64,000 bases of DNA from a bacterium (GCA_963662285.2 CAXXMV010000006.1:1088001-1152000); one strand, 5' to 3'. Counted from the stretch's first letter, positions 1 to 64,000 are shown. The notes: generated by a model from the sequence alone, not told the origin. Numbers and translations are program-made.

Positions 1-15
1 TTGTTTAAAGCATTG

Positions 16-45
16 TTGACAAACTCAAATACTCAATGTGATAAT
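16..45 (+). promoter_or_regulatory. Putative sigma70-type promoter for the CPBP/glycosyltransferase genes
   Basis: TTGACA at 16-21, 18-bp spacer, TGn-GATAAT at 37-45, about 100 bp upstream of the first CDS. Confidence 0.4.
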
Positions 46-141
46 CGATTGCCAAAAAGAAATGAAGGACGATTTTTGTTTCATATAGGGAATATTGGAT
101 TCCATTCAACATAATCGCATGATGCGATGAAAGAGGTGATA

Positions 142-966
142 ATGAGTACTTTTTTGCATGAAAAAATACGTCTTATTATTCGACCTATCGCTTTGACTAT
201 CTTGTTTCCCGTATTAGGATTCTTGATCTGTCTTTTGCTCAAACTATTTTGCCATATTGAGATTCCCCGGTTAATCCAGTCGATCATTAATTTCCCGATT
301 GCTGCATTGGCTGCGTTCGTATTGTTCCCGCGAGTGTTGGGCATTCCCTTTGGCAAAATTCCAGTGAAGGATTTTAATCAGAAGATAGGCTTATATCTTC
401 CTGGCAGCGCCTGGAAACACATTATACTTGGAGTGATGCTCGCTGCATGTACGTTGTCGGGTATGCTGGTTGCATCGATTATTTCGAGAAAATATATCCT
501 GAACTACGGGGCCATTACTCTGACTCACCTGATTTTCGCTTTGAATCCCGGCCTCTGGGAAGAAGTGTTCTACCGGGGCATCCAGATGCTGATTCTGTTG
601 GGTTTAACAAAATCCATCCGGAAGGCTGTTGTTATTCAGGTTGTTCTTTTCGGTCTTTTGCATATAAAGGGTTTTGATTTATCTGCGTTGATTGATGCTG
701 TTTCTGTTATAGTCATAACCATTGGTTTTACTTATACGGCATACAAGACCGGGACTTTGATAGCCGGGATAGTGTTCCATTATTTACATGATGCTTTATT
801 ATTCTTTGTGCAGATACCAGGCGGCGTAGAGTGGAGCAATTCTGACAGGATTTGGTTTTACGCTCTGTTGTGGTTGATGGTTGGATTTGGGTGCCTGGTG
901 ACAAAAATGGCAGCGGAGAAATTTAATGTCCGAACTTCAAGTGGATTATATACGATAAAAATATGA
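142..966 (+). CDS. CPBP family (CAAX protease-like) intramembrane glutamic endopeptidase
   Basis: Multi-TM protein with EEVFYRG, FGLLH and HYLHD motifs. ATG at 142 follows the RBS GAGGTG (the ORF track starts at 127). Confidence 0.85.
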   Translation: MSTFLHEKIRLIIRPIALTILFPVLGFLICLLLKLFCHIEIPRLIQSIINFPIAALAAFVLFPRVLGIPFGKIPVKDFNQKIGLYLPGSAWKHIILGVMLAACTLSGMLVASIISRKYILNYGAITLTHLIFALNPGLWEEVFYRGIQMLILLGLTKSIRKAVVIQVVLFGLLHIKGFDLSALIDAVSVIVITIGFTYTAYKTGTLIAGIVFHYLHDALLFFVQIPGGVEWSNSDRIWFYALLWLMVGFGCLVTKMAAEKFNVRTSSGLYTIKI

Positions 967-2540
967 AATCTCGAATTGAATGGCTTATTTTACTGATAAT
1001 CGTTCTTGCTTTCGCCCTGCGGTTTATTGGTTTATCTCGTAATCCGCCTGGTTTATTCCGCGACGAAGCCGATAAGGGTTATACCTCTTATTGCCTTTTA
1101 GAGACGGGCATGGATCAGAGTGGACGATGCTGGCCTCTTTTTGTTAAGGCGATGAATGTCACTACGTCTTCGCTCTATCAATATGTAGATATTCCATTTA
1201 TCGCCATGTTTGGTTTGAGCGAAACAGCAGTGCGGCTTCCGGCATGTTTAGCAGGGGTTGCATCTGTATTGGTGGTTTATCTTCTGGCGCGTTCTCTTTG
1301 GGGATCGACTATTGGTTTATGGGCCGCGCTTTTTATATGTTTGTCGCCCTGGAGCATCTTGCTCAGTCGATGGGCTAACCAGTCAATTCTGTTGACGGTG
1401 AGCGTTCCATTGGGGATTTATTTCTTTCTTAGAGAAGGGAATCGAAAATTTCCCTCTGTATCTCATGCTTTGCTGTCGAGCCTGTGTTTTCTAGTCGCTC
1501 TTTACACCTACGCCCCGGCGCGGTTATTTGCGCCGGTGTTGTGCGTCTTGATCTGGGCCGCCTCGTTTTCAAAGAGCAATTTATCTGCTGCAAACCGAAG
1601 CATATACCTGAAATCATTGATAGCGTTCTTTGCTCTTTTCGCTGTGGGGTGTTGTCCGTTAGCTTACCATCTTCTATTTGAAGTGAAACAAAGCGCCGCA
1701 CGGCTTTCAAATATTTGGATATTCGATCAACCGTTGTCAGGAGCGGTTATCGAGTGGCTTAAGAATTACATGCTTCATCTATCTCCCGGTTTCCTTTTTT
1801 TGAATGGCGACGGAAACCTACGCCATAATACTAATGTATTCGGACAGGCTCATTGGTATATTTTTCCGTTGCTGGTTGCCGGGATAATCCAGGCTGTGCG
1901 GCGCCGCTCACGCATTGACCGGGTGTTGCTGGTTTGGTTCTTCTGTTTTCCTATCGCCGCCGCCTGCACCCGTGAGAGCATCCCCCATGCGCTGCGCAGC
2001 GTTTTCGCCATACCGGTTTTGCAGGTGATGGCAGCTTATGGCATTGTTGCGTTGTATCAATGGAAGAATGAAATATCCATCCGGATATCCAGGGAAACCA
2101 TAAAAACCTGCGTGGTGGTATGGTTAATAGCGCTTGTTCTTTTTCCCTTGATCTTTCAGTATGATTTAATGTTTCGCTATCCGAAATACGCCGCTCTGGA
2201 CTGGGAATATGGCTATAAGGATGCGTTGCATTGGTATAATGAACATAATAGTGAAGCCGATAAAATCATCGTCTCCGGATTGGCGGAATACCCCTATGTG
2301 TTTTTTCTATTCTATGGCGAATATTCGCCTGAGCAGTGGATCAAGCAGCAAAACATAGAAAATGTCGAGTTTTATCCTATTGGCAAGCCAGTACAATCCG
2401 TATTGGATAAATCCCAGGGGCGCATATTATATTTACTGCGTCAGGAAGAATTGCCCATAGCCCCATCGGAGCAATTAATAAGATTGCCCAACGGTCAGGT
2501 GATTTGGAAATGGGTGGCCTGGGGTAAACGTCATGACTGA
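963..2540 (+). CDS. ArnT/PMT-like GT-C fold membrane glycosyltransferase
   Basis: N-terminal TM, then PPGLFRDEA acidic loop, FGLSETAVRLP, SPWSILLSR and many TM segments. Overlaps the upstream gene by 4 bp. Confidence 0.8.
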   Translation: MKSRIEWLILLIIVLAFALRFIGLSRNPPGLFRDEADKGYTSYCLLETGMDQSGRCWPLFVKAMNVTTSSLYQYVDIPFIAMFGLSETAVRLPACLAGVASVLVVYLLARSLWGSTIGLWAALFICLSPWSILLSRWANQSILLTVSVPLGIYFFLREGNRKFPSVSHALLSSLCFLVALYTYAPARLFAPVLCVLIWAASFSKSNLSAANRSIYLKSLIAFFALFAVGCCPLAYHLLFEVKQSAARLSNIWIFDQPLSGAVIEWLKNYMLHLSPGFLFLNGDGNLRHNTNVFGQAHWYIFPLLVAGIIQAVRRRSRIDRVLLVWFFCFPIAAACTRESIPHALRSVFAIPVLQVMAAYGIVALYQWKNEISIRISRETIKTCVVVWLIALVLFPLIFQYDLMFRYPKYAALDWEYGYKDALHWYNEHNSEADKIIVSGLAEYPYVFFLFYGEYSPEQWIKQQNIENVEFYPIGKPVQSVLDKSQGRILYLLRQEELPIAPSEQLIRLPNGQVIWKWVAWGKRHD

Positions 2541-2625
2541 TTGTGCGCCTGACCTGGACGAAAATGATGCGTAAAGTATAAATAGAGTTATATGGATTAG
2601 TTGTTTGGACAGAAAGTAGGTTTGC

Positions 2626-3399
2626 ATGGACATTTGCCAAATCGCGCAGGAAATGCGTCCGGTGGTATATCAGGCTGGAGAAATCGCCAAGCGGTATTTT
2701 TCCAACGTAATAGCTGAACGTAAAGCGGATCGCAGCATGGTCACGGTTGCGGATAGAGAAGTTGAATTATTCTTGAAACAGGAGATTGAACAGCGCTTTC
2801 CTGAACATGGCGTATTGGGCGAAGAGTTTGGCCACCACCAGCTGGATAACTCTGATTATATATGGGTGCTTGATCCGATTGACGGCACGGCGCCCTTTGT
2901 CTATGAATTACCGGTCTGGTGCATCTCGGTGGGACTTTTATATAAAAAGAAGCCGGTGTTGGGTTTTGTTTATCTGCCCGTTGTGGATGAATTATACTGG
3001 GCCTACGAAGGCAGTCACGCCCATGTCAACGACCGGATTATCAATGTCGCCGAGCCTTGTGAGATGGATCGCGCCACCTGCATCGTGGCGCCATCCGCGA
3101 CGGTAAGAGGCTTTTCCATGCAATACAAAGGCCGGGTGTTGTCATTTGGATCGGCGGCGGCGCATATGTGCTATGTGGCGCGGGGCAACCTGCATGGCGG
3201 CATCCTCATGCAGGTGCGCATCTGGGATATTGCGGCATCGGCGGCCATCATAAATGCGGCCGGGGGAGAGATGCGTTATCTAGGTGACGGGGAAATTGAA
3301 TTCGGCCAACTGATCGACGGCAGAAAAATGGAGCCATTTTTAATCGGACATTCGCATAATGTCGATAAACTTGCGGGATTGTTAGTTTCTAAAGCGTAG
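2626..3399 (+). CDS. Inositol monophosphatase family protein (SuhB/HisN-like)
   Basis: VTVAD, GEE, WVLDPIDGT and WDIAA motifs. Confidence 0.9.
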   Translation: MDICQIAQEMRPVVYQAGEIAKRYFSNVIAERKADRSMVTVADREVELFLKQEIEQRFPEHGVLGEEFGHHQLDNSDYIWVLDPIDGTAPFVYELPVWCISVGLLYKKKPVLGFVYLPVVDELYWAYEGSHAHVNDRIINVAEPCEMDRATCIVAPSATVRGFSMQYKGRVLSFGSAAAHMCYVARGNLHGGILMQVRIWDIAASAAIINAAGGEMRYLGDGEIEFGQLIDGRKMEPFLIGHSHNVDKLAGLLVSKA

Positions 3400-3594
3400 T
3401 TACTCTCAATAAATTGCTTATGTTATTTTTATGATTTCTTTGTATCATGCACCTAAGTGCAATTATCAGAATCATATTCGTTTAATATCATGTTTGATTC
3501 TCGAAAAAGACAATCTTTTCTATTTTTCTCTCTAATTATGCGCCAAATCGACGATATCAAAGCGGAACGTTGTATGATCCCAGGTATGATCTAG

Positions 3595-4683
3595 TTATTC
3601 TATATCTTCTTTTACAGGTAATCTGATAATAAAAGTAGAGCCTTTTCCCTCTTCGCTTTTGAAACTTAAATTCCCATTATGCGCTTCAATGATCCGCTTG
3701 GTTATGGCTAAACCCAAGCCCGTACCTTTTTCTCCCTTGGTGGTAAAAAATGGTTGCCAGATTTTATCCTGTATGTCTGTAGGGATTCCACATCCTGTAT
3801 CGATAATATTGATCGTAATTTCTTTTTTATTGGAATTTACTTCAATAATCACGGAACCTTCTCCGTTCATGGCGTGGGCGGCATTTCGCAATAAATTGAT
3901 TAATACTTGAATGATTCGATCCTGGTCGCAGATAAAACAAGGATCGTCAGGATTTGTTATTTCATATTGGATGTGTTTAGTTTCTGGATCGAATTCGAGA
4001 ATGCTTAAAACCGGTACAAGTAATTTAGAAACGGCAATAGATTCCTGTTTCAAGGTCTCGCACGTCTGTTTCCCATACGATTTTATTTCGTTCAGGATAG
4101 TCAATATCCGGTCTCTAGCCATAACCACCTGATTGGAGACCTTATTGATCAATTCATCGTCTGGATGCATCTGTTGAATGAGTTGCACGCCCATCAATAC
4201 ACTAAGTTGGTTACGTACTTCATGGTTGATGCCGCTAGCCACCTGACCGACGGTCGCCAGTTTTTCCAACCGCACCACATCGTCTAATAATCTCCGATTT
4301 TCAATAGTTAATTCCAAATTTTCAAGCGCCCTTTTTACCGTGATCAATAAATCATTCGGATCCCATGGTTTATTGATATAGCGATAGACGCGGCCAGTGT
4401 TTATCGCCCCGATCAAATCATCAACATCAGTAAAACCAGTAAGAATGATGCGTACAATTCCCGGACATAATTCAATACTTTTTTCAAGGAATTCAACACC
4501 GGACATTCGCGGCATGCGTTGATCGCTAACAATCAGAGAGACCTGATGGGTTTGCAACAATTCCAGTCCTTCCGCTCCGCTTAAAGCCGTCAAGACTTCA
4601 TAATCTTTTCTCAAAACGCGCCGAAGCGCATCAAGGTTATATTCTTCATCATCCACACAGAGAATCGTATGCTTGAAACTCAT
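3595..4683 (-). CDS. Hybrid receiver-histidine kinase (REC-HisKA-HATPase)
   Basis: VDDE, SDQRMP and KPW receiver motifs, then H-box HEVRNQL, N-box NLLRNA, DTGCG, FFTTK and GTGLGL. Confidence 0.9.
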   Translation of the reverse strand: MSFKHTILCVDDEEYNLDALRRVLRKDYEVLTALSGAEGLELLQTHQVSLIVSDQRMPRMSGVEFLEKSIELCPGIVRIILTGFTDVDDLIGAINTGRVYRYINKPWDPNDLLITVKRALENLELTIENRRLLDDVVRLEKLATVGQVASGINHEVRNQLSVLMGVQLIQQMHPDDELINKVSNQVVMARDRILTILNEIKSYGKQTCETLKQESIAVSKLLVPVLSILEFDPETKHIQYEITNPDDPCFICDQDRIIQVLINLLRNAAHAMNGEGSVIIEVNSNKKEITINIIDTGCGIPTDIQDKIWQPFFTTKGEKGTGLGLAITKRIIEAHNGNLSFKSEEGKGSTFIIRLPVKEDIE

Positions 4684-4720
4684 TTTAATTTCTCCTGAAT
4701 ATAATAAAATAAAATAGAAT

Positions 4721-5305
4721 TCATTTGAATTTTTTTAATACTGTCAACAAACGGTTGATATCTACCGGTTTGATAATGAAATCGGTAGTTCCCCATTTCA
4801 AGGCTTCTTGTAAATAGTTCTTTTTCGGATTACCGGTCATAATAACCACCGGTGTTGTTGTATCGGTTTCCCTGATTATCCGGAGCGCATCCAAACCACT
4901 CATTTTTTTCATCTCGATATCCATTAAGACAAGGTCGGGTTGAACATCGTGGAATATACCTACGGCTTCCAGACCGTTGCCCGCCTCGGCCACAACATTA
5001 TAACCGTTAAGAATTAAAGTCCGCTTGATCATTTCACGGATGAAAACCACATCATCGACAATCATTATGGTGTTAATTGTTTTAGGGGATGAAATGGCCT
5101 GATCTTCATCAGGAACAACTGGCTTGGGCGCTAGAAAGGCAAGGGGTTCTTCCTGGGTTTCAACGCCCATGTGTTTGCGCCATTTTATGATTGTTTGCCG
5201 GAGATCATCGGTATCAATGATTCCGGAGTTGATCAGCACATCCGCTAATGCATATACAAATACTTGTTCAGTTTCCGAAGAAGGCTTCTCACTATTTTCA
5301 TTCAT
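4721..5305 (-). CDS. CheY-like response regulator with ~75-aa N-terminal extension
   Basis: IMIVDD, LVLMDIEM, MTG and IIKP receiver motifs in the C-terminal 120 aa. Confidence 0.85.
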   Translation of the reverse strand: MNENSEKPSSETEQVFVYALADVLINSGIIDTDDLRQTIIKWRKHMGVETQEEPLAFLAPKPVVPDEDQAISSPKTINTIMIVDDVVFIREMIKRTLILNGYNVVAEAGNGLEAVGIFHDVQPDLVLMDIEMKKMSGLDALRIIRETDTTTPVVIMTGNPKKNYLQEALKWGTTDFIIKPVDINRLLTVLKKFK

Positions 5306-5374
5306 GGTGACAATTTATTCTCCCTTAAAATATAGGGTAAGAGTGGTTTTCATCATAACATTCTGATTCGCCAT

Positions 5375-7456
5375 TTAAGGACGAATTGGTAAATTGAGAG
5401 TAAACAGAGCACCTTTTCCTGGTTCACTTATAACCGCTATACTACCCCCATGCTGTTCGATAATACTATATGAGATAGATAATCCTAAACCGGTTCCTTC
5501 ACCTACCGATTTTGTCGTGTAGAAAGGATCAAATATTTTCTCTTGGATATCAAGGGGGATTCCTTTGCCGTCATCACGAATTTCCACTACGGCCTTATCA
5601 TCATCCCGGTAGGTCGTGATCCAAACATTGCCCTGGCCTTCAATGGCCTGTTCTGCATTCGCTAATAGATTCAGGAAAACTTGATTGATCTGCCCAGGGG
5701 AACATTGCAGGAGAGGAATGTCGCCGTAATCTTTATGGATGGTTACATGTTCTTTGTAACGGTGGATCAGCAAATTGAGAGAACCATCGATTGCTTCGTG
5801 GATATCGTAAACTGAACGATAACTCTCATCCACGCGAGAATACTGGCGCAGATCAGCCACAATCTGCGCGATACGGTTCGAGCCATCGTCAAAAGAGCGA
5901 ATCAGTTTTTCCACATCATCTTTGGCGTAATCCAAATCCGCTTTGCGATAGGCCTCATCGAATAGGGAGCGAAGTTCATTGGGCAATTGTTCTTTTCTTT
6001 CGTATATGTCATCCACAATATTCTTATATCCAAACAAGTATTCTTTTAAGGAAGGGATGTTGCTTTTAATGAAATTGCTGGGATTATTGATTTCGTGGGC
6101 GATTCCCGCAACCAATTGCCCCAGAGAGGCCATTTTTTCCGAACGCAGCAATTGTTCCTTGGTGCGTTGAATCCGGTCATAACTTTTATATAGCATGATA
6201 AAAAGCCCGGCGGCGAATATTAAGATAAACAGGAACAACGTCATTAACCAAACGCCCGACATCTGCATGGGGACTCGAATATTAGCGGGCAAGGTTTGCA
6301 AAAAACGTTCAATGGAGTGGTATTGATCTTCATTGATAGATATGAGAAGAACGACCATTACGAAAAGTACAAATCCCTGTGTGAGAATCGGGAAGAAAAA
6401 CCAACAAGAACGGCTAATACTGAAATCCTGCATTTTTCTTTGACTTAAATTATCTCTATCTTCCATGGGATTTGATAGAAACATGAAAATCAATAAACAG
6501 TAGAGTCCGGATATTATAGCAAATGCAGCGCTTGGCCCGATTCTCTCTGGAATTTGGATATTGAGAATAATATCTGAAATTCCTATAAGACCTCCACATA
6601 AACCAGCCAGGAACAGGGTAACGGTCAATAATTCACCCTGTGGCATTTTTCGCAAGAACCCAGTTTTCGATTTCATTCCATAGAAGAGAGTTCCCCATAA
6701 AAGAACAATCAAACCTAGTAATACTGGATGGTGATCTGCTTGGATAAGATAGTATCCGAGTGCAAGCGATATGAAGATTCCTAGCCCGAATCCCAGTCGG
6801 CGCCATTTAATAGCAATCAAATATACCCACAGGCTGGAGCCAAAAACCAATAACAAGGAAGGCGTATCCACAAAATCCAAAATGCTGCTTCCCAGTAGGA
6901 TAGCCAATAGAAATAAGGTACTTAAAAGAATGTATCCTATGGAAACCGGAACGAGCGAACGTCTGACTTTCGTCTCATGGCAATGTTTCTTGGTTATTGC
7001 TGACGATCTGTTCATTAATAAAGCGGGGATCGGTAAAAGAAGACAAAAAGCAATTGAATATAAGAAAGTCAGCATACTTACGGCCAACGAAGCGGCAAGA
7101 TAATCCAAACTACTTAAACTACCGAGTATCTGAACGATCCCGATACTGTTTCCCAAAGCTCCGATAATCAGTAAGTTACGAATGACGCAATGCCAAAAAT
7201 AATCCCGATAAAACCGATCCTGTTTCGGTGACCGCCGATCAATCAAACTCGATGCTGCTTCTTTCATATCCCGAATCGAAAATTGGGTCCAGGTTAGTAA
7301 AAATCCACCTCCCAATGTCATGGTTAAAGAGGGATAGTCAATAAAAGACATAAATCCCACATCAAGAAACGCATAGCTGATTAATATCCCCACTAGCAGG
7401 ACAAGAAACAGAATAGCCAGGATAGCTGGAAAAAACCTTTGAAGCTCAGTATTCAT
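5375..7456 (-). CDS. Membrane sensor histidine kinase with two tandem MotA/PomA-like transmembrane modules
   Basis: C-terminal HEINNP, NLLANA, DDGKG and GTGLGL transmitter. N-terminal repeats FIDYPS..GG / GALGNSIGIVQIL..LAVSMLTFLY and FVDTPS..FGS / GLCGGLIG..IPERIGPSAAFAIISGLY resemble the PomA/MotA TM segments. Confidence 0.85.
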   Translation of the reverse strand: MNTELQRFFPAILAILFLVLLVGILISYAFLDVGFMSFIDYPSLTMTLGGGFLLTWTQFSIRDMKEAASSLIDRRSPKQDRFYRDYFWHCVIRNLLIIGALGNSIGIVQILGSLSSLDYLAASLAVSMLTFLYSIAFCLLLPIPALLMNRSSAITKKHCHETKVRRSLVPVSIGYILLSTLFLLAILLGSSILDFVDTPSLLLVFGSSLWVYLIAIKWRRLGFGLGIFISLALGYYLIQADHHPVLLGLIVLLWGTLFYGMKSKTGFLRKMPQGELLTVTLFLAGLCGGLIGISDIILNIQIPERIGPSAAFAIISGLYCLLIFMFLSNPMEDRDNLSQRKMQDFSISRSCWFFFPILTQGFVLFVMVVLLISINEDQYHSIERFLQTLPANIRVPMQMSGVWLMTLFLFILIFAAGLFIMLYKSYDRIQRTKEQLLRSEKMASLGQLVAGIAHEINNPSNFIKSNIPSLKEYLFGYKNIVDDIYERKEQLPNELRSLFDEAYRKADLDYAKDDVEKLIRSFDDGSNRIAQIVADLRQYSRVDESYRSVYDIHEAIDGSLNLLIHRYKEHVTIHKDYGDIPLLQCSPGQINQVFLNLLANAEQAIEGQGNVWITTYRDDDKAVVEIRDDGKGIPLDIQEKIFDPFYTTKSVGEGTGLGLSISYSIIEQHGGSIAVISEPGKGALFTLNLPIRP

Positions 7457-7491
7457 AGGCTTTCTTTCCTTTTCAATATTTAATGATCGAT

Positions 7492-7522
7492 AACATAAGT
7501 ATCCCTAAGCGTTAGTTGCAGC
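7492..7522 (-). promoter_or_regulatory. Shared promoter-like motif GCTGCAAC-N17-TATGTT upstream of the MotA-like kinase
   Basis: The same 8-mer and spacing recur at 8680-8710 and 25611-25641. Confidence 0.45.
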
Positions 7523-7572
7523 ATTATTTATAGCAATATTGACAATCATTGAAATATAAAGACAATTGCATA

Positions 7573-8649
7573 TTATTCGTATTCTTTTGTAAGTTTTAAA
7601 ATCTCATCCAAGTTTTCACAAAAGAGATCAGTTAAATCTGGATCAAAATGCTTCCCTTTTTCCTCTCTTATAATTTCAATTACTTTCTCATGAGGAAAGG
7701 CTTCTTTGTAAGGCCGCTTACTGGACAGAGCATCATAAACGTCCGCAAGCGCGCATATTCGGCCAGAGAGTGGAATATCTTCCCCCTTAAGCTGCTTTGG
7801 ATATCCCTTTCCATTCCACTTTTCATGATGGGAAAGGGCGATTATTTCCCCGGTTTGGATCAATTCAGAGGCAGAATCATTCAAAATACTGGCGCCAATC
7901 GTCGTATGTTTTTTAATGATTTCATATTCATCAACTGTTAACTTAGCGGGTTTAAGAAGGATATGATCGGGAATTCCAAGTTTGCCTACATCATGCATGG
8001 GACTGGCGAGTCGTATCAATTCAACATCATTTGCAGGAAGATTGAGTTTTAGGGCTATAAACTCACAGATCAAGCTAATTCGTTGTATGTGATTCCCTGT
8101 ACATTCATCTTTATATTCGGCAGCGATCACCAAACGCCGAATAGTATCTAAATGAGCTTGATGAGATTGTCGCTGGGCTGCGACCATTTCGTCGAGCGCT
8201 TTGCGCAGTGAAGCCGTACGTTGGTCGATTTTTGCTTCGAGTTCTTTTTGATAAATTTTTATAGCATCCTGCGCTTCTTTTTGTCTCAACAAAGAAGCCG
8301 TACGAATCCGTAATTCTATTTCATCAACAGGTTTGCAGATAAAATCACTGGCCCCCGCTTGCACAGCGCGAAGTTGATCTTCTTTTGATGTATTGCCAGT
8401 TACAACGCAAATAGGGATATCACGAACATCGGCGTCTTCCCGGATTCGCCGAACTACTTCAAAACCATCCATTCCGGGCATTTGTATATCGGTTAAAACC
8501 AGATCGATATCGAGTTTTACTTTGGCTAAAGCTTCGAATCCATCCTGAGCGGTTTCCGTTTCATGCCCGTGAAAATTCAAAATCGTGGCAAGCATATCAC
8601 GCAAGGCCTGTTCGTCGTCAACAATCAAAATACGTTTGGGAGAAGCCAT
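7573..8649 (-). CDS. Response regulator with HD-GYP phosphodiesterase domain (RpfG-like)
   Basis: N-terminal REC (VDDE, TDIQMP, KP), then MHDVGK, HHEKWNGKGYP, ADVYDAL and RPYK. Confidence 0.93.
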   Translation of the reverse strand: MASPKRILIVDDEQALRDMLATILNFHGHETETAQDGFEALAKVKLDIDLVLTDIQMPGMDGFEVVRRIREDADVRDIPICVVTGNTSKEDQLRAVQAGASDFICKPVDEIELRIRTASLLRQKEAQDAIKIYQKELEAKIDQRTASLRKALDEMVAAQRQSHQAHLDTIRRLVIAAEYKDECTGNHIQRISLICEFIALKLNLPANDVELIRLASPMHDVGKLGIPDHILLKPAKLTVDEYEIIKKHTTIGASILNDSASELIQTGEIIALSHHEKWNGKGYPKQLKGEDIPLSGRICALADVYDALSSKRPYKEAFPHEKVIEIIREEKGKHFDPDLTDLFCENLDEILKLTKEYE

Positions 8650-8679
8650 GAAATCCTCGGAATCGCTTTAATATAATGG

Positions 8680-8710
8680 ATTATAGAATTCACGCCAATT
8701 GAGTTGCAGC
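8680..8710 (-). promoter_or_regulatory. Shared promoter-like motif GCTGCAAC-N17-TATAAT upstream of the HD-GYP gene
   Basis: Perfect TATAAT exactly 17 nt after GCTGCAAC on the minus strand, 30 bp before the start codon. Confidence 0.5.
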
Positions 8711-8911
8711 GCCCCTTTTTATTTGTACAAAACTAACGGTCAAACCTTTGCGTAATGCAAATCAAGGGTGGATATCAATTTTTGGACTGCAATTAATTGC
8801 TGTCGAGAGATAGTCGCTCGAATTCCATGCTTAGATTCTCCCATAAAAAAATATGCTTGTCTATTGATCATATACCAATCTACTTCTGGTAATCGCTCTT
8901 ATTATGTTTTT

Positions 8912-10105
8912 TTAATTCGACTTAATTGGCAGTGACACAATAAATTTCGACCCTTTACCCATTTCGCTCTCCACCGCGATTCTTCCCTCATGTTGTTCAA
9001 TAATGCTGTAAGAAAGAGAAAGGCCCAGGCCAGTACCTGAACCAACCGGTTTTGTTGTAAAGAAGGGATCAAATATCTTGGATAGATTCTCTTTAGGAAT
9101 ACCAACGCCATTATCACGGATAGTAATTGTGATATTATTATCCTGATATCCGGTAAGCACCCAAATATCACCTCCGCTCTGATTAAATTCTATAGCGTTC
9201 TTGAGGATGTTAAAAAAAACTTGATTGATTTGACCGGGAGAACAGCGAGTCAGCGGGAATGATTTATATTCTTTATGTATGTTTATTTGATCTTTATAGA
9301 GAGGATAAAGCAATGTAAGCGACGAATCGATTGCTTCTTGAATATTGAAGGAAGAATAGTAGTCATCATCGACTTTGGAATATAGACGAAGATTATACAG
9401 GATACTGGCTATGCGATTTGAACCTTCATCAAAAGAGTCAAGAATTTTTTTTATGTCATCTAAATCATAATCGATCTCTTTCATCTTTTGCGGCAGATTT
9501 ATTTTTTTTAATACATCTTCAGGAATCTTTTGTTGATTATCAACAATAATTTTTACAAAAGAAAACAAATCCTGAATATCTTCCTTAAGCGGTTGTATAT
9601 TGCTTTTAATAAAGTTAACCGGATTATTAATCTCATGACACAATCCCGCAACAAGTTGCCCCAGAGACGCCATTTTGTCGGTTTGTATCAATTGCTGCTT
9701 TCGTAATTGGATCTGTTCTTCCATGCTTTTACGTTCTAGAACCCGGTTCAGGACTTGCAACAGATAATCCAAATCCAACGGTTTGGTAACAAAATCCGAT
9801 GCGCCGTTTTTCATGGCTTCAATAGCGCGTTCAACTGTCCCATAGGCTGTCATTATCACAACCGGGATATGAATTTTACGTTTTTGCAGTTCTGCTAACA
9901 GTTCAAGGCCATTGATTTCAGGCATCATGATATCAGAAATAATAATCGACGGCGTGCAGCTTTCTAATTTCGTTAATGCATCGGATCCATTGGATGCCGT
10001 GATTGTTTCAAAACCTTCCAACTCAAGAAAATCGCAGAGACTCAAACGGATATCTTCTTCATCGTCAATCACAAGCAATGGAATTTTATGTTCGATATCT
10101 CTCAT
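8912..10105 (-). CDS. Hybrid receiver-histidine kinase (REC-HisKA-HATPase)
   Basis: IDDE, SDIMMP and KP receiver motifs, then HEINNP, NILKNA, DNGVG and GTGLGL. Confidence 0.9.
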
Positions 10106-10108
10106 GGT

Positions 10109-10477
10109 TTACTCCTTATCAATAAGATGTCTGATAGCAGAGAGTAGAAAATCTTCATCAAAAGGTTTGAGCAATACCTCATCAGCGCCCAATTTCCTGG
10201 CTAGTTCTCTCGTTCCTCTTTGAGAGGAGGCGCTGACGATCACAACCGGTAGGTCGGGATGATTTTTTTTAATCCTTTGGAGCACTTCTATACCATCGAT
10301 GCCCGGTAATTTAATATCTAAAATAACCAGATCGGGAATTTTGGTTTCCAACCAGATCAGTGCATCTTCACCGGTTCCCACCAATTCTGAGGCATAGCCC
10401 TCAAACTCCAGCAAGTCGACCATACTTTCAGCGAGTTCCAGTTCATCGTCTACGATTAAAATTTTTGTTTCTGACAT
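10109..10477 (-). CDS. Single-domain response regulator
   Basis: ILIVDDE, LDIKLP, SA and LKPF; 122 aa. Confidence 0.9.
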   Translation of the reverse strand: MSETKILIVDDELELAESMVDLLEFEGYASELVGTGEDALIWLETKIPDLVILDIKLPGIDGIEVLQRIKKNHPDLPVVIVSASSQRGTRELARKLGADEVLLKPFDEDFLLSAIRHLIDKE

Positions 10478-10486
10478 AATTACTCT

Positions 10487-12088
10487 CTATTTAGGTTGAA
10501 TGGGTAAATTCAAAGTAAAAGTTGATCCCTTGCCCAATTCGCTTTCAACTGCCAGCGATCCTTCATGCATTTCTACTAGTTCTTTGACGATCGAAAGGCC
10601 CAGTCCGCTGCCGATGGCGCATTTTTGCGATTCCGCCGTACGGTAGAAACGTTCCCAGATTCTCAATCGATCCTGGGCTGACATACCAATTCCCGTATCA
10701 GTTATAGATAAAACAAGGCGATGGTTATCATTTCTCGTTAGGTTGATAATTACACGGCCATTTTCCGGTGTGTATTTGATCGCATTCCCTATCAATTCTC
10801 CCACAATGCGTTCCATTTTACCAGCATCAACCTTAATCTTGTACGAATCATCCTGGATTACTTTTTGCAGAGTGATTTTCTTTTGATCGGCGGCGGATTG
10901 GTTTTCTTTCACCACATTCTTAACCAGTGTATCGAAGGGCGTTTCGGTTTTTTCAAGAATCATCCTGCCGGACTCTATGCGATTCAGATCAAGAACATCA
11001 TTAATCAGATTGGTCAGACGGTTGACGGCTCCTTGTGCGCGATCCAGGACGTGTTGTTGTTTATCGGTCAGGCCTCCGCCCACACCGCGCATGAGATTAT
11101 CCAGATTGAGTTTTATGGTGGTCAGCGGCGTGCGCAGGTCATGCGAAGCTTGCGAAACAAAGACCGATTTCATCCGGTCCAGTTCCATCAGTTTTTCATT
11201 GGCCTGGACGAGTTCTTCATTGGCCTCATGCAATTCAGCCGTCCGCCGCTCGACCCGGTCTTCCAGTTCTTCACGCGCCTTGATCAAAGCGGTATCCCGT
11301 TCCTGTATCTGATCCAGCATATCGTTGAACACGTGAATTAACTGGCCGATTTCATCATTCCCTTGCGATTGAGCGCGAATGGAATAATTGCCTTGGTTGG
11401 AAATACCTTCCGCTGTTCTTGATAAAAGCAATACCGGTTCTGTAATCATACGCATCAAGCGCATTGCCAACAAATATGCTAATGTCAAAGATACAATTAA
11501 CACAAGTATGGTTATAAAAATAATATTAATTAATCGTCTGTTTAATTCTGTCAAATCACAGATGATTTCCATTTTGCCTTTGTGAATTGACGATCCATCC
11601 GAATAATCAAATAATTTTGATACTTGAATATAATCACGGGAGAATCGATAGTCGTGATCTTCGTGATCCAAGGGGGGGATATTATATACAGGTGTTTTTA
11701 CTAATTCTTTTAAGTCTTCAACGATTTCGGGCTTAAAATCCTGAATCGGCGAATTGATACTTTCTCCCTCAGTAAGCGCCCGGTCATATAAAGCAAAAAT
11801 TTCACGATCTTCACGAATGTATAGTCGGGCGGCAATGATTCTTTTATCTTTTCCAAGTTTCTCTAGAATATCGCATGCATCCTTTGGTACATTAAATTCA
11901 AGAGGCGCTTCGCAAAGAGAACACATAATTTCCGCTTGGATTAATAATCCGGATGCCATTTCCTTCTTAATCACTTCTTTTTCATAAATAATAAACATTA
12001 AAAAAGCCAGCAGCGCTGCCAGGCTGCATGATAAGATTACGATTAACGAGAGTTTTCGTTTTATGGACCAATCGCGTATGGGTCTCAT
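10487..12088 (-). CDS. Sensor histidine kinase with CHASE8-like periplasmic domain and HAMP
   Basis: N-terminus WSIKRKL-TM, APLEFN periplasmic motif, second TM, HAMP (DEIGQL..FNDML), H-box SHDLRTPL and G-boxes. Lies directly downstream of yfiR, like YfiN-type sensors. Confidence 0.85.
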   Translation of the reverse strand: MRPIRDWSIKRKLSLIVILSCSLAALLAFLMFIIYEKEVIKKEMASGLLIQAEIMCSLCEAPLEFNVPKDACDILEKLGKDKRIIAARLYIREDREIFALYDRALTEGESINSPIQDFKPEIVEDLKELVKTPVYNIPPLDHEDHDYRFSRDYIQVSKLFDYSDGSSIHKGKMEIICDLTELNRRLINIIFITILVLIVSLTLAYLLAMRLMRMITEPVLLLSRTAEGISNQGNYSIRAQSQGNDEIGQLIHVFNDMLDQIQERDTALIKAREELEDRVERRTAELHEANEELVQANEKLMELDRMKSVFVSQASHDLRTPLTTIKLNLDNLMRGVGGGLTDKQQHVLDRAQGAVNRLTNLINDVLDLNRIESGRMILEKTETPFDTLVKNVVKENQSAADQKKITLQKVIQDDSYKIKVDAGKMERIVGELIGNAIKYTPENGRVIINLTRNDNHRLVLSITDTGIGMSAQDRLRIWERFYRTAESQKCAIGSGLGLSIVKELVEMHEGSLAVESELGKGSTFTLNLPIQPK

Positions 12089-12098
12089 TTTATCACCT

Positions 12099-12716
12099 TC
12101 ACTCTCCCTTGTTTTTAGGCAATGCAGATTTCAATAAACTGGAATTTACTTTGAAATTCGATCGTTTGGCCGCAGCGAGATTAAAGATATAGCGGATGCG
12201 TTTCTTTTCAACCTTAAATTCAATATGTCCATTCGCATCATCAGTAAAGCCTTCAAAATCGCCAATGTATAACGTGGGGAAACCTTTCGATTTTTCATTA
12301 AGCGCTTGTAAACCACTGCGATCTTTGCCGGTTATTTTTTTCAGAACATCCTCGGAAGGAATCAACAAAATATGACAAGTCCCGAAATCGTTCAATGAAG
12401 TAACCTTCTTGGTTATGATTTTACGATTTTTTGATATTTTAGCTTTCAAGTTTTTGTCTCCATTGATCAGTTTCGCGGAGTCATTAATCAACTTCAAATA
12501 TGTATTTGCCTTGGAATCATTTCCTAACAGACCGATTACAATTTCCGGCTTATCCGCAGAAAAGGCTTCTGCCGGCCATTCAATGTATTTAATGAAATTG
12601 AATATATAGGAACTCTTTATTTCAAAAGGAGTGCGCTCCTGCGAATACCCGGAGGATGCAGTAAGTACCGCAATCACTATTAATCCTATGTGAGATAATA
12701 ACCTGTGTTTCATCAT
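12099..12716 (-). CDS. yfiR: YfiR family (DUF4154) periplasmic protein
   Basis: Signal peptide, IKSSYIFNFIKYIEWP, CHILLI, IEF..RIRYIFNLAAAKRSNFKVNSSLLK. Confidence 0.85.
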   Translation of the reverse strand: MMKHRLLSHIGLIVIAVLTASSGYSQERTPFEIKSSYIFNFIKYIEWPAEAFSADKPEIVIGLLGNDSKANTYLKLINDSAKLINGDKNLKAKISKNRKIITKKVTSLNDFGTCHILLIPSEDVLKKITGKDRSGLQALNEKSKGFPTLYIGDFEGFTDDANGHIEFKVEKKRIRYIFNLAAAKRSNFKVNSSLLKSALPKNKGE

Positions 12717-12744
12717 TGTTTTAGAAATTTATCCTAAAGATCCC

Positions 12745-14823
12745 TTAAAAGCGATACGTCAGTTTTGCGTAAACGCCGCGTTCGACTTCGGAATATTTTG
12801 TATACCAGCCATTTGCTTCATGCGTCTGATCGTCGAGCAAGTTAGTTCCAACGACGCTTATTTCAAAGTTGTCGCTTGGCTTCCACCCTAATCGTATGTC
12901 CAGTCGCCCGTGTTGTGGTATCCGCCAATTATTGATTTCATCGATCCAGTAATAGGAAGCATCCAACTTCACGTCCCTCGTAATATCGAAATAGGAGTTG
13001 ATTTTAATTTGATGGTGAGGTGACGAATCCTCAAGGAAGTAAAAAAGCAAATCGTTTGAATTGTTCTTGCGGTGCAACTGAATTTCCAACGCCGAGTAAC
13101 TGGTCGTTAGTTTCCAATAATCGGTGATCTGCGCGTTGGCGGCTAATTCCACGCCATAGGTTTCTCCCGTGATATTATTGTGACTATACCCATCCACAAT
13201 ATAATACATAATAGGATTTGTATATAAAGTTGGATTGCTATAGTCGCCGTCGATTGTAGCATAATCATCAATCAGAGTGTAAAATGCAGAAAGATCGAAA
13301 GATAACTTCCGCGACGCTTGCAACCTTTGACCTAGTTCAAAAGATAAAATGCTTTCTGATTTTAATCGATCACCATTTTGTAACTGCAATAGCATGGGAA
13401 TCATGCTGCCTTGATAAGGATAATCAAGCGTATACATGAAAAATTCTTCATCACTATGTCCCTTGTAATAATGTTGAGCGGATCGAGCAATGGACGCCCA
13501 AAGCGTGTATTGTTCGTAGGGAGTATAAATTAATTTAACGCTGGGTTGATAATCAAAATCGGAATAATCGCTATACTGAAACTGCGAGCCGTACAACAAC
13601 CTCAGTTTATCTTCAACGATTGTGAAATTATCTTGAAAAAATGCAGTAAATGTTTGATCATTGGAATGTAATGGATCATACGTACAAAATCCATTATGTA
13701 TATCATCGGACACAAGCCTATATCCACTACCAACGATGAAATCATGATTGGGAAATGGAGTAAACTGGTATTCAAAATCGGTCTTAAAAGTATGATAATT
13801 GACGTTCACAACTATATCGTGATCTAACGAAAAATAATCGTAATAAGTTAGCCATTTCATCCTGGAACCATCGTCATAGGCGTGATCCCATTGAACCAGG
13901 AAATCGAGATTTTTTTTATCTTTTTCATAACGATTTTTTACTTGATATAATTCAGGGGGGATATATACATTCGGCCAAGACACCCAAACGTCGTCTTTAC
14001 GCGCATCGCCTTGAAAGGTCAATGCGTCCTGCTCGGAAAGTTCCCAATCAATGCGAAAACCGGCATGTCCCAAGGACCAATCATCCACAAAATCCTTTCC
14101 ATCGACCGTATTATTACTGTCGACGTCCTTATAAGCACCGTAAACTCGATAGAAGGCATTTTCGCTTATTTTCCCGCCATATCGAAAAACGCTTTTGTAT
14201 AAGTCCGTCCCTGCGACGCCAGAGATAAGACCTCCTTGCGAGTATTTCGCATGCTTTGTAATAACATTAATAACGCCATTGCCTGAATTCGTTCCCCAAA
14301 GCGTCCCCCCCGGTCCTCGAATGATTTCAATTCTTTCTATGTCTTCCAAAGGATAGTCCTGAATACTCCAGAAAACTCCACCCCAATTTAAATAGTTCAC
14401 TTGACGTCCATCGATTAATACCAAAAGATCGACGCAATATTCGTTCGCCAGACCTCTTGAACTGACTAGCCATGTGCTGGAATCAGCATTACCAACGAAC
14501 AATCCGGGAACCATGCGTAATAGATCGGGGATGTTAGTGGCGGCGGAGCGGGAGATATCCGTGGCTGTTATGACATAGGCGGCAGCGGGGGTTTCCCATA
14601 CTTTCTGTGGCGTCTTGGAGGCAAGCGAGATATATTCTTGAATAATGATTTCCGACAGTTCATCGATATCTTTCAGAAGCAGTTCCTTCATGCCGCTTGA
14701 TGAGTCCTCTTCGACTGCATCAACAGGAAGAGTGAAAAGAATGAATATAATCGCCAGGCAAGCGATTTGCCGCAATAGCTGGTTAACGCTAAATAGAGAA
14801 TTTTTTCGTATAGTTTCATCCAT
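12745..14823 (-). CDS. TonB-dependent receptor, copy A of tandem array
   Basis: Signal peptide, plug motifs (PAAAYVIT, LRMVPG, LIDGR, IERIEIIRGPG, GVINVITK), C-terminal KLTYRF. Confidence 0.92.
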   Translation of the reverse strand: MDETIRKNSLFSVNQLLRQIACLAIIFILFTLPVDAVEEDSSSGMKELLLKDIDELSEIIIQEYISLASKTPQKVWETPAAAYVITATDISRSAATNIPDLLRMVPGLFVGNADSSTWLVSSRGLANEYCVDLLVLIDGRQVNYLNWGGVFWSIQDYPLEDIERIEIIRGPGGTLWGTNSGNGVINVITKHAKYSQGGLISGVAGTDLYKSVFRYGGKISENAFYRVYGAYKDVDSNNTVDGKDFVDDWSLGHAGFRIDWELSEQDALTFQGDARKDDVWVSWPNVYIPPELYQVKNRYEKDKKNLDFLVQWDHAYDDGSRMKWLTYYDYFSLDHDIVVNVNYHTFKTDFEYQFTPFPNHDFIVGSGYRLVSDDIHNGFCTYDPLHSNDQTFTAFFQDNFTIVEDKLRLLYGSQFQYSDYSDFDYQPSVKLIYTPYEQYTLWASIARSAQHYYKGHSDEEFFMYTLDYPYQGSMIPMLLQLQNGDRLKSESILSFELGQRLQASRKLSFDLSAFYTLIDDYATIDGDYSNPTLYTNPIMYYIVDGYSHNNITGETYGVELAANAQITDYWKLTTSYSALEIQLHRKNNSNDLLFYFLEDSSPHHQIKINSYFDITRDVKLDASYYWIDEINNWRIPQHGRLDIRLGWKPSDNFEISVVGTNLLDDQTHEANGWYTKYSEVERGVYAKLTYRF

Positions 14824-15078
14824 AATTCATTCTCCTGACATTGCTTCATTTTACTATTACAAAAATCATCAAAACCGATACGTCAATTTGCCGTATACGC
14901 CGCGCTCGACTTCGGTGTAGGCTGTATACATCCCATTCGCTTCGTGCGTCTGACTATCAAGTAAATTGGTCCCAACAAGGCTTATTTCCAATTGTTTAGA
15001 TGGTTCCCAGCCCAACCGCACATCAAGTCGTCCATGCGGTGGGATTCCCCAATTATTGATTTCATCAACAAAGTAATA
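14504..15078. repeat. Junction repeat (5' end of copy A, 45-bp spacer, 3' end of copy B), near-identical to 18721-19295
   Basis: Colinear at offset 4217, and 14903-15078 equals 19120-19295 (176 bp identical by eye). Related junctions lie at ~20842-21245 and ~22965-23367. Confidence 0.9.
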
Positions 15079-16926
15079 GGATGCATCCAGTTTCACATCT
15101 TTTGTTATATCTAAATACGAATTTATTTTGAACTGATGATGGGGTGAACTATCTTCCAGAAAATACCACACGAAATCATTAGAATTATTCTTGAGATGTA
15201 ACTGAATATCTAATGCCGAGTAACTGGCCATCAGTTTCCAGGAATCCGTGATGTTTGCGTTTGCAGCCAGTTCCACACCATATGTTTCACCATCTATATT
15301 GTTTCCCGGGAAAGCGAAAACTATTAAATGTGGAATCGGATCGGCAAAAAAGACTGGCTGATCCCAATTCGTATCAGCTGTTAGATGGTCTTCTAAAATA
15401 TTATAAAAAGCAGAGAATTCGAATGACAGATATCTCGTTGCTTGAAGCCGTTGACCGATTTCGAAGGTGAGTTTGTTTTCTGAATTCGCATGTCCTTCAT
15501 CACAAAAAGAAGCCAACATCGGGATCGTACCTGAGCCGTAAGGAAAATCCAGTGCGTAAAAAATAAAACTATTCTCATTCATAACTCTGTAGTAATGATT
15601 AGCAGATCGAGTAACGGACGTCCAAACCGTATATTGTTCGTATGGAGTATAAACTAATTTAGCGCTGGGCTGATAATCAAAATCGGAATAATCGCTGTAT
15701 TGAAATTGAGAACCCAACGAAAGTTTCAGTTTATCTTCGATGATGGTGTAATCATCTTGAATGAAAGCAGTAAATGTCTGATCGTTAGCGCTAGGCGGTT
15801 CGTAATGCAATGCGCCATTTTTAACATCATCTGATACAAGGCGATATCCACTCCCTATGATAAATTCATGATCGGGGAAAGGATTAAACTGGTATTCAAA
15901 ATCCGTTTTAAACGTATGATAATTTAAATTTACTACATAATCATTGTCCAAATTAAAATAGTCGTAATACGTAAGCCATTTCATTTTGGATTCATCATCA
16001 AACGCATGATCCCATTGAACCAGTAAATCCAATCCTTCTTTATCTTTGATATAACGGTTTTTAACTGGGAAGAATGGTTCTTCCCGGACTCCAGGAGAAA
16101 AATGAGTAAACCAGGCATTATCTTGATATGCAGTTCCTTGAAAAGTAAGTTCATTCTGATCGGAGGGCTGCCAATCAATTCGAAAACCAGCTTTGCCATA
16201 CGACCAATCATCCACAGAATTGTTACCATTCCCATCTTTGAATGAATCAACGTCTTTATAAGTACCATAGACGCGGTAAAAAGCATCTTCGCCCATCTTT
16301 CCGCCATGCCGGAAAACGCCTTTATATAAATCCGTCCCGGCGATGCCAGAAAGAAGCCCACCCTGCGTATTTTTGGTGTGCTTGGTAATAATATTAATGA
16401 CGCCATTACCTGAATTCGTGCCCCATAACGTGCCGCCAGGCCCACGAATAATTTCTATTCTCTCTATGTCTTCAAGTGGATAATCCTGAATACTCCAAAG
16501 GACGCTGCCCCAACTTAAAAAGTTCACTTGACGGCCATCAAGTAATACCAGCGTATCAATCCCGTATTCATTCGCCAGACCTCTTGCTCCAACGATCCAG
16601 GTGCTGGAATCCGTATTACCGACGAACATACCCGGTACCATGCGTAATAGATCGGGGATATTTGTCGCAGCAGAACGAGATATATCCGTGGCTGTGATTA
16701 CATAAGCGGCGGCAGGCGTTTCCCAGACTTTCTCAGGTCTCTTGGATGCGAGCGAGATATATTCCTGAACGATGATATCCCCCAATTCGTCGATGTCGGT
16801 TTCAAGCATCGATCTCAAGCGCTCGTCTGAACTCTCTTCGGCGGCGGTGAGTGGAAGAGTGAAACAGCAAATCAGTAACACAAATACGCTTGTTTGCAGC
16901 AACCTCTTGTTGTGTTGTACCATCAT
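14869..16926 (-). CDS. TonB-dependent receptor, copy B
   Basis: Same plug and barrel motifs, a different signal peptide, C-terminal KLTYRF. Confidence 0.92.
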   Translation of the reverse strand: MMVQHNKRLLQTSVFVLLICCFTLPLTAAEESSDERLRSMLETDIDELGDIIVQEYISLASKRPEKVWETPAAAYVITATDISRSAATNIPDLLRMVPGMFVGNTDSSTWIVGARGLANEYGIDTLVLLDGRQVNFLSWGSVLWSIQDYPLEDIERIEIIRGPGGTLWGTNSGNGVINIITKHTKNTQGGLLSGIAGTDLYKGVFRHGGKMGEDAFYRVYGTYKDVDSFKDGNGNNSVDDWSYGKAGFRIDWQPSDQNELTFQGTAYQDNAWFTHFSPGVREEPFFPVKNRYIKDKEGLDLLVQWDHAFDDESKMKWLTYYDYFNLDNDYVVNLNYHTFKTDFEYQFNPFPDHEFIIGSGYRLVSDDVKNGALHYEPPSANDQTFTAFIQDDYTIIEDKLKLSLGSQFQYSDYSDFDYQPSAKLVYTPYEQYTVWTSVTRSANHYYRVMNENSFIFYALDFPYGSGTIPMLASFCDEGHANSENKLTFEIGQRLQATRYLSFEFSAFYNILEDHLTADTNWDQPVFFADPIPHLIVFAFPGNNIDGETYGVELAANANITDSWKLMASYSALDIQLHLKNNSNDFVWYFLEDSSPHHQFKINSYLDITKDVKLDASYYFVDEINNWGIPPHGRLDVRLGWEPSKQLEISLVGTNLLDSQTHEANGMYTAYTEVERGVYGKLTYRF

Positions 16927-16967
16927 TCATTCTCCACAATTTCGCTGACTTACATTACAAAAAAAAA

Positions 16968-19040
16968 TCAAAACCGATACGTCAGTTTGACGTACACGCC
17001 GCGCTCGACCTCCGAGGGTTTTCTATACACCGCCTTTGCCTCATGCGTTTGATCGTCCAGCAAATTCGTTCCGACCAGACTTATTTCCAAATTGTTTTTT
17101 GGTTTCCAACCCAAGCGGATATCGAGTCTTCCGTGTTGGGGTATTCCCCATCCTTCTATTTCATCGATAAAGTATAAGAAGGCGTCCAATTTAACGTCTT
17201 TCGTTAGATCGAAATAAGATTGAATGGATGCCTGATGGTGAGGTGATGAATTTTCTAGAGAATAATAATAAAAATCATTCGAGTTGTTCTTATGATGGAA
17301 CTGAATATCTAATACGGAATAACTGGCCATTAACTTCCAAAAATCGGTAATTTGTTCCGTCATGGACAGTTCCGCACCATACGTTTCTCCATTGATATTA
17401 TTACCCCAATATTCATAAACAACATAATGGGGAAGGGGATCCATATAGTAAGAAACGCGATCGTAATCCGCATCTAGAGTGATGAAATCATAGATCGTCG
17501 TGTAAAATGCCGTTAGATCGAACGATAGATTTCTTGTAGCCCGATATCGTTGACCTAATTCATACGATAGGATACTTTCAGACTTTAATCGTTCGCTATA
17601 ATTGACATACAATAACATGGGAATCCCATCCGGCGCAGACGTTGTAAGATTCGGCCACGATGAATCATAATTAAGGGGAAAATAATGTTGGGCGGAACGA
17701 GTGATAGAGGCCCAAATTGTATACTTTTCTGTTGGTGTATATACTAATTTGGCGCTGGGTTGGTAATCGAAATCAGAATAGTCGCTATATTGAATCTGAA
17801 TGCCGAGTGATAGTTTAAGTAGGTCTTCTGCAATAGAATAATTATCTTCGATAAAAACGCTTCCCGTTTGATCGTTGGCGTGACTGGAATTATATACGAT
17901 CGTTCGATCGGTCATATCGTCCATCGTAAGCTGATATCCACTTCCCACGATAAATTCATGATTGGAAAAGGGAGTAAACTCGTACTGAACGTTCGTTTTA
18001 ATATCGTGGTAATTGAACTTGGAAACAAAGTCATTGTCCAATAAAAAGTAGTTATAATAAGTATGCCATTTAATCTTAGAATCATCGTCTAATGTACGTT
18101 CCCAGAGAACTTGCAAATCAAGGCCCCTTTTATCGTATTCATATCGAGATTTAACAGGGAAAATTTCGGGAAGATCAATTTCTGGAATATACCAGGCGTA
18201 CCACACGTCGTTTTGAAATATCTCGCCTTGGAACGTAACATCGTCCTTTTCTGAAGGTGCCCAATCGATGCGAAAGCCGCTTTTGGCGTTAGACCAATCA
18301 TCGACGGAATCCTCTCCATTCGGAAATTTGAAACTATCGGCGTCACGATAAATCCCATATATACGATAATAAGCATCGTCCCCCATTTTCCCGCCGTATC
18401 GGAACACGCTTTTATACAAATCCGTCCCGGCGACGCCGGAAATCAAACCGCCTTGTGTGTCTTTCGCATGTTTTGTGATGATATTGATGACGCCGTTACC
18501 GGAATTCGTTCCCCAAAGCGTGCCGCCCGGACCTCGAATGATTTCTATACGTTCGATGTCCTCTAATGGATAATCAAGAATGTCCCAAAACATTCCGCCC
18601 ATTACTAAATCGTTTGTTTCGCGTCCGTCAAGTAAAATAAGTAATTCTGTAGTGTGCTCGGTTGCCAATCCTCGGGATCCGATTACCCATGTGTTTGAAT
18701 CCCCTCTTCCAACGAACAAACCGGGAACCATGCGCAGGAGATCGGGGATGTTGGTCGCGGCGGAGCGGGAGATATCCGTGGCTGTTATGACATAGGCGGC
18801 GGCGGGGGTTTCCCATACTTTCTGTGGCGTCTTGGATGCGAGCGAGATATATTCTTGAACGATGATTTCCGACAGTTCATCGATATCTTTCAGAAGCAGT
18901 TCCTTCATGCCGCTTGATGAGTCCTCTTCGACTGCATCAGCAGGAAGAGTGAAAAGCATGAATAGAATCGCCAGGCAAGCGATTTGCCGCAATAGCTGGT
19001 TAACGCTAAATAGAGAATTTTTTCGTATGGATTCATACAT
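16968..19040 (-). CDS. TonB-dependent receptor, copy C
   Basis: Same plug and barrel motifs, C-terminal KLTYRF. Confidence 0.92.
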   Translation of the reverse strand: MYESIRKNSLFSVNQLLRQIACLAILFMLFTLPADAVEEDSSSGMKELLLKDIDELSEIIVQEYISLASKTPQKVWETPAAAYVITATDISRSAATNIPDLLRMVPGLFVGRGDSNTWVIGSRGLATEHTTELLILLDGRETNDLVMGGMFWDILDYPLEDIERIEIIRGPGGTLWGTNSGNGVINIITKHAKDTQGGLISGVAGTDLYKSVFRYGGKMGDDAYYRIYGIYRDADSFKFPNGEDSVDDWSNAKSGFRIDWAPSEKDDVTFQGEIFQNDVWYAWYIPEIDLPEIFPVKSRYEYDKRGLDLQVLWERTLDDDSKIKWHTYYNYFLLDNDFVSKFNYHDIKTNVQYEFTPFSNHEFIVGSGYQLTMDDMTDRTIVYNSSHANDQTGSVFIEDNYSIAEDLLKLSLGIQIQYSDYSDFDYQPSAKLVYTPTEKYTIWASITRSAQHYFPLNYDSSWPNLTTSAPDGIPMLLYVNYSERLKSESILSYELGQRYRATRNLSFDLTAFYTTIYDFITLDADYDRVSYYMDPLPHYVVYEYWGNNINGETYGAELSMTEQITDFWKLMASYSVLDIQFHHKNNSNDFYYYSLENSSPHHQASIQSYFDLTKDVKLDAFLYFIDEIEGWGIPQHGRLDIRLGWKPKNNLEISLVGTNLLDDQTHEAKAVYRKPSEVERGVYVKLTYRF

Positions 19041-19295
19041 AATTCATTCTCCCGTCATTGCTTCATTTCACTATATCAAAAATCATCAAAACCGATATGT
19101 CAGTTTGCCGTATATGCCCCGCTCGACTTCGGTGTAGGCTGTATACATCCCATTCGCTTCGTGCGTCTGACTATCAAGTAAATTGGTCCCAACAAGGCTT
19201 ATTTCCAATTGTTTAGATGGTTCCCAGCCCAACCGCACATCAAGTCGTCCATGCGGTGGGATTCCCCAATTATTGATTTCATCAACAAAGTAATA
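18721..19295. repeat. Junction repeat (copy C/D boundary), partner of 14504-15078
   Basis: Direct sequence comparison; contains the 176-bp identical block 19120-19295. Confidence 0.9.
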
Positions 19296-21161
19296 ATTGG
19301 CATCAAATTGGATATCTTTGGTGATATTGAGATAGGACTGTAATTTAAATTGATGGTGAGGAGAGGCGTCTTCGAGAAAATAAAAAACGATATCTGTTGA
19401 ATTTGGTTTACGATGTAATTGAATATCGATTGCGGAGTAACTGGCCATGAGTTTCCAGTAATCGGTAATTTGCGCGTTGGCAGCCAGTTCTACTCCATAG
19501 GTTTCTCCATCAATATTATTTCCTGGATAGCCATATAAAACAATATGAGGAATTGGATCGGTGAATGAAATTTGATTATTCCAATCAATATCGGCTGTAC
19601 AATGATCATCAATAAAGTTATAAAAAACTGAAAGATCGAGAGACAGGTTACTAAATGCCTGAAGCCTTTGCCCGATTTCAAAGGTGAGAATGCTTTCAGA
19701 ATCCGCTTTTCCATCATAACTAAAATGAACCCGCATGGGGGGCGTCCCTTGTCCATATAGATCATAAAATGTCAAATAAGGCCAACTACATTCACTATGC
19801 GCCCGGTAATAATGTTGAACTGACCGAGTAATGGATGCCCAGATTGTATATTGTTCATATGGAGTATAGGCTAATTTTGCGCTGGGTTGATAATCGAAAC
19901 CGGAATAATCGCTATATTGGAATTGAGAACCGTAATAAAAATTTAGTTTGTCATCAATGATTGTGTAATTATCCTGGATAAAGGCAGTAAATGTTTGATC
20001 GTTTGCGCTTTGAGGTCTATATTCCAAAAAACCATCAACAGTATCATCTGATATTATCCGGTACCCGCTTCCGATAACGAAATCATGATTTGAAAAAGGC
20101 GTAAACTGGTATTGATAATCTGTTTTAAATGTATGGTAATTTAGATTCGATATAAAATCATTGTCCAATGAAAAATAGTCGTAATAAGTAAGCCATTTCA
20201 TCTTGGAACCGTTATTAAATGTGCGGTTCCATTGAACCATCAAATCCAGTCTATCTTTATCCTTAATATATCGATCTTTCATAGGATCGAATTGGGGATT
20301 GGCTTTTCCTGTCCAATTAAACCAAGCGTCATCTTGATATACTCCGCCTTGAAAAGTAAATTCATCTTGTTCAGAAGGCTCCCAATCGACTCGGAAACCC
20401 GCTTTTCCTAACGCCCAATCATCGACCGACTCTTGTCCATTAACATCCTTAAAGGCGTCAACATCTTTATATGCCCCAAAAATACGAAAAAAAGCATCTT
20501 CTCCCATTTTCCCACCATACCGGAACACGCTTTTATATAAATCAGTACCAACCAAGCCTGATAGAAGTCCTCCTTGAGTGTCTTTTGAATGCTTTGTAAT
20601 TATGTTAATAACGCCGTTTCCGGAATTCGTTCCCCAAAGCGTACCTCCCGGGCCACGAATAATTTCGATCCTTTCAATATCCTCCAATGGATAATCCTGA
20701 ATACTCCATAAAACTCCACCCCAATTTGTAAAGTTCGCTTGGCGGCCATCAATCAATACAAGCAAATCAACTGCGTATTCATTTGCCAATCCCCTAGATC
20801 CAACGATCCATGTACTCGAATCAGCTTGTCCGACAAACAAGCCGGGAACCATGCGTAATAGATCGGGGATGTTAGTGGCGGCGGAGCGGGAGATATCCGT
20901 GGCTGTTATGACATAGGCGGCGGCGGGGGTTTCCCATACTTTCTGTGGCGTCTTGGATGCGAGCGAGATATATTCTTGAACGATGATTTCCGACAGTTCG
21001 TCGATATCTTTAAGAAGAAGTTCTTTTAGTCCACTGGATGCGTCCTCTTCGACGGCATCAGCAGGAAGAGTGAAAAGCATGAATAGAATTGCCAGGCAAG
21101 CAATTTGCCGCAATAGTCGGTTAACACTAGATCGAGAATTTTTTCGTATGGATTCATACAT
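19086..21161 (-). CDS. TonB-dependent receptor, copy D
   Basis: Same plug and barrel motifs; C-terminal ~65 aa almost identical to copy B. Confidence 0.92.
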   Translation of the reverse strand: MYESIRKNSRSSVNRLLRQIACLAILFMLFTLPADAVEEDASSGLKELLLKDIDELSEIIVQEYISLASKTPQKVWETPAAAYVITATDISRSAATNIPDLLRMVPGLFVGQADSSTWIVGSRGLANEYAVDLLVLIDGRQANFTNWGGVLWSIQDYPLEDIERIEIIRGPGGTLWGTNSGNGVINIITKHSKDTQGGLLSGLVGTDLYKSVFRYGGKMGEDAFFRIFGAYKDVDAFKDVNGQESVDDWALGKAGFRVDWEPSEQDEFTFQGGVYQDDAWFNWTGKANPQFDPMKDRYIKDKDRLDLMVQWNRTFNNGSKMKWLTYYDYFSLDNDFISNLNYHTFKTDYQYQFTPFSNHDFVIGSGYRIISDDTVDGFLEYRPQSANDQTFTAFIQDNYTIIDDKLNFYYGSQFQYSDYSGFDYQPSAKLAYTPYEQYTIWASITRSVQHYYRAHSECSWPYLTFYDLYGQGTPPMRVHFSYDGKADSESILTFEIGQRLQAFSNLSLDLSVFYNFIDDHCTADIDWNNQISFTDPIPHIVLYGYPGNNIDGETYGVELAANAQITDYWKLMASYSAIDIQLHRKPNSTDIVFYFLEDASPHHQFKLQSYLNITKDIQFDANYYFVDEINNWGIPPHGRLDVRLGWEPSKQLEISLVGTNLLDSQTHEANGMYTAYTEVERGIYGKLTYRF

Positions 21162-21206
21162 AATTCATTCTCCCGTCATTGCTTGATTTTGCTATATCAA
21201 AAATCA

Positions 21207-23285
21207 TCAAAACCGATATGTCAGTTTGCCGTATACGCCCCGCTCGGCTTCGGTATATTTCGTGTATATACCGGTGGCTTCATGCGTTTGATCGTTAAGC
21301 AAATTCTTTCCAACGACGCTCACTTCCAACTTATCGGTTGGCTTCCATCCAAGTCTGAGATCGAGCCTTCCATGCGTAGGAATTCTCCAATTGTTAATTT
21401 CATCGATCCAATAATAAGATGCATCAAACTGAATATCTTTGGTGAGATCGAAATAGGAATTAATTTTGAACTGATGATGGGGAGAGGCGTCTTCTAGAGA
21501 ATAAGAAAAGATATCCATAGAATTATGTTTACGGTGCAATTGTATATCCAAGGCCGAGTAACTGGCCATCAGTTTCCAAGAATCTGTGATTTGCGTGTTA
21601 AGCGCCAGTTCTGCTCCATAAGTTTCTCCATCAATATTATTGCCTACATATGAATCTACTATATAATGAATAATCGGATCATTGAATAGAATGGGATGTT
21701 CAAAATCCGGATCGACTGTCATATTATCTTTAATCATATTGTAAAATGTGTTGAGTTCGATGGATAAGTTCTTATTCGCTTGAAGCCTTTGGCCGATTTC
21801 GAAAGATAAAATATTTTCTGAACCCGCATGACCTTCATAACTTAAACGCATAAGCATAGGGATGTTTGAACCGGGGAAATAATCGGCTAAATTAGTATAA
21901 CTTTCCTCATTTTCTCCCCGGTAATAATGTTGGGCGGATCGAGTAATGGCCGCCCAAAGCGTATACATTTTTGTTGGAGTATAAGTTAATTTTACGCTGG
22001 GCTGATAATCAAAACCGGAATAATCGCTGTATTGGAGTTGAGTGCCTAAAGATAGGTTTAGCTTTTCTTCAATAATTGTGTAGTTATCTTGAATGAAAGC
22101 TGTGAATGTTTGATCGTTGGCGCTTGGCGGCTCGAATTCACACCATAAATCCGGTTCAACTTCATCCGATACGAGCCGATATCCGCTTCCCACAATGAAT
22201 TCATGATTTGGAAAAGGATCGAACTGGTATTGAAAATCCGTTTTCAAAGTCTGATATTTCCAATATGCGAGAAAATCATTTTCTAGTGAAAAATAGTCGT
22301 AATAAGAAAGCCATTTCATCTTGGATCCGTCTTCAAAAGTATGGTCCCATTGAACCTGCAAATCGAAACCTTTCTTATCTTTTTCGTATCTCTCTTTGAC
22401 AGGATATAATTCTGAAGGAAGATAATTTGGAGTATGCCAATTGAACCAAACGTCATCTTGAAACGCGTCTCCTTGAAATGTAAGTTCATCCTGCTGAGAA
22501 AACTGCCAATCGATTCGAAATCCCGCCTTAGCTAACGACCAATCATCTACTGAATGGCTTCCGTCCACATCGTTGAATGAATCGACGTCTTTATATGTTC
22601 CGTACAGTCTGTAAAAAGCATCGTCGCCCATTTTCCCGCCATATCGGAATGTCCCTTTATACAAATCCGTCCCTACAATACCGGAAAGAAGACCCCCCTG
22701 TGTGTCTCTGGCATGTTTTGTGATGATATTGATGACGCCGTTACCGGAATTGGTACCCCAAAGCGTACCCCCCGGTCCCCGGATGATTTCAATTCGCTCG
22801 ATGTCTTCCAATGGATAATCTTGTACATTCCAAAATATCCCTCCCCAAATATAATTATTCACTTGGCGGCCATCAATCAATACCAACAAATCAACCGCGT
22901 ATTCGTTCGCCAAGCCTCGGGTACCAACAATCCATGTACTTGAATCTGCGTTGCCGACAAACAAACCGGGTACCATACGCAGAAGATCGGGGATATTTGT
23001 AGCAGCGGAGCGGGAGATATCCGTAGCGGTGATGACATAAGCGGCGGCGGGCGTTTCCCAGACCTTCTCCGGCCTCTTGGAGGCAAGCGAGATATATTCT
23101 TGAACGATGATATCCCCCAGTTCGTCGATATCTTTAAGAAGAAGTTCTTTTAGTCCACTGGATGCGTCCTCTTCGACGGCATCAACAGGAAGAGTGAACA
23201 GCATGAATAGAATCGCCAGGCAAGCGATTTGCCGCAATAGCTGGTTAACGCTAAATAGAGAATTTTTTCGTATGGATTCATACAT
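21207..23285 (-). CDS. TonB-dependent receptor, copy E
   Basis: Same motifs. Start set at MYESIRK (23285) by homology to copies C and D (the ORF track starts at 23303). Confidence 0.92.
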   Translation of the reverse strand: MYESIRKNSLFSVNQLLRQIACLAILFMLFTLPVDAVEEDASSGLKELLLKDIDELGDIIVQEYISLASKRPEKVWETPAAAYVITATDISRSAATNIPDLLRMVPGLFVGNADSSTWIVGTRGLANEYAVDLLVLIDGRQVNNYIWGGIFWNVQDYPLEDIERIEIIRGPGGTLWGTNSGNGVINIITKHARDTQGGLLSGIVGTDLYKGTFRYGGKMGDDAFYRLYGTYKDVDSFNDVDGSHSVDDWSLAKAGFRIDWQFSQQDELTFQGDAFQDDVWFNWHTPNYLPSELYPVKERYEKDKKGFDLQVQWDHTFEDGSKMKWLSYYDYFSLENDFLAYWKYQTLKTDFQYQFDPFPNHEFIVGSGYRLVSDEVEPDLWCEFEPPSANDQTFTAFIQDNYTIIEEKLNLSLGTQLQYSDYSGFDYQPSVKLTYTPTKMYTLWAAITRSAQHYYRGENEESYTNLADYFPGSNIPMLMRLSYEGHAGSENILSFEIGQRLQANKNLSIELNTFYNMIKDNMTVDPDFEHPILFNDPIIHYIVDSYVGNNIDGETYGAELALNTQITDSWKLMASYSALDIQLHRKHNSMDIFSYSLEDASPHHQFKINSYFDLTKDIQFDASYYWIDEINNWRIPTHGRLDLRLGWKPTDKLEVSVVGKNLLNDQTHEATGIYTKYTEAERGVYGKLTYRF

Positions 23286-23330
23286 AATTGATTCTCCCGT
23301 CATTGCTTCATTTTACTATTACAAAAATCC

Positions 23331-25412
23331 TCAAAACCGATACGTCAGTTTGCCGTATACGCCGCGCGGGACTTCGGAAGCGAAATGCCAATATGCTGAC
23401 AATTCTTCTCGATGGCGGTCATCCAAAATATTATGCGCTGCAATGCTCATTTCCAAATTTTGGGTAGGTTTCCAACCTAATCGCATATCGAAGCGAGTAT
23501 AAGCTGGAATATCTTGACGATTATCGACAAAATAGAGAGAGGCGTCTAATTCCAAATCCCACGGAAGGTCAAGATAGGAATGGAATTTAATTTGATTGTG
23601 AGGGAAATTAGTCTCTCTCCCATCATCATCTCCTAAAAGAAAGCCGCCGGGCGCCATATGCCATTCAAGATCCAATGCTGCGTAACTGGCTAATAAACGC
23701 CAATAATCAGTTACCTTTGAATCAATAACAAACTCCACGCCGTATGTCTCACCATCCATACTATTTGAATATGTATATTGTAATTCATAATATGGGGGTG
23801 GGCCTGCACGTAAAACCGGATCGAGAGTATCCGCTGTCCACAGATCATTATCATTTTTATAAAATGCCGTCAAATCAAACGAGAATCGTTCATTTAGCCG
23901 AATTCGTTGACCGATTTCAAACGATTGAAAATTCTCGGATTTCTTCATTGGGTAGTCAGATCCAAAAAAATAAATCGGAGGCAAAGCAGGATCATAGGGA
24001 TTTTCAAAACATAATATACCATAATACGCTCCCTCTTCTGATCGGCTGGGAATTCTTACGGCGCGTGAAACAGAAGCCCAGGTTGTATAGTTTTGATTGG
24101 GTGTATACGCCAGCCTTGCCGATGGTTGAAACTCAAAGCCAGTGTAATCATTATGCTCAAGTTTAGCGCCTATAGTAAAATCAATATCTTCGCAAATGTT
24201 GATCGTATCTTGTAAAAAGGTCGAAATGAGTTGCGGCGTATCAGGTTTTGGATGAAATTCGATAAATTTATTAGTATAATCATCAAATAAAACACGGTAA
24301 TTAATGCCTATGATGGCATCGTGATGTGGGAAAGGACTAAAGCGATACTGGCCATCAAGATCAAAAATATGAGATTCGAAGCCAAACATTATATCAAAAT
24401 CGTACGCGAAATAATCGTAATAGATCTGTAATTTTAAGTCGGAGTCGTCTTGAAGGCTCTTATCCCAATTCAATAAAAAACTAACGGCTTCCTGATTCAC
24501 GCTAACGCCATGATAATCAATTCGATAAGGTGGTCCAATCACTGGACGTGTTGTGGAATTATGATTCAAACCGTTTAATGCGTTTACCTGAAACATAAAT
24601 GCGTCGTCATCAGTAGGATTCCAATCAAATCTAAATCCGGCTTGTTCCATGTTCCAATCATCATGTGCATCATTACCTAACTCATCTTTGAATTCGTCCA
24701 CATCCCTGTATTTACCGTAAACGCGATAATACAAGTCCTTGTTAATTGCTCCTCCATATCGTACGCCGCCTCCAATTTCGTTAGTTCCTCCCAATATGTT
24801 GAGAAATCCACCTTGAGTTTCTTTGGCATGCTTTGTAATAATATTTATAACGCCATTTACTGCATTTGACCCCCATAAAGTCGCGCCCGGTCCACGAATG
24901 ACTTCAATTTGTTCGATATCTTCCAAAATGTAGTCTTGCGCGTTCCAAAAAGTGCCTGATAGTACAGGACTATACACAGAACGCCCATCTATCATGACCA
25001 ATAAATCTCTTGTTAAGAGCCATGTGTAACCACGCGAGCCGATCGTCCATGTATTTGCGTTCATATTACTGACGAGAAAGCCGGGAACCATACGCAAAAG
25101 ATCAGGTATGGTAGTGATACCTGAGCGGCGAATTTCCGTCGAAGAAATGACATACGCAGCAGCAGGCGTTCCCCACAACTTATCTTCTTTCTTGGAGGCG
25201 CTATAGATATAGACAGGAATATCCCCCAGTTCATCGATATCGGTCAGAAGAAGTTCCTTTAAACTCTCATCAGAAGAACTTTGAGATTCTTGAGCAAAAC
25301 ATTGAAAGAGTAACATGGATGATAATGAAAAGAGAATAAAAAAATATAATACAGAATATCGAATTGATGCCGCGTAAAAAGACATCTCATTCTGTTTTTT
25401 TGAATTGAGCAT
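23331..25412 (-). CDS. TonB-dependent receptor, copy F (first transcribed, most divergent)
   Basis: Canonical GSNAVNGVINIITK and SRAVRIPSR motifs, C-terminal KLTYRF. ATG at 25412 has a GGGAG RBS (the ORF track starts at 25460). Confidence 0.92.
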   Translation of the reverse strand: MLNSKKQNEMSFYAASIRYSVLYFFILFSLSSMLLFQCFAQESQSSSDESLKELLLTDIDELGDIPVYIYSASKKEDKLWGTPAAAYVISSTEIRRSGITTIPDLLRMVPGFLVSNMNANTWTIGSRGYTWLLTRDLLVMIDGRSVYSPVLSGTFWNAQDYILEDIEQIEVIRGPGATLWGSNAVNGVINIITKHAKETQGGFLNILGGTNEIGGGVRYGGAINKDLYYRVYGKYRDVDEFKDELGNDAHDDWNMEQAGFRFDWNPTDDDAFMFQVNALNGLNHNSTTRPVIGPPYRIDYHGVSVNQEAVSFLLNWDKSLQDDSDLKLQIYYDYFAYDFDIMFGFESHIFDLDGQYRFSPFPHHDAIIGINYRVLFDDYTNKFIEFHPKPDTPQLISTFLQDTINICEDIDFTIGAKLEHNDYTGFEFQPSARLAYTPNQNYTTWASVSRAVRIPSRSEEGAYYGILCFENPYDPALPPIYFFGSDYPMKKSENFQSFEIGQRIRLNERFSFDLTAFYKNDNDLWTADTLDPVLRAGPPPYYELQYTYSNSMDGETYGVEFVIDSKVTDYWRLLASYAALDLEWHMAPGGFLLGDDDGRETNFPHNQIKFHSYLDLPWDLELDASLYFVDNRQDIPAYTRFDMRLGWKPTQNLEMSIAAHNILDDRHREELSAYWHFASEVPRGVYGKLTYRF

Positions 25413-25610
25413 ATCTCTTCTCCCATGAAATAAAGGATAATAAACATTAACATAAATCAATCGATAGATAAATAGAATATATGTTTTTGGAATAGTAATA
25501 ATAATTTGATTTAATTTAAAATTGGATGAGAATCATGAAAATTATCTGAAAAATAAGTTAAATTCTATTCATTTCATTTCCCTTAAGTCATGTAATAATA
25601 GATTCTTATA

Positions 25611-25641
25611 TGGATAAAGTAGTGAAAAGCCGGGTTGCAGC
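25611..25641 (-). promoter_or_regulatory. Shared promoter-like motif GCTGCAAC-N17-TATCCA upstream of the receptor array
   Basis: Third occurrence of the motif, about 200 bp upstream of copy F. Confidence 0.4.
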
Positions 25642-25761
25642 CATTATTTTGATTAAACGAACTTCTGGGGGTAGGTTGGAGCGCAAAACGGCCTCTACGC
25701 AAATAGTCCACTGCTGCATTCAACCTGCCAGGATAATCTGCAGTTTAGAGCGTTTGTCAAA

Positions 25762-25827
25762 ATTATGTTCATTTCTTATTCTGATGCGGCGGGGCGATTC
25801 TTTTCCCTGTCTCTGGATGAAATTCAT
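25762..25827. repeat. ~65-bp direct repeat, partner at 28704-28768 (end of the transposase remnant)
   Basis: Core ttattctgatg(c/a)ggcggggcgattcttttccctgtctctggat is shared. Confidence 0.8.
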
Positions 25828-26282
25828 TAGGCAATGCTTTGGATGGAGGGATATCCTTGGTTTCTTTGATCCATAAGTCCTCTATTCTGCACGCACGTTG
25901 CTGACAAACAGTGGTTCAGCGGCGAAAGCGCAAAATGACAAAAAAAGGAATCCTATCAATAAGATAGTTCTCAAATACATCAAGCGTGATCAGGCTATAG
26001 TAATACTCCGAACATGGTTTGAATAATTGAATATAAGCAATCTCAAAAAGTATTAGGCCCCTGATTAGAACTATCAGTCATTTATCTTATCAGAAGATAT
26101 GGCTTCTTGAAAAGACTACTTAAATATTTTAAAAAACCGTAGACTTCTCAATTTATTTCTGGAACAATATGCAATGATTCATGAAGACTCTAACCGCAAC
26201 AGGTAGTTAGATAACGTAATCCATTCTGTTTGGAAAGACATCATAACTCATCTAATCTCAACGAAGACAGAATTTTTCGGGA

Positions 26283-28523
26283 GTGTCGGATGATATGAAC
26301 ACTCAAAACAAGCAATCTAAACGGGAAAACCTATCGTGGATCGACGATTTTTGGGGCGGATTGGCCGCTATGCTGGTGGCCTTGCCTTCCGCCATCGCCT
26401 TTGGGGTTCTCGTTTATACGGCGCTGGGTTCTGAATACGCCGGGCAAGGAGCTATGGCTGGTATACTTGGTGCGGCTGCACTCGGTATTACAGCGCCGTT
26501 GTTTGGACGCACGGGTGGATTAATTTCGGCGCCCTGCGCACCAGCCGCCGCAGTTCTTTCGGCACTGGTGGCGGGGCTTATGACCGAAAATTACGGGAAT
26601 GGCTTTGATGCTGACAGCATTATCGCTCTGATGGCGTTGACCGCCTTGTTCTCGGCGGGTCTGCAAATCTTCTACGGCGCCATCGGTGGGGGACGGTTAA
26701 TCAAGTTTATTCCCTACCCGGTAGTTAGCGGCTATCTATCCGGGGTGGGGGTGCTTATTGCCCTGGGACAGCTCCCCAAGTTATTTGGTCTGGCAAAAGG
26801 AACACCGCTCATTCAGGGATTGATCTCCCCGGAACTTTGGCAATGGCACGGGCTGGTTGTTGGACTTGTCACCATGACGGTGATGGCGATCGCGCCACGC
26901 ATTACGGTAAAAGTACCTGCCGCCATTCTTGGCCTCCTAAGCGGTTTACTCGCCTATTTCGTACTCGCCTTTTTTTTTACGAATCTTCTAGAAATACAGA
27001 ATAATCTGCTTATTATTGGTCCGATCCAAACTTCAGGTTCATTTTTTGACGTTGTAGCCGATCGTGCGAAATCACTGTTGTCGATTAATCTCATCTCTGT
27101 CCAGCTTGTTATCATTCCGGCTCTTACCCTTTCGGTTCTCTTGTCCATCGATACGTTGAAGACTTGCGTGGTGCTCGATGTTCTGACCCATAACCGGCAT
27201 AAATCAGACCGTGAACTCATGGGTCAAGGGATTGGCAATCTTATGGCCTTTTTGTCAGGTGGTATGCCCGGTGCGGGAACGATGGGACCGACTCTGGTCA
27301 ATGTGACCAGCGGCGGCCGCACTCCGCGCTCTGGTTTTCTTGAAGGCGCATTTGTCATCCTAGCGCTCCTGCTCCTTGCCCGGCTGATCGCCTGGGTGCC
27401 CATTGGCGCTCTTGCTGGAATTCTGTTGATTATTTCCTTCCGAATGTTTGACTGGAGTATGTTCCGGCTGTTGCGCTACTCCACCGGGCGCTTGGATTTT
27501 GCGGTCATCGCCGTCGTAATTCTTGTCTCCGTGACCGTGGACTTGATCGCGGCTTCCGGAGTCGGCATCGGTCTCGCTATCCTCTTGTTTATCCGGGATC
27601 AGATTAGGGGATCCGTCATCCGCCGTAAGATGTATTTGAATCAAACTTCTTCCAAAACCCGTCGTCTGGCGGCAGAGCGTACGTTGCTCAACCAATATGG
27701 AGACCAAGGAGTTTTTTGCGAACTGCAGGGCAATCTTTTTTTTGGCACCACCGATCAACTTTTTTCTCAATTAGAGTCGGATTTGCAAACAAGACAATTC
27801 ATTCTCTTGCACTTACACCGCGTGCAATCGATCGATTACACGGCGGCGCATCTATTTAAGCAGATGCATTCGCAATTGGCAGAGCGCGGCGGGCGGCTCT
27901 TGTTGAGCGGCATGTCTTCCGTTCTGTTTGACCAGCATGACTTCGAGTATTACCTGATCCAACTGGATACTGATAATGATCACGGCGTTTTAGTTATGGA
28001 AACACTCGACAACGCCTTAGAATGGATTGAAGATAGCATTCTGGAAACGGCGGGAGCGCCAAAAAAAGACGAGGAGCGGTTGCTTGAACTGAATGAGTTT
28101 GACCTGTTCCGCGATTTCGATGAGAAAATAATGAGTGGGATTTCTGCTTGCATGCACGAGTTAAGCGTTAAAAAGGGACAAAAGATTTTCTCCGAGCACG
28201 ACCATGGAGATGAGATTTACCTGGTTCGCCGGGGCAGCGTCCGTATCCTTTTACCCCTGGAAGGGAAAAGGCGCTTTCATGTTGCCACTTTTGGTCAAGG
28301 AGACTTTTTCGGCGAATTGGCCTTTCTTGATTGCGGCGTCCGCTCTGCCGATGCCGAAGTAAAGGTTGATACTGATCTTTATGTACTCTCCCGCCCGCGT
28401 TTCGACGTGCAGGCGCAGTCCGATACTGATTTTGGTGTTAAAGTTTTCGCCCGGCTGGCTCTAGAAATTGCTCATCGTCTTCGTCAGACCGATGTGGAAC
28501 TACAAGCGCTTGAGGAGCGTTAA
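26283..28523 (+). CDS. sulP: SulP/SLC26 anion permease with STAS and cyclic-nucleotide-binding domains
   Basis: DFWGGLAAMLVALPSAIAFG, LIKFIPYPVVSGY and ELMGQGIGN; STAS LQGNLFFGT..VQSIDYT; cNMP domain GDFFGELAFL..RSA. Confidence 0.92.
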   Translation: MSDDMNTQNKQSKRENLSWIDDFWGGLAAMLVALPSAIAFGVLVYTALGSEYAGQGAMAGILGAAALGITAPLFGRTGGLISAPCAPAAAVLSALVAGLMTENYGNGFDADSIIALMALTALFSAGLQIFYGAIGGGRLIKFIPYPVVSGYLSGVGVLIALGQLPKLFGLAKGTPLIQGLISPELWQWHGLVVGLVTMTVMAIAPRITVKVPAAILGLLSGLLAYFVLAFFFTNLLEIQNNLLIIGPIQTSGSFFDVVADRAKSLLSINLISVQLVIIPALTLSVLLSIDTLKTCVVLDVLTHNRHKSDRELMGQGIGNLMAFLSGGMPGAGTMGPTLVNVTSGGRTPRSGFLEGAFVILALLLLARLIAWVPIGALAGILLIISFRMFDWSMFRLLRYSTGRLDFAVIAVVILVSVTVDLIAASGVGIGLAILLFIRDQIRGSVIRRKMYLNQTSSKTRRLAAERTLLNQYGDQGVFCELQGNLFFGTTDQLFSQLESDLQTRQFILLHLHRVQSIDYTAAHLFKQMHSQLAERGGRLLLSGMSSVLFDQHDFEYYLIQLDTDNDHGVLVMETLDNALEWIEDSILETAGAPKKDEERLLELNEFDLFRDFDEKIMSGISACMHELSVKKGQKIFSEHDHGDEIYLVRRGSVRILLPLEGKRRFHVATFGQGDFFGELAFLDCGVRSADAEVKVDTDLYVLSRPRFDVQAQSDTDFGVKVFARLALEIAHRLRQTDVELQALEER

Positions 28524-28681
28524 AGCACGTTTTCCGGCTTTCCTGGATCACATTGTTTTAGCCAGCGGCGTCCACTTTGACAATTCCGGAAGTATAAAAA
28601 AAATCTCCTTCTAGTGAACCTATCATAGTACGAAAAGAAGGAGATTAAAATAACATATTAGAACTTAAATATTTTCGTTGG

Positions 28682-29447
28682 TTATGCAAATTTTATAGAG
28701 AAGATTATGCTCTTTTTTATTCTGATGAGGCGGGGCGATTCTTTTCCCTGTCTCTGGATAAAATCCATGTGCAACGCTTTATCGGCCATGCGGATGCGGG
28801 GACGCCAGCCTTTCAATATTTTCTGGATGCCCGTGTAATGCTTGGTGTGAGGATCGTAGTAGAAATCCCGTTGCGCGGGAGCGTCAACCTCGTTGGCATT
28901 GAAACGCAGCAGTTGTTCAACGGTGTCCGTGGTTGACAAATATCCCAATTGAACCCGTTGGCCATGTACGGATCGCTTCCCCCGAAAGCGTGTGATTAAA
29001 TATCTGTTCGATTTCCTGTCGCATGCGCTGGCTGTAATTATATTTGGTTTCCTGGTAGATGACGTGAAACCTCATGCGGATTTAGGATTGGATAGACGGC
29101 GTCGATTTTTTGCGTGAGCTGCGGCCAGCCAGAACTCTGGACAATTCATCGTGATCGCCTTTTTTTAAGGCGTCGCCCCACCGCTTCATGGTTTTGGGAT
29201 CGATCCCGAAAACTTGATGCAAGACCGTCGTTTTCAGTTTGGCGTTATAGAGCCGGGCCACCATCAACTTATATTGAACATGCTCCCGGTCATCCGGGAT
29301 GGTCTCTAATATTAATGCGCTAAAATAGACATGCAAAATATTATTTTCTGCATCTTTATAAACGCTAAATACCGGATTTCTTTTATCAACGCCTAAGATG
29401 GCTTGCAATGAGTGGGAATAATGAATCATAAAATCCTCCCTTTCCAA
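28682..29447 (-). pseudogene. Degraded putative transposase (two fragments, internal deletion)
   Basis: Fragment 29082-29447 has an HTH-like FGIDPKTMKRWGDAL. Fragment 28682-28948 has FYYDPHTKHYTG..KILKGW..ADKALHMDFI, recalled from a family of long putative transposases. The frames are broken. Confidence 0.6.
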
Positions 29448-29565
29448 GTTGTTCTTTACGAGAAGATTTTATGGGATATGCAGATTTATGTAAATTTTAC
29501 CTATTTATCAGGATTTGTTTTTGCGATTTTTAGGGGGGATTTTTAGGCTATTTAGTGAGTTCTGA

Positions 29566-29823
29566 AACTGGAAAAACAATGTTGAGCCGAATAATTCCTT
29601 TAACCGCTGCAATATATACGGCGTAAAAAATGCTCCGGAAGGATTTATAGAATGGTGCAAATTCCGCGGCAGTGTTGAGATAAAAACCGATGTAGAATGG
29701 GGAAAATACAAAAACCCCTTAACTCCGGCGCCGGATATTATGAAATTTCAACCTGAAACTTCTATTGATGTTAAGGTAATGATTAAAGAGATTAATGAGC
29801 AAGAAACAATCAGACCGCATTGA
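29566..29823 (+). pseudogene. Start-less 3' gene fragment (NIYGVKNAPEGFIEW..VEIKTDVEW)
   Basis: Open frame of 85 codons after an in-frame stop, with no start near its 5' end, next to the transposase remnant. Resembles, from memory, C-termini of some pentapeptide-repeat proteins. Confidence 0.35.
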
Positions 29824-29859
29824 GTTAAAGTGGTTTTCAAAACAACGGCCCTAGTTACA

Positions 29860-29897
29860 ATCCGCAGAAGCTAATAAAAAAATTGGTTTCTGCGGAT
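29860..29897. terminator. Hairpin between convergent ORFs
   Basis: atccgcagaagctaat-A6-attggtttctgcggat, a 16-bp stem with two G-U pairs. Confidence 0.45.
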
Positions 29898-29936
29898 ATT
29901 ATAGACGTTATCAACCGAAAAAAAATCAGGGAATCT

Positions 29937-30197
29937 CTATACAAGAAATAGGAAACCGATGATAGCGATTGCCCACCAAAGAAAACCTTCAACAGCCTTA
30001 TCCAACAACCAGAAATAGATTAATGAAATAATAAATACGATAGGGCAGTAAAATATTAATTCCTGAAATGGTATGCCAGCGAAAAAACTCAATACAAATA
30101 CAAGTAAAGAATAGATTAATGCGCACCAATAAGGTTTCATATCACGCATTAGTTGAATTAACGCGCTGATAATCACTATTTTTAGTAGAAGAATCAT
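29937..30197 (-). CDS. Small hypothetical membrane protein
   Basis: 86 aa, about 4 hydrophobic segments, AGGA RBS upstream. Confidence 0.6.
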   Translation of the reverse strand: MILLLKIVIISALIQLMRDMKPYWCALIYSLLVFVLSFFAGIPFQELIFYCPIVFIISLIYFWLLDKAVEGFLWWAIAIIGFLFLV

Positions 30198-30418
30198 GAT
30201 CTAATATTGTCCTTTTCATCAATTCAACATTATTTTTATTCTCAACGAGTAAATCGGTAGATATATATTTAAATAGGTTGAACCGAATAGTAAACGCTTC
30301 TTCTCAATTGCGTCCAAGATAATTCGCTTTATAGAAAGGCTGATAAGGGAGAGATTTCTCTTCAGAATCAATAAGCCTACTACTGAAGTCAATCATGAAT
30401 TATAAATTTTCAATCAAG

Positions 30419-30567
30419 ATGCAGGGACGAACCAATGCGTCCGTCCCTGCATTATTGTATTACCAGTTATCTCAACTAACGGCTTTATGGGCTTTGGTTA
30501 TGGCGTCGATTACGCGGTTGTTCATTTCCCGGGTGAATTTTGGTCCTATCCTGACTTGTACGAAGGT
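30419..30567. repeat. Duplicated 3' end of the DegT aminotransferase gene plus terminator hairpin
   Basis: 30472-30567 matches 32284-32379 at 93/96 nt. Hairpin atgcagggacg..cgtccctgcat (30419-30452) corresponds to 32232-32261. Confidence 0.9.
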
Positions 30568-30586
30568 CGGGCTTTATCATATTATA

Positions 30587-32113
30587 CTATTCTATGAATT
30601 CAAGAATCCCCCATGAAAATGGCTGGTTCCACCTAAAGGTTTGTCCAGCCCATGACCAACCTTTACTTCTAATATAATCAACAGGCTCGATCAGACAAAC
30701 ATTAAAACGAATTTCATGACCTACAGCCATGCTTTTTACGGGTAAGTATTTTGTTTCAATAAGAACCTCAACCAACATACTGTTTCCAAGAGGTTTGCCC
30801 TTGGCTAAGCCAACAATTTGATTGCTGTTGTTTACTACACGGGCTTCTTTTCCTTTCTGTTCTTTTGGAAAATATACAGAATAAATTGGATTTTGTGGAG
30901 ATGCTAATAAAGCACTCGATTCAGTAGAAAGCATTACTATAAATCGGTCGCACATCCAATCATCTTTTGATGATCCAGGATTAGGCGACTTTTTTGTAAA
31001 CTCAAATGAAATATATAATCCTTTGTCTGTCAATAATATATTTACATCTCTTTTTTCTCTATCATTGGTTTCACGTATCACATGATCAGAACCTTTATAG
31101 CCTTGTTGCATTACAAGAGAGGCGCTATTTAACCAATCATCAATATTTCCATCTATAATAGGATCGTTATGGCTTCTTCTAATTTTCAAACGGGGGATAG
31201 AAGACATAAAATAATGATTTTTAAGAATGTTCGCTAATGGATGTTTCCAGATTCTTCCAGGTTCATTGGTCATAACAAGGTCATCACCATCGAAACAAAT
31301 GGCTTCACTCTGCCCTAAAACTGCATATATGAAGTGTGTAATAGGATTCAGCAAGTCGCTTTCTTTTTCTACATCGTAGATACCAATCCCATCGTATGTC
31401 ATTACAGCGAGTTTCTTGTTTTGAGATGAATATGATGCGCCCGTTACAACACTTGGTATATTTATTTCTCCAATTTTCCGTAAGTAATTTGTTTCCCCTT
31501 CGACGCAAGCATCTAAACAAAAAATCTCTTGCTCCTTACTGTTTTGACTATTCGTCTCCACTTTAGTAATAATATAAATTTTACAGTTCATATAAAAAAC
31601 AGCTTCGCAGTTACGTGGTTTTTGATCGGGATAACACACGTCAAATGTCTTGAAATTTGTGGTTTTATCTATGTTTTCTGCTAGTGGTGAGAGAATATGG
31701 ATTTGAATATATTTTCGTTGAGAACGGTTATCACCAAAATCGGCAATGTAAATATTGCCCTCATCATCTTTGGCCATTCCTTCCCAATCCATTTTTTCCG
31801 GGCGTCCTTCCAGACCTAGCTGTTTTATCCTCTCAGGTTTATACAAATTTGGCGCATCTTCATCAGGCAATCCATTTAAATGAACAACCTGCAAAATGTT
31901 TCCCTGAAGGTCAAAGCGAAAGATATATGGAAAATGATCATTGATCCCCCAATATTCATATGTTTTATGGGCAGGTATAATTCCAGACATCCCATGAACA
32001 ACATCATTTGTAATTTCTAGAGTTGGAGTGTTATCTAAGAATTCCCCCGCTATATTTGGTTTCGCAAAGATTAGAATTAAAGTTAAATCAAGAATGAATA
32101 TTAAAATACGCAT
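30587..32113 (-). CDS. Secreted hypothetical protein: beta-propeller-like N-terminal domain plus CBM9/DOMON-like C-terminal domain
   Basis: Signal peptide, DWEGMAKD..IYIADFGDN, NCEAV and QSEAICF motifs, then PIIDGNIDDW; AT-rich. Confidence 0.6.
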   Translation of the reverse strand: MRILIFILDLTLILIFAKPNIAGEFLDNTPTLEITNDVVHGMSGIIPAHKTYEYWGINDHFPYIFRFDLQGNILQVVHLNGLPDEDAPNLYKPERIKQLGLEGRPEKMDWEGMAKDDEGNIYIADFGDNRSQRKYIQIHILSPLAENIDKTTNFKTFDVCYPDQKPRNCEAVFYMNCKIYIITKVETNSQNSKEQEIFCLDACVEGETNYLRKIGEINIPSVVTGASYSSQNKKLAVMTYDGIGIYDVEKESDLLNPITHFIYAVLGQSEAICFDGDDLVMTNEPGRIWKHPLANILKNHYFMSSIPRLKIRRSHNDPIIDGNIDDWLNSASLVMQQGYKGSDHVIRETNDREKRDVNILLTDKGLYISFEFTKKSPNPGSSKDDWMCDRFIVMLSTESSALLASPQNPIYSVYFPKEQKGKEARVVNNSNQIVGLAKGKPLGNSMLVEVLIETKYLPVKSMAVGHEIRFNVCLIEPVDYIRSKGWSWAGQTFRWNQPFSWGILEFIE

Positions 32114-32231
32114 AATTATTGGTTTTCCTCAGATTGATATAATAGAAGGGCTGATAATCTTTCAAGTAACCGGGATTTCCAATCCAATCCATAATACTGA
32201 TGAGTCAACCAGTAACATCCAAAACTAAAAA

Positions 32232-32261
32232 GCAGGGACGAACTGATTTGTTCCTCCCTGC
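32232..32261 (-). terminator. Putative intrinsic terminator of the DegT gene
   Basis: gcaggga..tccctgc stem followed by a T-run on the minus strand. Confidence 0.6.
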
Positions 32262-32283
32262 ATTTTATATATTATCAGATATC

Positions 32284-33633
32284 TCAACTAACGGCTTTAT
32301 GGGCTTTGGTTATGGCGTCGATTACGCGGTCGTTCATTTCCCGGGTGAATTTTGGTCCGATCCTGACTTGGACGAAGGTATCGTTAATTCTGAGCGTCTG
32401 CTTGCATGTATCAGGGCCGTACTGGATCGCCTTGCCTTCAGGGGAATTGAATGAAGGCCAGTTGGGGTGGCGGGTCTGTTTTTTCATGATTGATGATGCA
32501 ATAGGCAGAAGCACTGAACCGGATATATTACCGGCGCCTACCCGCTGCTTTTTCATCTCTTCCTTAAACTTTTCACGCGCTTCTTTGTTCTTGGTTTCAA
32601 TAAACACGGCGTATCCGATGTCGCCATCGGGATCAGGCCGCTTGCGCAGTTTGATGCCCGGCAGTTTCTTGATGCCGTCGCGCACGTAATTGCAGTTGCC
32701 CCGCATATCTTTGATCATAGTATCGAGTTTGGGCAGTTGCGCCCCCAGCACGGCGCCGGTGAACTCGCTCATGCGGAAATTCTCTCCAGCGAAATCATCA
32801 ACCTTGCTTTCGCCTAAACGGTCGGTGAAGACGCGCTGCATAACTCCCATATCATGGAAACGCGCCGCTCTTTCATAAATGATCGGATCGCTGGTAACTA
32901 CCGCTCCACCTTCGCCGGAACTGATCATTTTGTGGTATTGGTAACTATAAATCCCCACATCGCCGATTGCTCCGAGTTTGGTTCCCTTGTACGAACCGCC
33001 CACGCACTGTGCGCAATCTTCTAAAACCTTGATGCCATGCTTCTTGGCGATAGCCATGATGGCGTCCATATCGCACGGGCCGCCCAGCAGATGAACCGGA
33101 ATAACTGCACGGGTTCTTGGCGTGATCTTGCGCTCAAAATCTTTGGGATCAAGGGTGATCGATTCATCAATATCAGCGAAAACCGGCAACGCTCCAGCGT
33201 TTATAACAGCAGTATAATCTGACCACCAGGTATAAGCGGGCATGATAACTTCATCGCCGGGGCCTATGCCCAAACCAGTCACCGCGCAATCCAACGCCGC
33301 TGTTCCCGATGTGACGCACAGGGGGTATTTGGCGCCGATATACTCGCCCCATCCGGTCTCAAAATCCTTGACTTTATGAGGTTTGCCCATCCCATAATAT
33401 CTGAAGGGAGATTTCTCTTTAAGCACGTCCATCAGGGCGTCGCCTTCAGTGTGGTCATAATATTGAGGCGAGATAAAAGTAGCATTGATATATGGGACTT
33501 CCGCAAATGCCGCACGGTTGTTAAGCGCGTTGCCCAGTACCGTGACTGAGCAAGCCGCCAATCCATTTTTGAGGAAACTACGCCGATGGATGCTTTGTTT
33601 TCCTGATTCTTTTTCTTTCAAATTCTGAGACAT
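32284..33633 (-). CDS. DegT/DnrJ/EryC1/StrS family PLP aminotransferase with twin-arginine signal
   Basis: HRRSFLK Tat motif, SGTAAL, GIGPGDEVI, LEDCAQ, SYQYHKMI..GEGG. ATG at 33633 has a GGGGAGG RBS (the ORF track starts at 33648). Confidence 0.9.
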   Translation of the reverse strand: MSQNLKEKESGKQSIHRRSFLKNGLAACSVTVLGNALNNRAAFAEVPYINATFISPQYYDHTEGDALMDVLKEKSPFRYYGMGKPHKVKDFETGWGEYIGAKYPLCVTSGTAALDCAVTGLGIGPGDEVIMPAYTWWSDYTAVINAGALPVFADIDESITLDPKDFERKITPRTRAVIPVHLLGGPCDMDAIMAIAKKHGIKVLEDCAQCVGGSYKGTKLGAIGDVGIYSYQYHKMISSGEGGAVVTSDPIIYERAARFHDMGVMQRVFTDRLGESKVDDFAGENFRMSEFTGAVLGAQLPKLDTMIKDMRGNCNYVRDGIKKLPGIKLRKRPDPDGDIGYAVFIETKNKEAREKFKEEMKKQRVGAGNISGSVLLPIASSIMKKQTRHPNWPSFNSPEGKAIQYGPDTCKQTLRINDTFVQVRIGPKFTREMNDRVIDAITKAHKAVS

Positions 33634-33844
33634 GAGATACCTCCCCAACTTGTTTTAGGTTTAATCCATTATCTATGATTTCATATTATTGCATTTTCGT
33701 CAATTGGCTACGTCTCATATAGGTTTTGGAAGACCGGATGCTGTGGAACAACTTGGGTGTTTAAGTGGTTTTGATTGACTGAGAGATAAGTTGGCGTGCG
33801 CATAAAATCATAAGTGATTACATCATGGGCTGACCGTTCTGCGG

Positions 33845-33865
33845 TCGCGCCCTTGGCGCTCCTAC
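33845..33865 (-). repeat. GTAG-type REP-like palindrome
   Basis: Minus strand GTAGGAGCGCCAAGGGCGCGA in an intergenic region. Confidence 0.35.
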
Positions 33866-33892
33866 ACGGTGAATATGATTTTGATAATCGCT

Positions 33893-35266
33893 CTAATTGC
33901 GTAGACTATTGATCGGAGCGGGGATGTGACCGCCGTGGGCTATGAAGGCCTCGTTGCCGTCGGGGCAGGCGACATTGGTGATGCAGGATGAGCCGAAGAG
34001 TCCGCCGAAGTCAACGAAATCGCCGACTTTTTTGCCTGGCACGGGAATGACGCGCACGGCAGTGGTTTTGCCGCTGAAGACGCCAATGGCCGCTTCATCC
34101 ATGATAATTCCGCTGAGCGTCGCCGCGCTGATATCGCCGGGCAAGGCTACCATATCCAGACCGACCGAGCAGACGGCGGTCATGGCTTCCATCTTTTCAA
34201 CTGTAAGCCACTTTTGTTTGATGGCTTCTGCCAGGGCATGATCTTCCATAACCGGGATGAAGGCCCCGGATAATCCACCCACTGAAGAAGAGGCGAAGAT
34301 GCCGCCTTTTTTGATGGCGTCGTTGAGCATAGCGACTGCCGCAGTGGTTCCCGGAGCGCCGATTTTTGCAATGCCCATGGCCTGATAAATCTCGCCGACG
34401 CTATCGCCGACTTTGGGAGTCGGGGCCAGAGAGAGGTCGACCACTCCGAAACTGACGCCCAATTTAGAGGCCACTTCACGGCCAATCAATTCCCCGGTGC
34501 GGGTGACGCGGAAAGCGGTGTGTTTGGCTACTTCGGCGATTTCATCAAGTGAGACGTCGGGGTGATCCTTGACCAGGGTTTCGACGGCTCGCTTGACCAC
34601 TCCAGGGCCGCTGACGCCGACGTTGATGACGCAGGAACCTTCGCCGGCGCCGAGATAGGCGCCGGCCATGAAGGGATTATTCTCCGGGATGTTGGTGAAG
34701 ACTACTAACTTGGCGCAACCGAAGCCGTTATTGTCGCTGGTGGCAGCGGCAATTTTAAGAATCATGTCGCTGACGATGCGCACAGCATCGACGTTGATGC
34801 CCGCCTTGGATGTGCCTATATTAACCGAAGAACAGAGCCGTTTGGTCTGGCTTAATACTTCGGGCAGCGAGTTGATCAGAATGGCTTCGCCTTCGGTGAT
34901 ACCTTTGTGGACTAAAGCGGTATAACCGCCGATCAGGTCAACATTGACATCGGCGGCGGCCCGGTCTAAAGCGCGGGCCAGCTGCATGCCGTCTTTATCC
35001 CGGTGACCTTCAAGCAGTCGGCTGGCGGGAGAGACGGCCAGGCGCTTGTTGACGATGTTAAGACCGTATTTAGTGGAGAGGCTGTTGCATATCGAAACCA
35101 GGTCTTTGGCGCAGCTGTGAATTTTTTTATAGACCGATACCGAAGCCTTGGCGATATCGGGATTGGCGCAATCGTCGATATTGATGCCCATAGTGACCGT
35201 GCGGACATCCAGGTTGCCTTCTTCCAGCATTCGAACAGTATTGAGAATATCGTTTACTCGTCGCAT
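33893..35266 (-). CDS. PFL family protein (DUF711/UPF0210)
   Basis: LDVRTVTMGI, GCAKLVVF, NPFMAGA, GVSGPGVV, GGLSGAFIPV, CSVGLDM, IPAPINSLRN. Confidence 0.92.
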   Translation of the reverse strand: MRRVNDILNTVRMLEEGNLDVRTVTMGINIDDCANPDIAKASVSVYKKIHSCAKDLVSICNSLSTKYGLNIVNKRLAVSPASRLLEGHRDKDGMQLARALDRAAADVNVDLIGGYTALVHKGITEGEAILINSLPEVLSQTKRLCSSVNIGTSKAGINVDAVRIVSDMILKIAAATSDNNGFGCAKLVVFTNIPENNPFMAGAYLGAGEGSCVINVGVSGPGVVKRAVETLVKDHPDVSLDEIAEVAKHTAFRVTRTGELIGREVASKLGVSFGVVDLSLAPTPKVGDSVGEIYQAMGIAKIGAPGTTAAVAMLNDAIKKGGIFASSSVGGLSGAFIPVMEDHALAEAIKQKWLTVEKMEAMTAVCSVGLDMVALPGDISAATLSGIIMDEAAIGVFSGKTTAVRVIPVPGKKVGDFVDFGGLFGSSCITNVACPDGNEAFIAHGGHIPAPINSLRN

Positions 35267-35847
35267 GGTTCCATCTTGAATAGTTGTCTTATTGAAAAGA
35301 TATCGTTGGCTACGCGGAATAGGTTTTCGTGCTGCAAAGTGGCCACTAAATCGATGGAAGAGACCAGGGTTTGCAGTTCGCCATACAGCTGTTTTATATC
35401 AATATGCTCCGGTACTGAAATTTCACCTATGTGGGTCACTTGGGTTCCCTGGATGGTGAAATAATAATCTTCGATATTGATATTGTTATCGGCCAGATAG
35501 GTGGTGACCGTCTTGATGATTCCCGGTCGGTCCCGGCCAGTCAGAGTCAGGATATAGCGGTCGGATTGTTTGGGGATATCGACCGCTTTTTCTTCGAAAT
35601 CGCGGACTATGACCGAGGCTTCGTTAGTATGGAAATTATCTTGTATCGCCTGGCTGATCTGTTCTTTGGAATAGGCCTGAGTGAATTTAGCCGTTAAGAT
35701 TACAGTGAAATATCCATGGATTACGGTTTGGCTCATTCCATCGATATCACCTCCCATATCAGTAATGGCGGAGGTGATGCGTTGAATGATTCCTATCCGG
35801 TCAGGCGCTAATAGAGATATGACGCATCGGGTTGATTCTGCAATCAC
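35254..35847 (-). CDS. Tandem ACT-domain protein (GcvR-like)
   Basis: Two ACT motifs, APDRIGII and GRDRPGII; ACT genes commonly precede DUF711 genes. Confidence 0.85.
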   Translation of the reverse strand: MIAESTRCVISLLAPDRIGIIQRITSAITDMGGDIDGMSQTVIHGYFTVILTAKFTQAYSKEQISQAIQDNFHTNEASVIVRDFEEKAVDIPKQSDRYILTLTGRDRPGIIKTVTTYLADNNINIEDYYFTIQGTQVTHIGEISVPEHIDIKQLYGELQTLVSSIDLVATLQHENLFRVANDIFSIRQLFKMEPCDE

Positions 35848-35962
35848 AATTTAATTCCCTGTCAAGCAATATGGTTTATTAAAGGATTTTGATTATTAAA
35901 ATAGATCATTACCGCATCTGATGCTGAAGGCAAGACCTTTAGAATACTTTGCATGTTTGCGT

Positions 35963-38900
35963 TTAGAGTTTGGAAACGACTTGTTTCAGTTTTTGGTATT
36001 CTTCATCCAGTTTGATTAATAATCCGGCAGCGGTTTGGAGGTCGTTGTTTTTTCCCGCCTGTTCGATGGCTTTAGATATATGACTGAGGGAGAGGGCGGA
36101 AATATTGGCCGAAGAGCCTTTCAGCGAATGAGCGGTTGATGCTAACAATTCGAGATCATTATTATGTATAGATTGATCGAGTTTTGTATAATAGTTCTTG
36201 AAATCATTAATAAAGAGGTTCATTAAATTCCGTAGGAATTCTTCATCGCCATCCACCCGTTCTAGCAATGAATTTTTATCGAATATGGGAAGATAATCTT
36301 CTTCATTGTTGTTCATGGCATCGTGAGAGTCGTTTCTTTTATGGTAAGTCCACTTTTCGATAGTGTCAACAAGTTTCTGGGGCTGAATAGGTTTAGAAAT
36401 GTAATCATCCATTCCGGCGTCAAGACAGCGTTTTTTATCGCCTGACATGGCGTGAGCGGTGATTGCGATAATAGGGATATGGTTTCTATTCTCTTTTTCG
36501 AAATTGCGTATAGCTTCAGTTGCTTCAAAACCATCCATTTCCGGCATTTGAATGTCCATCAGGATCAAGTCGAATTTATTGCTGGTATACTTTTCGATAG
36601 CTTCTTGACCATTGTTAGCGATATCTGATTTATAGCCAATTTTATTGATGATTTTTTGGACGATTTTCTGGTTAATTATGTTATCTTCGGCGATTAGAAT
36701 TGAGATATTGCGTTTTTGGTTCTCTTTAATGGAATATTTGGTTATTAAATATGAGGATTCATGGTTGGTTGGCTTGGCGTCTAATCCAATGGCTGTAGTT
36801 AAACAATTAAAAAGTAGAGACTGTCTAATCGGTTTGGTAAGATAAGCGGAGAAGCCGGCCAGTAGCATACGGGCGGCGTCGCCTTTTTGACCCATAGATG
36901 TCAACATTACCAGAGTGGTATTGTTTATGTGAGAATCATTTTTAATGATTTTACCGAGAGTTTCTCCATCCATCTCCGGCATCATCATATCGAGAATGGC
37001 AATATTAAACGGATCATTATGTTTAAGAGCCAGATGCATTTTACTCAAAGCTTCGATGCCATTCTCCGCTTCATCGCATCTAACCTGCCAGGTATGCAAC
37101 TGTTCTTTCAAGACCAATCGATTGGTTTTATTATCGTCAACAATGAGAATGCGTTTGTTTTTGATGCTTTCAGGAATTATGAAATCAGTTTGAGCGTCAG
37201 AGGATTGTTTTTGAAAAACAGTAGTAAACCAGAAAGTTGAGCCTACTCCTTCTTTACTTTCAACGCCAATGTCGCCTTTCATCATAAGCGTAAGTTCTTT
37301 TGATATTGCCAGTCCCAGCCCGGTTCCGCCATATTGGCGGGTAGTTGAACTATCTATTTGAGAGAATGATTGGAAAAGATGGTTGATGCGATCATGAGGA
37401 ATGCCAATGCCGGTGTCATGGATTTCAAAACGCAGTAAAACATCATTATCGGTCTCTTTTACTAATGTAACGCGAATACCAACTTCTCCGGCGTCGGTGA
37501 ATTTGACGGCATTGCCAGTTAGATTAATGAGGATTTGGCGCAGTCGGCTTGGATCGCCATGCAACAGGCTGGGAACAGTATGGTGTATCAGGCAAGTGAA
37601 TTCCAGTTCTTTTTCGGTTGTTTTTAGAGAGAATAAATCAACTAGTGATTCCATGCATGACCGGAGATTGAAATCAATATTCTCCAGATCAAGTTTTCGC
37701 GCTTCGATTTTTGAATAATCCAGGATATCGTTGATAACTTTTAAGAGAGAATTCGCCGAATCGTGAATGGAGTTTGAATATTCGCGTTGTTCTTGATTCA
37801 AGTCAGTTTCCAGTAAAAGGCCTGTCATTCCAATAACGCCATTCATGGGCGTACGGATTTCATGGCTCATGTTGGCCAGAAAGTTACTCTTGGCTTTACT
37901 GGCCGCTTCGGCTTCCAGTTTGGCCAGACGGAGTTCTTCTTCAGAATGTTTGCGGTGAGTGATATTGTTGATGGATAAAAGAACATGCAGTTGATCGTTG
38001 ATGGTTAATGGATCGGCGCTGATTTCCAACCATAATTCAACTGGATTGTCATTGATTACAAGCGTTCGGATTATTTCGCTGTTATGAACAGCTTGATTGG
38101 TATGATAGACCTGATTGATGATTTTCCGTATCGGGCAGCCTTGGCATGATAATCCCTTGCCGCAGCCTTTTTCTGATTCGAGGGAGTTGATACAGCAGAG
38201 ACCATTTCCTAAGGTATCATTTAACAAATCGTCAATATCTTTTTTAACTATTTTGGCGGCGACGTTATTAACTTCTATAATAGAAAAATCCTTATCAACC
38301 AGCATCATACCAATATTAGTGGTATGGAAGATAGTTTGAAGGTTATTCCTTTCCTTTTTCAGCATGTCATCGGCTGTTTGGGTCAGGATCACATGGCTGG
38401 TAGTAATAGCAATTGTTTCGAGTATCTTTTCTTCCTGGGGAGTAACGATTTTTTTACTGAATAATGCCAGTACGCCGATGGGGATTCTTTCTGAAGAAAG
38501 CAGCCGGAAACCGGCAAAAGAAACAAGGCCAATTTCTTTGGCCCACAGGGGATCGTGAATCCTTGGGTCGTTTTGAGCATTATTTGTGATGAATTTGGCT
38601 TCTTTATACGATGCCATTAAACCGGTTTCATGACATCCAAATGGAATACGCCTATGATTTTTGCCATCAATATGAGTGTAACGACCTGCACTGGCGATGA
38701 GATGAAGGCAGCGATCTTTGTGCTGGCATACATTAGAAGCATCAGTTGAATTTGGGTGGATGCATTCTGATTCACAGATGTCGCCTGGTTTGATTATCCA
38801 GATTCGGGCAAAATCCGCATCAAAAAATTCAACAATCCATTGAACAATCAGGTTCATCTTTTCTGGCAGTGAACCGGGGTGAAGCAGGCTTTCTTTCAGA

Positions 38901-39475
38901 TTAATTATTTGGTTAAGAGAGAAATCAATTTGTTTTTTTTCAGTAATATCTCTCCAGATACTTATAATATTTCCAGTTTTTGAATTATCTTTATGGTTGT
39001 GAATAATTGAAGCATCGACTGAAAAAAACTGTTTTTTATTATCTTTTGTATGAGTGAATTCAATGTTCTTACATTCACCATGCAAGGATAGTGAATTCTC
39101 AAGCCCCGCCCACTTTTCCTGAGCGTCGCCGCCCAGTTGGCTGAGCCAGTCGTTTAGATTATTAAAACTGTTTTTCGGGCAACCGGGGTCAGATAAATCG
39201 TCGAAAGCCTTATTTGAGAGGAGAATATTATGATTCTCATCAGTGATTAGGCTGGCGTTAGGTGATGATTTGAACAGAGTCTCAAAGGAATCAATCATCT
39301 GATAAGTGGTCCTTGTCTTTTTTAACAATGAGAATGAATCAATGGGTATCAAGATGTATAAAACAAGTTTTTCACTTTGTGAATATAAACATTTTGTTGA
39401 TATAGAATTTTCGCGAACACAAGAAAATAGAGCAACAATATTATTTATATCATGTAATTTGATTTTTGTCGCCAT
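35963..39475 (-). CDS. Multi-sensor hybrid kinase PAS-GAF-PAS-HisKA-HATPase-REC-REC-HPt
   Basis: [32 protein letters not shown], two receivers and HPt AHSLKGSS. The true start may be near MIDSFE (~39298). Confidence 0.92.
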
Positions 39476-39811
39476 GCTCCGATGGTTTATTGATAATTAT
39501 TGAAAAATTCTATTCCAAGCCAATTATCAGCCTGATGGTTATGTCTAAACCGATATACTTTGATCACAACATGATTTCAGCAGCGATTTTTTTAATTTTA
39601 CCTTATTACAAATGAAGATCAAATAAACTACAAGGATATATTTAATGGTTAGAATTTTGTACAATTTCAAAATACGTTTTTGTTTCCGAACTGGTTTAGT
39701 GGGATAAAAAAGACATTGATAAACTTGTAGCCCGGTATTATTATCCAGGGTGAATAATTAGGGAAATTAAATTCGATTAAAATACGATAAATTGTTCATG
39801 GGAGAAAAGAT

Positions 39812-41698
39812 GTGACGAAATTTAAAATGCCTTTCTTTTTTATTCTTATGGCATCATTTGTCTTTGAGTGTATTCCCGGTCTGGTTTGGGGATTAGAAAA
39901 CGATGCGCCTCTTTCGCCGGAATCCATAATTGAATCTTTGGAAAACAATACTTTATATATTGCAGAGAAAACAGCTTGCCAGATTGCTGTGTTTGACGCT
40001 GAATCTGCTATCGTGCGCTCAAGCATCTGTGTTCCTTCTGAACCGACGGGTTTGGCGCTTTCCCGTGATTCAAAGATACTTTATGTGACATGCTCTGGCG
40101 ACGAAGGGACTCTGTGTATTATCGATGTAGAAACAGAAAAAATTTTTGGTTCAGTAAAGGTGGGGCTGGGCGCTTGCAGCCCGGTTGTACGAAATGATGA
40201 CCAACGCATTTATGTTTGCAACCGTTTTGAGAATAGCGTCTCCGTAGTTGATCCTGAAGCGCGCCAAGAGGTTGCACGTTTTGCCGCGGACCGTGAACCG
40301 CAAGCAGCGGTATTATCAGCGGATGGCAAGTTTTTATTTGTGGCGCATCATATCCCTGCGGGACGCGCTAATCAGGCCAAGGTCTCAAGTACGGTTCAGG
40401 TTATCCAGACTCAGGGACTGCAAACTATAGAAAAAATCAGCCTGCCCAGCGGCAGCACCTGTTTGAAGGGTATCTGCATAACGCCGGATGGCCGTTATAT
40501 TTTTGTGACTCATATCCTGGCCCATTTTCAAATGCCCGCCACCCAGCTGGAGCGCGGATGGATCAACACCAACGCCTTAACCATCATCGACGCCAATAAC
40601 CATAGTTATGTAAATACAGTTTTGCTGGATGATGTGGATCGCGGCGCCGCTAATCCCTGGAGCGTCAAATGCAGCCCCGATGGGAAATATCTTGGCGTGG
40701 TTCATTCTGGCATGCATGAACTAAGTCTGATTGATTTACCTGCTTTTATAGAAAAACTAGAAAATCTTCCGGAAGAATCACAAGGTTCAGGATATGGTTA
40801 TTCCAGCGGTGATGGTGGATATACTACCAGCATTGCTGACGCTCCGACTGATCTTACCTTTATGGTGAAAATTCGCAGCCGTATTAAACTTCAGGGTAGC
40901 GGCCCCCGTGGGCTGGCTTTTCTTGGTTCGAGGGTTTATGTACCTAATTATTTCTCTGACAACCTTAATGTTATTGATCTGCAAGCCAAGCGCATAAAAG
41001 TGACGCAATCTATCGCCTTAGGAGAAGAGATGGAGCGATCCATCCAACGATGGGGCGAGGAATTGTTCCATGATGCATCCATCTGTTTTCAAGGCTGGCA
41101 GAGTTGTTCCAGTTGTCATCCTGACGCCAGGGTAGACGGTTTGAACTGGGATTTGCTCAACGATGGAATAGGCAACCCCAAAAATTCAAAAAGCATGTTG
41201 CTGGCGCATCGAACTCCTCCCGCCATGAGCACTGGAGTGCGGCCCGATGCGGAATATGCAGTGCGCAGTGGATTGCGCCATATACTGTTTGTCGAACGTC
41301 CCAAGGAAGAAGCCGAGGCGATGGATGAATATCTCAAGTCGATGAAGCCGATGGATAGTCCAATCAAGCGTGATAAAGCTTTCGCCTCAAAAATCCAAAA
41401 TGGGAAAAGATTATTCTTCAGCCCGGAAACCCGTTGCGCGTCTTGCCATAGCGGCCCGTTATTCACCGATATGCAATTGTATGACGTTGGTTTGCAGGGG
41501 TCTTATGATAAACAAGGGAAATTTGATAATCCCAGTTTGATTGAACTATGGCGCACCGGCCCATACTTACATGATGGCCGCGCGGCGACTTTGCGTGATG
41601 TCATATCCACCTGGAATCCTGAAGACCGCCATGGGCGTACCTCGCAACTTAGCGAAGAAGAGATGGCTGATCTGGAAGCCTTTTTGCTGTCTTTGTGA
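39812..41698 (+). CDS. YVTN-type beta-propeller fused to a di-heme cytochrome c (peroxidase-like) domain
   Basis: Signal peptide, propeller repeats, CSSCH and CASCH heme motifs, PSL..TGPYLHDG. Confidence 0.85.
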   Translation: MTKFKMPFFFILMASFVFECIPGLVWGLENDAPLSPESIIESLENNTLYIAEKTACQIAVFDAESAIVRSSICVPSEPTGLALSRDSKILYVTCSGDEGTLCIIDVETEKIFGSVKVGLGACSPVVRNDDQRIYVCNRFENSVSVVDPEARQEVARFAADREPQAAVLSADGKFLFVAHHIPAGRANQAKVSSTVQVIQTQGLQTIEKISLPSGSTCLKGICITPDGRYIFVTHILAHFQMPATQLERGWINTNALTIIDANNHSYVNTVLLDDVDRGAANPWSVKCSPDGKYLGVVHSGMHELSLIDLPAFIEKLENLPEESQGSGYGYSSGDGGYTTSIADAPTDLTFMVKIRSRIKLQGSGPRGLAFLGSRVYVPNYFSDNLNVIDLQAKRIKVTQSIALGEEMERSIQRWGEELFHDASICFQGWQSCSSCHPDARVDGLNWDLLNDGIGNPKNSKSMLLAHRTPPAMSTGVRPDAEYAVRSGLRHILFVERPKEEAEAMDEYLKSMKPMDSPIKRDKAFASKIQNGKRLFFSPETRCASCHSGPLFTDMQLYDVGLQGSYDKQGKFDNPSLIELWRTGPYLHDGRAATLRDVISTWNPEDRHGRTSQLSEEEMADLEAFLLSL

Positions 41699-41726
41699 TG
41701 TAGTAATTAATGATTGATAAAAACGC

Positions 41727-41807
41727 AACCCACCTCTAACTCCCCCCAAACTTGGGGGGAGGGTTTAATCCTATCAAACATGTAGGGTGCGCCTCTTATA
41801 GGCGCCC
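41727..41807. repeat. REP-like palindromes between convergent genes
   Basis: ctccccccaa-ac-ttggggggag hairpin followed by GTAGGGTGCGCCT..AGGCGCCC. Confidence 0.45.
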
Positions 41808-41830
41808 GAATCTCCCAATAATCATGGGCA

Positions 41831-43072
41831 TCACTTGGTTTGATTAATAAGCGCATCAAACGTGGTTGCGTCATGAGTCGCCAGACGCAGGATGTCGTTA
41901 TCGCCGTCGCCATCCAAATCGCCTACCTGACCGTTATAGATTCCATCGTTGGTTAATAATTGTTTCTTCCATTTCAGGTTGTCGCCCTGATTGAGAAAGA
42001 TATAGACTGGCGTTTCTTTCTCGCCTAATCCTATAGCGCGGCTTTTGTTGAATCCCGCCAGAACGTCATAGTCTCCATCGCAATCCATATCAAATACCTG
42101 GATAGTATGGGTGGCCGTCATGTTTTCAGCGATGACATGCTCTTCCCATGGACCATTCCTGGGGTCCTTGGCGCTATACCATGCAAGCGGGTATTCTTTG
42201 CGCTCCGAATGTGAAATGAAAATTTCTACCCGTCCATCGCCATTGATGTCGCGGCAGAAATGCTTGGTTGCGTTTTTGGACCAGTCTCCTGTCTGGTTAT
42301 GCCATTTCGGATCGATAGTGCGCACCGTCCAATCTGCGAGAAGGTCGGCCCCGGGATTTTCAATCCAATATCCATTGACGGCAATATCAACATCGCCGTC
42401 TCCGTCAATGTCGCCCACGTCCATTCCTTCATGCAGGTTCTTGATGGTGAAATCCTGGGCTTTGATCCATTTGTCGGGTGCATCCTGGCGGAAGATGGTT
42501 ATGTTATTTTCTACGTAGGATATGACAACCAGATCAAGTTTTTTATCGTTATTAAAATCAACCAGGTTTACATCTTTGATGAAGTCGGGAGACTGCCCGA
42601 TGCGGTGAGCTTTCCATGATGGATTCTCGAACCAATAGGCCGTTGTGGGATCGCCGCCTTTATCCCATTCGCCGGGGTGCTCAAAACCGAGGATATCCAG
42701 ATCGCCATCATTGTCGATGTCGCCGATATCCAGATCGCCGCAGGAAAAAGTTTCACCGCCCGGGGCTTTCTCCGCGATAATATGCTGCACCCATGATTTT
42801 CCGCCATCACGGGATTCAAGCCAGCCCAGCCAGCCGCCGTGACCGTTATCATTTTGCAGCGCGATATCCTGGAGACCGTCACCGTTGATGTCTCCCAAGG
42901 CTCGCGCCCACCATAAATTGGCGCTGGTGGAGATGGGATAGGTTTTGAATTCCACATCGGCGCATCCCATCATGGGCGTGAAGGTGACTACGTGAAAGAG
43001 CAGGGCGCAAAAAAGACAAATAGCTGTTAGTTTTTGATTGTAGAGTAGTTTCATAATATTCTTTCCATGCAC
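41831..43072 (-). CDS. FG-GAP/VCBS repeat beta-propeller protein, secreted
   Basis: Seven DxNxDGxxD-like repeats (GDINGDGLQD, GDIDNDGDLD, GDIDGDGDVD, GDLDGDGDND); signal peptide. Confidence 0.88.
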   Translation of the reverse strand: MHGKNIMKLLYNQKLTAICLFCALLFHVVTFTPMMGCADVEFKTYPISTSANLWWARALGDINGDGLQDIALQNDNGHGGWLGWLESRDGGKSWVQHIIAEKAPGGETFSCGDLDIGDIDNDGDLDILGFEHPGEWDKGGDPTTAYWFENPSWKAHRIGQSPDFIKDVNLVDFNNDKKLDLVVISYVENNITIFRQDAPDKWIKAQDFTIKNLHEGMDVGDIDGDGDVDIAVNGYWIENPGADLLADWTVRTIDPKWHNQTGDWSKNATKHFCRDINGDGRVEIFISHSERKEYPLAWYSAKDPRNGPWEEHVIAENMTATHTIQVFDMDCDGDYDVLAGFNKSRAIGLGEKETPVYIFLNQGDNLKWKKQLLTNDGIYNGQVGDLDGDGDNDILRLATHDATTFDALINQTK

Positions 43073-43126
43073 AATTATAATTTTTAAGGATCAACAAGGA
43101 TTTGAGTACTTTTAAATAATTTTTTT

Positions 43127-43278
43127 TGTCTGAATCAGGATAACCAGGATGATAGGATGCTCTTGATAAGTGAATCTATAATTAATCACCTCAGAATCAG
43201 AATAAGCAACGAGAAACCATATGCTTTTGATGTGAAATCCTGAATATCCGGTAAATCCAGAGTATCCTGATTCAGACA
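43127..43278. mobile_element. MITE-like element with 16-bp perfect terminal inverted repeats
   Basis: tgtctgaatcaggata (43127-43142) and tatcctgattcagaca (43263-43278), with 9-bp periodic ATCC subterminal repeats. Confidence 0.55.
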
Positions 43279-43505
43279 TTATTAATTTAACCTCAATTAA
43301 TAAGTATCCACTTTCGAGATGAACCATTTTCAATTATAAATCTAGCAGATTATTCACTATGCGATAGTCTAGGTTAGTATTATAGTAGTATTTTGATAAG
43401 GTTCAGATTATATGCATGTCCTTGCAATAGATAATTATCTATGTTACTTTCAGCCGCTAGTAGGGATTTGTTTATATCAAATCAACAAATAGAGAGGGAT
43501 TCATT

Positions 43506-46316
43506 ATGGTTTGGAACACAAGTATGATGATTCGGAATATAAAATCAAAATGGATTATGTTAGGTATGTGTTTGGTTATGTTTCTATCAACTTTTTCATC
43601 ATGGGCGGCTATGGATTTCAAGTATGATGCAACTTTTGTTGAAGGATGCACTTATGATGACAGCGTTCCAAATCCAGATAAAATCCTGGGCTATCCAGTG
43701 GGAACTCAAGCGGCGACTTATCAGGAGATGTTGAATTATTTTGAAGCGCTCAGTGAATCGTGTGAGCATGTTCAATTATTTCAGTACGGCGAAACCCATG
43801 AAGGACGCAAACTGATTTATCTGGTAGTATCGTCTCCAGATAATATGCGCCAGTTGGAAGCGATTAAATCTAAGATACGTAAGTTGGCTAATCCACCAGG
43901 CGACAGTGATAAAGTTGAAGCCGCATCTATTATTGATAAAACACCCGCCATTGGCTGGCTGGGATACAGCATTCATGGCGATGAACTTTCATCTACCGAT
44001 GCAGCTATCTGGGTGGCTTATCAACTGGCGGCGGGCCAGGATGAGGTTACTAAACAGATATGCAAAGAGACGGTAGTATGCATTGATCCTCTGCAAAATC
44101 CTGACGGGCGGGAGCGCTTTCTTACCCAGATGCGCATGTTTAACGGTAAGGTGATGAATCCCGACGTGCAGAGCGCCAATCATGCAGGCATGTGGCCTTG
44201 GGGCAGAGGCAACCATTACCTGTTTGACCTAAACCGGGATTTTATTATTTTTTCTCAGCCGGAAACAGTCGCCAGGATTAAGATATGGCGCGAGTATAAT
44301 CCTCAGATATTCGTCGATTCGCATGAGATGGGTGGATTGGATACATATCTATTTTCGCCGGCTCGTGAACCGATCAATCCATTTCTGCCGCCTACGCTGG
44401 AGAAATGGTCGAATGTTTTTGCACAGGATCAGGCCGCCGCTTTCGATAAACATGGCTGGAGTTATTATTCCCGCGAATGGCTTGATAACTGGTATCCCGG
44501 TTATACCGATTGGATATCCTATACCGGGGCCATATCCATATTATACGAACAAGCGGGAGTGGATGGTTCTGCGATCAGGCGGCAAGACGGAAGCGCCATG
44601 ACTTTTCGTGAATCAGTGCATCATCATATTACCAGTTCGTTAGCTAACCTGCATACTTTGGCGCAACGCAGGAAAGAGATTATGCGCGATTATGCGACCC
44701 TCAAGTTGAATAATATCCAGCCATGCGGCAAAGATGAAATCTGCGCTTACATTATTGAACCGGGAAAGAATGCGAGCCGCGACTCACAGTTTATCGAACA
44801 TCTACAGTTGCAAGGCATCGAAGTATTCAAGACTACTAAATCTCTCAAAATGGCTCAGGTGAGTTCCAGGTTTGGAGAAATAATAACAGACAAAGAGTTT
44901 CCCATCGGAAGTTGGGTTGTTTACACGCGGCAGCAGATGAAAAACCTGATCAATGCGGTAATGGAATTTGATCCCCGCATGACGGATGAATTTCTGCAGC
45001 AGGAACGTTTTTATCTGGAAAAGAAAAACCAGTCCAGGTTGTATGATGTATCCAGCTGGTCTATGCCTATCGCCCATGCGGTGCAATGCTATTCGGCTAC
45101 CATGCCGGTTGAAATTGATCGGGCAAAAGAGAGTTCCCTTAAAATTAAACCAATTTTTCCATCTACGGTTCCGGCTTATGGATATGTGTTAGATGGCGAT
45201 GATGATGCAACAACTTTCGCCGTGTCTCAATTGCTGGAGAAGGGAATCGCTGTACGGACTGCGGAAAAAGCATTTAACGCGGCGGGGCGTGATTTCCCAC
45301 GAGGCAGTTTTTTGATTCGAAAAGTGGAAAACAGGGATGGCATGAATGAAATCATCAAACAAATCGCCCTGAAAAACAAGGTGCATGTTTATGGCGCCGA
45401 TACCGCGCTTGATCTGGATATGGTGGATTTAGGCGGTCGGTATTTTGGATTGCTGACCTGTCCACGCATTGCTATTGCCATGGGGCGCGGCGTTAATGCG
45501 AATTCTTATGGGGCATTGTGGAATCTATTGGATGCCAAATATCAAATTCGCGCTTCATCGCTCAATGCGGAAGTTTTATCTTCTTTTGATTTGAGAAAAT
45601 ATAATGTGCTGATTTTGCCATCCGGTACATACGAAGAAAGCGTTCTCCCGACGCTGAAGCAATGGGTCAATAATGGCGGGACGCTTATCGCCTTAGACAG
45701 CGCAGTGTCATTTTTCACCAAAGAAAAATCAGACATGTCTTCGGTGCGTGAGAGAATAGATGTGCTGGATAAACTTGAAGAATATGAAGAAGCTGTAGAG
45801 CATGAAGAAAATGCGCTGACCGCCTCAGCCAGTCAGAAGGATGTTTGGGATTACCGTGCGGAAGATATCAAAGAAGCGACTCCCGTCGAGAAGAAGGACA
45901 AATTAGTAAAAGAGAAACTGAAACGCATCGATGCATGGGAAAGACGTTTCAGTCCCCATGGAACATTCTTGAAAACCAAGATCGACGCTTATCACTGGTT
46001 GACCTATGGCGTCAATGATCCACTGGCGGTTATGGTTGGTTCTGGTCAATCTTATTTATCCAAACCTCCAGTAGAGACTCCCGTGCGTTTTACGGATCAA
46101 GCCTCTATCCGGGTAAGTGGATTATTGTGGCCCGAAGCGCGACGACGGTTTGCCAAAACCGCCTATTTGACCAGGGAAAGCGTGGGAAAAGGCCAGGTGA
46201 TTTTGTTCCCGTTTGAACCTGCATTTAGAGGTTATTATCACGAAACCGCTCGGCTGTTATGGAACGCAATCTTCCTGGGCCCGGGATTAGGCGCCCAGAC
46301 GCAGATTCCCTGGTAA
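43506..46316 (+). CDS. M14 family zinc carboxypeptidase
   Basis: SIHGDE, QNPDG, DLNRD and DSHEM zinc-binding motifs; signal peptide. Confidence 0.9.
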   Translation: MVWNTSMMIRNIKSKWIMLGMCLVMFLSTFSSWAAMDFKYDATFVEGCTYDDSVPNPDKILGYPVGTQAATYQEMLNYFEALSESCEHVQLFQYGETHEGRKLIYLVVSSPDNMRQLEAIKSKIRKLANPPGDSDKVEAASIIDKTPAIGWLGYSIHGDELSSTDAAIWVAYQLAAGQDEVTKQICKETVVCIDPLQNPDGRERFLTQMRMFNGKVMNPDVQSANHAGMWPWGRGNHYLFDLNRDFIIFSQPETVARIKIWREYNPQIFVDSHEMGGLDTYLFSPAREPINPFLPPTLEKWSNVFAQDQAAAFDKHGWSYYSREWLDNWYPGYTDWISYTGAISILYEQAGVDGSAIRRQDGSAMTFRESVHHHITSSLANLHTLAQRRKEIMRDYATLKLNNIQPCGKDEICAYIIEPGKNASRDSQFIEHLQLQGIEVFKTTKSLKMAQVSSRFGEIITDKEFPIGSWVVYTRQQMKNLINAVMEFDPRMTDEFLQQERFYLEKKNQSRLYDVSSWSMPIAHAVQCYSATMPVEIDRAKESSLKIKPIFPSTVPAYGYVLDGDDDATTFAVSQLLEKGIAVRTAEKAFNAAGRDFPRGSFLIRKVENRDGMNEIIKQIALKNKVHVYGADTALDLDMVDLGGRYFGLLTCPRIAIAMGRGVNANSYGALWNLLDAKYQIRASSLNAEVLSSFDLRKYNVLILPSGTYEESVLPTLKQWVNNGGTLIALDSAVSFFTKEKSDMSSVRERIDVLDKLEEYEEAVEHEENALTASASQKDVWDYRAEDIKEATPVEKKDKLVKEKLKRIDAWERRFSPHGTFLKTKIDAYHWLTYGVNDPLAVMVGSGQSYLSKPPVETPVRFTDQASIRVSGLLWPEARRRFAKTAYLTRESVGKGQVILFPFEPAFRGYYHETARLLWNAIFLGPGLGAQTQIPW

Positions 46317-46380
46317 TATAAAGATTAGCAAAATATGGTGTGGTGAAGATGTAGAACGGTTTATAATTAAAGGTGTGGGC

Positions 46381-46530
46381 GCCAAGGGCAGTGTTCTTTC
46401 TGCCCTTGACTGATAACCATGTAGCAACGAAAACAATCCTATGATACTCTGTCTTACGTGTGGGTCGCTAGTAGAAATTCTGGAAATTAGAGTAGACTCA
46501 ATCAAGGGCAGAAAATACACTGCCCTTGGC
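46381..46530. repeat. Inverted pair of palindromic REP-like units (REPIN/BIME-like)
   Basis: gccaagggcagtgttctttctgcccttga (46381-46409) and its 27/29 reverse complement at 46502-46530. Confidence 0.7.
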
Positions 46531-46619
46531 ACCCGGCCACCCAATATAAGGTGAGGGCGATTCTAAAATAATTGGCTGATCTATTACTTGTTTTTAATGT
46601 TGAGTATTTAACGTAGTTC

Positions 46620-49109
46620 TTGATGACTATCAAGTGGAGAGTAATCATGGGGCGTAAACAAGGTTGTTATTGGATATTTTGTCAATTGGGAATTGCTCTT
46701 CTGATTTCGATTGGTTCAATAGCGTATGCCGCAGAAGAAATAGTTGCTCTTAATCTAAAGACTGAATGGCAGAATCAGTTTAGTGAACTTAAACGGCAAA
46801 TTGATAATCGTGATGCCTTAAACCGGCTGGCGCATCAAACCTTTAACTGTGAGTCGTTGATCGATCCCGGCGACCGTGATCCGGTTGATGTAGTGGTTCG
46901 ACGCACTTGCGCTCTCTTGGATGATATAAAGGGTAACCTTAAACAAGATATAGTAGTGGAGTTTCAACAGAGAATAGAAGAAATAATAGCAGCTAAATCG
47001 CAAATTGATATAAGCCAATCCCTCCAGCGTTATGCTGTGTATCTGGATATATGTCAGTTACGAAGAGATATTGCGTTCCAGAATCCATTATTGGATTTTG
47101 ATAAGTTGCTTTTTATCAAGCGCCATAGGTCTGTTGCTCCAGACGAACACATGTGCGACCAGTTCTATGGTTGTTTCGCCTGTGCGGGCGGTGGATTATT
47201 TGAGTTGCGCAACCCCTTCAGCGATAAGCCGTCGTTGCGTGATATTTTGAGAGACAGTCAGGTTGAGCGGGGACGCTTAGCGGGAAAATGTCTTGCTCAA
47301 GGATCGTTTCTTTCTCCCGATTTGTCTTATGATGGACGTTCTATATTATTCGCCTATACCGAGAATAATTTGATGGCCAAACCGAAGAATGAGCCTTTCC
47401 CCGAAAATGATGACCGATGGACCAATGGTCGCAGTTACCATTTATTTAAGGTAGATGTTGATGGATCGAATCTGGAACAGCTGACCGATGGAACCTGCAA
47501 TGATTTTGATCCATGCTGGCTGCCCAGTGGACGGATTGCCTTTATATCTGAACGGCGTGGAGGATTCTTGCGTTGCGGTTTCCGCCCTTGTCCGGTTTAT
47601 ACCCTGCATAGCATGAACGCCGATGGCAGGGATATTGTACCCCTTAGTTTTCATGAAACCCATGAATGGCATCCCAGCGTTAATCATGACGGCATGATCG
47701 TTTATACCCGATGGGATTATGTTGACCGTGATACCAATGTGGCCCACCATCCCTGGATCACTACGCCTGATGGCCGTGATGCGCGGGCTTTGCAGGGCAA
47801 CTACCCCACTCAGCGGCAGCTGCGTCCCTGGATGGAGATGGATATCCGCGCTATTCCCGGATCGCATAAGTATGTTGCGACTTCAGCGCCGCATCATGGT
47901 CAGGCCTATGGTTCACTGGTTATATGCGACCCGACGGTTAATGATGACGGCGCCATGGCCCCGTTGAAGCGGTTAACGCCGGAAATTCCTTTTCCTGAAG
48001 CTGAATATAAAAAGCAAGGCATCCGCCCCAATGAGGTCTATGCAACAGCATGGCCTTTGAGTGAAGATTATCATTTGTGCGCCTATGACCCCCAGGCGGA
48101 GAACTATGGCGTCTATCTTATAGATTCGTTCGGCAACAGGATTCTATTATATAGAGATGAAAGCATTCCCTGTTTAAGTCCCATGCCGTTAATGGTGAGA
48201 ACCAAACCGCCAGTACTGCCTCATAAAACGTCTGTGGGGAAACCGGATGGAGTTCTGGTTCAAGCCAGTAATTCAGAAACAATACACGTAGTCAATGTTT
48301 ACGACAGCCAGTTTGAATGGCCCGAAGCAACCAGGATCACCGACTTGCGCATCATCCAGGTGCTGCCCAAGACAACCCCTACTAATAATGTTCCCCGGAT
48401 TGGCGTCGCCTCTCAGACCAATGCGCGAGCGGTGCTTGGTACTGTTCCGGTTGAAAAAGATGGCAGCGTCTATTTTAAGGCGCCGGTCAATAAACCTATT
48501 TACTTTCAGGCCTTAAATAAAGATGGTTTGGCTATCCAGTCGATGCGTTCACTTACTTATGTACATAAGGGAGAAACGCTCAGTTGTCAGGGATGTCATG
48601 AATCACGTTACGCGGCGCCCCAAAATTCAAGTTTAACTTCTTTGGCGCTACGCCGGGCGCCATCCATTATTAAAGCAGAGGTGGACGGCTCTAATCCATT
48701 CAATTATCCACGTTTAGTGCAATCGGTGCTCGATAAAAACTGTGTGGACTGTCATGCAAAACATGAAAAAGCCCCGAATCTGAGCGGCGTCCCTGGTGAT
48801 GATAAAGATGGCTATACTCCTTCATACCGCAGTCTGGCTGAAAAATATGGTTTTTATTTCAATGTCTCCAATGGATCATTCAATGATCCTCATCCCATAG
48901 GCGGGGCGCGTACTGTTGCCGGGCAATTTGGAGCGCAGGCTTCAAAACTATATCAGATGTTAAAGGCAGGTCATCATGACGTGCAGCTGTCGAAAGAGGA
49001 TATGCACCGCATAACCCTGTGGCTTGATTGCAACTCGGATTTCTATGGTTCCTATGAGAACACGCTGGCGCAAAGCAGAGGCGAAGTTGTTTTCCCGATT
49101 CTTGAATAG
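46620..49109 (+). CDS. HzsA-related secreted protein (TolB-like propeller, hydrazine-synthase-alpha middle-like domain, two c-type hemes)
   Basis: DFDPCWLPSGRIAFISER, YTRWDYVDR, LGTVPVEKDGS..YFQAL..MRS, CQGCH and CVDCH. Confidence 0.8.
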   Translation: MMTIKWRVIMGRKQGCYWIFCQLGIALLISIGSIAYAAEEIVALNLKTEWQNQFSELKRQIDNRDALNRLAHQTFNCESLIDPGDRDPVDVVVRRTCALLDDIKGNLKQDIVVEFQQRIEEIIAAKSQIDISQSLQRYAVYLDICQLRRDIAFQNPLLDFDKLLFIKRHRSVAPDEHMCDQFYGCFACAGGGLFELRNPFSDKPSLRDILRDSQVERGRLAGKCLAQGSFLSPDLSYDGRSILFAYTENNLMAKPKNEPFPENDDRWTNGRSYHLFKVDVDGSNLEQLTDGTCNDFDPCWLPSGRIAFISERRGGFLRCGFRPCPVYTLHSMNADGRDIVPLSFHETHEWHPSVNHDGMIVYTRWDYVDRDTNVAHHPWITTPDGRDARALQGNYPTQRQLRPWMEMDIRAIPGSHKYVATSAPHHGQAYGSLVICDPTVNDDGAMAPLKRLTPEIPFPEAEYKKQGIRPNEVYATAWPLSEDYHLCAYDPQAENYGVYLIDSFGNRILLYRDESIPCLSPMPLMVRTKPPVLPHKTSVGKPDGVLVQASNSETIHVVNVYDSQFEWPEATRITDLRIIQVLPKTTPTNNVPRIGVASQTNARAVLGTVPVEKDGSVYFKAPVNKPIYFQALNKDGLAIQSMRSLTYVHKGETLSCQGCHESRYAAPQNSSLTSLALRRAPSIIKAEVDGSNPFNYPRLVQSVLDKNCVDCHAKHEKAPNLSGVPGDDKDGYTPSYRSLAEKYGFYFNVSNGSFNDPHPIGGARTVAGQFGAQASKLYQMLKAGHHDVQLSKEDMHRITLWLDCNSDFYGSYENTLAQSRGEVVFPILE

Positions 49110-49125
49110 GAAGATCAGGATTAAC

Positions 49126-49485
49126 TTATTCCTGGAATGGAAGAAATGAGCGTACTTTTTCTTTAAGAGCAGTTAAGTCGCTCGATTTGATAACAAAGGC
49201 ATCCGCATTCCAACTCATGAAATTGTCCTGATATTGTGGATAGGCTGAGTTGATAATAATCGGTCGTTTGCGGTCATGATCCAGTATTCTGGAAATAGCG
49301 TCTAATCCATCCATCCCCGGCATTCTGATGTCGATAACCACTAAATCAGGATTCTCGCTTTTACATAAATCAATGCCTTCAAATCCATTCTTGGCCAGAA
49401 CCACTTGATAACCTTCTTCGGTGAATTCTGTTTGATATAACTGGCGAAGGTTAACTTCATCTTCAATGATCAGAATCTTTTTCAT
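49126..49485 (-). CDS. Single-domain response regulator
   Basis: ILIIEDE, IDIRMP, IKSSD. Confidence 0.9.
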   Translation of the reverse strand: MKKILIIEDEVNLRQLYQTEFTEEGYQVVLAKNGFEGIDLCKSENPDLVVIDIRMPGMDGLDAISRILDHDRKRPIIINSAYPQYQDNFMSWNADAFVIKSSDLTALKEKVRSFLPFQE

Positions 49486-51661
49486 TTGGCGCCTCCAATT
49501 CTTTTGGCAGCCGGATTTCTATTTCGGTTCCTTCTCCTGGTTGGCTATTTACATGTATCGAACCGCCATGGTTTTGTATAATCCGTTGTGAAACATGCAT
49601 TCCCAAACCTGTACCGGTATGTTTTGTAGAGTAGAAAGGTTCAAATATGAGGCTAAGGTTTTTGGGCGCTATGCCAATACCTGTGTCGCATACTTTTATG
49701 CTGATGTCACTGTTATCTTCACATAATCTAATAGTAATTCTACCTCCATTTTCGATGGATTGAATACTATTTTGAAGAATATTTATTAACACTTGCCGCA
49801 TCTGGTTGCGGTCAAAGGGAAACATAGGAATATAATCCCGTTCTATATCGATGGATACGTCATATTCCTCACATTCCGCCTCAAGAAGAGCTACAACGTA
49901 GTCAATCAGTGCATTCATATCATGCAATTCTTTAAATGGAGAATTGGGCCGCGCATAGAATAAAAGCCGGTTAAGTACGTCCTCCATACGCAACGCTTCA
50001 TCTTTGACAATTTTCATGTGGGAATATTCCGCATCTCCTGGCCCGCGTTTTTTCAACATCATGTTTATAAAGCCGCCGATTGCAACTAGCGGCGTTCTAA
50101 TTTCATGGGCCACCGTAGCCGCCATTTGTCCTAAAGCAGCAAATTTACTCGCTTCAATCAGTTTTTCCTGGCTGGCGCGGAGTTCAGAATAGGCCATTTC
50201 GGTCTCTTGCATTTTTTTAGCCAGCTGCTCCATAGCGTCGGCGTGAGCAATAGCTAAAGCTGCTTGAGAGACCAGGATATCGAGGAATTGAATATCTTCT
50301 TCATTGATGGGACGTTTAGTAATGACGTTGTCTGCAATCAGAACGCCGACCGGTTCGTCTTGAACCATCATAGGAAAAACAGCGAAATTGTCGTTGCCTA
50401 ACTGTCGGATTATCTCTTGATTGAAATGGACGTCGGTAACTCCATTTTTGACAAGGAAAGAACGTTTTTGTATAATGGATAGTACCAAAATAGAGGATTC
50501 ATCTGTCAGAGGAACGGAAAGTATTTGAACAATCTGATTGGCGCGTTGTTCTCCGGAACCGGCGTTTTCCAGATATGATAACAACGTATCGGAGAGCGAT
50601 TCTGATCGTGGAATCCCTAATATTCTGTTCCACACCATATTGGCTTCTTCAGGGCTGGATGGTCCAAAGGCAATTCTTCCTATTAAATATTGCTTGGATT
50701 TATCAGTCAGCAACAGGAAAGCCCGGTTGAAACGGAAAACTTCATCAGCGGTTGCTGATATCAGTAACAGACGCAAGCGTTTTTCCAACGTTTCGGTGCT
50801 ATGAAAAAGCTGAGTGATATCGTGTAGGTTTGATAGCGACTTGGTTCGATCTACTACCAGACGTTCCAGATTTTCTGAATAATGCAGTAATTGTTGCTGG
50901 ATTCTTTTCCTTTCGGTGATATTCCTTTGAACGCAGATGAAGCCGAAGACCTGTTGTTCCTCCATTAAAATGGGGGTCATGCGAACTTCAACATCGTATA
51001 GCGACTGGTTGCTTTGCATCCAAGTCATCTCTCCAAACCAGGGTCGCGCCTGGTGGATGCATTGCCAGATTTCGTTATGTTTTTCAGAAGAATCTTTATC
51101 GCTCCAAAAGCATTGCAGTTCGCATCCCAGTATTTTTTCCTGCGACAAACCAACCTGTTTTTCGAATGCTGGATTAGAAAAAAAGATCATTCCATCTTTA
51201 TCGAAGAGCAATATCGCATCGGCAGCTGAGTTAATTGCAGTTTTGAAACTACGCAGTTCCTGCTCAAGCGTCAAAATTTTGCTGCAATCTTCCAGATATA
51301 GGCAAATAAAAGAACCGATGCGGCATGAAATGATCTGGACTTCTATTTCGTTTCCTGAATAGGAATTTATTTTAATCAGTTTTGGCGTAACGGATGGAGA
51401 ATGCATTAACGAGAGAAATAATTCTTTTTCAGCATCATTTTGTACTAATTCTTCTAAATGGCGTCCATCTAAACTTCCGGGATTTTCTAATATTTGAGAT
51501 GCTTTTTTATTGGATCGAACAATAATGCCACCATCATTAATAATGATTATTCCCAATGGGGCATGTTGAATAACTGCATCGAAAACAGCCTCTTGAGCGG
51601 GATTCAGGGTAGAACCGAGATCGCCAGTATTATCATTTCCCAGATCATACGGCATAGCCAA
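49463..51661 (-). CDS. PAS/GAF sensor histidine kinase
   Basis: Two PAS domains, GAF (FNRAFLLL..GVLIADN), HEIRTPL, NILQNS, GTGLG; overlaps the cognate receiver gene. Confidence 0.9.
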   Translation of the reverse strand: MAMPYDLGNDNTGDLGSTLNPAQEAVFDAVIQHAPLGIIIINDGGIIVRSNKKASQILENPGSLDGRHLEELVQNDAEKELFLSLMHSPSVTPKLIKINSYSGNEIEVQIISCRIGSFICLYLEDCSKILTLEQELRSFKTAINSAADAILLFDKDGMIFFSNPAFEKQVGLSQEKILGCELQCFWSDKDSSEKHNEIWQCIHQARPWFGEMTWMQSNQSLYDVEVRMTPILMEEQQVFGFICVQRNITERKRIQQQLLHYSENLERLVVDRTKSLSNLHDITQLFHSTETLEKRLRLLLISATADEVFRFNRAFLLLTDKSKQYLIGRIAFGPSSPEEANMVWNRILGIPRSESLSDTLLSYLENAGSGEQRANQIVQILSVPLTDESSILVLSIIQKRSFLVKNGVTDVHFNQEIIRQLGNDNFAVFPMMVQDEPVGVLIADNVITKRPINEEDIQFLDILVSQAALAIAHADAMEQLAKKMQETEMAYSELRASQEKLIEASKFAALGQMAATVAHEIRTPLVAIGGFINMMLKKRGPGDAEYSHMKIVKDEALRMEDVLNRLLFYARPNSPFKELHDMNALIDYVVALLEAECEEYDVSIDIERDYIPMFPFDRNQMRQVLINILQNSIQSIENGGRITIRLCEDNSDISIKVCDTGIGIAPKNLSLIFEPFYSTKHTGTGLGMHVSQRIIQNHGGSIHVNSQPGEGTEIEIRLPKELEAPNEKDSDH

Positions 51662-51810
51662 TTTCCTTATTTTTCAGATTATTTTTATGCCTGTATATTA
51701 TAGAACGTTTATAAAAATAATGTTTGTTTATATTTAAGATGGTTCAAGGCAGAGCAATCACCCCCTTTAAGAACCATATATATAATATATTAATTTACAA
51801 ATCAGCAAAA

Positions 51811-51868
51811 AAATTGAATTATTTAATTGACAAATTGAATAATTCAATATAAAGTTTGAATTATTACA
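51811..51868 (+). promoter_or_regulatory. Sigma70-type promoter overlapped by three phased operator-like motifs
   Basis: TTGACA 51827-51832, 17 bp, TAAAGT 51850-51855; TTGAAT(T/A)ATT at 51814, 51835 and 51856. Confidence 0.65.
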
Positions 51869-52228
51869 ATGAAAACTAAACAATTAGTATCTCTTTGCCC
51901 TGTATGTGGAGATAAATTGCGAATCTCCAAGATGACCTGCGGATCATGCTCGACTCAGATCGATTCGGAGATCGAGGCGCCTGCGTTTTTCCGTCTGCCC
52001 GATGATCTTCAAGAATTTGTTTTGGTCTTTCTACGCCGCCGGGGAAATATCCGTGAGGTTGAGAAGGAACTCGGAATCTCGTATCCCACGGTTTGTAAGA
52101 AATTAGATAAGGTCAATGAATTGCTGGGTAATACAGATAAAAAAATAGATCGTCTTGAAATTTTGGAGCGGCTGGAGCGCGGCGAGATAAGCGCTCAACA
52201 GGCCGCTCAATTATTACGCGAGAGGTGA
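51869..52228 (+). CDS. DUF2089 family protein (Zn ribbon, HTH, SHOCT-like tail)
   Basis: CPVC..CGSC, RGNIREVEKELGISYPTV, EILERLERGEISAQQAAQLL. Confidence 0.88.
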   Translation: MKTKQLVSLCPVCGDKLRISKMTCGSCSTQIDSEIEAPAFFRLPDDLQEFVLVFLRRRGNIREVEKELGISYPTVCKKLDKVNELLGNTDKKIDRLEILERLERGEISAQQAAQLLRER

Positions 52229-53083
52229 GAAAAATGGATATGATAACTTATGAAAAAGCCTTTCATGAACATGGCATTATTGAAATTATTATGTTGTTTT
52301 CTATTCTTATACCAATTTTCGGATCGATTGCAGTTGTTCCAGTCTACCGTAATTTTCTTAAAACAAGTTTTTTCAAGTCTTTAGGATTAAGTATATTATG
52401 CTTGATATTAGCGGTATGGTTCAATACGCATTATTTGGCTATGAATCATCTGATACTAATGCCGTTTTTTTTTGGATTGGACGCTTAATCCATTTTTTTC
52501 CGTCACGCGATGCATCACGCCGGGTTTTTTCGTCCTGTTTTTTATTCCATTCATGATATTTTTTTATAAGAAATGGTTTCTTAATGAGACTACCGAAGAA
52601 GAGCGGAAACTGGATATGGATGGCGTCCGCGCCTGGCTACGGCCCATGAATTTGTTCTTCAGCCTAGGACTTTCATTTACTTATTGGAAAACCTTCGCTC
52701 CGGGTGAATCAAGGGATGAAATTTTCGCTGCCTTCTCCGTTCCCCTGTTGATGCTGGTTGCTTATCCAATTGGGATTAATCTTGCGAAAAGGAAATCAGA
52801 GCGTTCCAATAAGGGAGAGAAAGAGAATCGCTCGATGGTTCAGAAAAAGATACTTGATCTGCTTGAATCGGGCAAGATCAATCCGAATGAATGCGTTGAA
52901 CTGCTTGGTGCGGTGAGCAAAGCGAAACCGGCTAATCTAAACACCCGGCAGGAAACTTCAGCGCCCGAACATGAAGCAGCCGCGCCGATGCCTCCGGAGC
53001 CGCCAACTCCACCGCCTATCGATAGCACTGTTAATGATAAACCTACTTCAACCAACTGTAATGAAATAGCGCCGGAACATTAA
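52225..53083 (+). pseudogene. Membrane protein with C-terminal SHOCT-like domain, split by a frameshift at a T9 tract (52465-52473)
   Basis: ORFs 52225-52488 and 52472-53083 match consecutive parts of the intact paralog 53451-54152; removing one T fuses them. Confidence 0.7.
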
Positions 53084-53106
53084 ATAATAATGGCTTAGTC
53101 AGGGAG

Positions 53107-53421
53107 ATGAAAACGATGAAACCGAATCAAATTAGAATAGAAATTTTTGACCAAAACAGCCTCTATATACTTGGTTATCTTTTGTTATTGAGCATTTTTA
53201 TTGTAATTTGCATCTTGATTTATAAAAAATATTTTAAAACAACTTGGGGAAAAGTATCAGAAAGAAACGAGAATCACGCCATTGTTCAGCAAAAGATACT
53301 TGATCTGCTTGAATCTGGTAAAGTCAATCCACAAGAATGCGCTGAATTGCTTGGGGCTGTGAGTGAAACTAAAGAAGAGCATGGGGATAACCAGCAGGAA
53401 ACGCAAACACCGGAACATTAA
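53107..53421 (+). CDS. Short single-TM paralog with SHOCT-like domain
   Basis: TM then YKKYFKTTW, KILDLLESGKVNPQECAELLGAV; ends in PEH like the upstream paralog. Confidence 0.7.
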   Translation: MKTMKPNQIRIEIFDQNSLYILGYLLLLSIFIVICILIYKKYFKTTWGKVSERNENHAIVQQKILDLLESGKVNPQECAELLGAVSETKEEHGDNQQETQTPEH

Positions 53422-53450
53422 AGTAATTGCTTAATCAGTGAGGTGAAAAA

Positions 53451-54152
53451 ATGCAATCGAATCTTGGCGTAGATGTTTTCAAATCAAGTTCTATCGATCC
53501 AACTATATTTGTTTATCTTTTATGTTTATGCATTATCGTAGTTTTGTTCACTATGATTTATAGAGATTATCTTAAGATAACCTGGTTAAAAGCATTTTTG
53601 TTCTCTTTGTTTTGCGTAGCATCCGCCGGGGCGGTTTTTTACTATAATGTTTGGATATATGAATCCAGTCATGTAAAAGTGTCTCCTCAGCAAATGACGC
53701 AGAAAATCATTCCTAATATGTTATTGGTTTTATTCGCCTTTCCATTAATCGTGCAGTTAATTCGCAAGTGGACCGGTAAACTGACAGAGCAGGAGAAAAT
53801 GGTCGGCCCGGAAGGATTCAAAGCGTGGTTGACTGTGGGGAATCTGGTTTGCTGCGTCGGCATTTCGCTATGTTATGGCGCTATGCAAGAAGATGGCTCT
53901 TTTATCGCCGTGTTGATTGCGCTTTGCGTGACAATCGCCATTGTTTTGATTTATCCATTTGTTAATTGGATCGCCCAAGATAGAAACCAGATTGACGCAC
54001 CATCATCAGGGGATGATATGTCCGCCGCGCAGGTGAAAATTATTAAAATGCTGGAAGAAGGCAAAATCAGTTCCCAGGAGTGTGGGGATTTATTGACGGC
54101 CTTGAATAATCCTGCCAAAGAACCTCAAGATAACGAATCTCCTCAGGCGTAA
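53451..54152 (+). CDS. Multi-TM membrane protein with C-terminal SHOCT-like domain
   Basis: About 5 TM segments, KIIKMLEEGKISSQECGDLLTAL; GAGGTG RBS. Confidence 0.75.
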   Translation: MQSNLGVDVFKSSSIDPTIFVYLLCLCIIVVLFTMIYRDYLKITWLKAFLFSLFCVASAGAVFYYNVWIYESSHVKVSPQQMTQKIIPNMLLVLFAFPLIVQLIRKWTGKLTEQEKMVGPEGFKAWLTVGNLVCCVGISLCYGAMQEDGSFIAVLIALCVTIAIVLIYPFVNWIAQDRNQIDAPSSGDDMSAAQVKIIKMLEEGKISSQECGDLLTALNNPAKEPQDNESPQA

Positions 54153-54366
54153 CATGCCCTGAATATGGGCTTTTTTACACCAATCGTGATTAATCTACCT
54201 ATTTCTGAAAAAGCGCCCGTTTTTACCAATTAAGTCGTTGTCAGGGCGCCTATCTTTAATTCTTGTTTTCGTATAAATATAGTATCTCTTTAGTAAAATG
54301 AATAATTATCTTGATGCTTATAATATTTTTATTCAACTATATTTAATAAGAAAGCGAGTATTACTA

Positions 54367-56841
54367 ATGTCAAATTGGAAAAAAATGGGATTTCTCCTCA
54401 GTGTGATTTTTGCCGTCGGTATTTTGCCTGTCGCGGCGTTAGAGAATGCGCCTTATCCGGTGACTCCTGTATCTCCAATTACGGTGGAAATCGGTGTTCT
54501 GGCTCCTCTTTCCGGATCTCTTACCGAGTTGGGCGCTACTGCGTTAGCCACCTTGGAAATAGCCAAGGATGATTTTCAAAAAGTATTTCCTACAGTGACA
54601 ATCAATGAAACGGTGGTCGATACAAAATCCGATCCCCAAGTAGCTTTGCAGGAGTTGCAGGCGTTATCCCAAAAGGGAATCAGGGTATTTATCGGGCCGT
54701 TTTCCAGTGAGGAACTGTTGGCTGTCAAATCATTCGCCGATCAAAACGATATTATTTTGATTTCTCCGACCAGTACGGCGCCTTCTTTGTCACTGGATGA
54801 TAATATCTTTCGGATCAGTCCCGATGATTCCCGCCAATCAATGGCGCTGGCCACTTTTGTCAGCAGTCGACAGATAGATTATATCGTTCCTGTAGTGCGC
54901 GATGATATTTATGGTAATGAGTTTATCGAACAGTTTCAGCCGCAGTTTCAGGGATTGGGTGGCGAGACGGTTTCCCCCATCGTTTACAATACCTCGAACA
55001 CAGATTTTGAGCCGGTAGTCGCTCAAGTGAAAACTGCGGTGCAAGAAATTCTGCAACAGGCGCCTGATGCCGTTGTGGGAGTTTTGGCGGTTTCGTTTGA
55101 TGAAATAGTGGGTATATTCAACGCCGCATCCGGCGACGAACTACTGTCTGGATTGTCGTGGTTCGGCGCTGATGGCGTCGCTCAAAATGAAAGCATCAAT
55201 GCGGATGCGGTAGCGGCGGCATTCGCGGAAACGGTTGATTTTACTGCTTCCACTTTTTCCTATAACGCCATTTCCCACCCCTATCTGCCTTTTTCGCAGC
55301 ATTTAGAGAATTTGATTACCAAGGTTTTGCAAAATTATGCGACTCCACAAACAACGCAAATCCCCGCGATTTACGATGGGCTGTGGTTGGCCGGAATCAT
55401 GCAGTTTGATGCCGGTGTAACCGACCTTAATCAAGAATTGGTGCGAATTTCCAGGCAATTGGTAGGAATAATCGGCACGATAGATTTTAACGATACCGGT
55501 GACCGTGATTATGGATTCTATGGATTCTATCGTTTTGGCAACGCCAAATGGACTTTAATTGCGGCTTATCGTTTTTCCAAGTATGGATCAATCGAACCTT
55601 TCACCGATTTCACCTTCAATATTGAGGCTCAAGATAAAATCGTCAAAATGGGTTTGCTCTTGCCTTTATCTGGAGATAATTACTCTGCCGGAGCCAGTAT
55701 CAGTACCGCGATTGAAAAAGCTGAAATAGATATCAATGCGGTGTTACAGCGTTATTACACTCCAGATTCCAAGTTGGAACTTGTAGTGGGCAATACCAAT
55801 TCCGATCCGGAAACCGCCTATCAGAAATTGGTGGAGATGAAAGAACAAGGCGTTCAGTTTGTGATCGGTCCTGTAAATAGCGCGGAACTGGAACGGGTGG
55901 CGCCCTATGCCAATGAACAGAATATGATTCTACTTTCTCCTGCCAGTACATCCATGTCGTTGGCGAAAAAGGATAATGTATTCCGTTTGGCCTTGAATGA
56001 TGAAAAACAATCCAAAGCCCTGGCGATATTGGTGAAGGATCAGGGTTATTCGTATGTGGAAATACTGTATCGCGACGATATTTATGGCCAGGAATTAAAG
56101 CAGTATTTTACTCAGCATTTTGAAGCATTGGGCGGCGTATGCGGCGCCGGAATTGCGTATGATACAGAATCCCCTGATTTTCCAGGCCTTATATCTCAAG
56201 CGGAAACTGAAGTTTCTTCGGCGGCTTCCACCTATGGTCAAAGCAAAACAGCTGTCTTGTTGATTGCTTTTGATGAAGTAGGGCTGCTGTTTGATGCGAT
56301 TCCTACGGATTCCATCCTGGGTAATTACCGCTGGTTTGGAACGGATGGATTCGCCCAGAGTTTCATTTTCTCCGAACTGCCCAGAGCGATTGAATTCGCC
56401 ATGAAAACCGATCTGACTGCTTCCATTATGGGTACGGGAACCGATGTTATGGTGACGCCTACGGAAACTATGGTCAAAGATTTGACCGATCTCTTCGGAT
56501 TTGCGGCTAAGGCATTCGATATAAATGGTTATGACGCAGCCTGGATTTTCACCTTATATTCAATCTACCAGGATAGTCATCCTCTGTCAGATCCAACTCA
56601 GTTGATTGAAGATTTTGATTTATTAACCAAGAAAACCAATGGCTATCTGTCTCCCAATTTCCTGGATGAGGCTGGCGACCGTATGTTCGGAGACATTGAA
56701 TTCTTCAAACTGCGTCCATCGGGTAATTCGATTACCTGGGATAAGTACGCGTCCTACGTCTATTTCATCAACGAAACAGGACCTTTCTACTTCCAGGATA
56801 CTTCGACCTCCTTTGCGAAGATTGGTCCCTATTTGCGATAG
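54367..56841 (+). CDS. Tandem two-domain type 1 periplasmic binding protein (LivJ-like)
   Basis: Signal peptide from MSNWKK; two repeats IGVLAPLSG..IGPFSS..ISPTSTA and MGLLLPLSG..IGPVNS..LSPASTS (the ORF track starts at 54298). Confidence 0.85.
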   Translation: MSNWKKMGFLLSVIFAVGILPVAALENAPYPVTPVSPITVEIGVLAPLSGSLTELGATALATLEIAKDDFQKVFPTVTINETVVDTKSDPQVALQELQALSQKGIRVFIGPFSSEELLAVKSFADQNDIILISPTSTAPSLSLDDNIFRISPDDSRQSMALATFVSSRQIDYIVPVVRDDIYGNEFIEQFQPQFQGLGGETVSPIVYNTSNTDFEPVVAQVKTAVQEILQQAPDAVVGVLAVSFDEIVGIFNAASGDELLSGLSWFGADGVAQNESINADAVAAAFAETVDFTASTFSYNAISHPYLPFSQHLENLITKVLQNYATPQTTQIPAIYDGLWLAGIMQFDAGVTDLNQELVRISRQLVGIIGTIDFNDTGDRDYGFYGFYRFGNAKWTLIAAYRFSKYGSIEPFTDFTFNIEAQDKIVKMGLLLPLSGDNYSAGASISTAIEKAEIDINAVLQRYYTPDSKLELVVGNTNSDPETAYQKLVEMKEQGVQFVIGPVNSAELERVAPYANEQNMILLSPASTSMSLAKKDNVFRLALNDEKQSKALAILVKDQGYSYVEILYRDDIYGQELKQYFTQHFEALGGVCGAGIAYDTESPDFPGLISQAETEVSSAASTYGQSKTAVLLIAFDEVGLLFDAIPTDSILGNYRWFGTDGFAQSFIFSELPRAIEFAMKTDLTASIMGTGTDVMVTPTETMVKDLTDLFGFAAKAFDINGYDAAWIFTLYSIYQDSHPLSDPTQLIEDFDLLTKKTNGYLSPNFLDEAGDRMFGDIEFFKLRPSGNSITWDKYASYVYFINETGPFYFQDTSTSFAKIGPYLR

Positions 56842-56870
56842 AGATTACCGTATTAAAGATTACAGTATTA

Positions 56871-56911
56871 AAAAAAGCCGGAGCAGGATGAAAACCTTGC
56901 TCCGGCTTTTT
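56871..56911. terminator. Bidirectional intrinsic terminator
   Basis: aaaaaagccggagca..tgctccggcttttt between convergent genes. Confidence 0.8.
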
Positions 56912-56946
56912 GGTTGTATAGAGGTTAAGAAAAAGTTACCTGTTAT

Positions 56947-58311
56947 TTACAAAGTCCAGCCTTTTCTGAACTCCGGTTTGATAATCCTGTCGGCTTCTGA
57001 AACGTTTTTAACTTTCATGTTTTTCGCATCCCAGAATAAACGTTGATCTTTGAGTTGCATGGCCATGACGCCCAGCAACGCCATTTCGGTTAAGGCGCCG
57101 CCATAACTGAAATTTGAACTGGCTGGTTTGCCGTCTTTGCAGGCGCGAACCCAATCCTGCGCATGTCCACCCTGGCCTCCCGGCACCCGTGACAATGATC
57201 TAGGCGGTTCTTTATATTTATCACCAGAATATAACTCGATTTTCAAACCGCCTGCGCCATGCGAACCGTGGGTGATAACGCCTTTTTCACCAATAAATAA
57301 GGCGCCATTGTTACCAAGTTTGATGCGATTTTCCATGCCTTCAGGAACAGGCGGCAGCAACCTGCCATCATACCAGGTAAGTTTTACTGGAGGCATATTG
57401 CCCCGCGCCGGGAACTTATAACGGACGATTGCGGCGCGTGGATACGTCTCACTGCTAACTTCAGGAAGCCAATGGGTTGTAGAAGCTTCTACGTATTCAG
57501 GGGAACCTAATTTCAAAGCCCAAAACGCGGGATCCATGATATGGCAGCCCATATCGCCAATAGCGCCCGTCCCGAAGGCAAGCCAGCTGCGCCAGGTAGT
57601 GGGACAGTAGCAGGGATGATAGGGGCGGAATTTCACTGGCCCCAGCCAAAGGTCCCAGTTAAGGTTATCAGGTATCGGCGGGGTGTCTTTGGGGCGGCTG
57701 CGGACGTCAAAGTTAGACCAGGGATCGCCGCCGACCGGACGGTCGCTCCAGGCGTTTACTTCCCGGATGTCGCCAATGGCATTATCATCGATCCATTCAT
57801 GTAATTGTCTGATTTCATCAGAAGAGTGTCCCTGGTTGCCCATTTGGGTTTGGACGCCATATTGACGCGCGGTTTCGGTCAAGACGCGGGTTTCATAGAT
57901 TGAGTGCGCCAATGGTTTTTGGCAGAATACATGTTTTTTGGATTTTAAGGCGCGCATGGCTGCAACGCCGTGACAGTGATCCGGAGTAGAAACAACCACC
58001 GCATCAAACTCGTTTTCGATCTTATCAAACATCACCCGGAAATCGGTGAACTTTTTGGCTTTGGGGAATCGTTCAAATGAACCCGCAGCGTTTTTAGAGT
58101 CTACATCACACATTGCAACGATATTCTCGGTGCTGACGTCACGGATATCTCCGCCGCCCTTGCCGCCCACGCCTATACCGGCGATGTTTAATTTATCGCT
58201 GGGAGCGGTGTGTCCCTCACGGCCTAATGTCTGGCTCGATAAAAATAACAGTGATGAATATTTCCCGGTTGTGCGGATAAATTGCCGACGATTTGAAGGT
58301 TTTGTATCCAT
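56947..58311 (-). CDS. Gfo/Idh/MocA family oxidoreductase with twin-arginine signal
   Basis: NRRQFIR, IGVGGKG, STPDH, CQKPL, QMGNQ, WDLWLGP, GDMGCH. Confidence 0.92.
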   Translation of the reverse strand: MDTKPSNRRQFIRTTGKYSSLLFLSSQTLGREGHTAPSDKLNIAGIGVGGKGGGDIRDVSTENIVAMCDVDSKNAAGSFERFPKAKKFTDFRVMFDKIENEFDAVVVSTPDHCHGVAAMRALKSKKHVFCQKPLAHSIYETRVLTETARQYGVQTQMGNQGHSSDEIRQLHEWIDDNAIGDIREVNAWSDRPVGGDPWSNFDVRSRPKDTPPIPDNLNWDLWLGPVKFRPYHPCYCPTTWRSWLAFGTGAIGDMGCHIMDPAFWALKLGSPEYVEASTTHWLPEVSSETYPRAAIVRYKFPARGNMPPVKLTWYDGRLLPPVPEGMENRIKLGNNGALFIGEKGVITHGSHGAGGLKIELYSGDKYKEPPRSLSRVPGGQGGHAQDWVRACKDGKPASSNFSYGGALTEMALLGVMAMQLKDQRLFWDAKNMKVKNVSEADRIIKPEFRKGWTL

Positions 58312-58393
58312 TATTTGGTTCTTTCTTTTAAGTTTTTTTCATTCTTTCATAGAACTGATAAACATACAAGAAGAGAAAAGAGTATTTTTTCTG

Positions 58394-58509
58394 TTAGAGT
58401 GATTCTCAAAAATATATGCGTACTGAAAACGTTAGATTTGTTAAAAGTCCCATCTTTCGGGAACTTTTAACAACCACATAGACTTACGCTATTTTGAGAA
58501 TCGCTCTAA
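58394..58509. mobile_element. MITE-like element with 18-bp inverted termini and an internal hairpin
   Basis: ttagagtgattctcaaaa and ttttgagaatcgctctaa (17/18); inner ttgttaaaagt..acttttaacaa. Confidence 0.55.
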
Positions 58510-58635
58510 TAGTACGACTGGTTTCTTTTGTCAGGTGTTTTTTTGTAATTCCCCCTCACCCTAGCCCTTTCCTGCCGGGCTACTCTCCGGTCACAAATAA
58601 GGAGAGGAGAATGAAACGGGGAGCATCATAGAGCA

Positions 58636-58958
58636 GGGAGCATCGGCTTCTAGCCGGTGTGTCAAATAGAATAGAATGGTCCCCATGACGCATAATCATT
58701 TCCATGGAAATAGGGGGATGAAAAATGAATAACCGATTTGTGTTGTGATGCCGGATCACGTGCAGATCCTCCTGACGCCATTGGAAATTCCAAACCTTGG
58801 ATATCATTCGATCTCAACAATACTTCATAGCATTAAAAGTTATTCATCAATAGAAGCAAACCGGTTAGGAAGGGATTGGTTGAAGTGGTGGAAGAGTATT
58901 CGTTTTTGTATGAAGAGAACCGAAGGGATTGGCGCACCGGCTAGAAGCCGATGCTCCC
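58636..58958 (+). mobile_element. REP-associated tyrosine transposase (RAYT/Y1) remnant flanked by 24-bp inverted REPs
   Basis: Fragment FVVMPDHVQILL..ILHSIKSYSS; gggagcatcggcttctagccggtg (58636-58659) is perfectly inverted at 58935-58958. Confidence 0.7.
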
Positions 58959-59182
58959 CTTTTTGATACTCTCTGGTTATTGGTAGAGTGTTTTTTCAGT
59001 TTATCATAGGTAGGTGCATTGCCACTGCTTCAATTTCATAACAATGTGTACGGAGCGTAGCCCTAAGGGGATAGGGAACAACAATGATAACTTAATAACA
59101 TTGCCACCGATCCCAAGAGGGCGATGAGTACCATATCAGGCGTCCAGCCCTGTTTGCATGTTTCAATCTTTTGAACATATCA

Positions 59183-62100
59183 TTACGACTTTTTTCTCAT
59201 GAACCATGTGGATATAAGGACGAAGAACAAGGGGATGAAGATCAGGTCGATGAACGTGGCCGAGCACATCCCGCCGGTAACAGCCGTTCCAATGGCCGAC
59301 ATCGCGCCAGCGCCGGCGCCCGAGGCAATCGCCAGCGGTAGAGTGCCGAAGAAAAACGCCAGGGAGGTCATGATGACGGGGCGGAAACGGATTTTCACGG
59401 CGGACAAGGTCGCATCAACCAACCCTAAACCATTACTCATCTCTTCCTTGATGAATTGGATGATCAGAATGGCGTTTTTAGTCGATAGTCCCAGCGTTGT
59501 CAGGAATCCGATCTGGAAGTACACATCGTTGTTCATCCCCCTGCAATACGTGGCCAGCAGCGCGCCGAATACACCGAGGGGCAGCATTAAAAGGTTGACG
59601 ATGGGGATGGTCCAACTTTCGTACAACGCCGCCACGCAGAGGAAAATAACCAGGATGGAGAACGCATAGAGCAACGGCCCTTGAGCTGTTGCTATTCGCT
59701 CTTGATAGGAAAGTCCCGTCCAGTCATAACCAATCCCCTCTGGTAGTTTGGCGACGATATCTTCCATGGCCTGCATAGCTTCGCCGGTGCTATGTCCCGG
59801 CGCCGCTTCGCCCAGTATGTTCAATGACGAGAATCCGTTGAAGCGCTCCAAACGGGGAGATCCGGAATTCCAGCGGCAGGTAGCAAACGAAGAGAATGGA
59901 GTCATCTTTCCAACGTTATTGCGCACGTATAGTTTTTCCAGGTCTTGAGGAAGCATGCGATATGGAGCGTCGGCCTGGACGTAGACCCTCTTGACGCGCC
60001 CGGCTTGAATGAAATCGTTGACGTAAGAACTTCCGAAAGCCGCCGCGATGGTATTATGAATCGAGGTAATGGGTAAACCCAACGCGCCAGATTTTTCCCA
60101 ATCCACATCGATTCGGTATTCGGGAACGTCTTCCATACCGTTGGGCCGAACTCGCACTAACCTGCTGTCTTTTTTCGCTAGGTCAAGGAACTGATTTCTG
60201 GCATCCATAAAAGCGGCGTGACCTAGACCGCCGCGATCTATCAACTCGAATTCAACACCCTGGGCTGTACCCAACTCGATAACTGGGGGCGGCGGGAAAG
60301 TAAAGACCGTGGCATTGAGCATTTTTGCAAATTCTTCCATTGCCCTGCCCGCGATGGCCTTGGCCCTTAAATCGGGACGGTCGCGAAGGTTCCAATCCTT
60401 TAGTTTGACGAATACCATGCCGTTATTCTGAGCTCGACCGGAAAACCCCATACCGGCGATCGTCAGACTGGATTCCACCGCTTCTTTTTCGTTCTCTACG
60501 AAATAGCGACCGACGTAATCCGAAACCTCTTGTGTTTGCTCGATGGTGGCGCCGATCGGCATGAGGATTTGGGTAAATAGAATTCCTTGATCTTCATTGG
60601 GAAGGTAAGCGGTCGGCAACTGAAAGAATAGATATCCAATTACTCCTACGATGATTGCGTAAAGGAACAGATAGCGGAGTTTCTTTGCGAGAGAATGTCC
60701 GACCATATCGACGTATTGATCCCTAATCCAGAAAAAGATATAGTCGAACCATCTGAAAAATGGACGCAGAAAGAAGATCGCGTTTTCTGATGGTTCATGC
60801 CCTTTTGCCACCGGTTTGAGAAGCGACGCGCATAGAACCGGTGTTAGGATCAACGCCACAAATACCGATAGGAGCATGGAGGCAATTATCGTTATAGAGA
60901 ACTGGCGGTAGATTACGCCGGTCGATCCCGGGAAAAACGCCATTGGGCCAAACACCGCCGAAAGCACTAATCCAATACCGATCAAAGCGCTTGTAATCTG
61001 GTCCATCGATTTGGCGGTGGCTTCGCGGGGCGAAAGTCCTTCTTCGGCCATGATTCGTTCGACGTTTTCCACGACGACGATGGCATCGTCTACCAACAGT
61101 CCGATAGCCAATACCATAGCGAACATGGTCAGCATGTTGATGGAATATCCAAACGCTCCCATTACAGCAAAAGTTCCCAGAAGAACCACCGGAACGGCAA
61201 TGGTGGGAATCGCGGTGGCGCGGATATTACCCATGAAGAGCCACATGACCAGAAACACGAGAAAGACGGCTTCGAATAACGTTTTAACCACCTCGTGAAT
61301 GGCGACCTGGATAAATGGAGTCGTGTCGTAGGGATAGACAACCTTAATTCCCGGTGGGAAGAAGCGGCTCATCTCTTCCATTTTCTTTTTGACGGATTCT
61401 GCGGTCTCTAAGGCATTAGCGCCGGGCGCCTGGCGAATCGCCAGCGCGGCGGTGGGCCTGCCATTATGGAATGCCTGAATATCGTAGGACTCGGCTCCTA
61501 ATTCCGTCCGTCCAACATCCTTGATCCGCACGACGGAGCCATCGGGATTGGTGCGAATGGGGATATTGGCGAACTCATCCGGGGTTTGCAGCAAGTTCTG
61601 AATGACGATGGATGCGTTCAGGCGTTGTCCGGGAACGGCTGGCATTCCGCCAAGCTGTCCAGCGGATATCTCTACATTGTAGGCCTTCAGCGCCAGAATG
61701 ACTTCTTCGATGGTAAGATTGTAGTTGGTGAGTTTGTCGGGATTTAGCCAGACCCGCATAGCATACTGGGAGCCAAAGCACGTTACTTCGCCGACTCCAG
61801 GAGCGCGGGCCAGTACTTTTTCCAGCTTGGATTGGGCGTAATCCCGTAAATCTTTACCATCCATGCTGCCGTCTTCAGAAATCAAACCTACAATAATCAA
61901 GTAATTCCGAGTGGATTTGCTCACCATAACCCCGGAACGCTGGACCACGTCGGGAAGACTAGCCATTGCCAGTTGGAGTTTGTTTTGCACCTTGGCCCAC
62001 GCCAGGTCGGGATCGGTTCCCGCTTTAAAAGTTAATTCGAGACGTGATGCCCCTGACGAGTCGCTGGCGCCGGAGAGATACAACATATCGTCAAAACCCG

Positions 62101-62311
62101 TCATCTTCTGTTCGATGATCTGGGTTACGCTGTTTTCCACCGTTTCCGCCGAGGCGCCGGGATAAAAGGAGTCTATGGCGATAGATGGTGGAGCGATAGG
62201 CGGATATTGCGATATGGGTAAATTGTAAATCGACAGTCCACCTAAAACCATAATGGCGATCGCGATGACCCAGGCAAAAACCGGTCTATCGAGAAAAAAT
62301 CGTGATAACAT
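59183..62311 (-). CDS. acrB: RND efflux transporter permease, AcrB/MexB (HAE1) family
   Basis: FFLDRPVFAWVIAI, LPISQYP, GLLVDDAIVVVENVER, KNAILI, RFRPVIMTS; 1042 aa. Confidence 0.95.
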   Translation of the reverse strand: MLSRFFLDRPVFAWVIAIAIMVLGGLSIYNLPISQYPPIAPPSIAIDSFYPGASAETVENSVTQIIEQKMTGFDDMLYLSGASDSSGASRLELTFKAGTDPDLAWAKVQNKLQLAMASLPDVVQRSGVMVSKSTRNYLIIVGLISEDGSMDGKDLRDYAQSKLEKVLARAPGVGEVTCFGSQYAMRVWLNPDKLTNYNLTIEEVILALKAYNVEISAGQLGGMPAVPGQRLNASIVIQNLLQTPDEFANIPIRTNPDGSVVRIKDVGRTELGAESYDIQAFHNGRPTAALAIRQAPGANALETAESVKKKMEEMSRFFPPGIKVVYPYDTTPFIQVAIHEVVKTLFEAVFLVFLVMWLFMGNIRATAIPTIAVPVVLLGTFAVMGAFGYSINMLTMFAMVLAIGLLVDDAIVVVENVERIMAEEGLSPREATAKSMDQITSALIGIGLVLSAVFGPMAFFPGSTGVIYRQFSITIIASMLLSVFVALILTPVLCASLLKPVAKGHEPSENAIFFLRPFFRWFDYIFFWIRDQYVDMVGHSLAKKLRYLFLYAIIVGVIGYLFFQLPTAYLPNEDQGILFTQILMPIGATIEQTQEVSDYVGRYFVENEKEAVESSLTIAGMGFSGRAQNNGMVFVKLKDWNLRDRPDLRAKAIAGRAMEEFAKMLNATVFTFPPPPVIELGTAQGVEFELIDRGGLGHAAFMDARNQFLDLAKKDSRLVRVRPNGMEDVPEYRIDVDWEKSGALGLPITSIHNTIAAAFGSSYVNDFIQAGRVKRVYVQADAPYRMLPQDLEKLYVRNNVGKMTPFSSFATCRWNSGSPRLERFNGFSSLNILGEAAPGHSTGEAMQAMEDIVAKLPEGIGYDWTGLSYQERIATAQGPLLYAFSILVIFLCVAALYESWTIPIVNLLMLPLGVFGALLATYCRGMNNDVYFQIGFLTTLGLSTKNAILIIQFIKEEMSNGLGLVDATLSAVKIRFRPVIMTSLAFFFGTLPLAIASGAGAGAMSAIGTAVTGGMCSATFIDLIFIPLFFVLISTWFMRKKS

Positions 62312-62323
62312 TCTAATCCTCCA

Positions 62324-63661
62324 TTAATTTGTTTTGGTGACCGGTTGGGGTGTTGTATCTGATTCTGTTTTTTCTTTCTGGCTATCATCCGAAGAAACAA
62401 CCTTGACGGAGTCGCCAGAGCGAACTTTTTGCTTTCCTTCAATGACAATAGAATCCCCGGGGGCAAGCCCCGATTCGACGAGCCACTTATCGCCAATGGC
62501 GCGGCCGAGAGTGAGCGTAAGCTGTTGAATCTTGTTTTCCTCATCAACGAGAAGCACAGTGGGATTTCCTTTCGGATCGCGGGTGATGGCTTGTTGCGGA
62601 ATCAGGATTGCTTTCTCATCAACCCCTTCTTTCAGGATGGCCCGCACGAACATGCCTGGCAAGAGAATTCCATCGGGATTGGGAAGAACGATCCGCAAAA
62701 TAAAGGAGCCGGTCGTAGGATCGACCGTGATATCACTGAATAGCAAGGTTCCTTCTTGGGAATACGGCGTACCATCTTCCAATAAAAGTTGAATCTGCTG
62801 GTGGGCTGCTCCATTCTGATTCAACTTGCCGTCTTCCAGGTTGCGCCGCAACCGCAGCAGTTCCGTGGTAGATTGAGGGACGTCCACGTAAATGGGATCG
62901 ATTTGTTGAATCGTCGCTAGCGCCGTGGGTTGATAGGCCGTTGCCAGCGCCCCTTGGGTAACATTTGATTTTCCGATTCGACCGGAAATGGGAGCGGTAA
63001 TTTTGGTATAACCTAAATTGATCTGCGCCGTTTTGATTGCCGCTTCGGCCTGTTTAATGGCTGCTTGCGCGACGGCCACCGATTCCCGGTCGCTTTCGAC
63101 CTGCGCTTCAGCCGCCCGTAGGGAGGCCTCGGCTACCTCGGCTTCGGTCACAGACTGGTCGCGTATGATGGCGGTAACAGATTTTTCTTTGAATAATTTC
63201 TCATACCGGTCGCGGTTTGTTTTAGCGAGTTTCAAGGTCGCCTTTTGACATTCGACTCCGGCGATGCTAGCCATCAACGCCGCCCGCGCCCGATCAGCCG
63301 TCTTTCGCATGGCGGTCAGGTTTGCTTGAGCATTATCGAGCACCGCCTGGAGGGGCGCTGGATCGATCTGGTATAGCACCTGTCCGGCTGTGACCTTGGC
63401 CCCTTCTGTAAACAACCGTTCTTGAATAAGGCCGTTCACCTGGGGACGGATTTCCGCAACAAGATAGGCGGAGGTGCGTCCTGGCAATTCTGTTGTAAGA
63501 AGAACGGATTCTGGTTGAATCTTAAAGACGGCGACTTCTGGAGTCGTAACCGGCGGAGCTTCCTGCGTGGGTTCACAGCCTCTCAGAAATAGATTCCCTG
63601 CTAGAATCGTCGAAATCACCGACCATCGAACTACTTTATATATGCTTTTGTCAAGTTGCAT
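62324..63661 (-). CDS. acrA: RND efflux periplasmic adaptor, AcrA/MexA family
   Basis: ELPGRT..AEIRPQVNG, LYQIDP, APISGRIG, LLPGMFV; lipobox-like LRGC. ATG at 63661 has a GGAGG RBS (the ORF track starts at 63739). Confidence 0.92.
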   Translation of the reverse strand: MQLDKSIYKVVRWSVISTILAGNLFLRGCEPTQEAPPVTTPEVAVFKIQPESVLLTTELPGRTSAYLVAEIRPQVNGLIQERLFTEGAKVTAGQVLYQIDPAPLQAVLDNAQANLTAMRKTADRARAALMASIAGVECQKATLKLAKTNRDRYEKLFKEKSVTAIIRDQSVTEAEVAEASLRAAEAQVESDRESVAVAQAAIKQAEAAIKTAQINLGYTKITAPISGRIGKSNVTQGALATAYQPTALATIQQIDPIYVDVPQSTTELLRLRRNLEDGKLNQNGAAHQQIQLLLEDGTPYSQEGTLLFSDITVDPTTGSFILRIVLPNPDGILLPGMFVRAILKEGVDEKAILIPQQAITRDPKGNPTVLLVDEENKIQQLTLTLGRAIGDKWLVESGLAPGDSIVIEGKQKVRSGDSVKVVSSDDSQKEKTESDTTPQPVTKTN

Positions 63662-63716
63662 TAGTACCTCCATACTATTTGTATGTGGATTGTTTTTTTT
63701 ATATGTTGCAAGGTAA

Positions 63717-64000
63717 TCACGAGGTGATGAGACCTTCAAATAGGATATTCAAAATTGTATCCGGATTTTCCGGATACGGATGACGTTCGGGATTTTCGAG
63801 CCATAGAAACAGAAAAGTATTTACAATATTGTCGAGAGAAGCGGCCAGGTAATATGGCTCGGCGATCTTTTTAAAGCGTCCGTTATTGATTCCGCTCTTA
63901 AAAATGGCGGCGATTTGCTCCAGATTATCGCAGTATCCCTTACGGACCTCTTCATCCAGGTTGGCTTTAAAATTGTAACTCAATCCTCTGTTTTCGGTTA
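63717..64000 (-). CDS. Probable TetR-family regulator, C-terminal part (truncated by the window edge)
   Basis: IFKSGINNGRF..YYLAASL helix pattern, directly upstream of the RND adaptor; the frame is open to the window end. Confidence 0.6.
   Translation of the reverse strand, partial: TENRGLSYNFKANLDEEVRKGYCDNLEQIAAIFKSGINNGRFKKIAEPYYLAASLDNIVNTFLFLWLENPERHPYPENPDTILNILFEGLITS

Follow-up and report, generated by a model that had tools for sequence, protein, structure and literature searches.

Why are six TonB-dependent receptor genes placed in front of a single YfiR-like gene, and does this arrangement serve nutrient uptake, signalling across the envelope, or both? The locus consists of fourteen genes, all on the minus strand, at 3595-25641 of a 64,000-nt stretch of bacterial DNA (GCA_963662285.2 CAXXMV010000006.1:1088001-1152000), and by the window we mean this whole stretch. 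The earlier note read all fourteen genes as one signalling system ending in c-di-GMP hydrolysis. We favour a narrower reading: the core of the locus, at 25412-8912, may be an expanded and divergent envelope sensor built from TonB-dependent receptors, a YfiR-like protein and a CHASE8-type sensor, and we give the whole proposed chain a probability of roughly 0.45. Taken by themselves, the assignments of receptor, YfiR-like protein and kinase, and a functional link among the three, are highly probable.

Organization of the locus

The core contains six TonB-dependent receptors (T1 to T6), a DUF4154/YfiR-like protein, a CHASE8-like/HAMP kinase, a REC protein and a REC-kinase, and its intergenic gaps, taken in gene order starting at T1, are 27, 45, 45, 41, 45, 28, 10, 9 and 3 bp. 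Downstream of the REC-kinase the gaps are 262, 116, 69 and 37 bp, leading in order to a REC-HD-GYP protein, a MotA-like kinase, a REC protein and a REC-HATPase protein. Coordinates, Pfam and translations confirm the fourteen co-oriented genes and their domains as first described. The absence of a DNA-binding output and of tonB/exbBD also holds: Pfam finds no DNA-binding domain in the 14 proteins at E <= 0.01, and the 64-kb window is free of TonB_C and MotA_ExbB matches above cut-off, all own-genome matches (3 for TonB_C, 7 for MotA_ExbB) being elsewhere. The genome has one ExbB-ExbB-ExbD-TonB cluster, which adjoins a seventh receptor outside the window.

Six intact receptors with divergent loops

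The receptors T1 (23331-25412/25460), T2 (21207..23303), T3 (19086..21161), T4 (16968..19040), T5 (14869..16926) and T6 (12745..14823, adjoining the YfiR-like gene) are 685-709 aa long, and each has the Plug and TonB_dep_Rec_b-barrel domains of Pfam. At the DNA level the array is a tandem repeat of 6 units, spaced 2090-2127 bp apart. T1, the older paralog, is sister to the remaining clade in the tree and about 43% identical to T2-T6, and T2 shares 62-73% identity with T3-T6. Plug matches in the genome number 7, and 6 of these are in the array. The AlphaFold2 model of T6 (pLDDT 87.2, pTM 0.86) consists of a plug within a 22-strand barrel and resembles PirA, Cir, ChuA and BtuB (Foldseek TM 0.70-0.75); the sequence of T4 matches the plugs of Cir, PfeA, FhuA and BtuB in the PDB. 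By Pfam for all six and by the model for T6, these proteins have the architecture of TonB-dependent transporters, a plug in a 22-strand barrel. Between signal peptide and plug region, the T6 model has a linker of about 25 residues with low pLDDT, and a short strand-forming stretch before the plug, 'EIIIQEYISLASK' vs 'MNIEITSVSKK' in the family, is a candidate TonB box.

The paralogs have diverged unevenly. Among T2-T6 the plug is 85% identical with a dN/dS of 0.07, whereas the predicted surface loops are 52% identical with a dN of 0.42; the predicted periplasmic turns, covering only 32 columns, are as variable as the surface loops (53% identity). As dS is 1.4-1.9 across most of the gene, the conservation of the plug reflects selection rather than recent copying. 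Judged from their sequences, all six paralogs are intact and under purifying selection, and the description of the array as a diversified six-member panel stands.

The YfiR-like protein and its sensor kinase

The gene at 12099-12716 encodes a protein with a signal-peptide-like N-terminus in translation, predicted to be periplasmic, and it matches the Pfam family DUF4154, 'YfiR/HmsC-like' (E 7e-23, 81.7 bits, cut-off 24.9); it is the single DUF4154 match in the genome. A profile of its relatives matches the solved YfiR of P. aeruginosa (E 9e-10). The next gene (10487-12088) encodes a predicted inner-membrane sensor kinase, in which two transmembrane segments flank a CHASE8-like periplasmic domain and are followed by HAMP, HisKA and HATPase_c. 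The YfiR, Plug and TonB_dep_Rec profiles proposed for checking all match; CHASE8 itself falls under the Pfam cut-off (E 3.6e-4, 21.2 vs 27 bits). The CHASE8-like assignment is strengthened, though, by a profile of the N-terminal 200 residues of 11 kinases encoded next to YfiR-like genes in relatives, 9 of them Pfam CHASE8-positive; it matches residues 4-207 of the kinase with E 1.3e-28. The kinase also matches NF053592, 'sensor histidine kinase, YfiR-like protein-associated', with 137.2 bits. Its sensor domain contains the motif 'EAPLEF' where relatives have 'AAAIAF' or 'TAALDF', which is reminiscent of the YfiN motif, conserved and hydrophobic, that binds YfiR (Malone 2012, PMC3375315).

The trio is widespread, six receptors are not

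Receptor, YfiR-like protein and sensor keep their gene order across phyla. Of the 14 same-family relatives' loci having upstream DNA, 13 have a receptor immediately before the YfiR-like gene; in a cross-phylum sample one precedes it on the same strand in 53 of 69 loci, with 6 more divergent. The next gene after the YfiR-like one encodes a CHASE8-like/HAMP sensor in 71 of 75 loci. The linkage proposed for this locus is therefore real and conserved, although 16 of the 69 cross-phylum loci have no same-strand receptor, and YfiR-sensor pairs can thus work without one. Receptors per locus number 0-3 in the cross-phylum sample and 0-2 among the same-family relatives, so the six copies here are unmatched among the surveyed loci. 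Arrays of many receptors, which if common and characterized would have spoken against the earlier note's reading, reach at most three in the other loci surveyed, and it is the single-receptor trio that NCBIfam has catalogued.

This NCBIfam trio consists of NF053590, the TOL_0244 family of TonB-dependent receptors, NF053591, the TOL_0243 family of YfiR-like periplasmic proteins, and NF053592. Its components and their succession on one strand agree with those of the locus, and each protein of the locus finds its best or most specific match in the corresponding model; the catalogued trio differs in having one receptor, not six. NF053590 is the best NCBIfam match of the receptors (T1 547, T4 452 and T6 448 bits; all six 441-547, cut-off 645) and NF053591 the sole family match of the YfiR-like protein (75.8 bits, cut-off 125), and the kinase scores 137.2 against a cut-off of 194 on NF053592. 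None of the three cut-offs is reached, so this copy stands apart from the modelled families and may not act in the same way. In terms of sequence, then, the core is a divergent and expanded member of a widespread trio that has already been modelled. What is new here is the number of copies, the concentration of six of the seven genomic Plug genes in one array, and the divergence of the loops with conserved plugs. In the literature searched we found no experimental study of the trio, and the only paper found naming TOL_0244 treats it as an alkane-induced transporter (PMC6304351).

A proposed mechanism, and its precedents

The closest precedent is YfiBNR of P. aeruginosa and E. coli, whose Yersinia counterpart is HmsCDE. 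The likeness lies in a periplasmic DUF4154/YfiR protein, a sensor with a YfiN-type periplasmic domain and HAMP, and an outer-membrane partner encoded alongside. However, YfiB is an OmpA/Pal-like lipoprotein, whereas six 22-strand TonB-dependent receptors are the encoded partners here; Pfam finds no OmpA domain in the 14 proteins, and the receptors occupy the place of YfiB. The output also differs, since YfiN is a GGDEF cyclase and the kinase here has a HisKA/HATPase phosphorelay output and no GGDEF. According to Malone 2012, distant YfiBNR homologs can have kinase outputs and lack YfiB; the word 'TonB' is absent from that paper's main text (PMC3375315). In YfiBNR, as Xu 2016 describes, YfiB sequesters YfiR and thereby releases YfiN (PMC4887326).

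By analogy, we propose that the YfiR-like protein would bind and hold the periplasmic sensor domain of the kinase, and that the receptors would replace YfiB as outer-membrane partner. A ligand-loaded receptor would capture the YfiR-like protein at its periplasmic face, thus freeing the kinase, and any of six ligands could switch the one channel in a many-to-one, OR-like manner. The kinase would then phosphorylate the stand-alone single-domain REC protein (10109-10477) and the REC domain of the second-tier REC-HisKA-HATPase kinase (8912-10105). In addition, the receptors probably carry out TonB-powered import, perhaps taking up glycan fragments. This scheme differs from the TonB-dependent transducers of cell-surface signalling, the FecA-FecR-FecI type: Pfam finds neither an N-terminal signalling domain on any of the six receptors nor an anti-sigma or ECF sigma gene in the locus, and the relay would instead be a soluble YfiR-like protein with a two-component kinase.

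The critical step is the capture of the YfiR-like protein by the receptor. The fold test of T6 (37-692) with the YfiR-like protein (26-205) gave a score of 0.52 (runs 0.52, 0.52 and 0.56), against a best of 0.00 for the controls (n=3); the runs share at least 71% of contacts, with a partner pLDDT of at least 82. By a benchmark whose counts apply approximately, because the alignments used here were our own, solved complexes attain the mark in 116 of 157 cases and mismatched pairs in 2 of 215; at a score of 0.60 or below, just 18 of the 157 and both passing mismatches do so. The receptor-YfiR contact implied by the earlier note thus receives a pass, albeit a weak one. At the same time, no alignment column separates 11 YfiR-linked from 10 unlinked same-family receptors, and the two groups interleave in a FastTree phylogeny; hence, there is no sign of a dedicated docking surface. 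The variability of the predicted periplasmic turns among T2-T6 also speaks against the scheme. Considering these results, we regard direct capture as plausible but tentative, slightly short of an even chance.

Possible sensing by import

The most serious alternative, which we consider rather unlikely, is that the receptors are ordinary TonB-powered importers and that kinase activity changes because the ligand itself, once in the periplasm, binds the YfiR-like protein or the kinase sensor domain, with no such role for the receptor. The logic resembles that of Bacteroides utilisation loci, where oligosaccharides are sensed in the periplasm after import. In relatives, YfiR-free receptors of the same family adjoin genes for heparinase II/III-like proteins (L127, L130), GH16 (L132), a sulfatase (L126), DUF6259 (L129) and an esterase-like protein (L131). 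With glycan-degrading enzymes beside the unlinked receptors, the basic job of the family looks like uptake, and the contention that this is a signalling rather than a nutrient-uptake locus is weakened by these neighbours and by the lack of columns specific to YfiR-linked receptors. The standard transporter fold of the T6 model agrees with import, as does the sevenfold rise of TOL_0244 on n-C28 in Thalassolituus, which has been reported (PMC6304351); moreover, in P. aeruginosa YfiR the site that binds YfiB also binds vitamin B6 or L-Trp (PMC4887326). On the other hand, neither the locus nor its flanks contain a gene for an inner-membrane transporter or for catabolism. Two relatives' loci (L020, L030) have a receptor-YfiR pair with no kinase adjacent, which suggests a pair tighter than a shared ligand needs, and the weak fold-test pass (0.52 vs 0.00) leans towards contact. 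Release of the kinase through receptor capture is the reading that we prefer.

Separable downstream modules

It is improbable, in our estimation, that the 14 genes together make up a single pathway whose phosphorelay ends at the REC-HD-GYP protein and lowers c-di-GMP. The shared orientation and short distances (262 and 116 bp) speak for it, as do the absence of other output domains from the locus and a genomic c-di-GMP network with 12 GGDEF matches. The protein at 7573-8649 indeed has a receiver (REC, E 1.3e-28) and HD_5 (E 1.9e-31) by Pfam, with the HD and GYP motifs intact in translation as 'MHDVGK' and 'GKGYP', and is thus a putative c-di-GMP phosphodiesterase, which we liken to the RpfG-type response regulators; it scores 197 bits on NF053512 (cut-off 400). 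Relatives do not keep its gene next to the trio. In the orthologous cores L018 and L019 the same REC and REC-kinase genes follow the kinase, but the modules end there, without HD-GYP. The REC-kinase, the last gene of the conserved core, has NF038348 as its best NCBIfam subfamily (224 bits, cut-off 450). With 12 HD_5 matches in the genome, including this one, other genes of the type exist, and the 262-bp gap (8650..8911) separates the HD-GYP gene from the core; promoter- and terminator-like matches in 3000-13000 do not outnumber those in shuffled sequence and point neither way.

The remaining genes start with a kinase carrying a MotA/ExbB-like multi-pass membrane domain (5375-7456), followed by a REC protein extended at its N-terminus by about 75 residues (4721-5305) and a REC-HATPase kinase-like protein (3595-4683), the final gene of the strand run. 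Pfam gives the MotA-like part E 0.01 only; the label is nonetheless reinforced, because residues 19-213 match an own-genome stretch (E 4.7e-31) whose ORF scores 49.4 bits on MotA_ExbB. In the relative G009 this trio and the YfiR module are on separate contigs and the trio is again without HD-GYP, the orthologs of the last two genes lying at L123 8717-9307, after the MotA-like kinase, and L123 9331-10413. The 14 genes therefore split into separable modules, the HD-GYP gene and the MotA-like trio being unlinked to receptor, YfiR-like protein and kinase in relatives. The single system ending in c-di-GMP hydrolysis that was originally envisaged thus gives way to a candidate output, with the neighbouring REC-HD-GYP protein as a possible target of the second-tier kinase.

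A plain uptake operon sharing its transcript with an unrelated YfiR-kinase pair is very unlikely: YfiR-sensor pairs do occur without receptors (16/69 loci here; also in Malone 2012, PMC3375315), as does the receptor family without YfiR, but receptor-YfiR adjacency holds order and strand in many phyla, NCBI curators modelled the three families as a set, and the array joins six of seven genomic receptors to the only YfiR-like gene.

Upstream of T1 lies an 870-bp non-coding region (25413..26282), the presumed promoter region, with a divergent SulP-STAS-cNMP gene on its other side. It contains no ORF of at least 100 aa and no match to an Rfam family, and on inspection it is AT-rich beside the T1 gene.

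Results

A run of fourteen co-oriented genes with six receptors at its head

The fourteen consecutive genes reported in the earlier note were confirmed as minus-strand open reading frames from 25412 to 3595, and gene order, gaps and Pfam domains are all as described, so its account of the locus is correct. Six TonB-dependent receptor genes (T1-T6 in transcription order, 25412 down to 12745) each encode 685-709 aa with Plug and TonB_dep_Rec_b-barrel domains, and they form a tandem at the DNA level with units 2090-2127 bp apart. T6 is followed by a YfiR-like protein (12099-12716; Pfam DUF4154 'YfiR/HmsC-like', E 7e-23), a sensor kinase (10487-12088) with HAMP, HisKA and HATPase_c domains and a CHASE8 match that stays below threshold (E 3.6e-4), a single REC protein (10109-10477) and a REC-HisKA-HATPase protein (8912-10105). 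Then come a REC-HD_5 protein (7573-8649), whose translation shows both the HD and the GYP motif, a 693-aa membrane kinase (5375-7456), a REC protein with an N-terminal extension (4721-5305) and a REC-HATPase protein (3595-4683). The gaps are 3-45 bp from T1 through the REC-kinase and 262, 116, 69 and 37 bp afterwards. As had been stated, Pfam detects no DNA-binding output in the 14 proteins and no tonB/exbBD lies in the window, where TonB_C and MotA_ExbB have no match above cut-off. Rfam-type RNA families or riboswitches were not found at gathering score across the window.

The YfiR-like protein counts as a remote YfiR family member; a profile of its relatives matches the solved YfiR (E 9e-10), while a single-sequence PDB search returned nothing meaningful. 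Fused YfiR-kinase forms were not found among the longer proteins, which is weak evidence. The name 'CHASE8-like' for the kinase holds: its N-terminal 207 residues match (E 1.3e-28) a profile made from the N-terminal 200 residues of 11 YfiR-adjacent kinases from relatives, 9 of which are Pfam CHASE8-positive (E <= 1e-5). Against the NCBIfam domain 'sensor histidine kinase, YfiR-like protein-associated' the kinase scores 137 bits (cut-off 194).

The receptor/YfiR-like/sensor trio across genomes

NCBIfam release 20.0 already models all three proteins of the trio, as the 'TOL_0244 family TonB-dependent receptor', the 'TOL_0243 family YfiR-like periplasmic protein' and the kinase domain, and each model is the best or most specific match of the corresponding window protein, all three below the curated cut-offs. 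A match to the YfiR-like protein occurs in 12 of 41 genomes, the own genome included. Outside the own genome, relatives provide 15 loci, one of them cut at the YfiR-like gene; a receptor lies directly upstream in 13 of the other 14, and a HAMP kinase lies directly downstream in 13 of the 15, Pfam CHASE8-positive in 9 and often hybrid with REC and Hpt domains. Two loci (L020, L030) hold the receptor-YfiR pair only.

We then took the 80 best tblastn matches to an alignment of the YfiR-like relatives as a cross-phylum sample, which represents the subfamily nearest the query and not a random draw of DUF4154. By record title these loci come from Verrucomicrobiota, Acidobacteriota, Planctomycetota, Nitrospirae, Ignavibacteria, 'Deltaproteobacteria' and others; rows in the tree also fall in Thermodesulfobacteriota and Myxococcota, some of these records being titled 'Deltaproteobacteria'. 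Among the 69 loci with at least 2.3 kb upstream, 49 have one same-strand receptor, three have two, one has three and 16 have none, six of these 16 having a divergent receptor. The receptors were called by a purpose-built HMM, and 15 of the 53 nearest ones score below 300 bits and are thus more distant receptors. A CHASE8-like/HAMP sensor follows the YfiR-like gene directly in 71 of the 75 loci with enough downstream DNA. Judged from these neighbourhoods, the trio is common in Acidobacteriota, Verrucomicrobiota, Planctomycetota, Nitrospirota, Thermodesulfobacteriota, Myxococcota and other phyla.

Six receptors are unmatched among the 69 sample loci and the 14 of relatives, 45 of the 69 having by hand count at least the 8.5 kb upstream that would show four copies. 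The gene most closely related to the YfiR-like gene of the window (L018, 37% identity) is found just 314 bp into an 8-kb contig, C174 of genome G013; the assembly may therefore break in an upstream receptor array, and short-read genomes may under-report multi-receptor arrays. An exhaustive homolog search with the YfiR-like protein gave 7330 representatives, the best non-self one at 39% identity; a word-indexed search returned only the protein itself. Three representatives (P0003, P0013, P0098; 342-378 aa) show two or three matched stretches and are probably tandem YfiR-YfiR fusions, and two adjacent YfiR-like genes also occur at L058, L077 and L080.

Malone et al. 2012 (PMC3375315) report that distant bacteria have YfiR-YfiN[PAS/HAMP] cores that lack YfiB and carry kinase outputs, and the YfiNR carriers in their alignment include Opitutus terrae and Geobacter sp. 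M21; 'TonB' is absent from the main text of that paper, as from that of a 2022 review mentioning CHASE8. Among candidate papers, some judged by title or abstract, we found none on a receptor link to YfiR-like or CHASE8 proteins, nor any experimental work on how the trio functions. TOL_0244 itself, from Thalassolituus oleivorans, is reported as sevenfold induced on n-C28 and interpreted as an alkane transporter (PMC6304351). The trio is already catalogued in databases, with no experimental study found, and what is new here is a strongly expanded variant.

An old receptor panel that differs in its loops

The own genome has one DUF4154 gene and seven Plug matches, T1-T6 and one other. This seventh receptor (995 aa, with a CarboxypepD_reg-type N-terminus) lies outside the window on contig C1 (279000-293000), next to a DUF3450-ExbB(541 aa)-ExbB-ExbD-TonB-TPR cluster, the most likely candidate to energise T1-T6. 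At E <= 1e-80 the receptor family has 8 matches over 6 contigs in the relative G009 and 10 over 7 contigs in G011, with only 3 and 2 YfiR-like genes, respectively. The receptors are scattered in the relatives and concentrated in the own genome.

In a quick IQ-TREE analysis, T1 and T2-T6 group in one clade with the two receptors from the orthologous locus of G009 (SH-aLRT 100), and within it T2-T6 are monophyletic (SH-aLRT 91). Identity is 62-73% among T2-T6 and about 43% to T1. dS is saturated (1.4-1.9) outside the first ~120 codons, where it is 0.65-0.82 and nucleotide identity reaches 96%; the copies are therefore old and their 5' ends have been homogenised. A recent duplication of the six receptors is ruled out by the dS of 1.4-1.9. 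The 5' ~300 nt of T6 (14441-14740), T4 (18658-18957), T3 (20779-21078) and T2 (22903-23202) are 82-90% identical in DNA, and the rest of these genes is about 70% identical. High DNA identity together with low dS indicates a gene-conversion tract over the signal peptide, linker and TonB-box region.

We assigned regions on an AlphaFold2 model of T6 (pLDDT 87.2, pTM 0.86), with the topology inferred from strand order. Identity among T2-T6 is 85% in the plug (dN/dS 0.07), 71% in the strands, 52% in the predicted surface loops (dN 0.42, dN/dS 0.22) and 53% in the predicted periplasmic turns, the last over 32 columns only. Diversification is thus located in loops, but not solely in the outward ones. 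All receptor copies are still under purifying selection. Gene conversion as the cause of plug conservation in T2-T6 is ruled out, as dS is saturated there too (1.4).

Extent of the system

The further claim that the 14 genes form one system ending in c-di-GMP hydrolysis fared less well. In the relatives' loci L018 and L019 the order YfiR, HAMP kinase, REC, REC-kinase ends there and unrelated opposite-strand genes come next. In G009 the MotA-like kinase, the N-extended REC and the REC-HATPase recur as a set of three on contig C20 (L123, 6481-10413), away from the YfiR module on contig C8 and without an HD-GYP gene. The comparative data therefore say that the fourteen genes are not one system, or not necessarily. 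Since no HD-GYP gene accompanies either the L018 and L019 modules or the G009 set, and the regulator in the window is one of 12 HD_5 matches in its genome, a c-di-GMP output is possible but unsupported. The 262-bp gap before the HD-GYP gene (8650-8911) could hold a promoter; consensus scans over 3000-13000 gave 29 promoter-like matches vs 27.9 in shuffles and 10 terminator-like ones vs 8.9, and are uninformative on this gap.

The label 'MotA-like' for the 5375-7456 kinase proved apt: residues 19-213 match a stretch of the own genome (E 4.7e-31) whose open reading frame scores 49.4 bits on MotA_ExbB, the direct Pfam match reaching E 0.01 only. An ESM Atlas search with this domain gave no usable match. 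The MotA/ExbB-like membrane part spans ~430 residues; with this proton-channel-like domain joined to it, the kinase may serve as a sensor of membrane energisation.

Discussion

Taken together, the observation is confirmed and its interpretation partly supported. A multi-input signalling reading draws on the conserved linkage of receptor, YfiR-like protein and sensor (a same-strand receptor in 53 of 69 loci, the sensor in 71 of 75), but not on the unity of the 14 genes or a c-di-GMP end point. We propose that the YfiR-like protein would control the kinase via the periplasmic domain of the latter, at about residues 35-185, as YfiR controls YfiN, and that ligand-loaded receptors would capture the YfiR-like protein. 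In YfiBNR, according to PMC4887326, YfiR is sequestered by its outer-membrane partner YfiB, and small molecules can occupy the same site on YfiR; in the window the receptors stand in that position and would take YfiB's place. Six receptors with different loops and one adaptor would give a many-to-one input, and phosphate would pass from the kinase to two receivers, the stand-alone REC and that of the second kinase. In general terms, receptors of this family would be sites at which a soluble YfiR-like adaptor docks under the control of a ligand, a further TonB-dependent trans-envelope route that leads to two-component kinases and not to sigma factors, and the own genome would carry a six-input, one-channel version in which six of seven receptors are a sensor panel read by one kinase. 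We give this general reading a probability of about three in ten.

The close rival of receptor capture is that the imported ligand itself is sensed, and the two can hold together. Import is what the family's other members point to. Eight loci of the relatives G009, G011 and G002 (L126-L133) carry receptors of the same family with no YfiR-like neighbour. Their neighbours include DUF4962/heparinase II/III-like proteins (L127, L130), a GH16 protein (L132), a sulfatase (L126), a DUF6259 protein (L129) and an acetyl-xylan-esterase-like hydrolase (L131), with no glycan-degrading neighbour at L128 and L133. These neighbourhoods suggest that the small phylum, represented here by 35 species genomes, has loci for glycan uptake of a PUL-like kind. 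Linked and unlinked receptors interleave in a FastTree phylogeny, and when 11 linked receptors were compared with 10 unlinked ones, no column of the alignment proved conserved in the former but rare in the latter. The receptor family therefore looks like working transporters, possibly for glycans, and the opposition of the array to a nutrient-uptake locus drawn in the earlier note is not supported. No catabolic or inner-membrane uptake genes lie next to the array within the window. Any contact with YfiR would need features common to the whole receptor family.

Capture by ligand-loaded receptors remains the favoured mechanism. The contact was modelled in a fold test with T6 residues 37-692 (53-row alignment) and residues 26-205 of the YfiR-like protein (32 rows). 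The pair returned 'weak support', with a score of 0.52 (runs 0.52, 0.52 and 0.56) against 0.00 for the best of three controls; the runs share at least 71% of contacts, and the pLDDT of the partners does not fall below 82. Of 157 solved complexes 116 attained the mark, as did 2 of 215 mismatched pairs; scores of 0.60 or under account for only 18 of the solved complexes and for both of the mismatches that passed. These counts apply only roughly, since our own alignments were used. We take the outcome not as proof but as a shift in the odds that the two proteins touch directly, from perhaps one in three to roughly even.

Should signalling from the receptors indeed pass through the YfiR-like protein, diderm bacteria would possess a widespread and unrecognised means of informing kinases about what happens at the outer membrane. 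The locus with its six receptors lends itself to testing this: it combines one adaptor and one kinase with receptors that differ mainly in surface loops, and one downstream read-out could serve to assay binding, specificity and integration alike. We have seen no cleaner many-to-one example, and the locus is a good handle on how the trio works. It also cautions against labelling such arrays 'siderophore receptors' or plain uptake genes.

Other genes of the window

Signalling genes are dense in the window. A gene for a 746-aa SulP permease-STAS-cyclic-nucleotide-binding fusion (26283-28523, plus strand) points away from the receptor array, from which 870 bp of non-coding DNA separate it. Two more sensor kinases are encoded on the minus strand, a 1170-aa PAS-HisKA-HATPase-REC-REC-Hpt protein (35963-39475) and a 732-aa PAS-GAF-HisKA-HATPase protein (49463-51661). 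On the plus strand are a 628-aa beta-propeller protein that weakly matches di-haem peroxidase (CCP_MauG; 39812-41698), an 829-aa protein matching the hydrazine-synthase-alpha middle domain (46620-49109; E 9e-21) and an 847-aa protein with two tandem periplasmic-binding-protein modules (Peripla_BP_6/ANF_receptor; 54298-56841).
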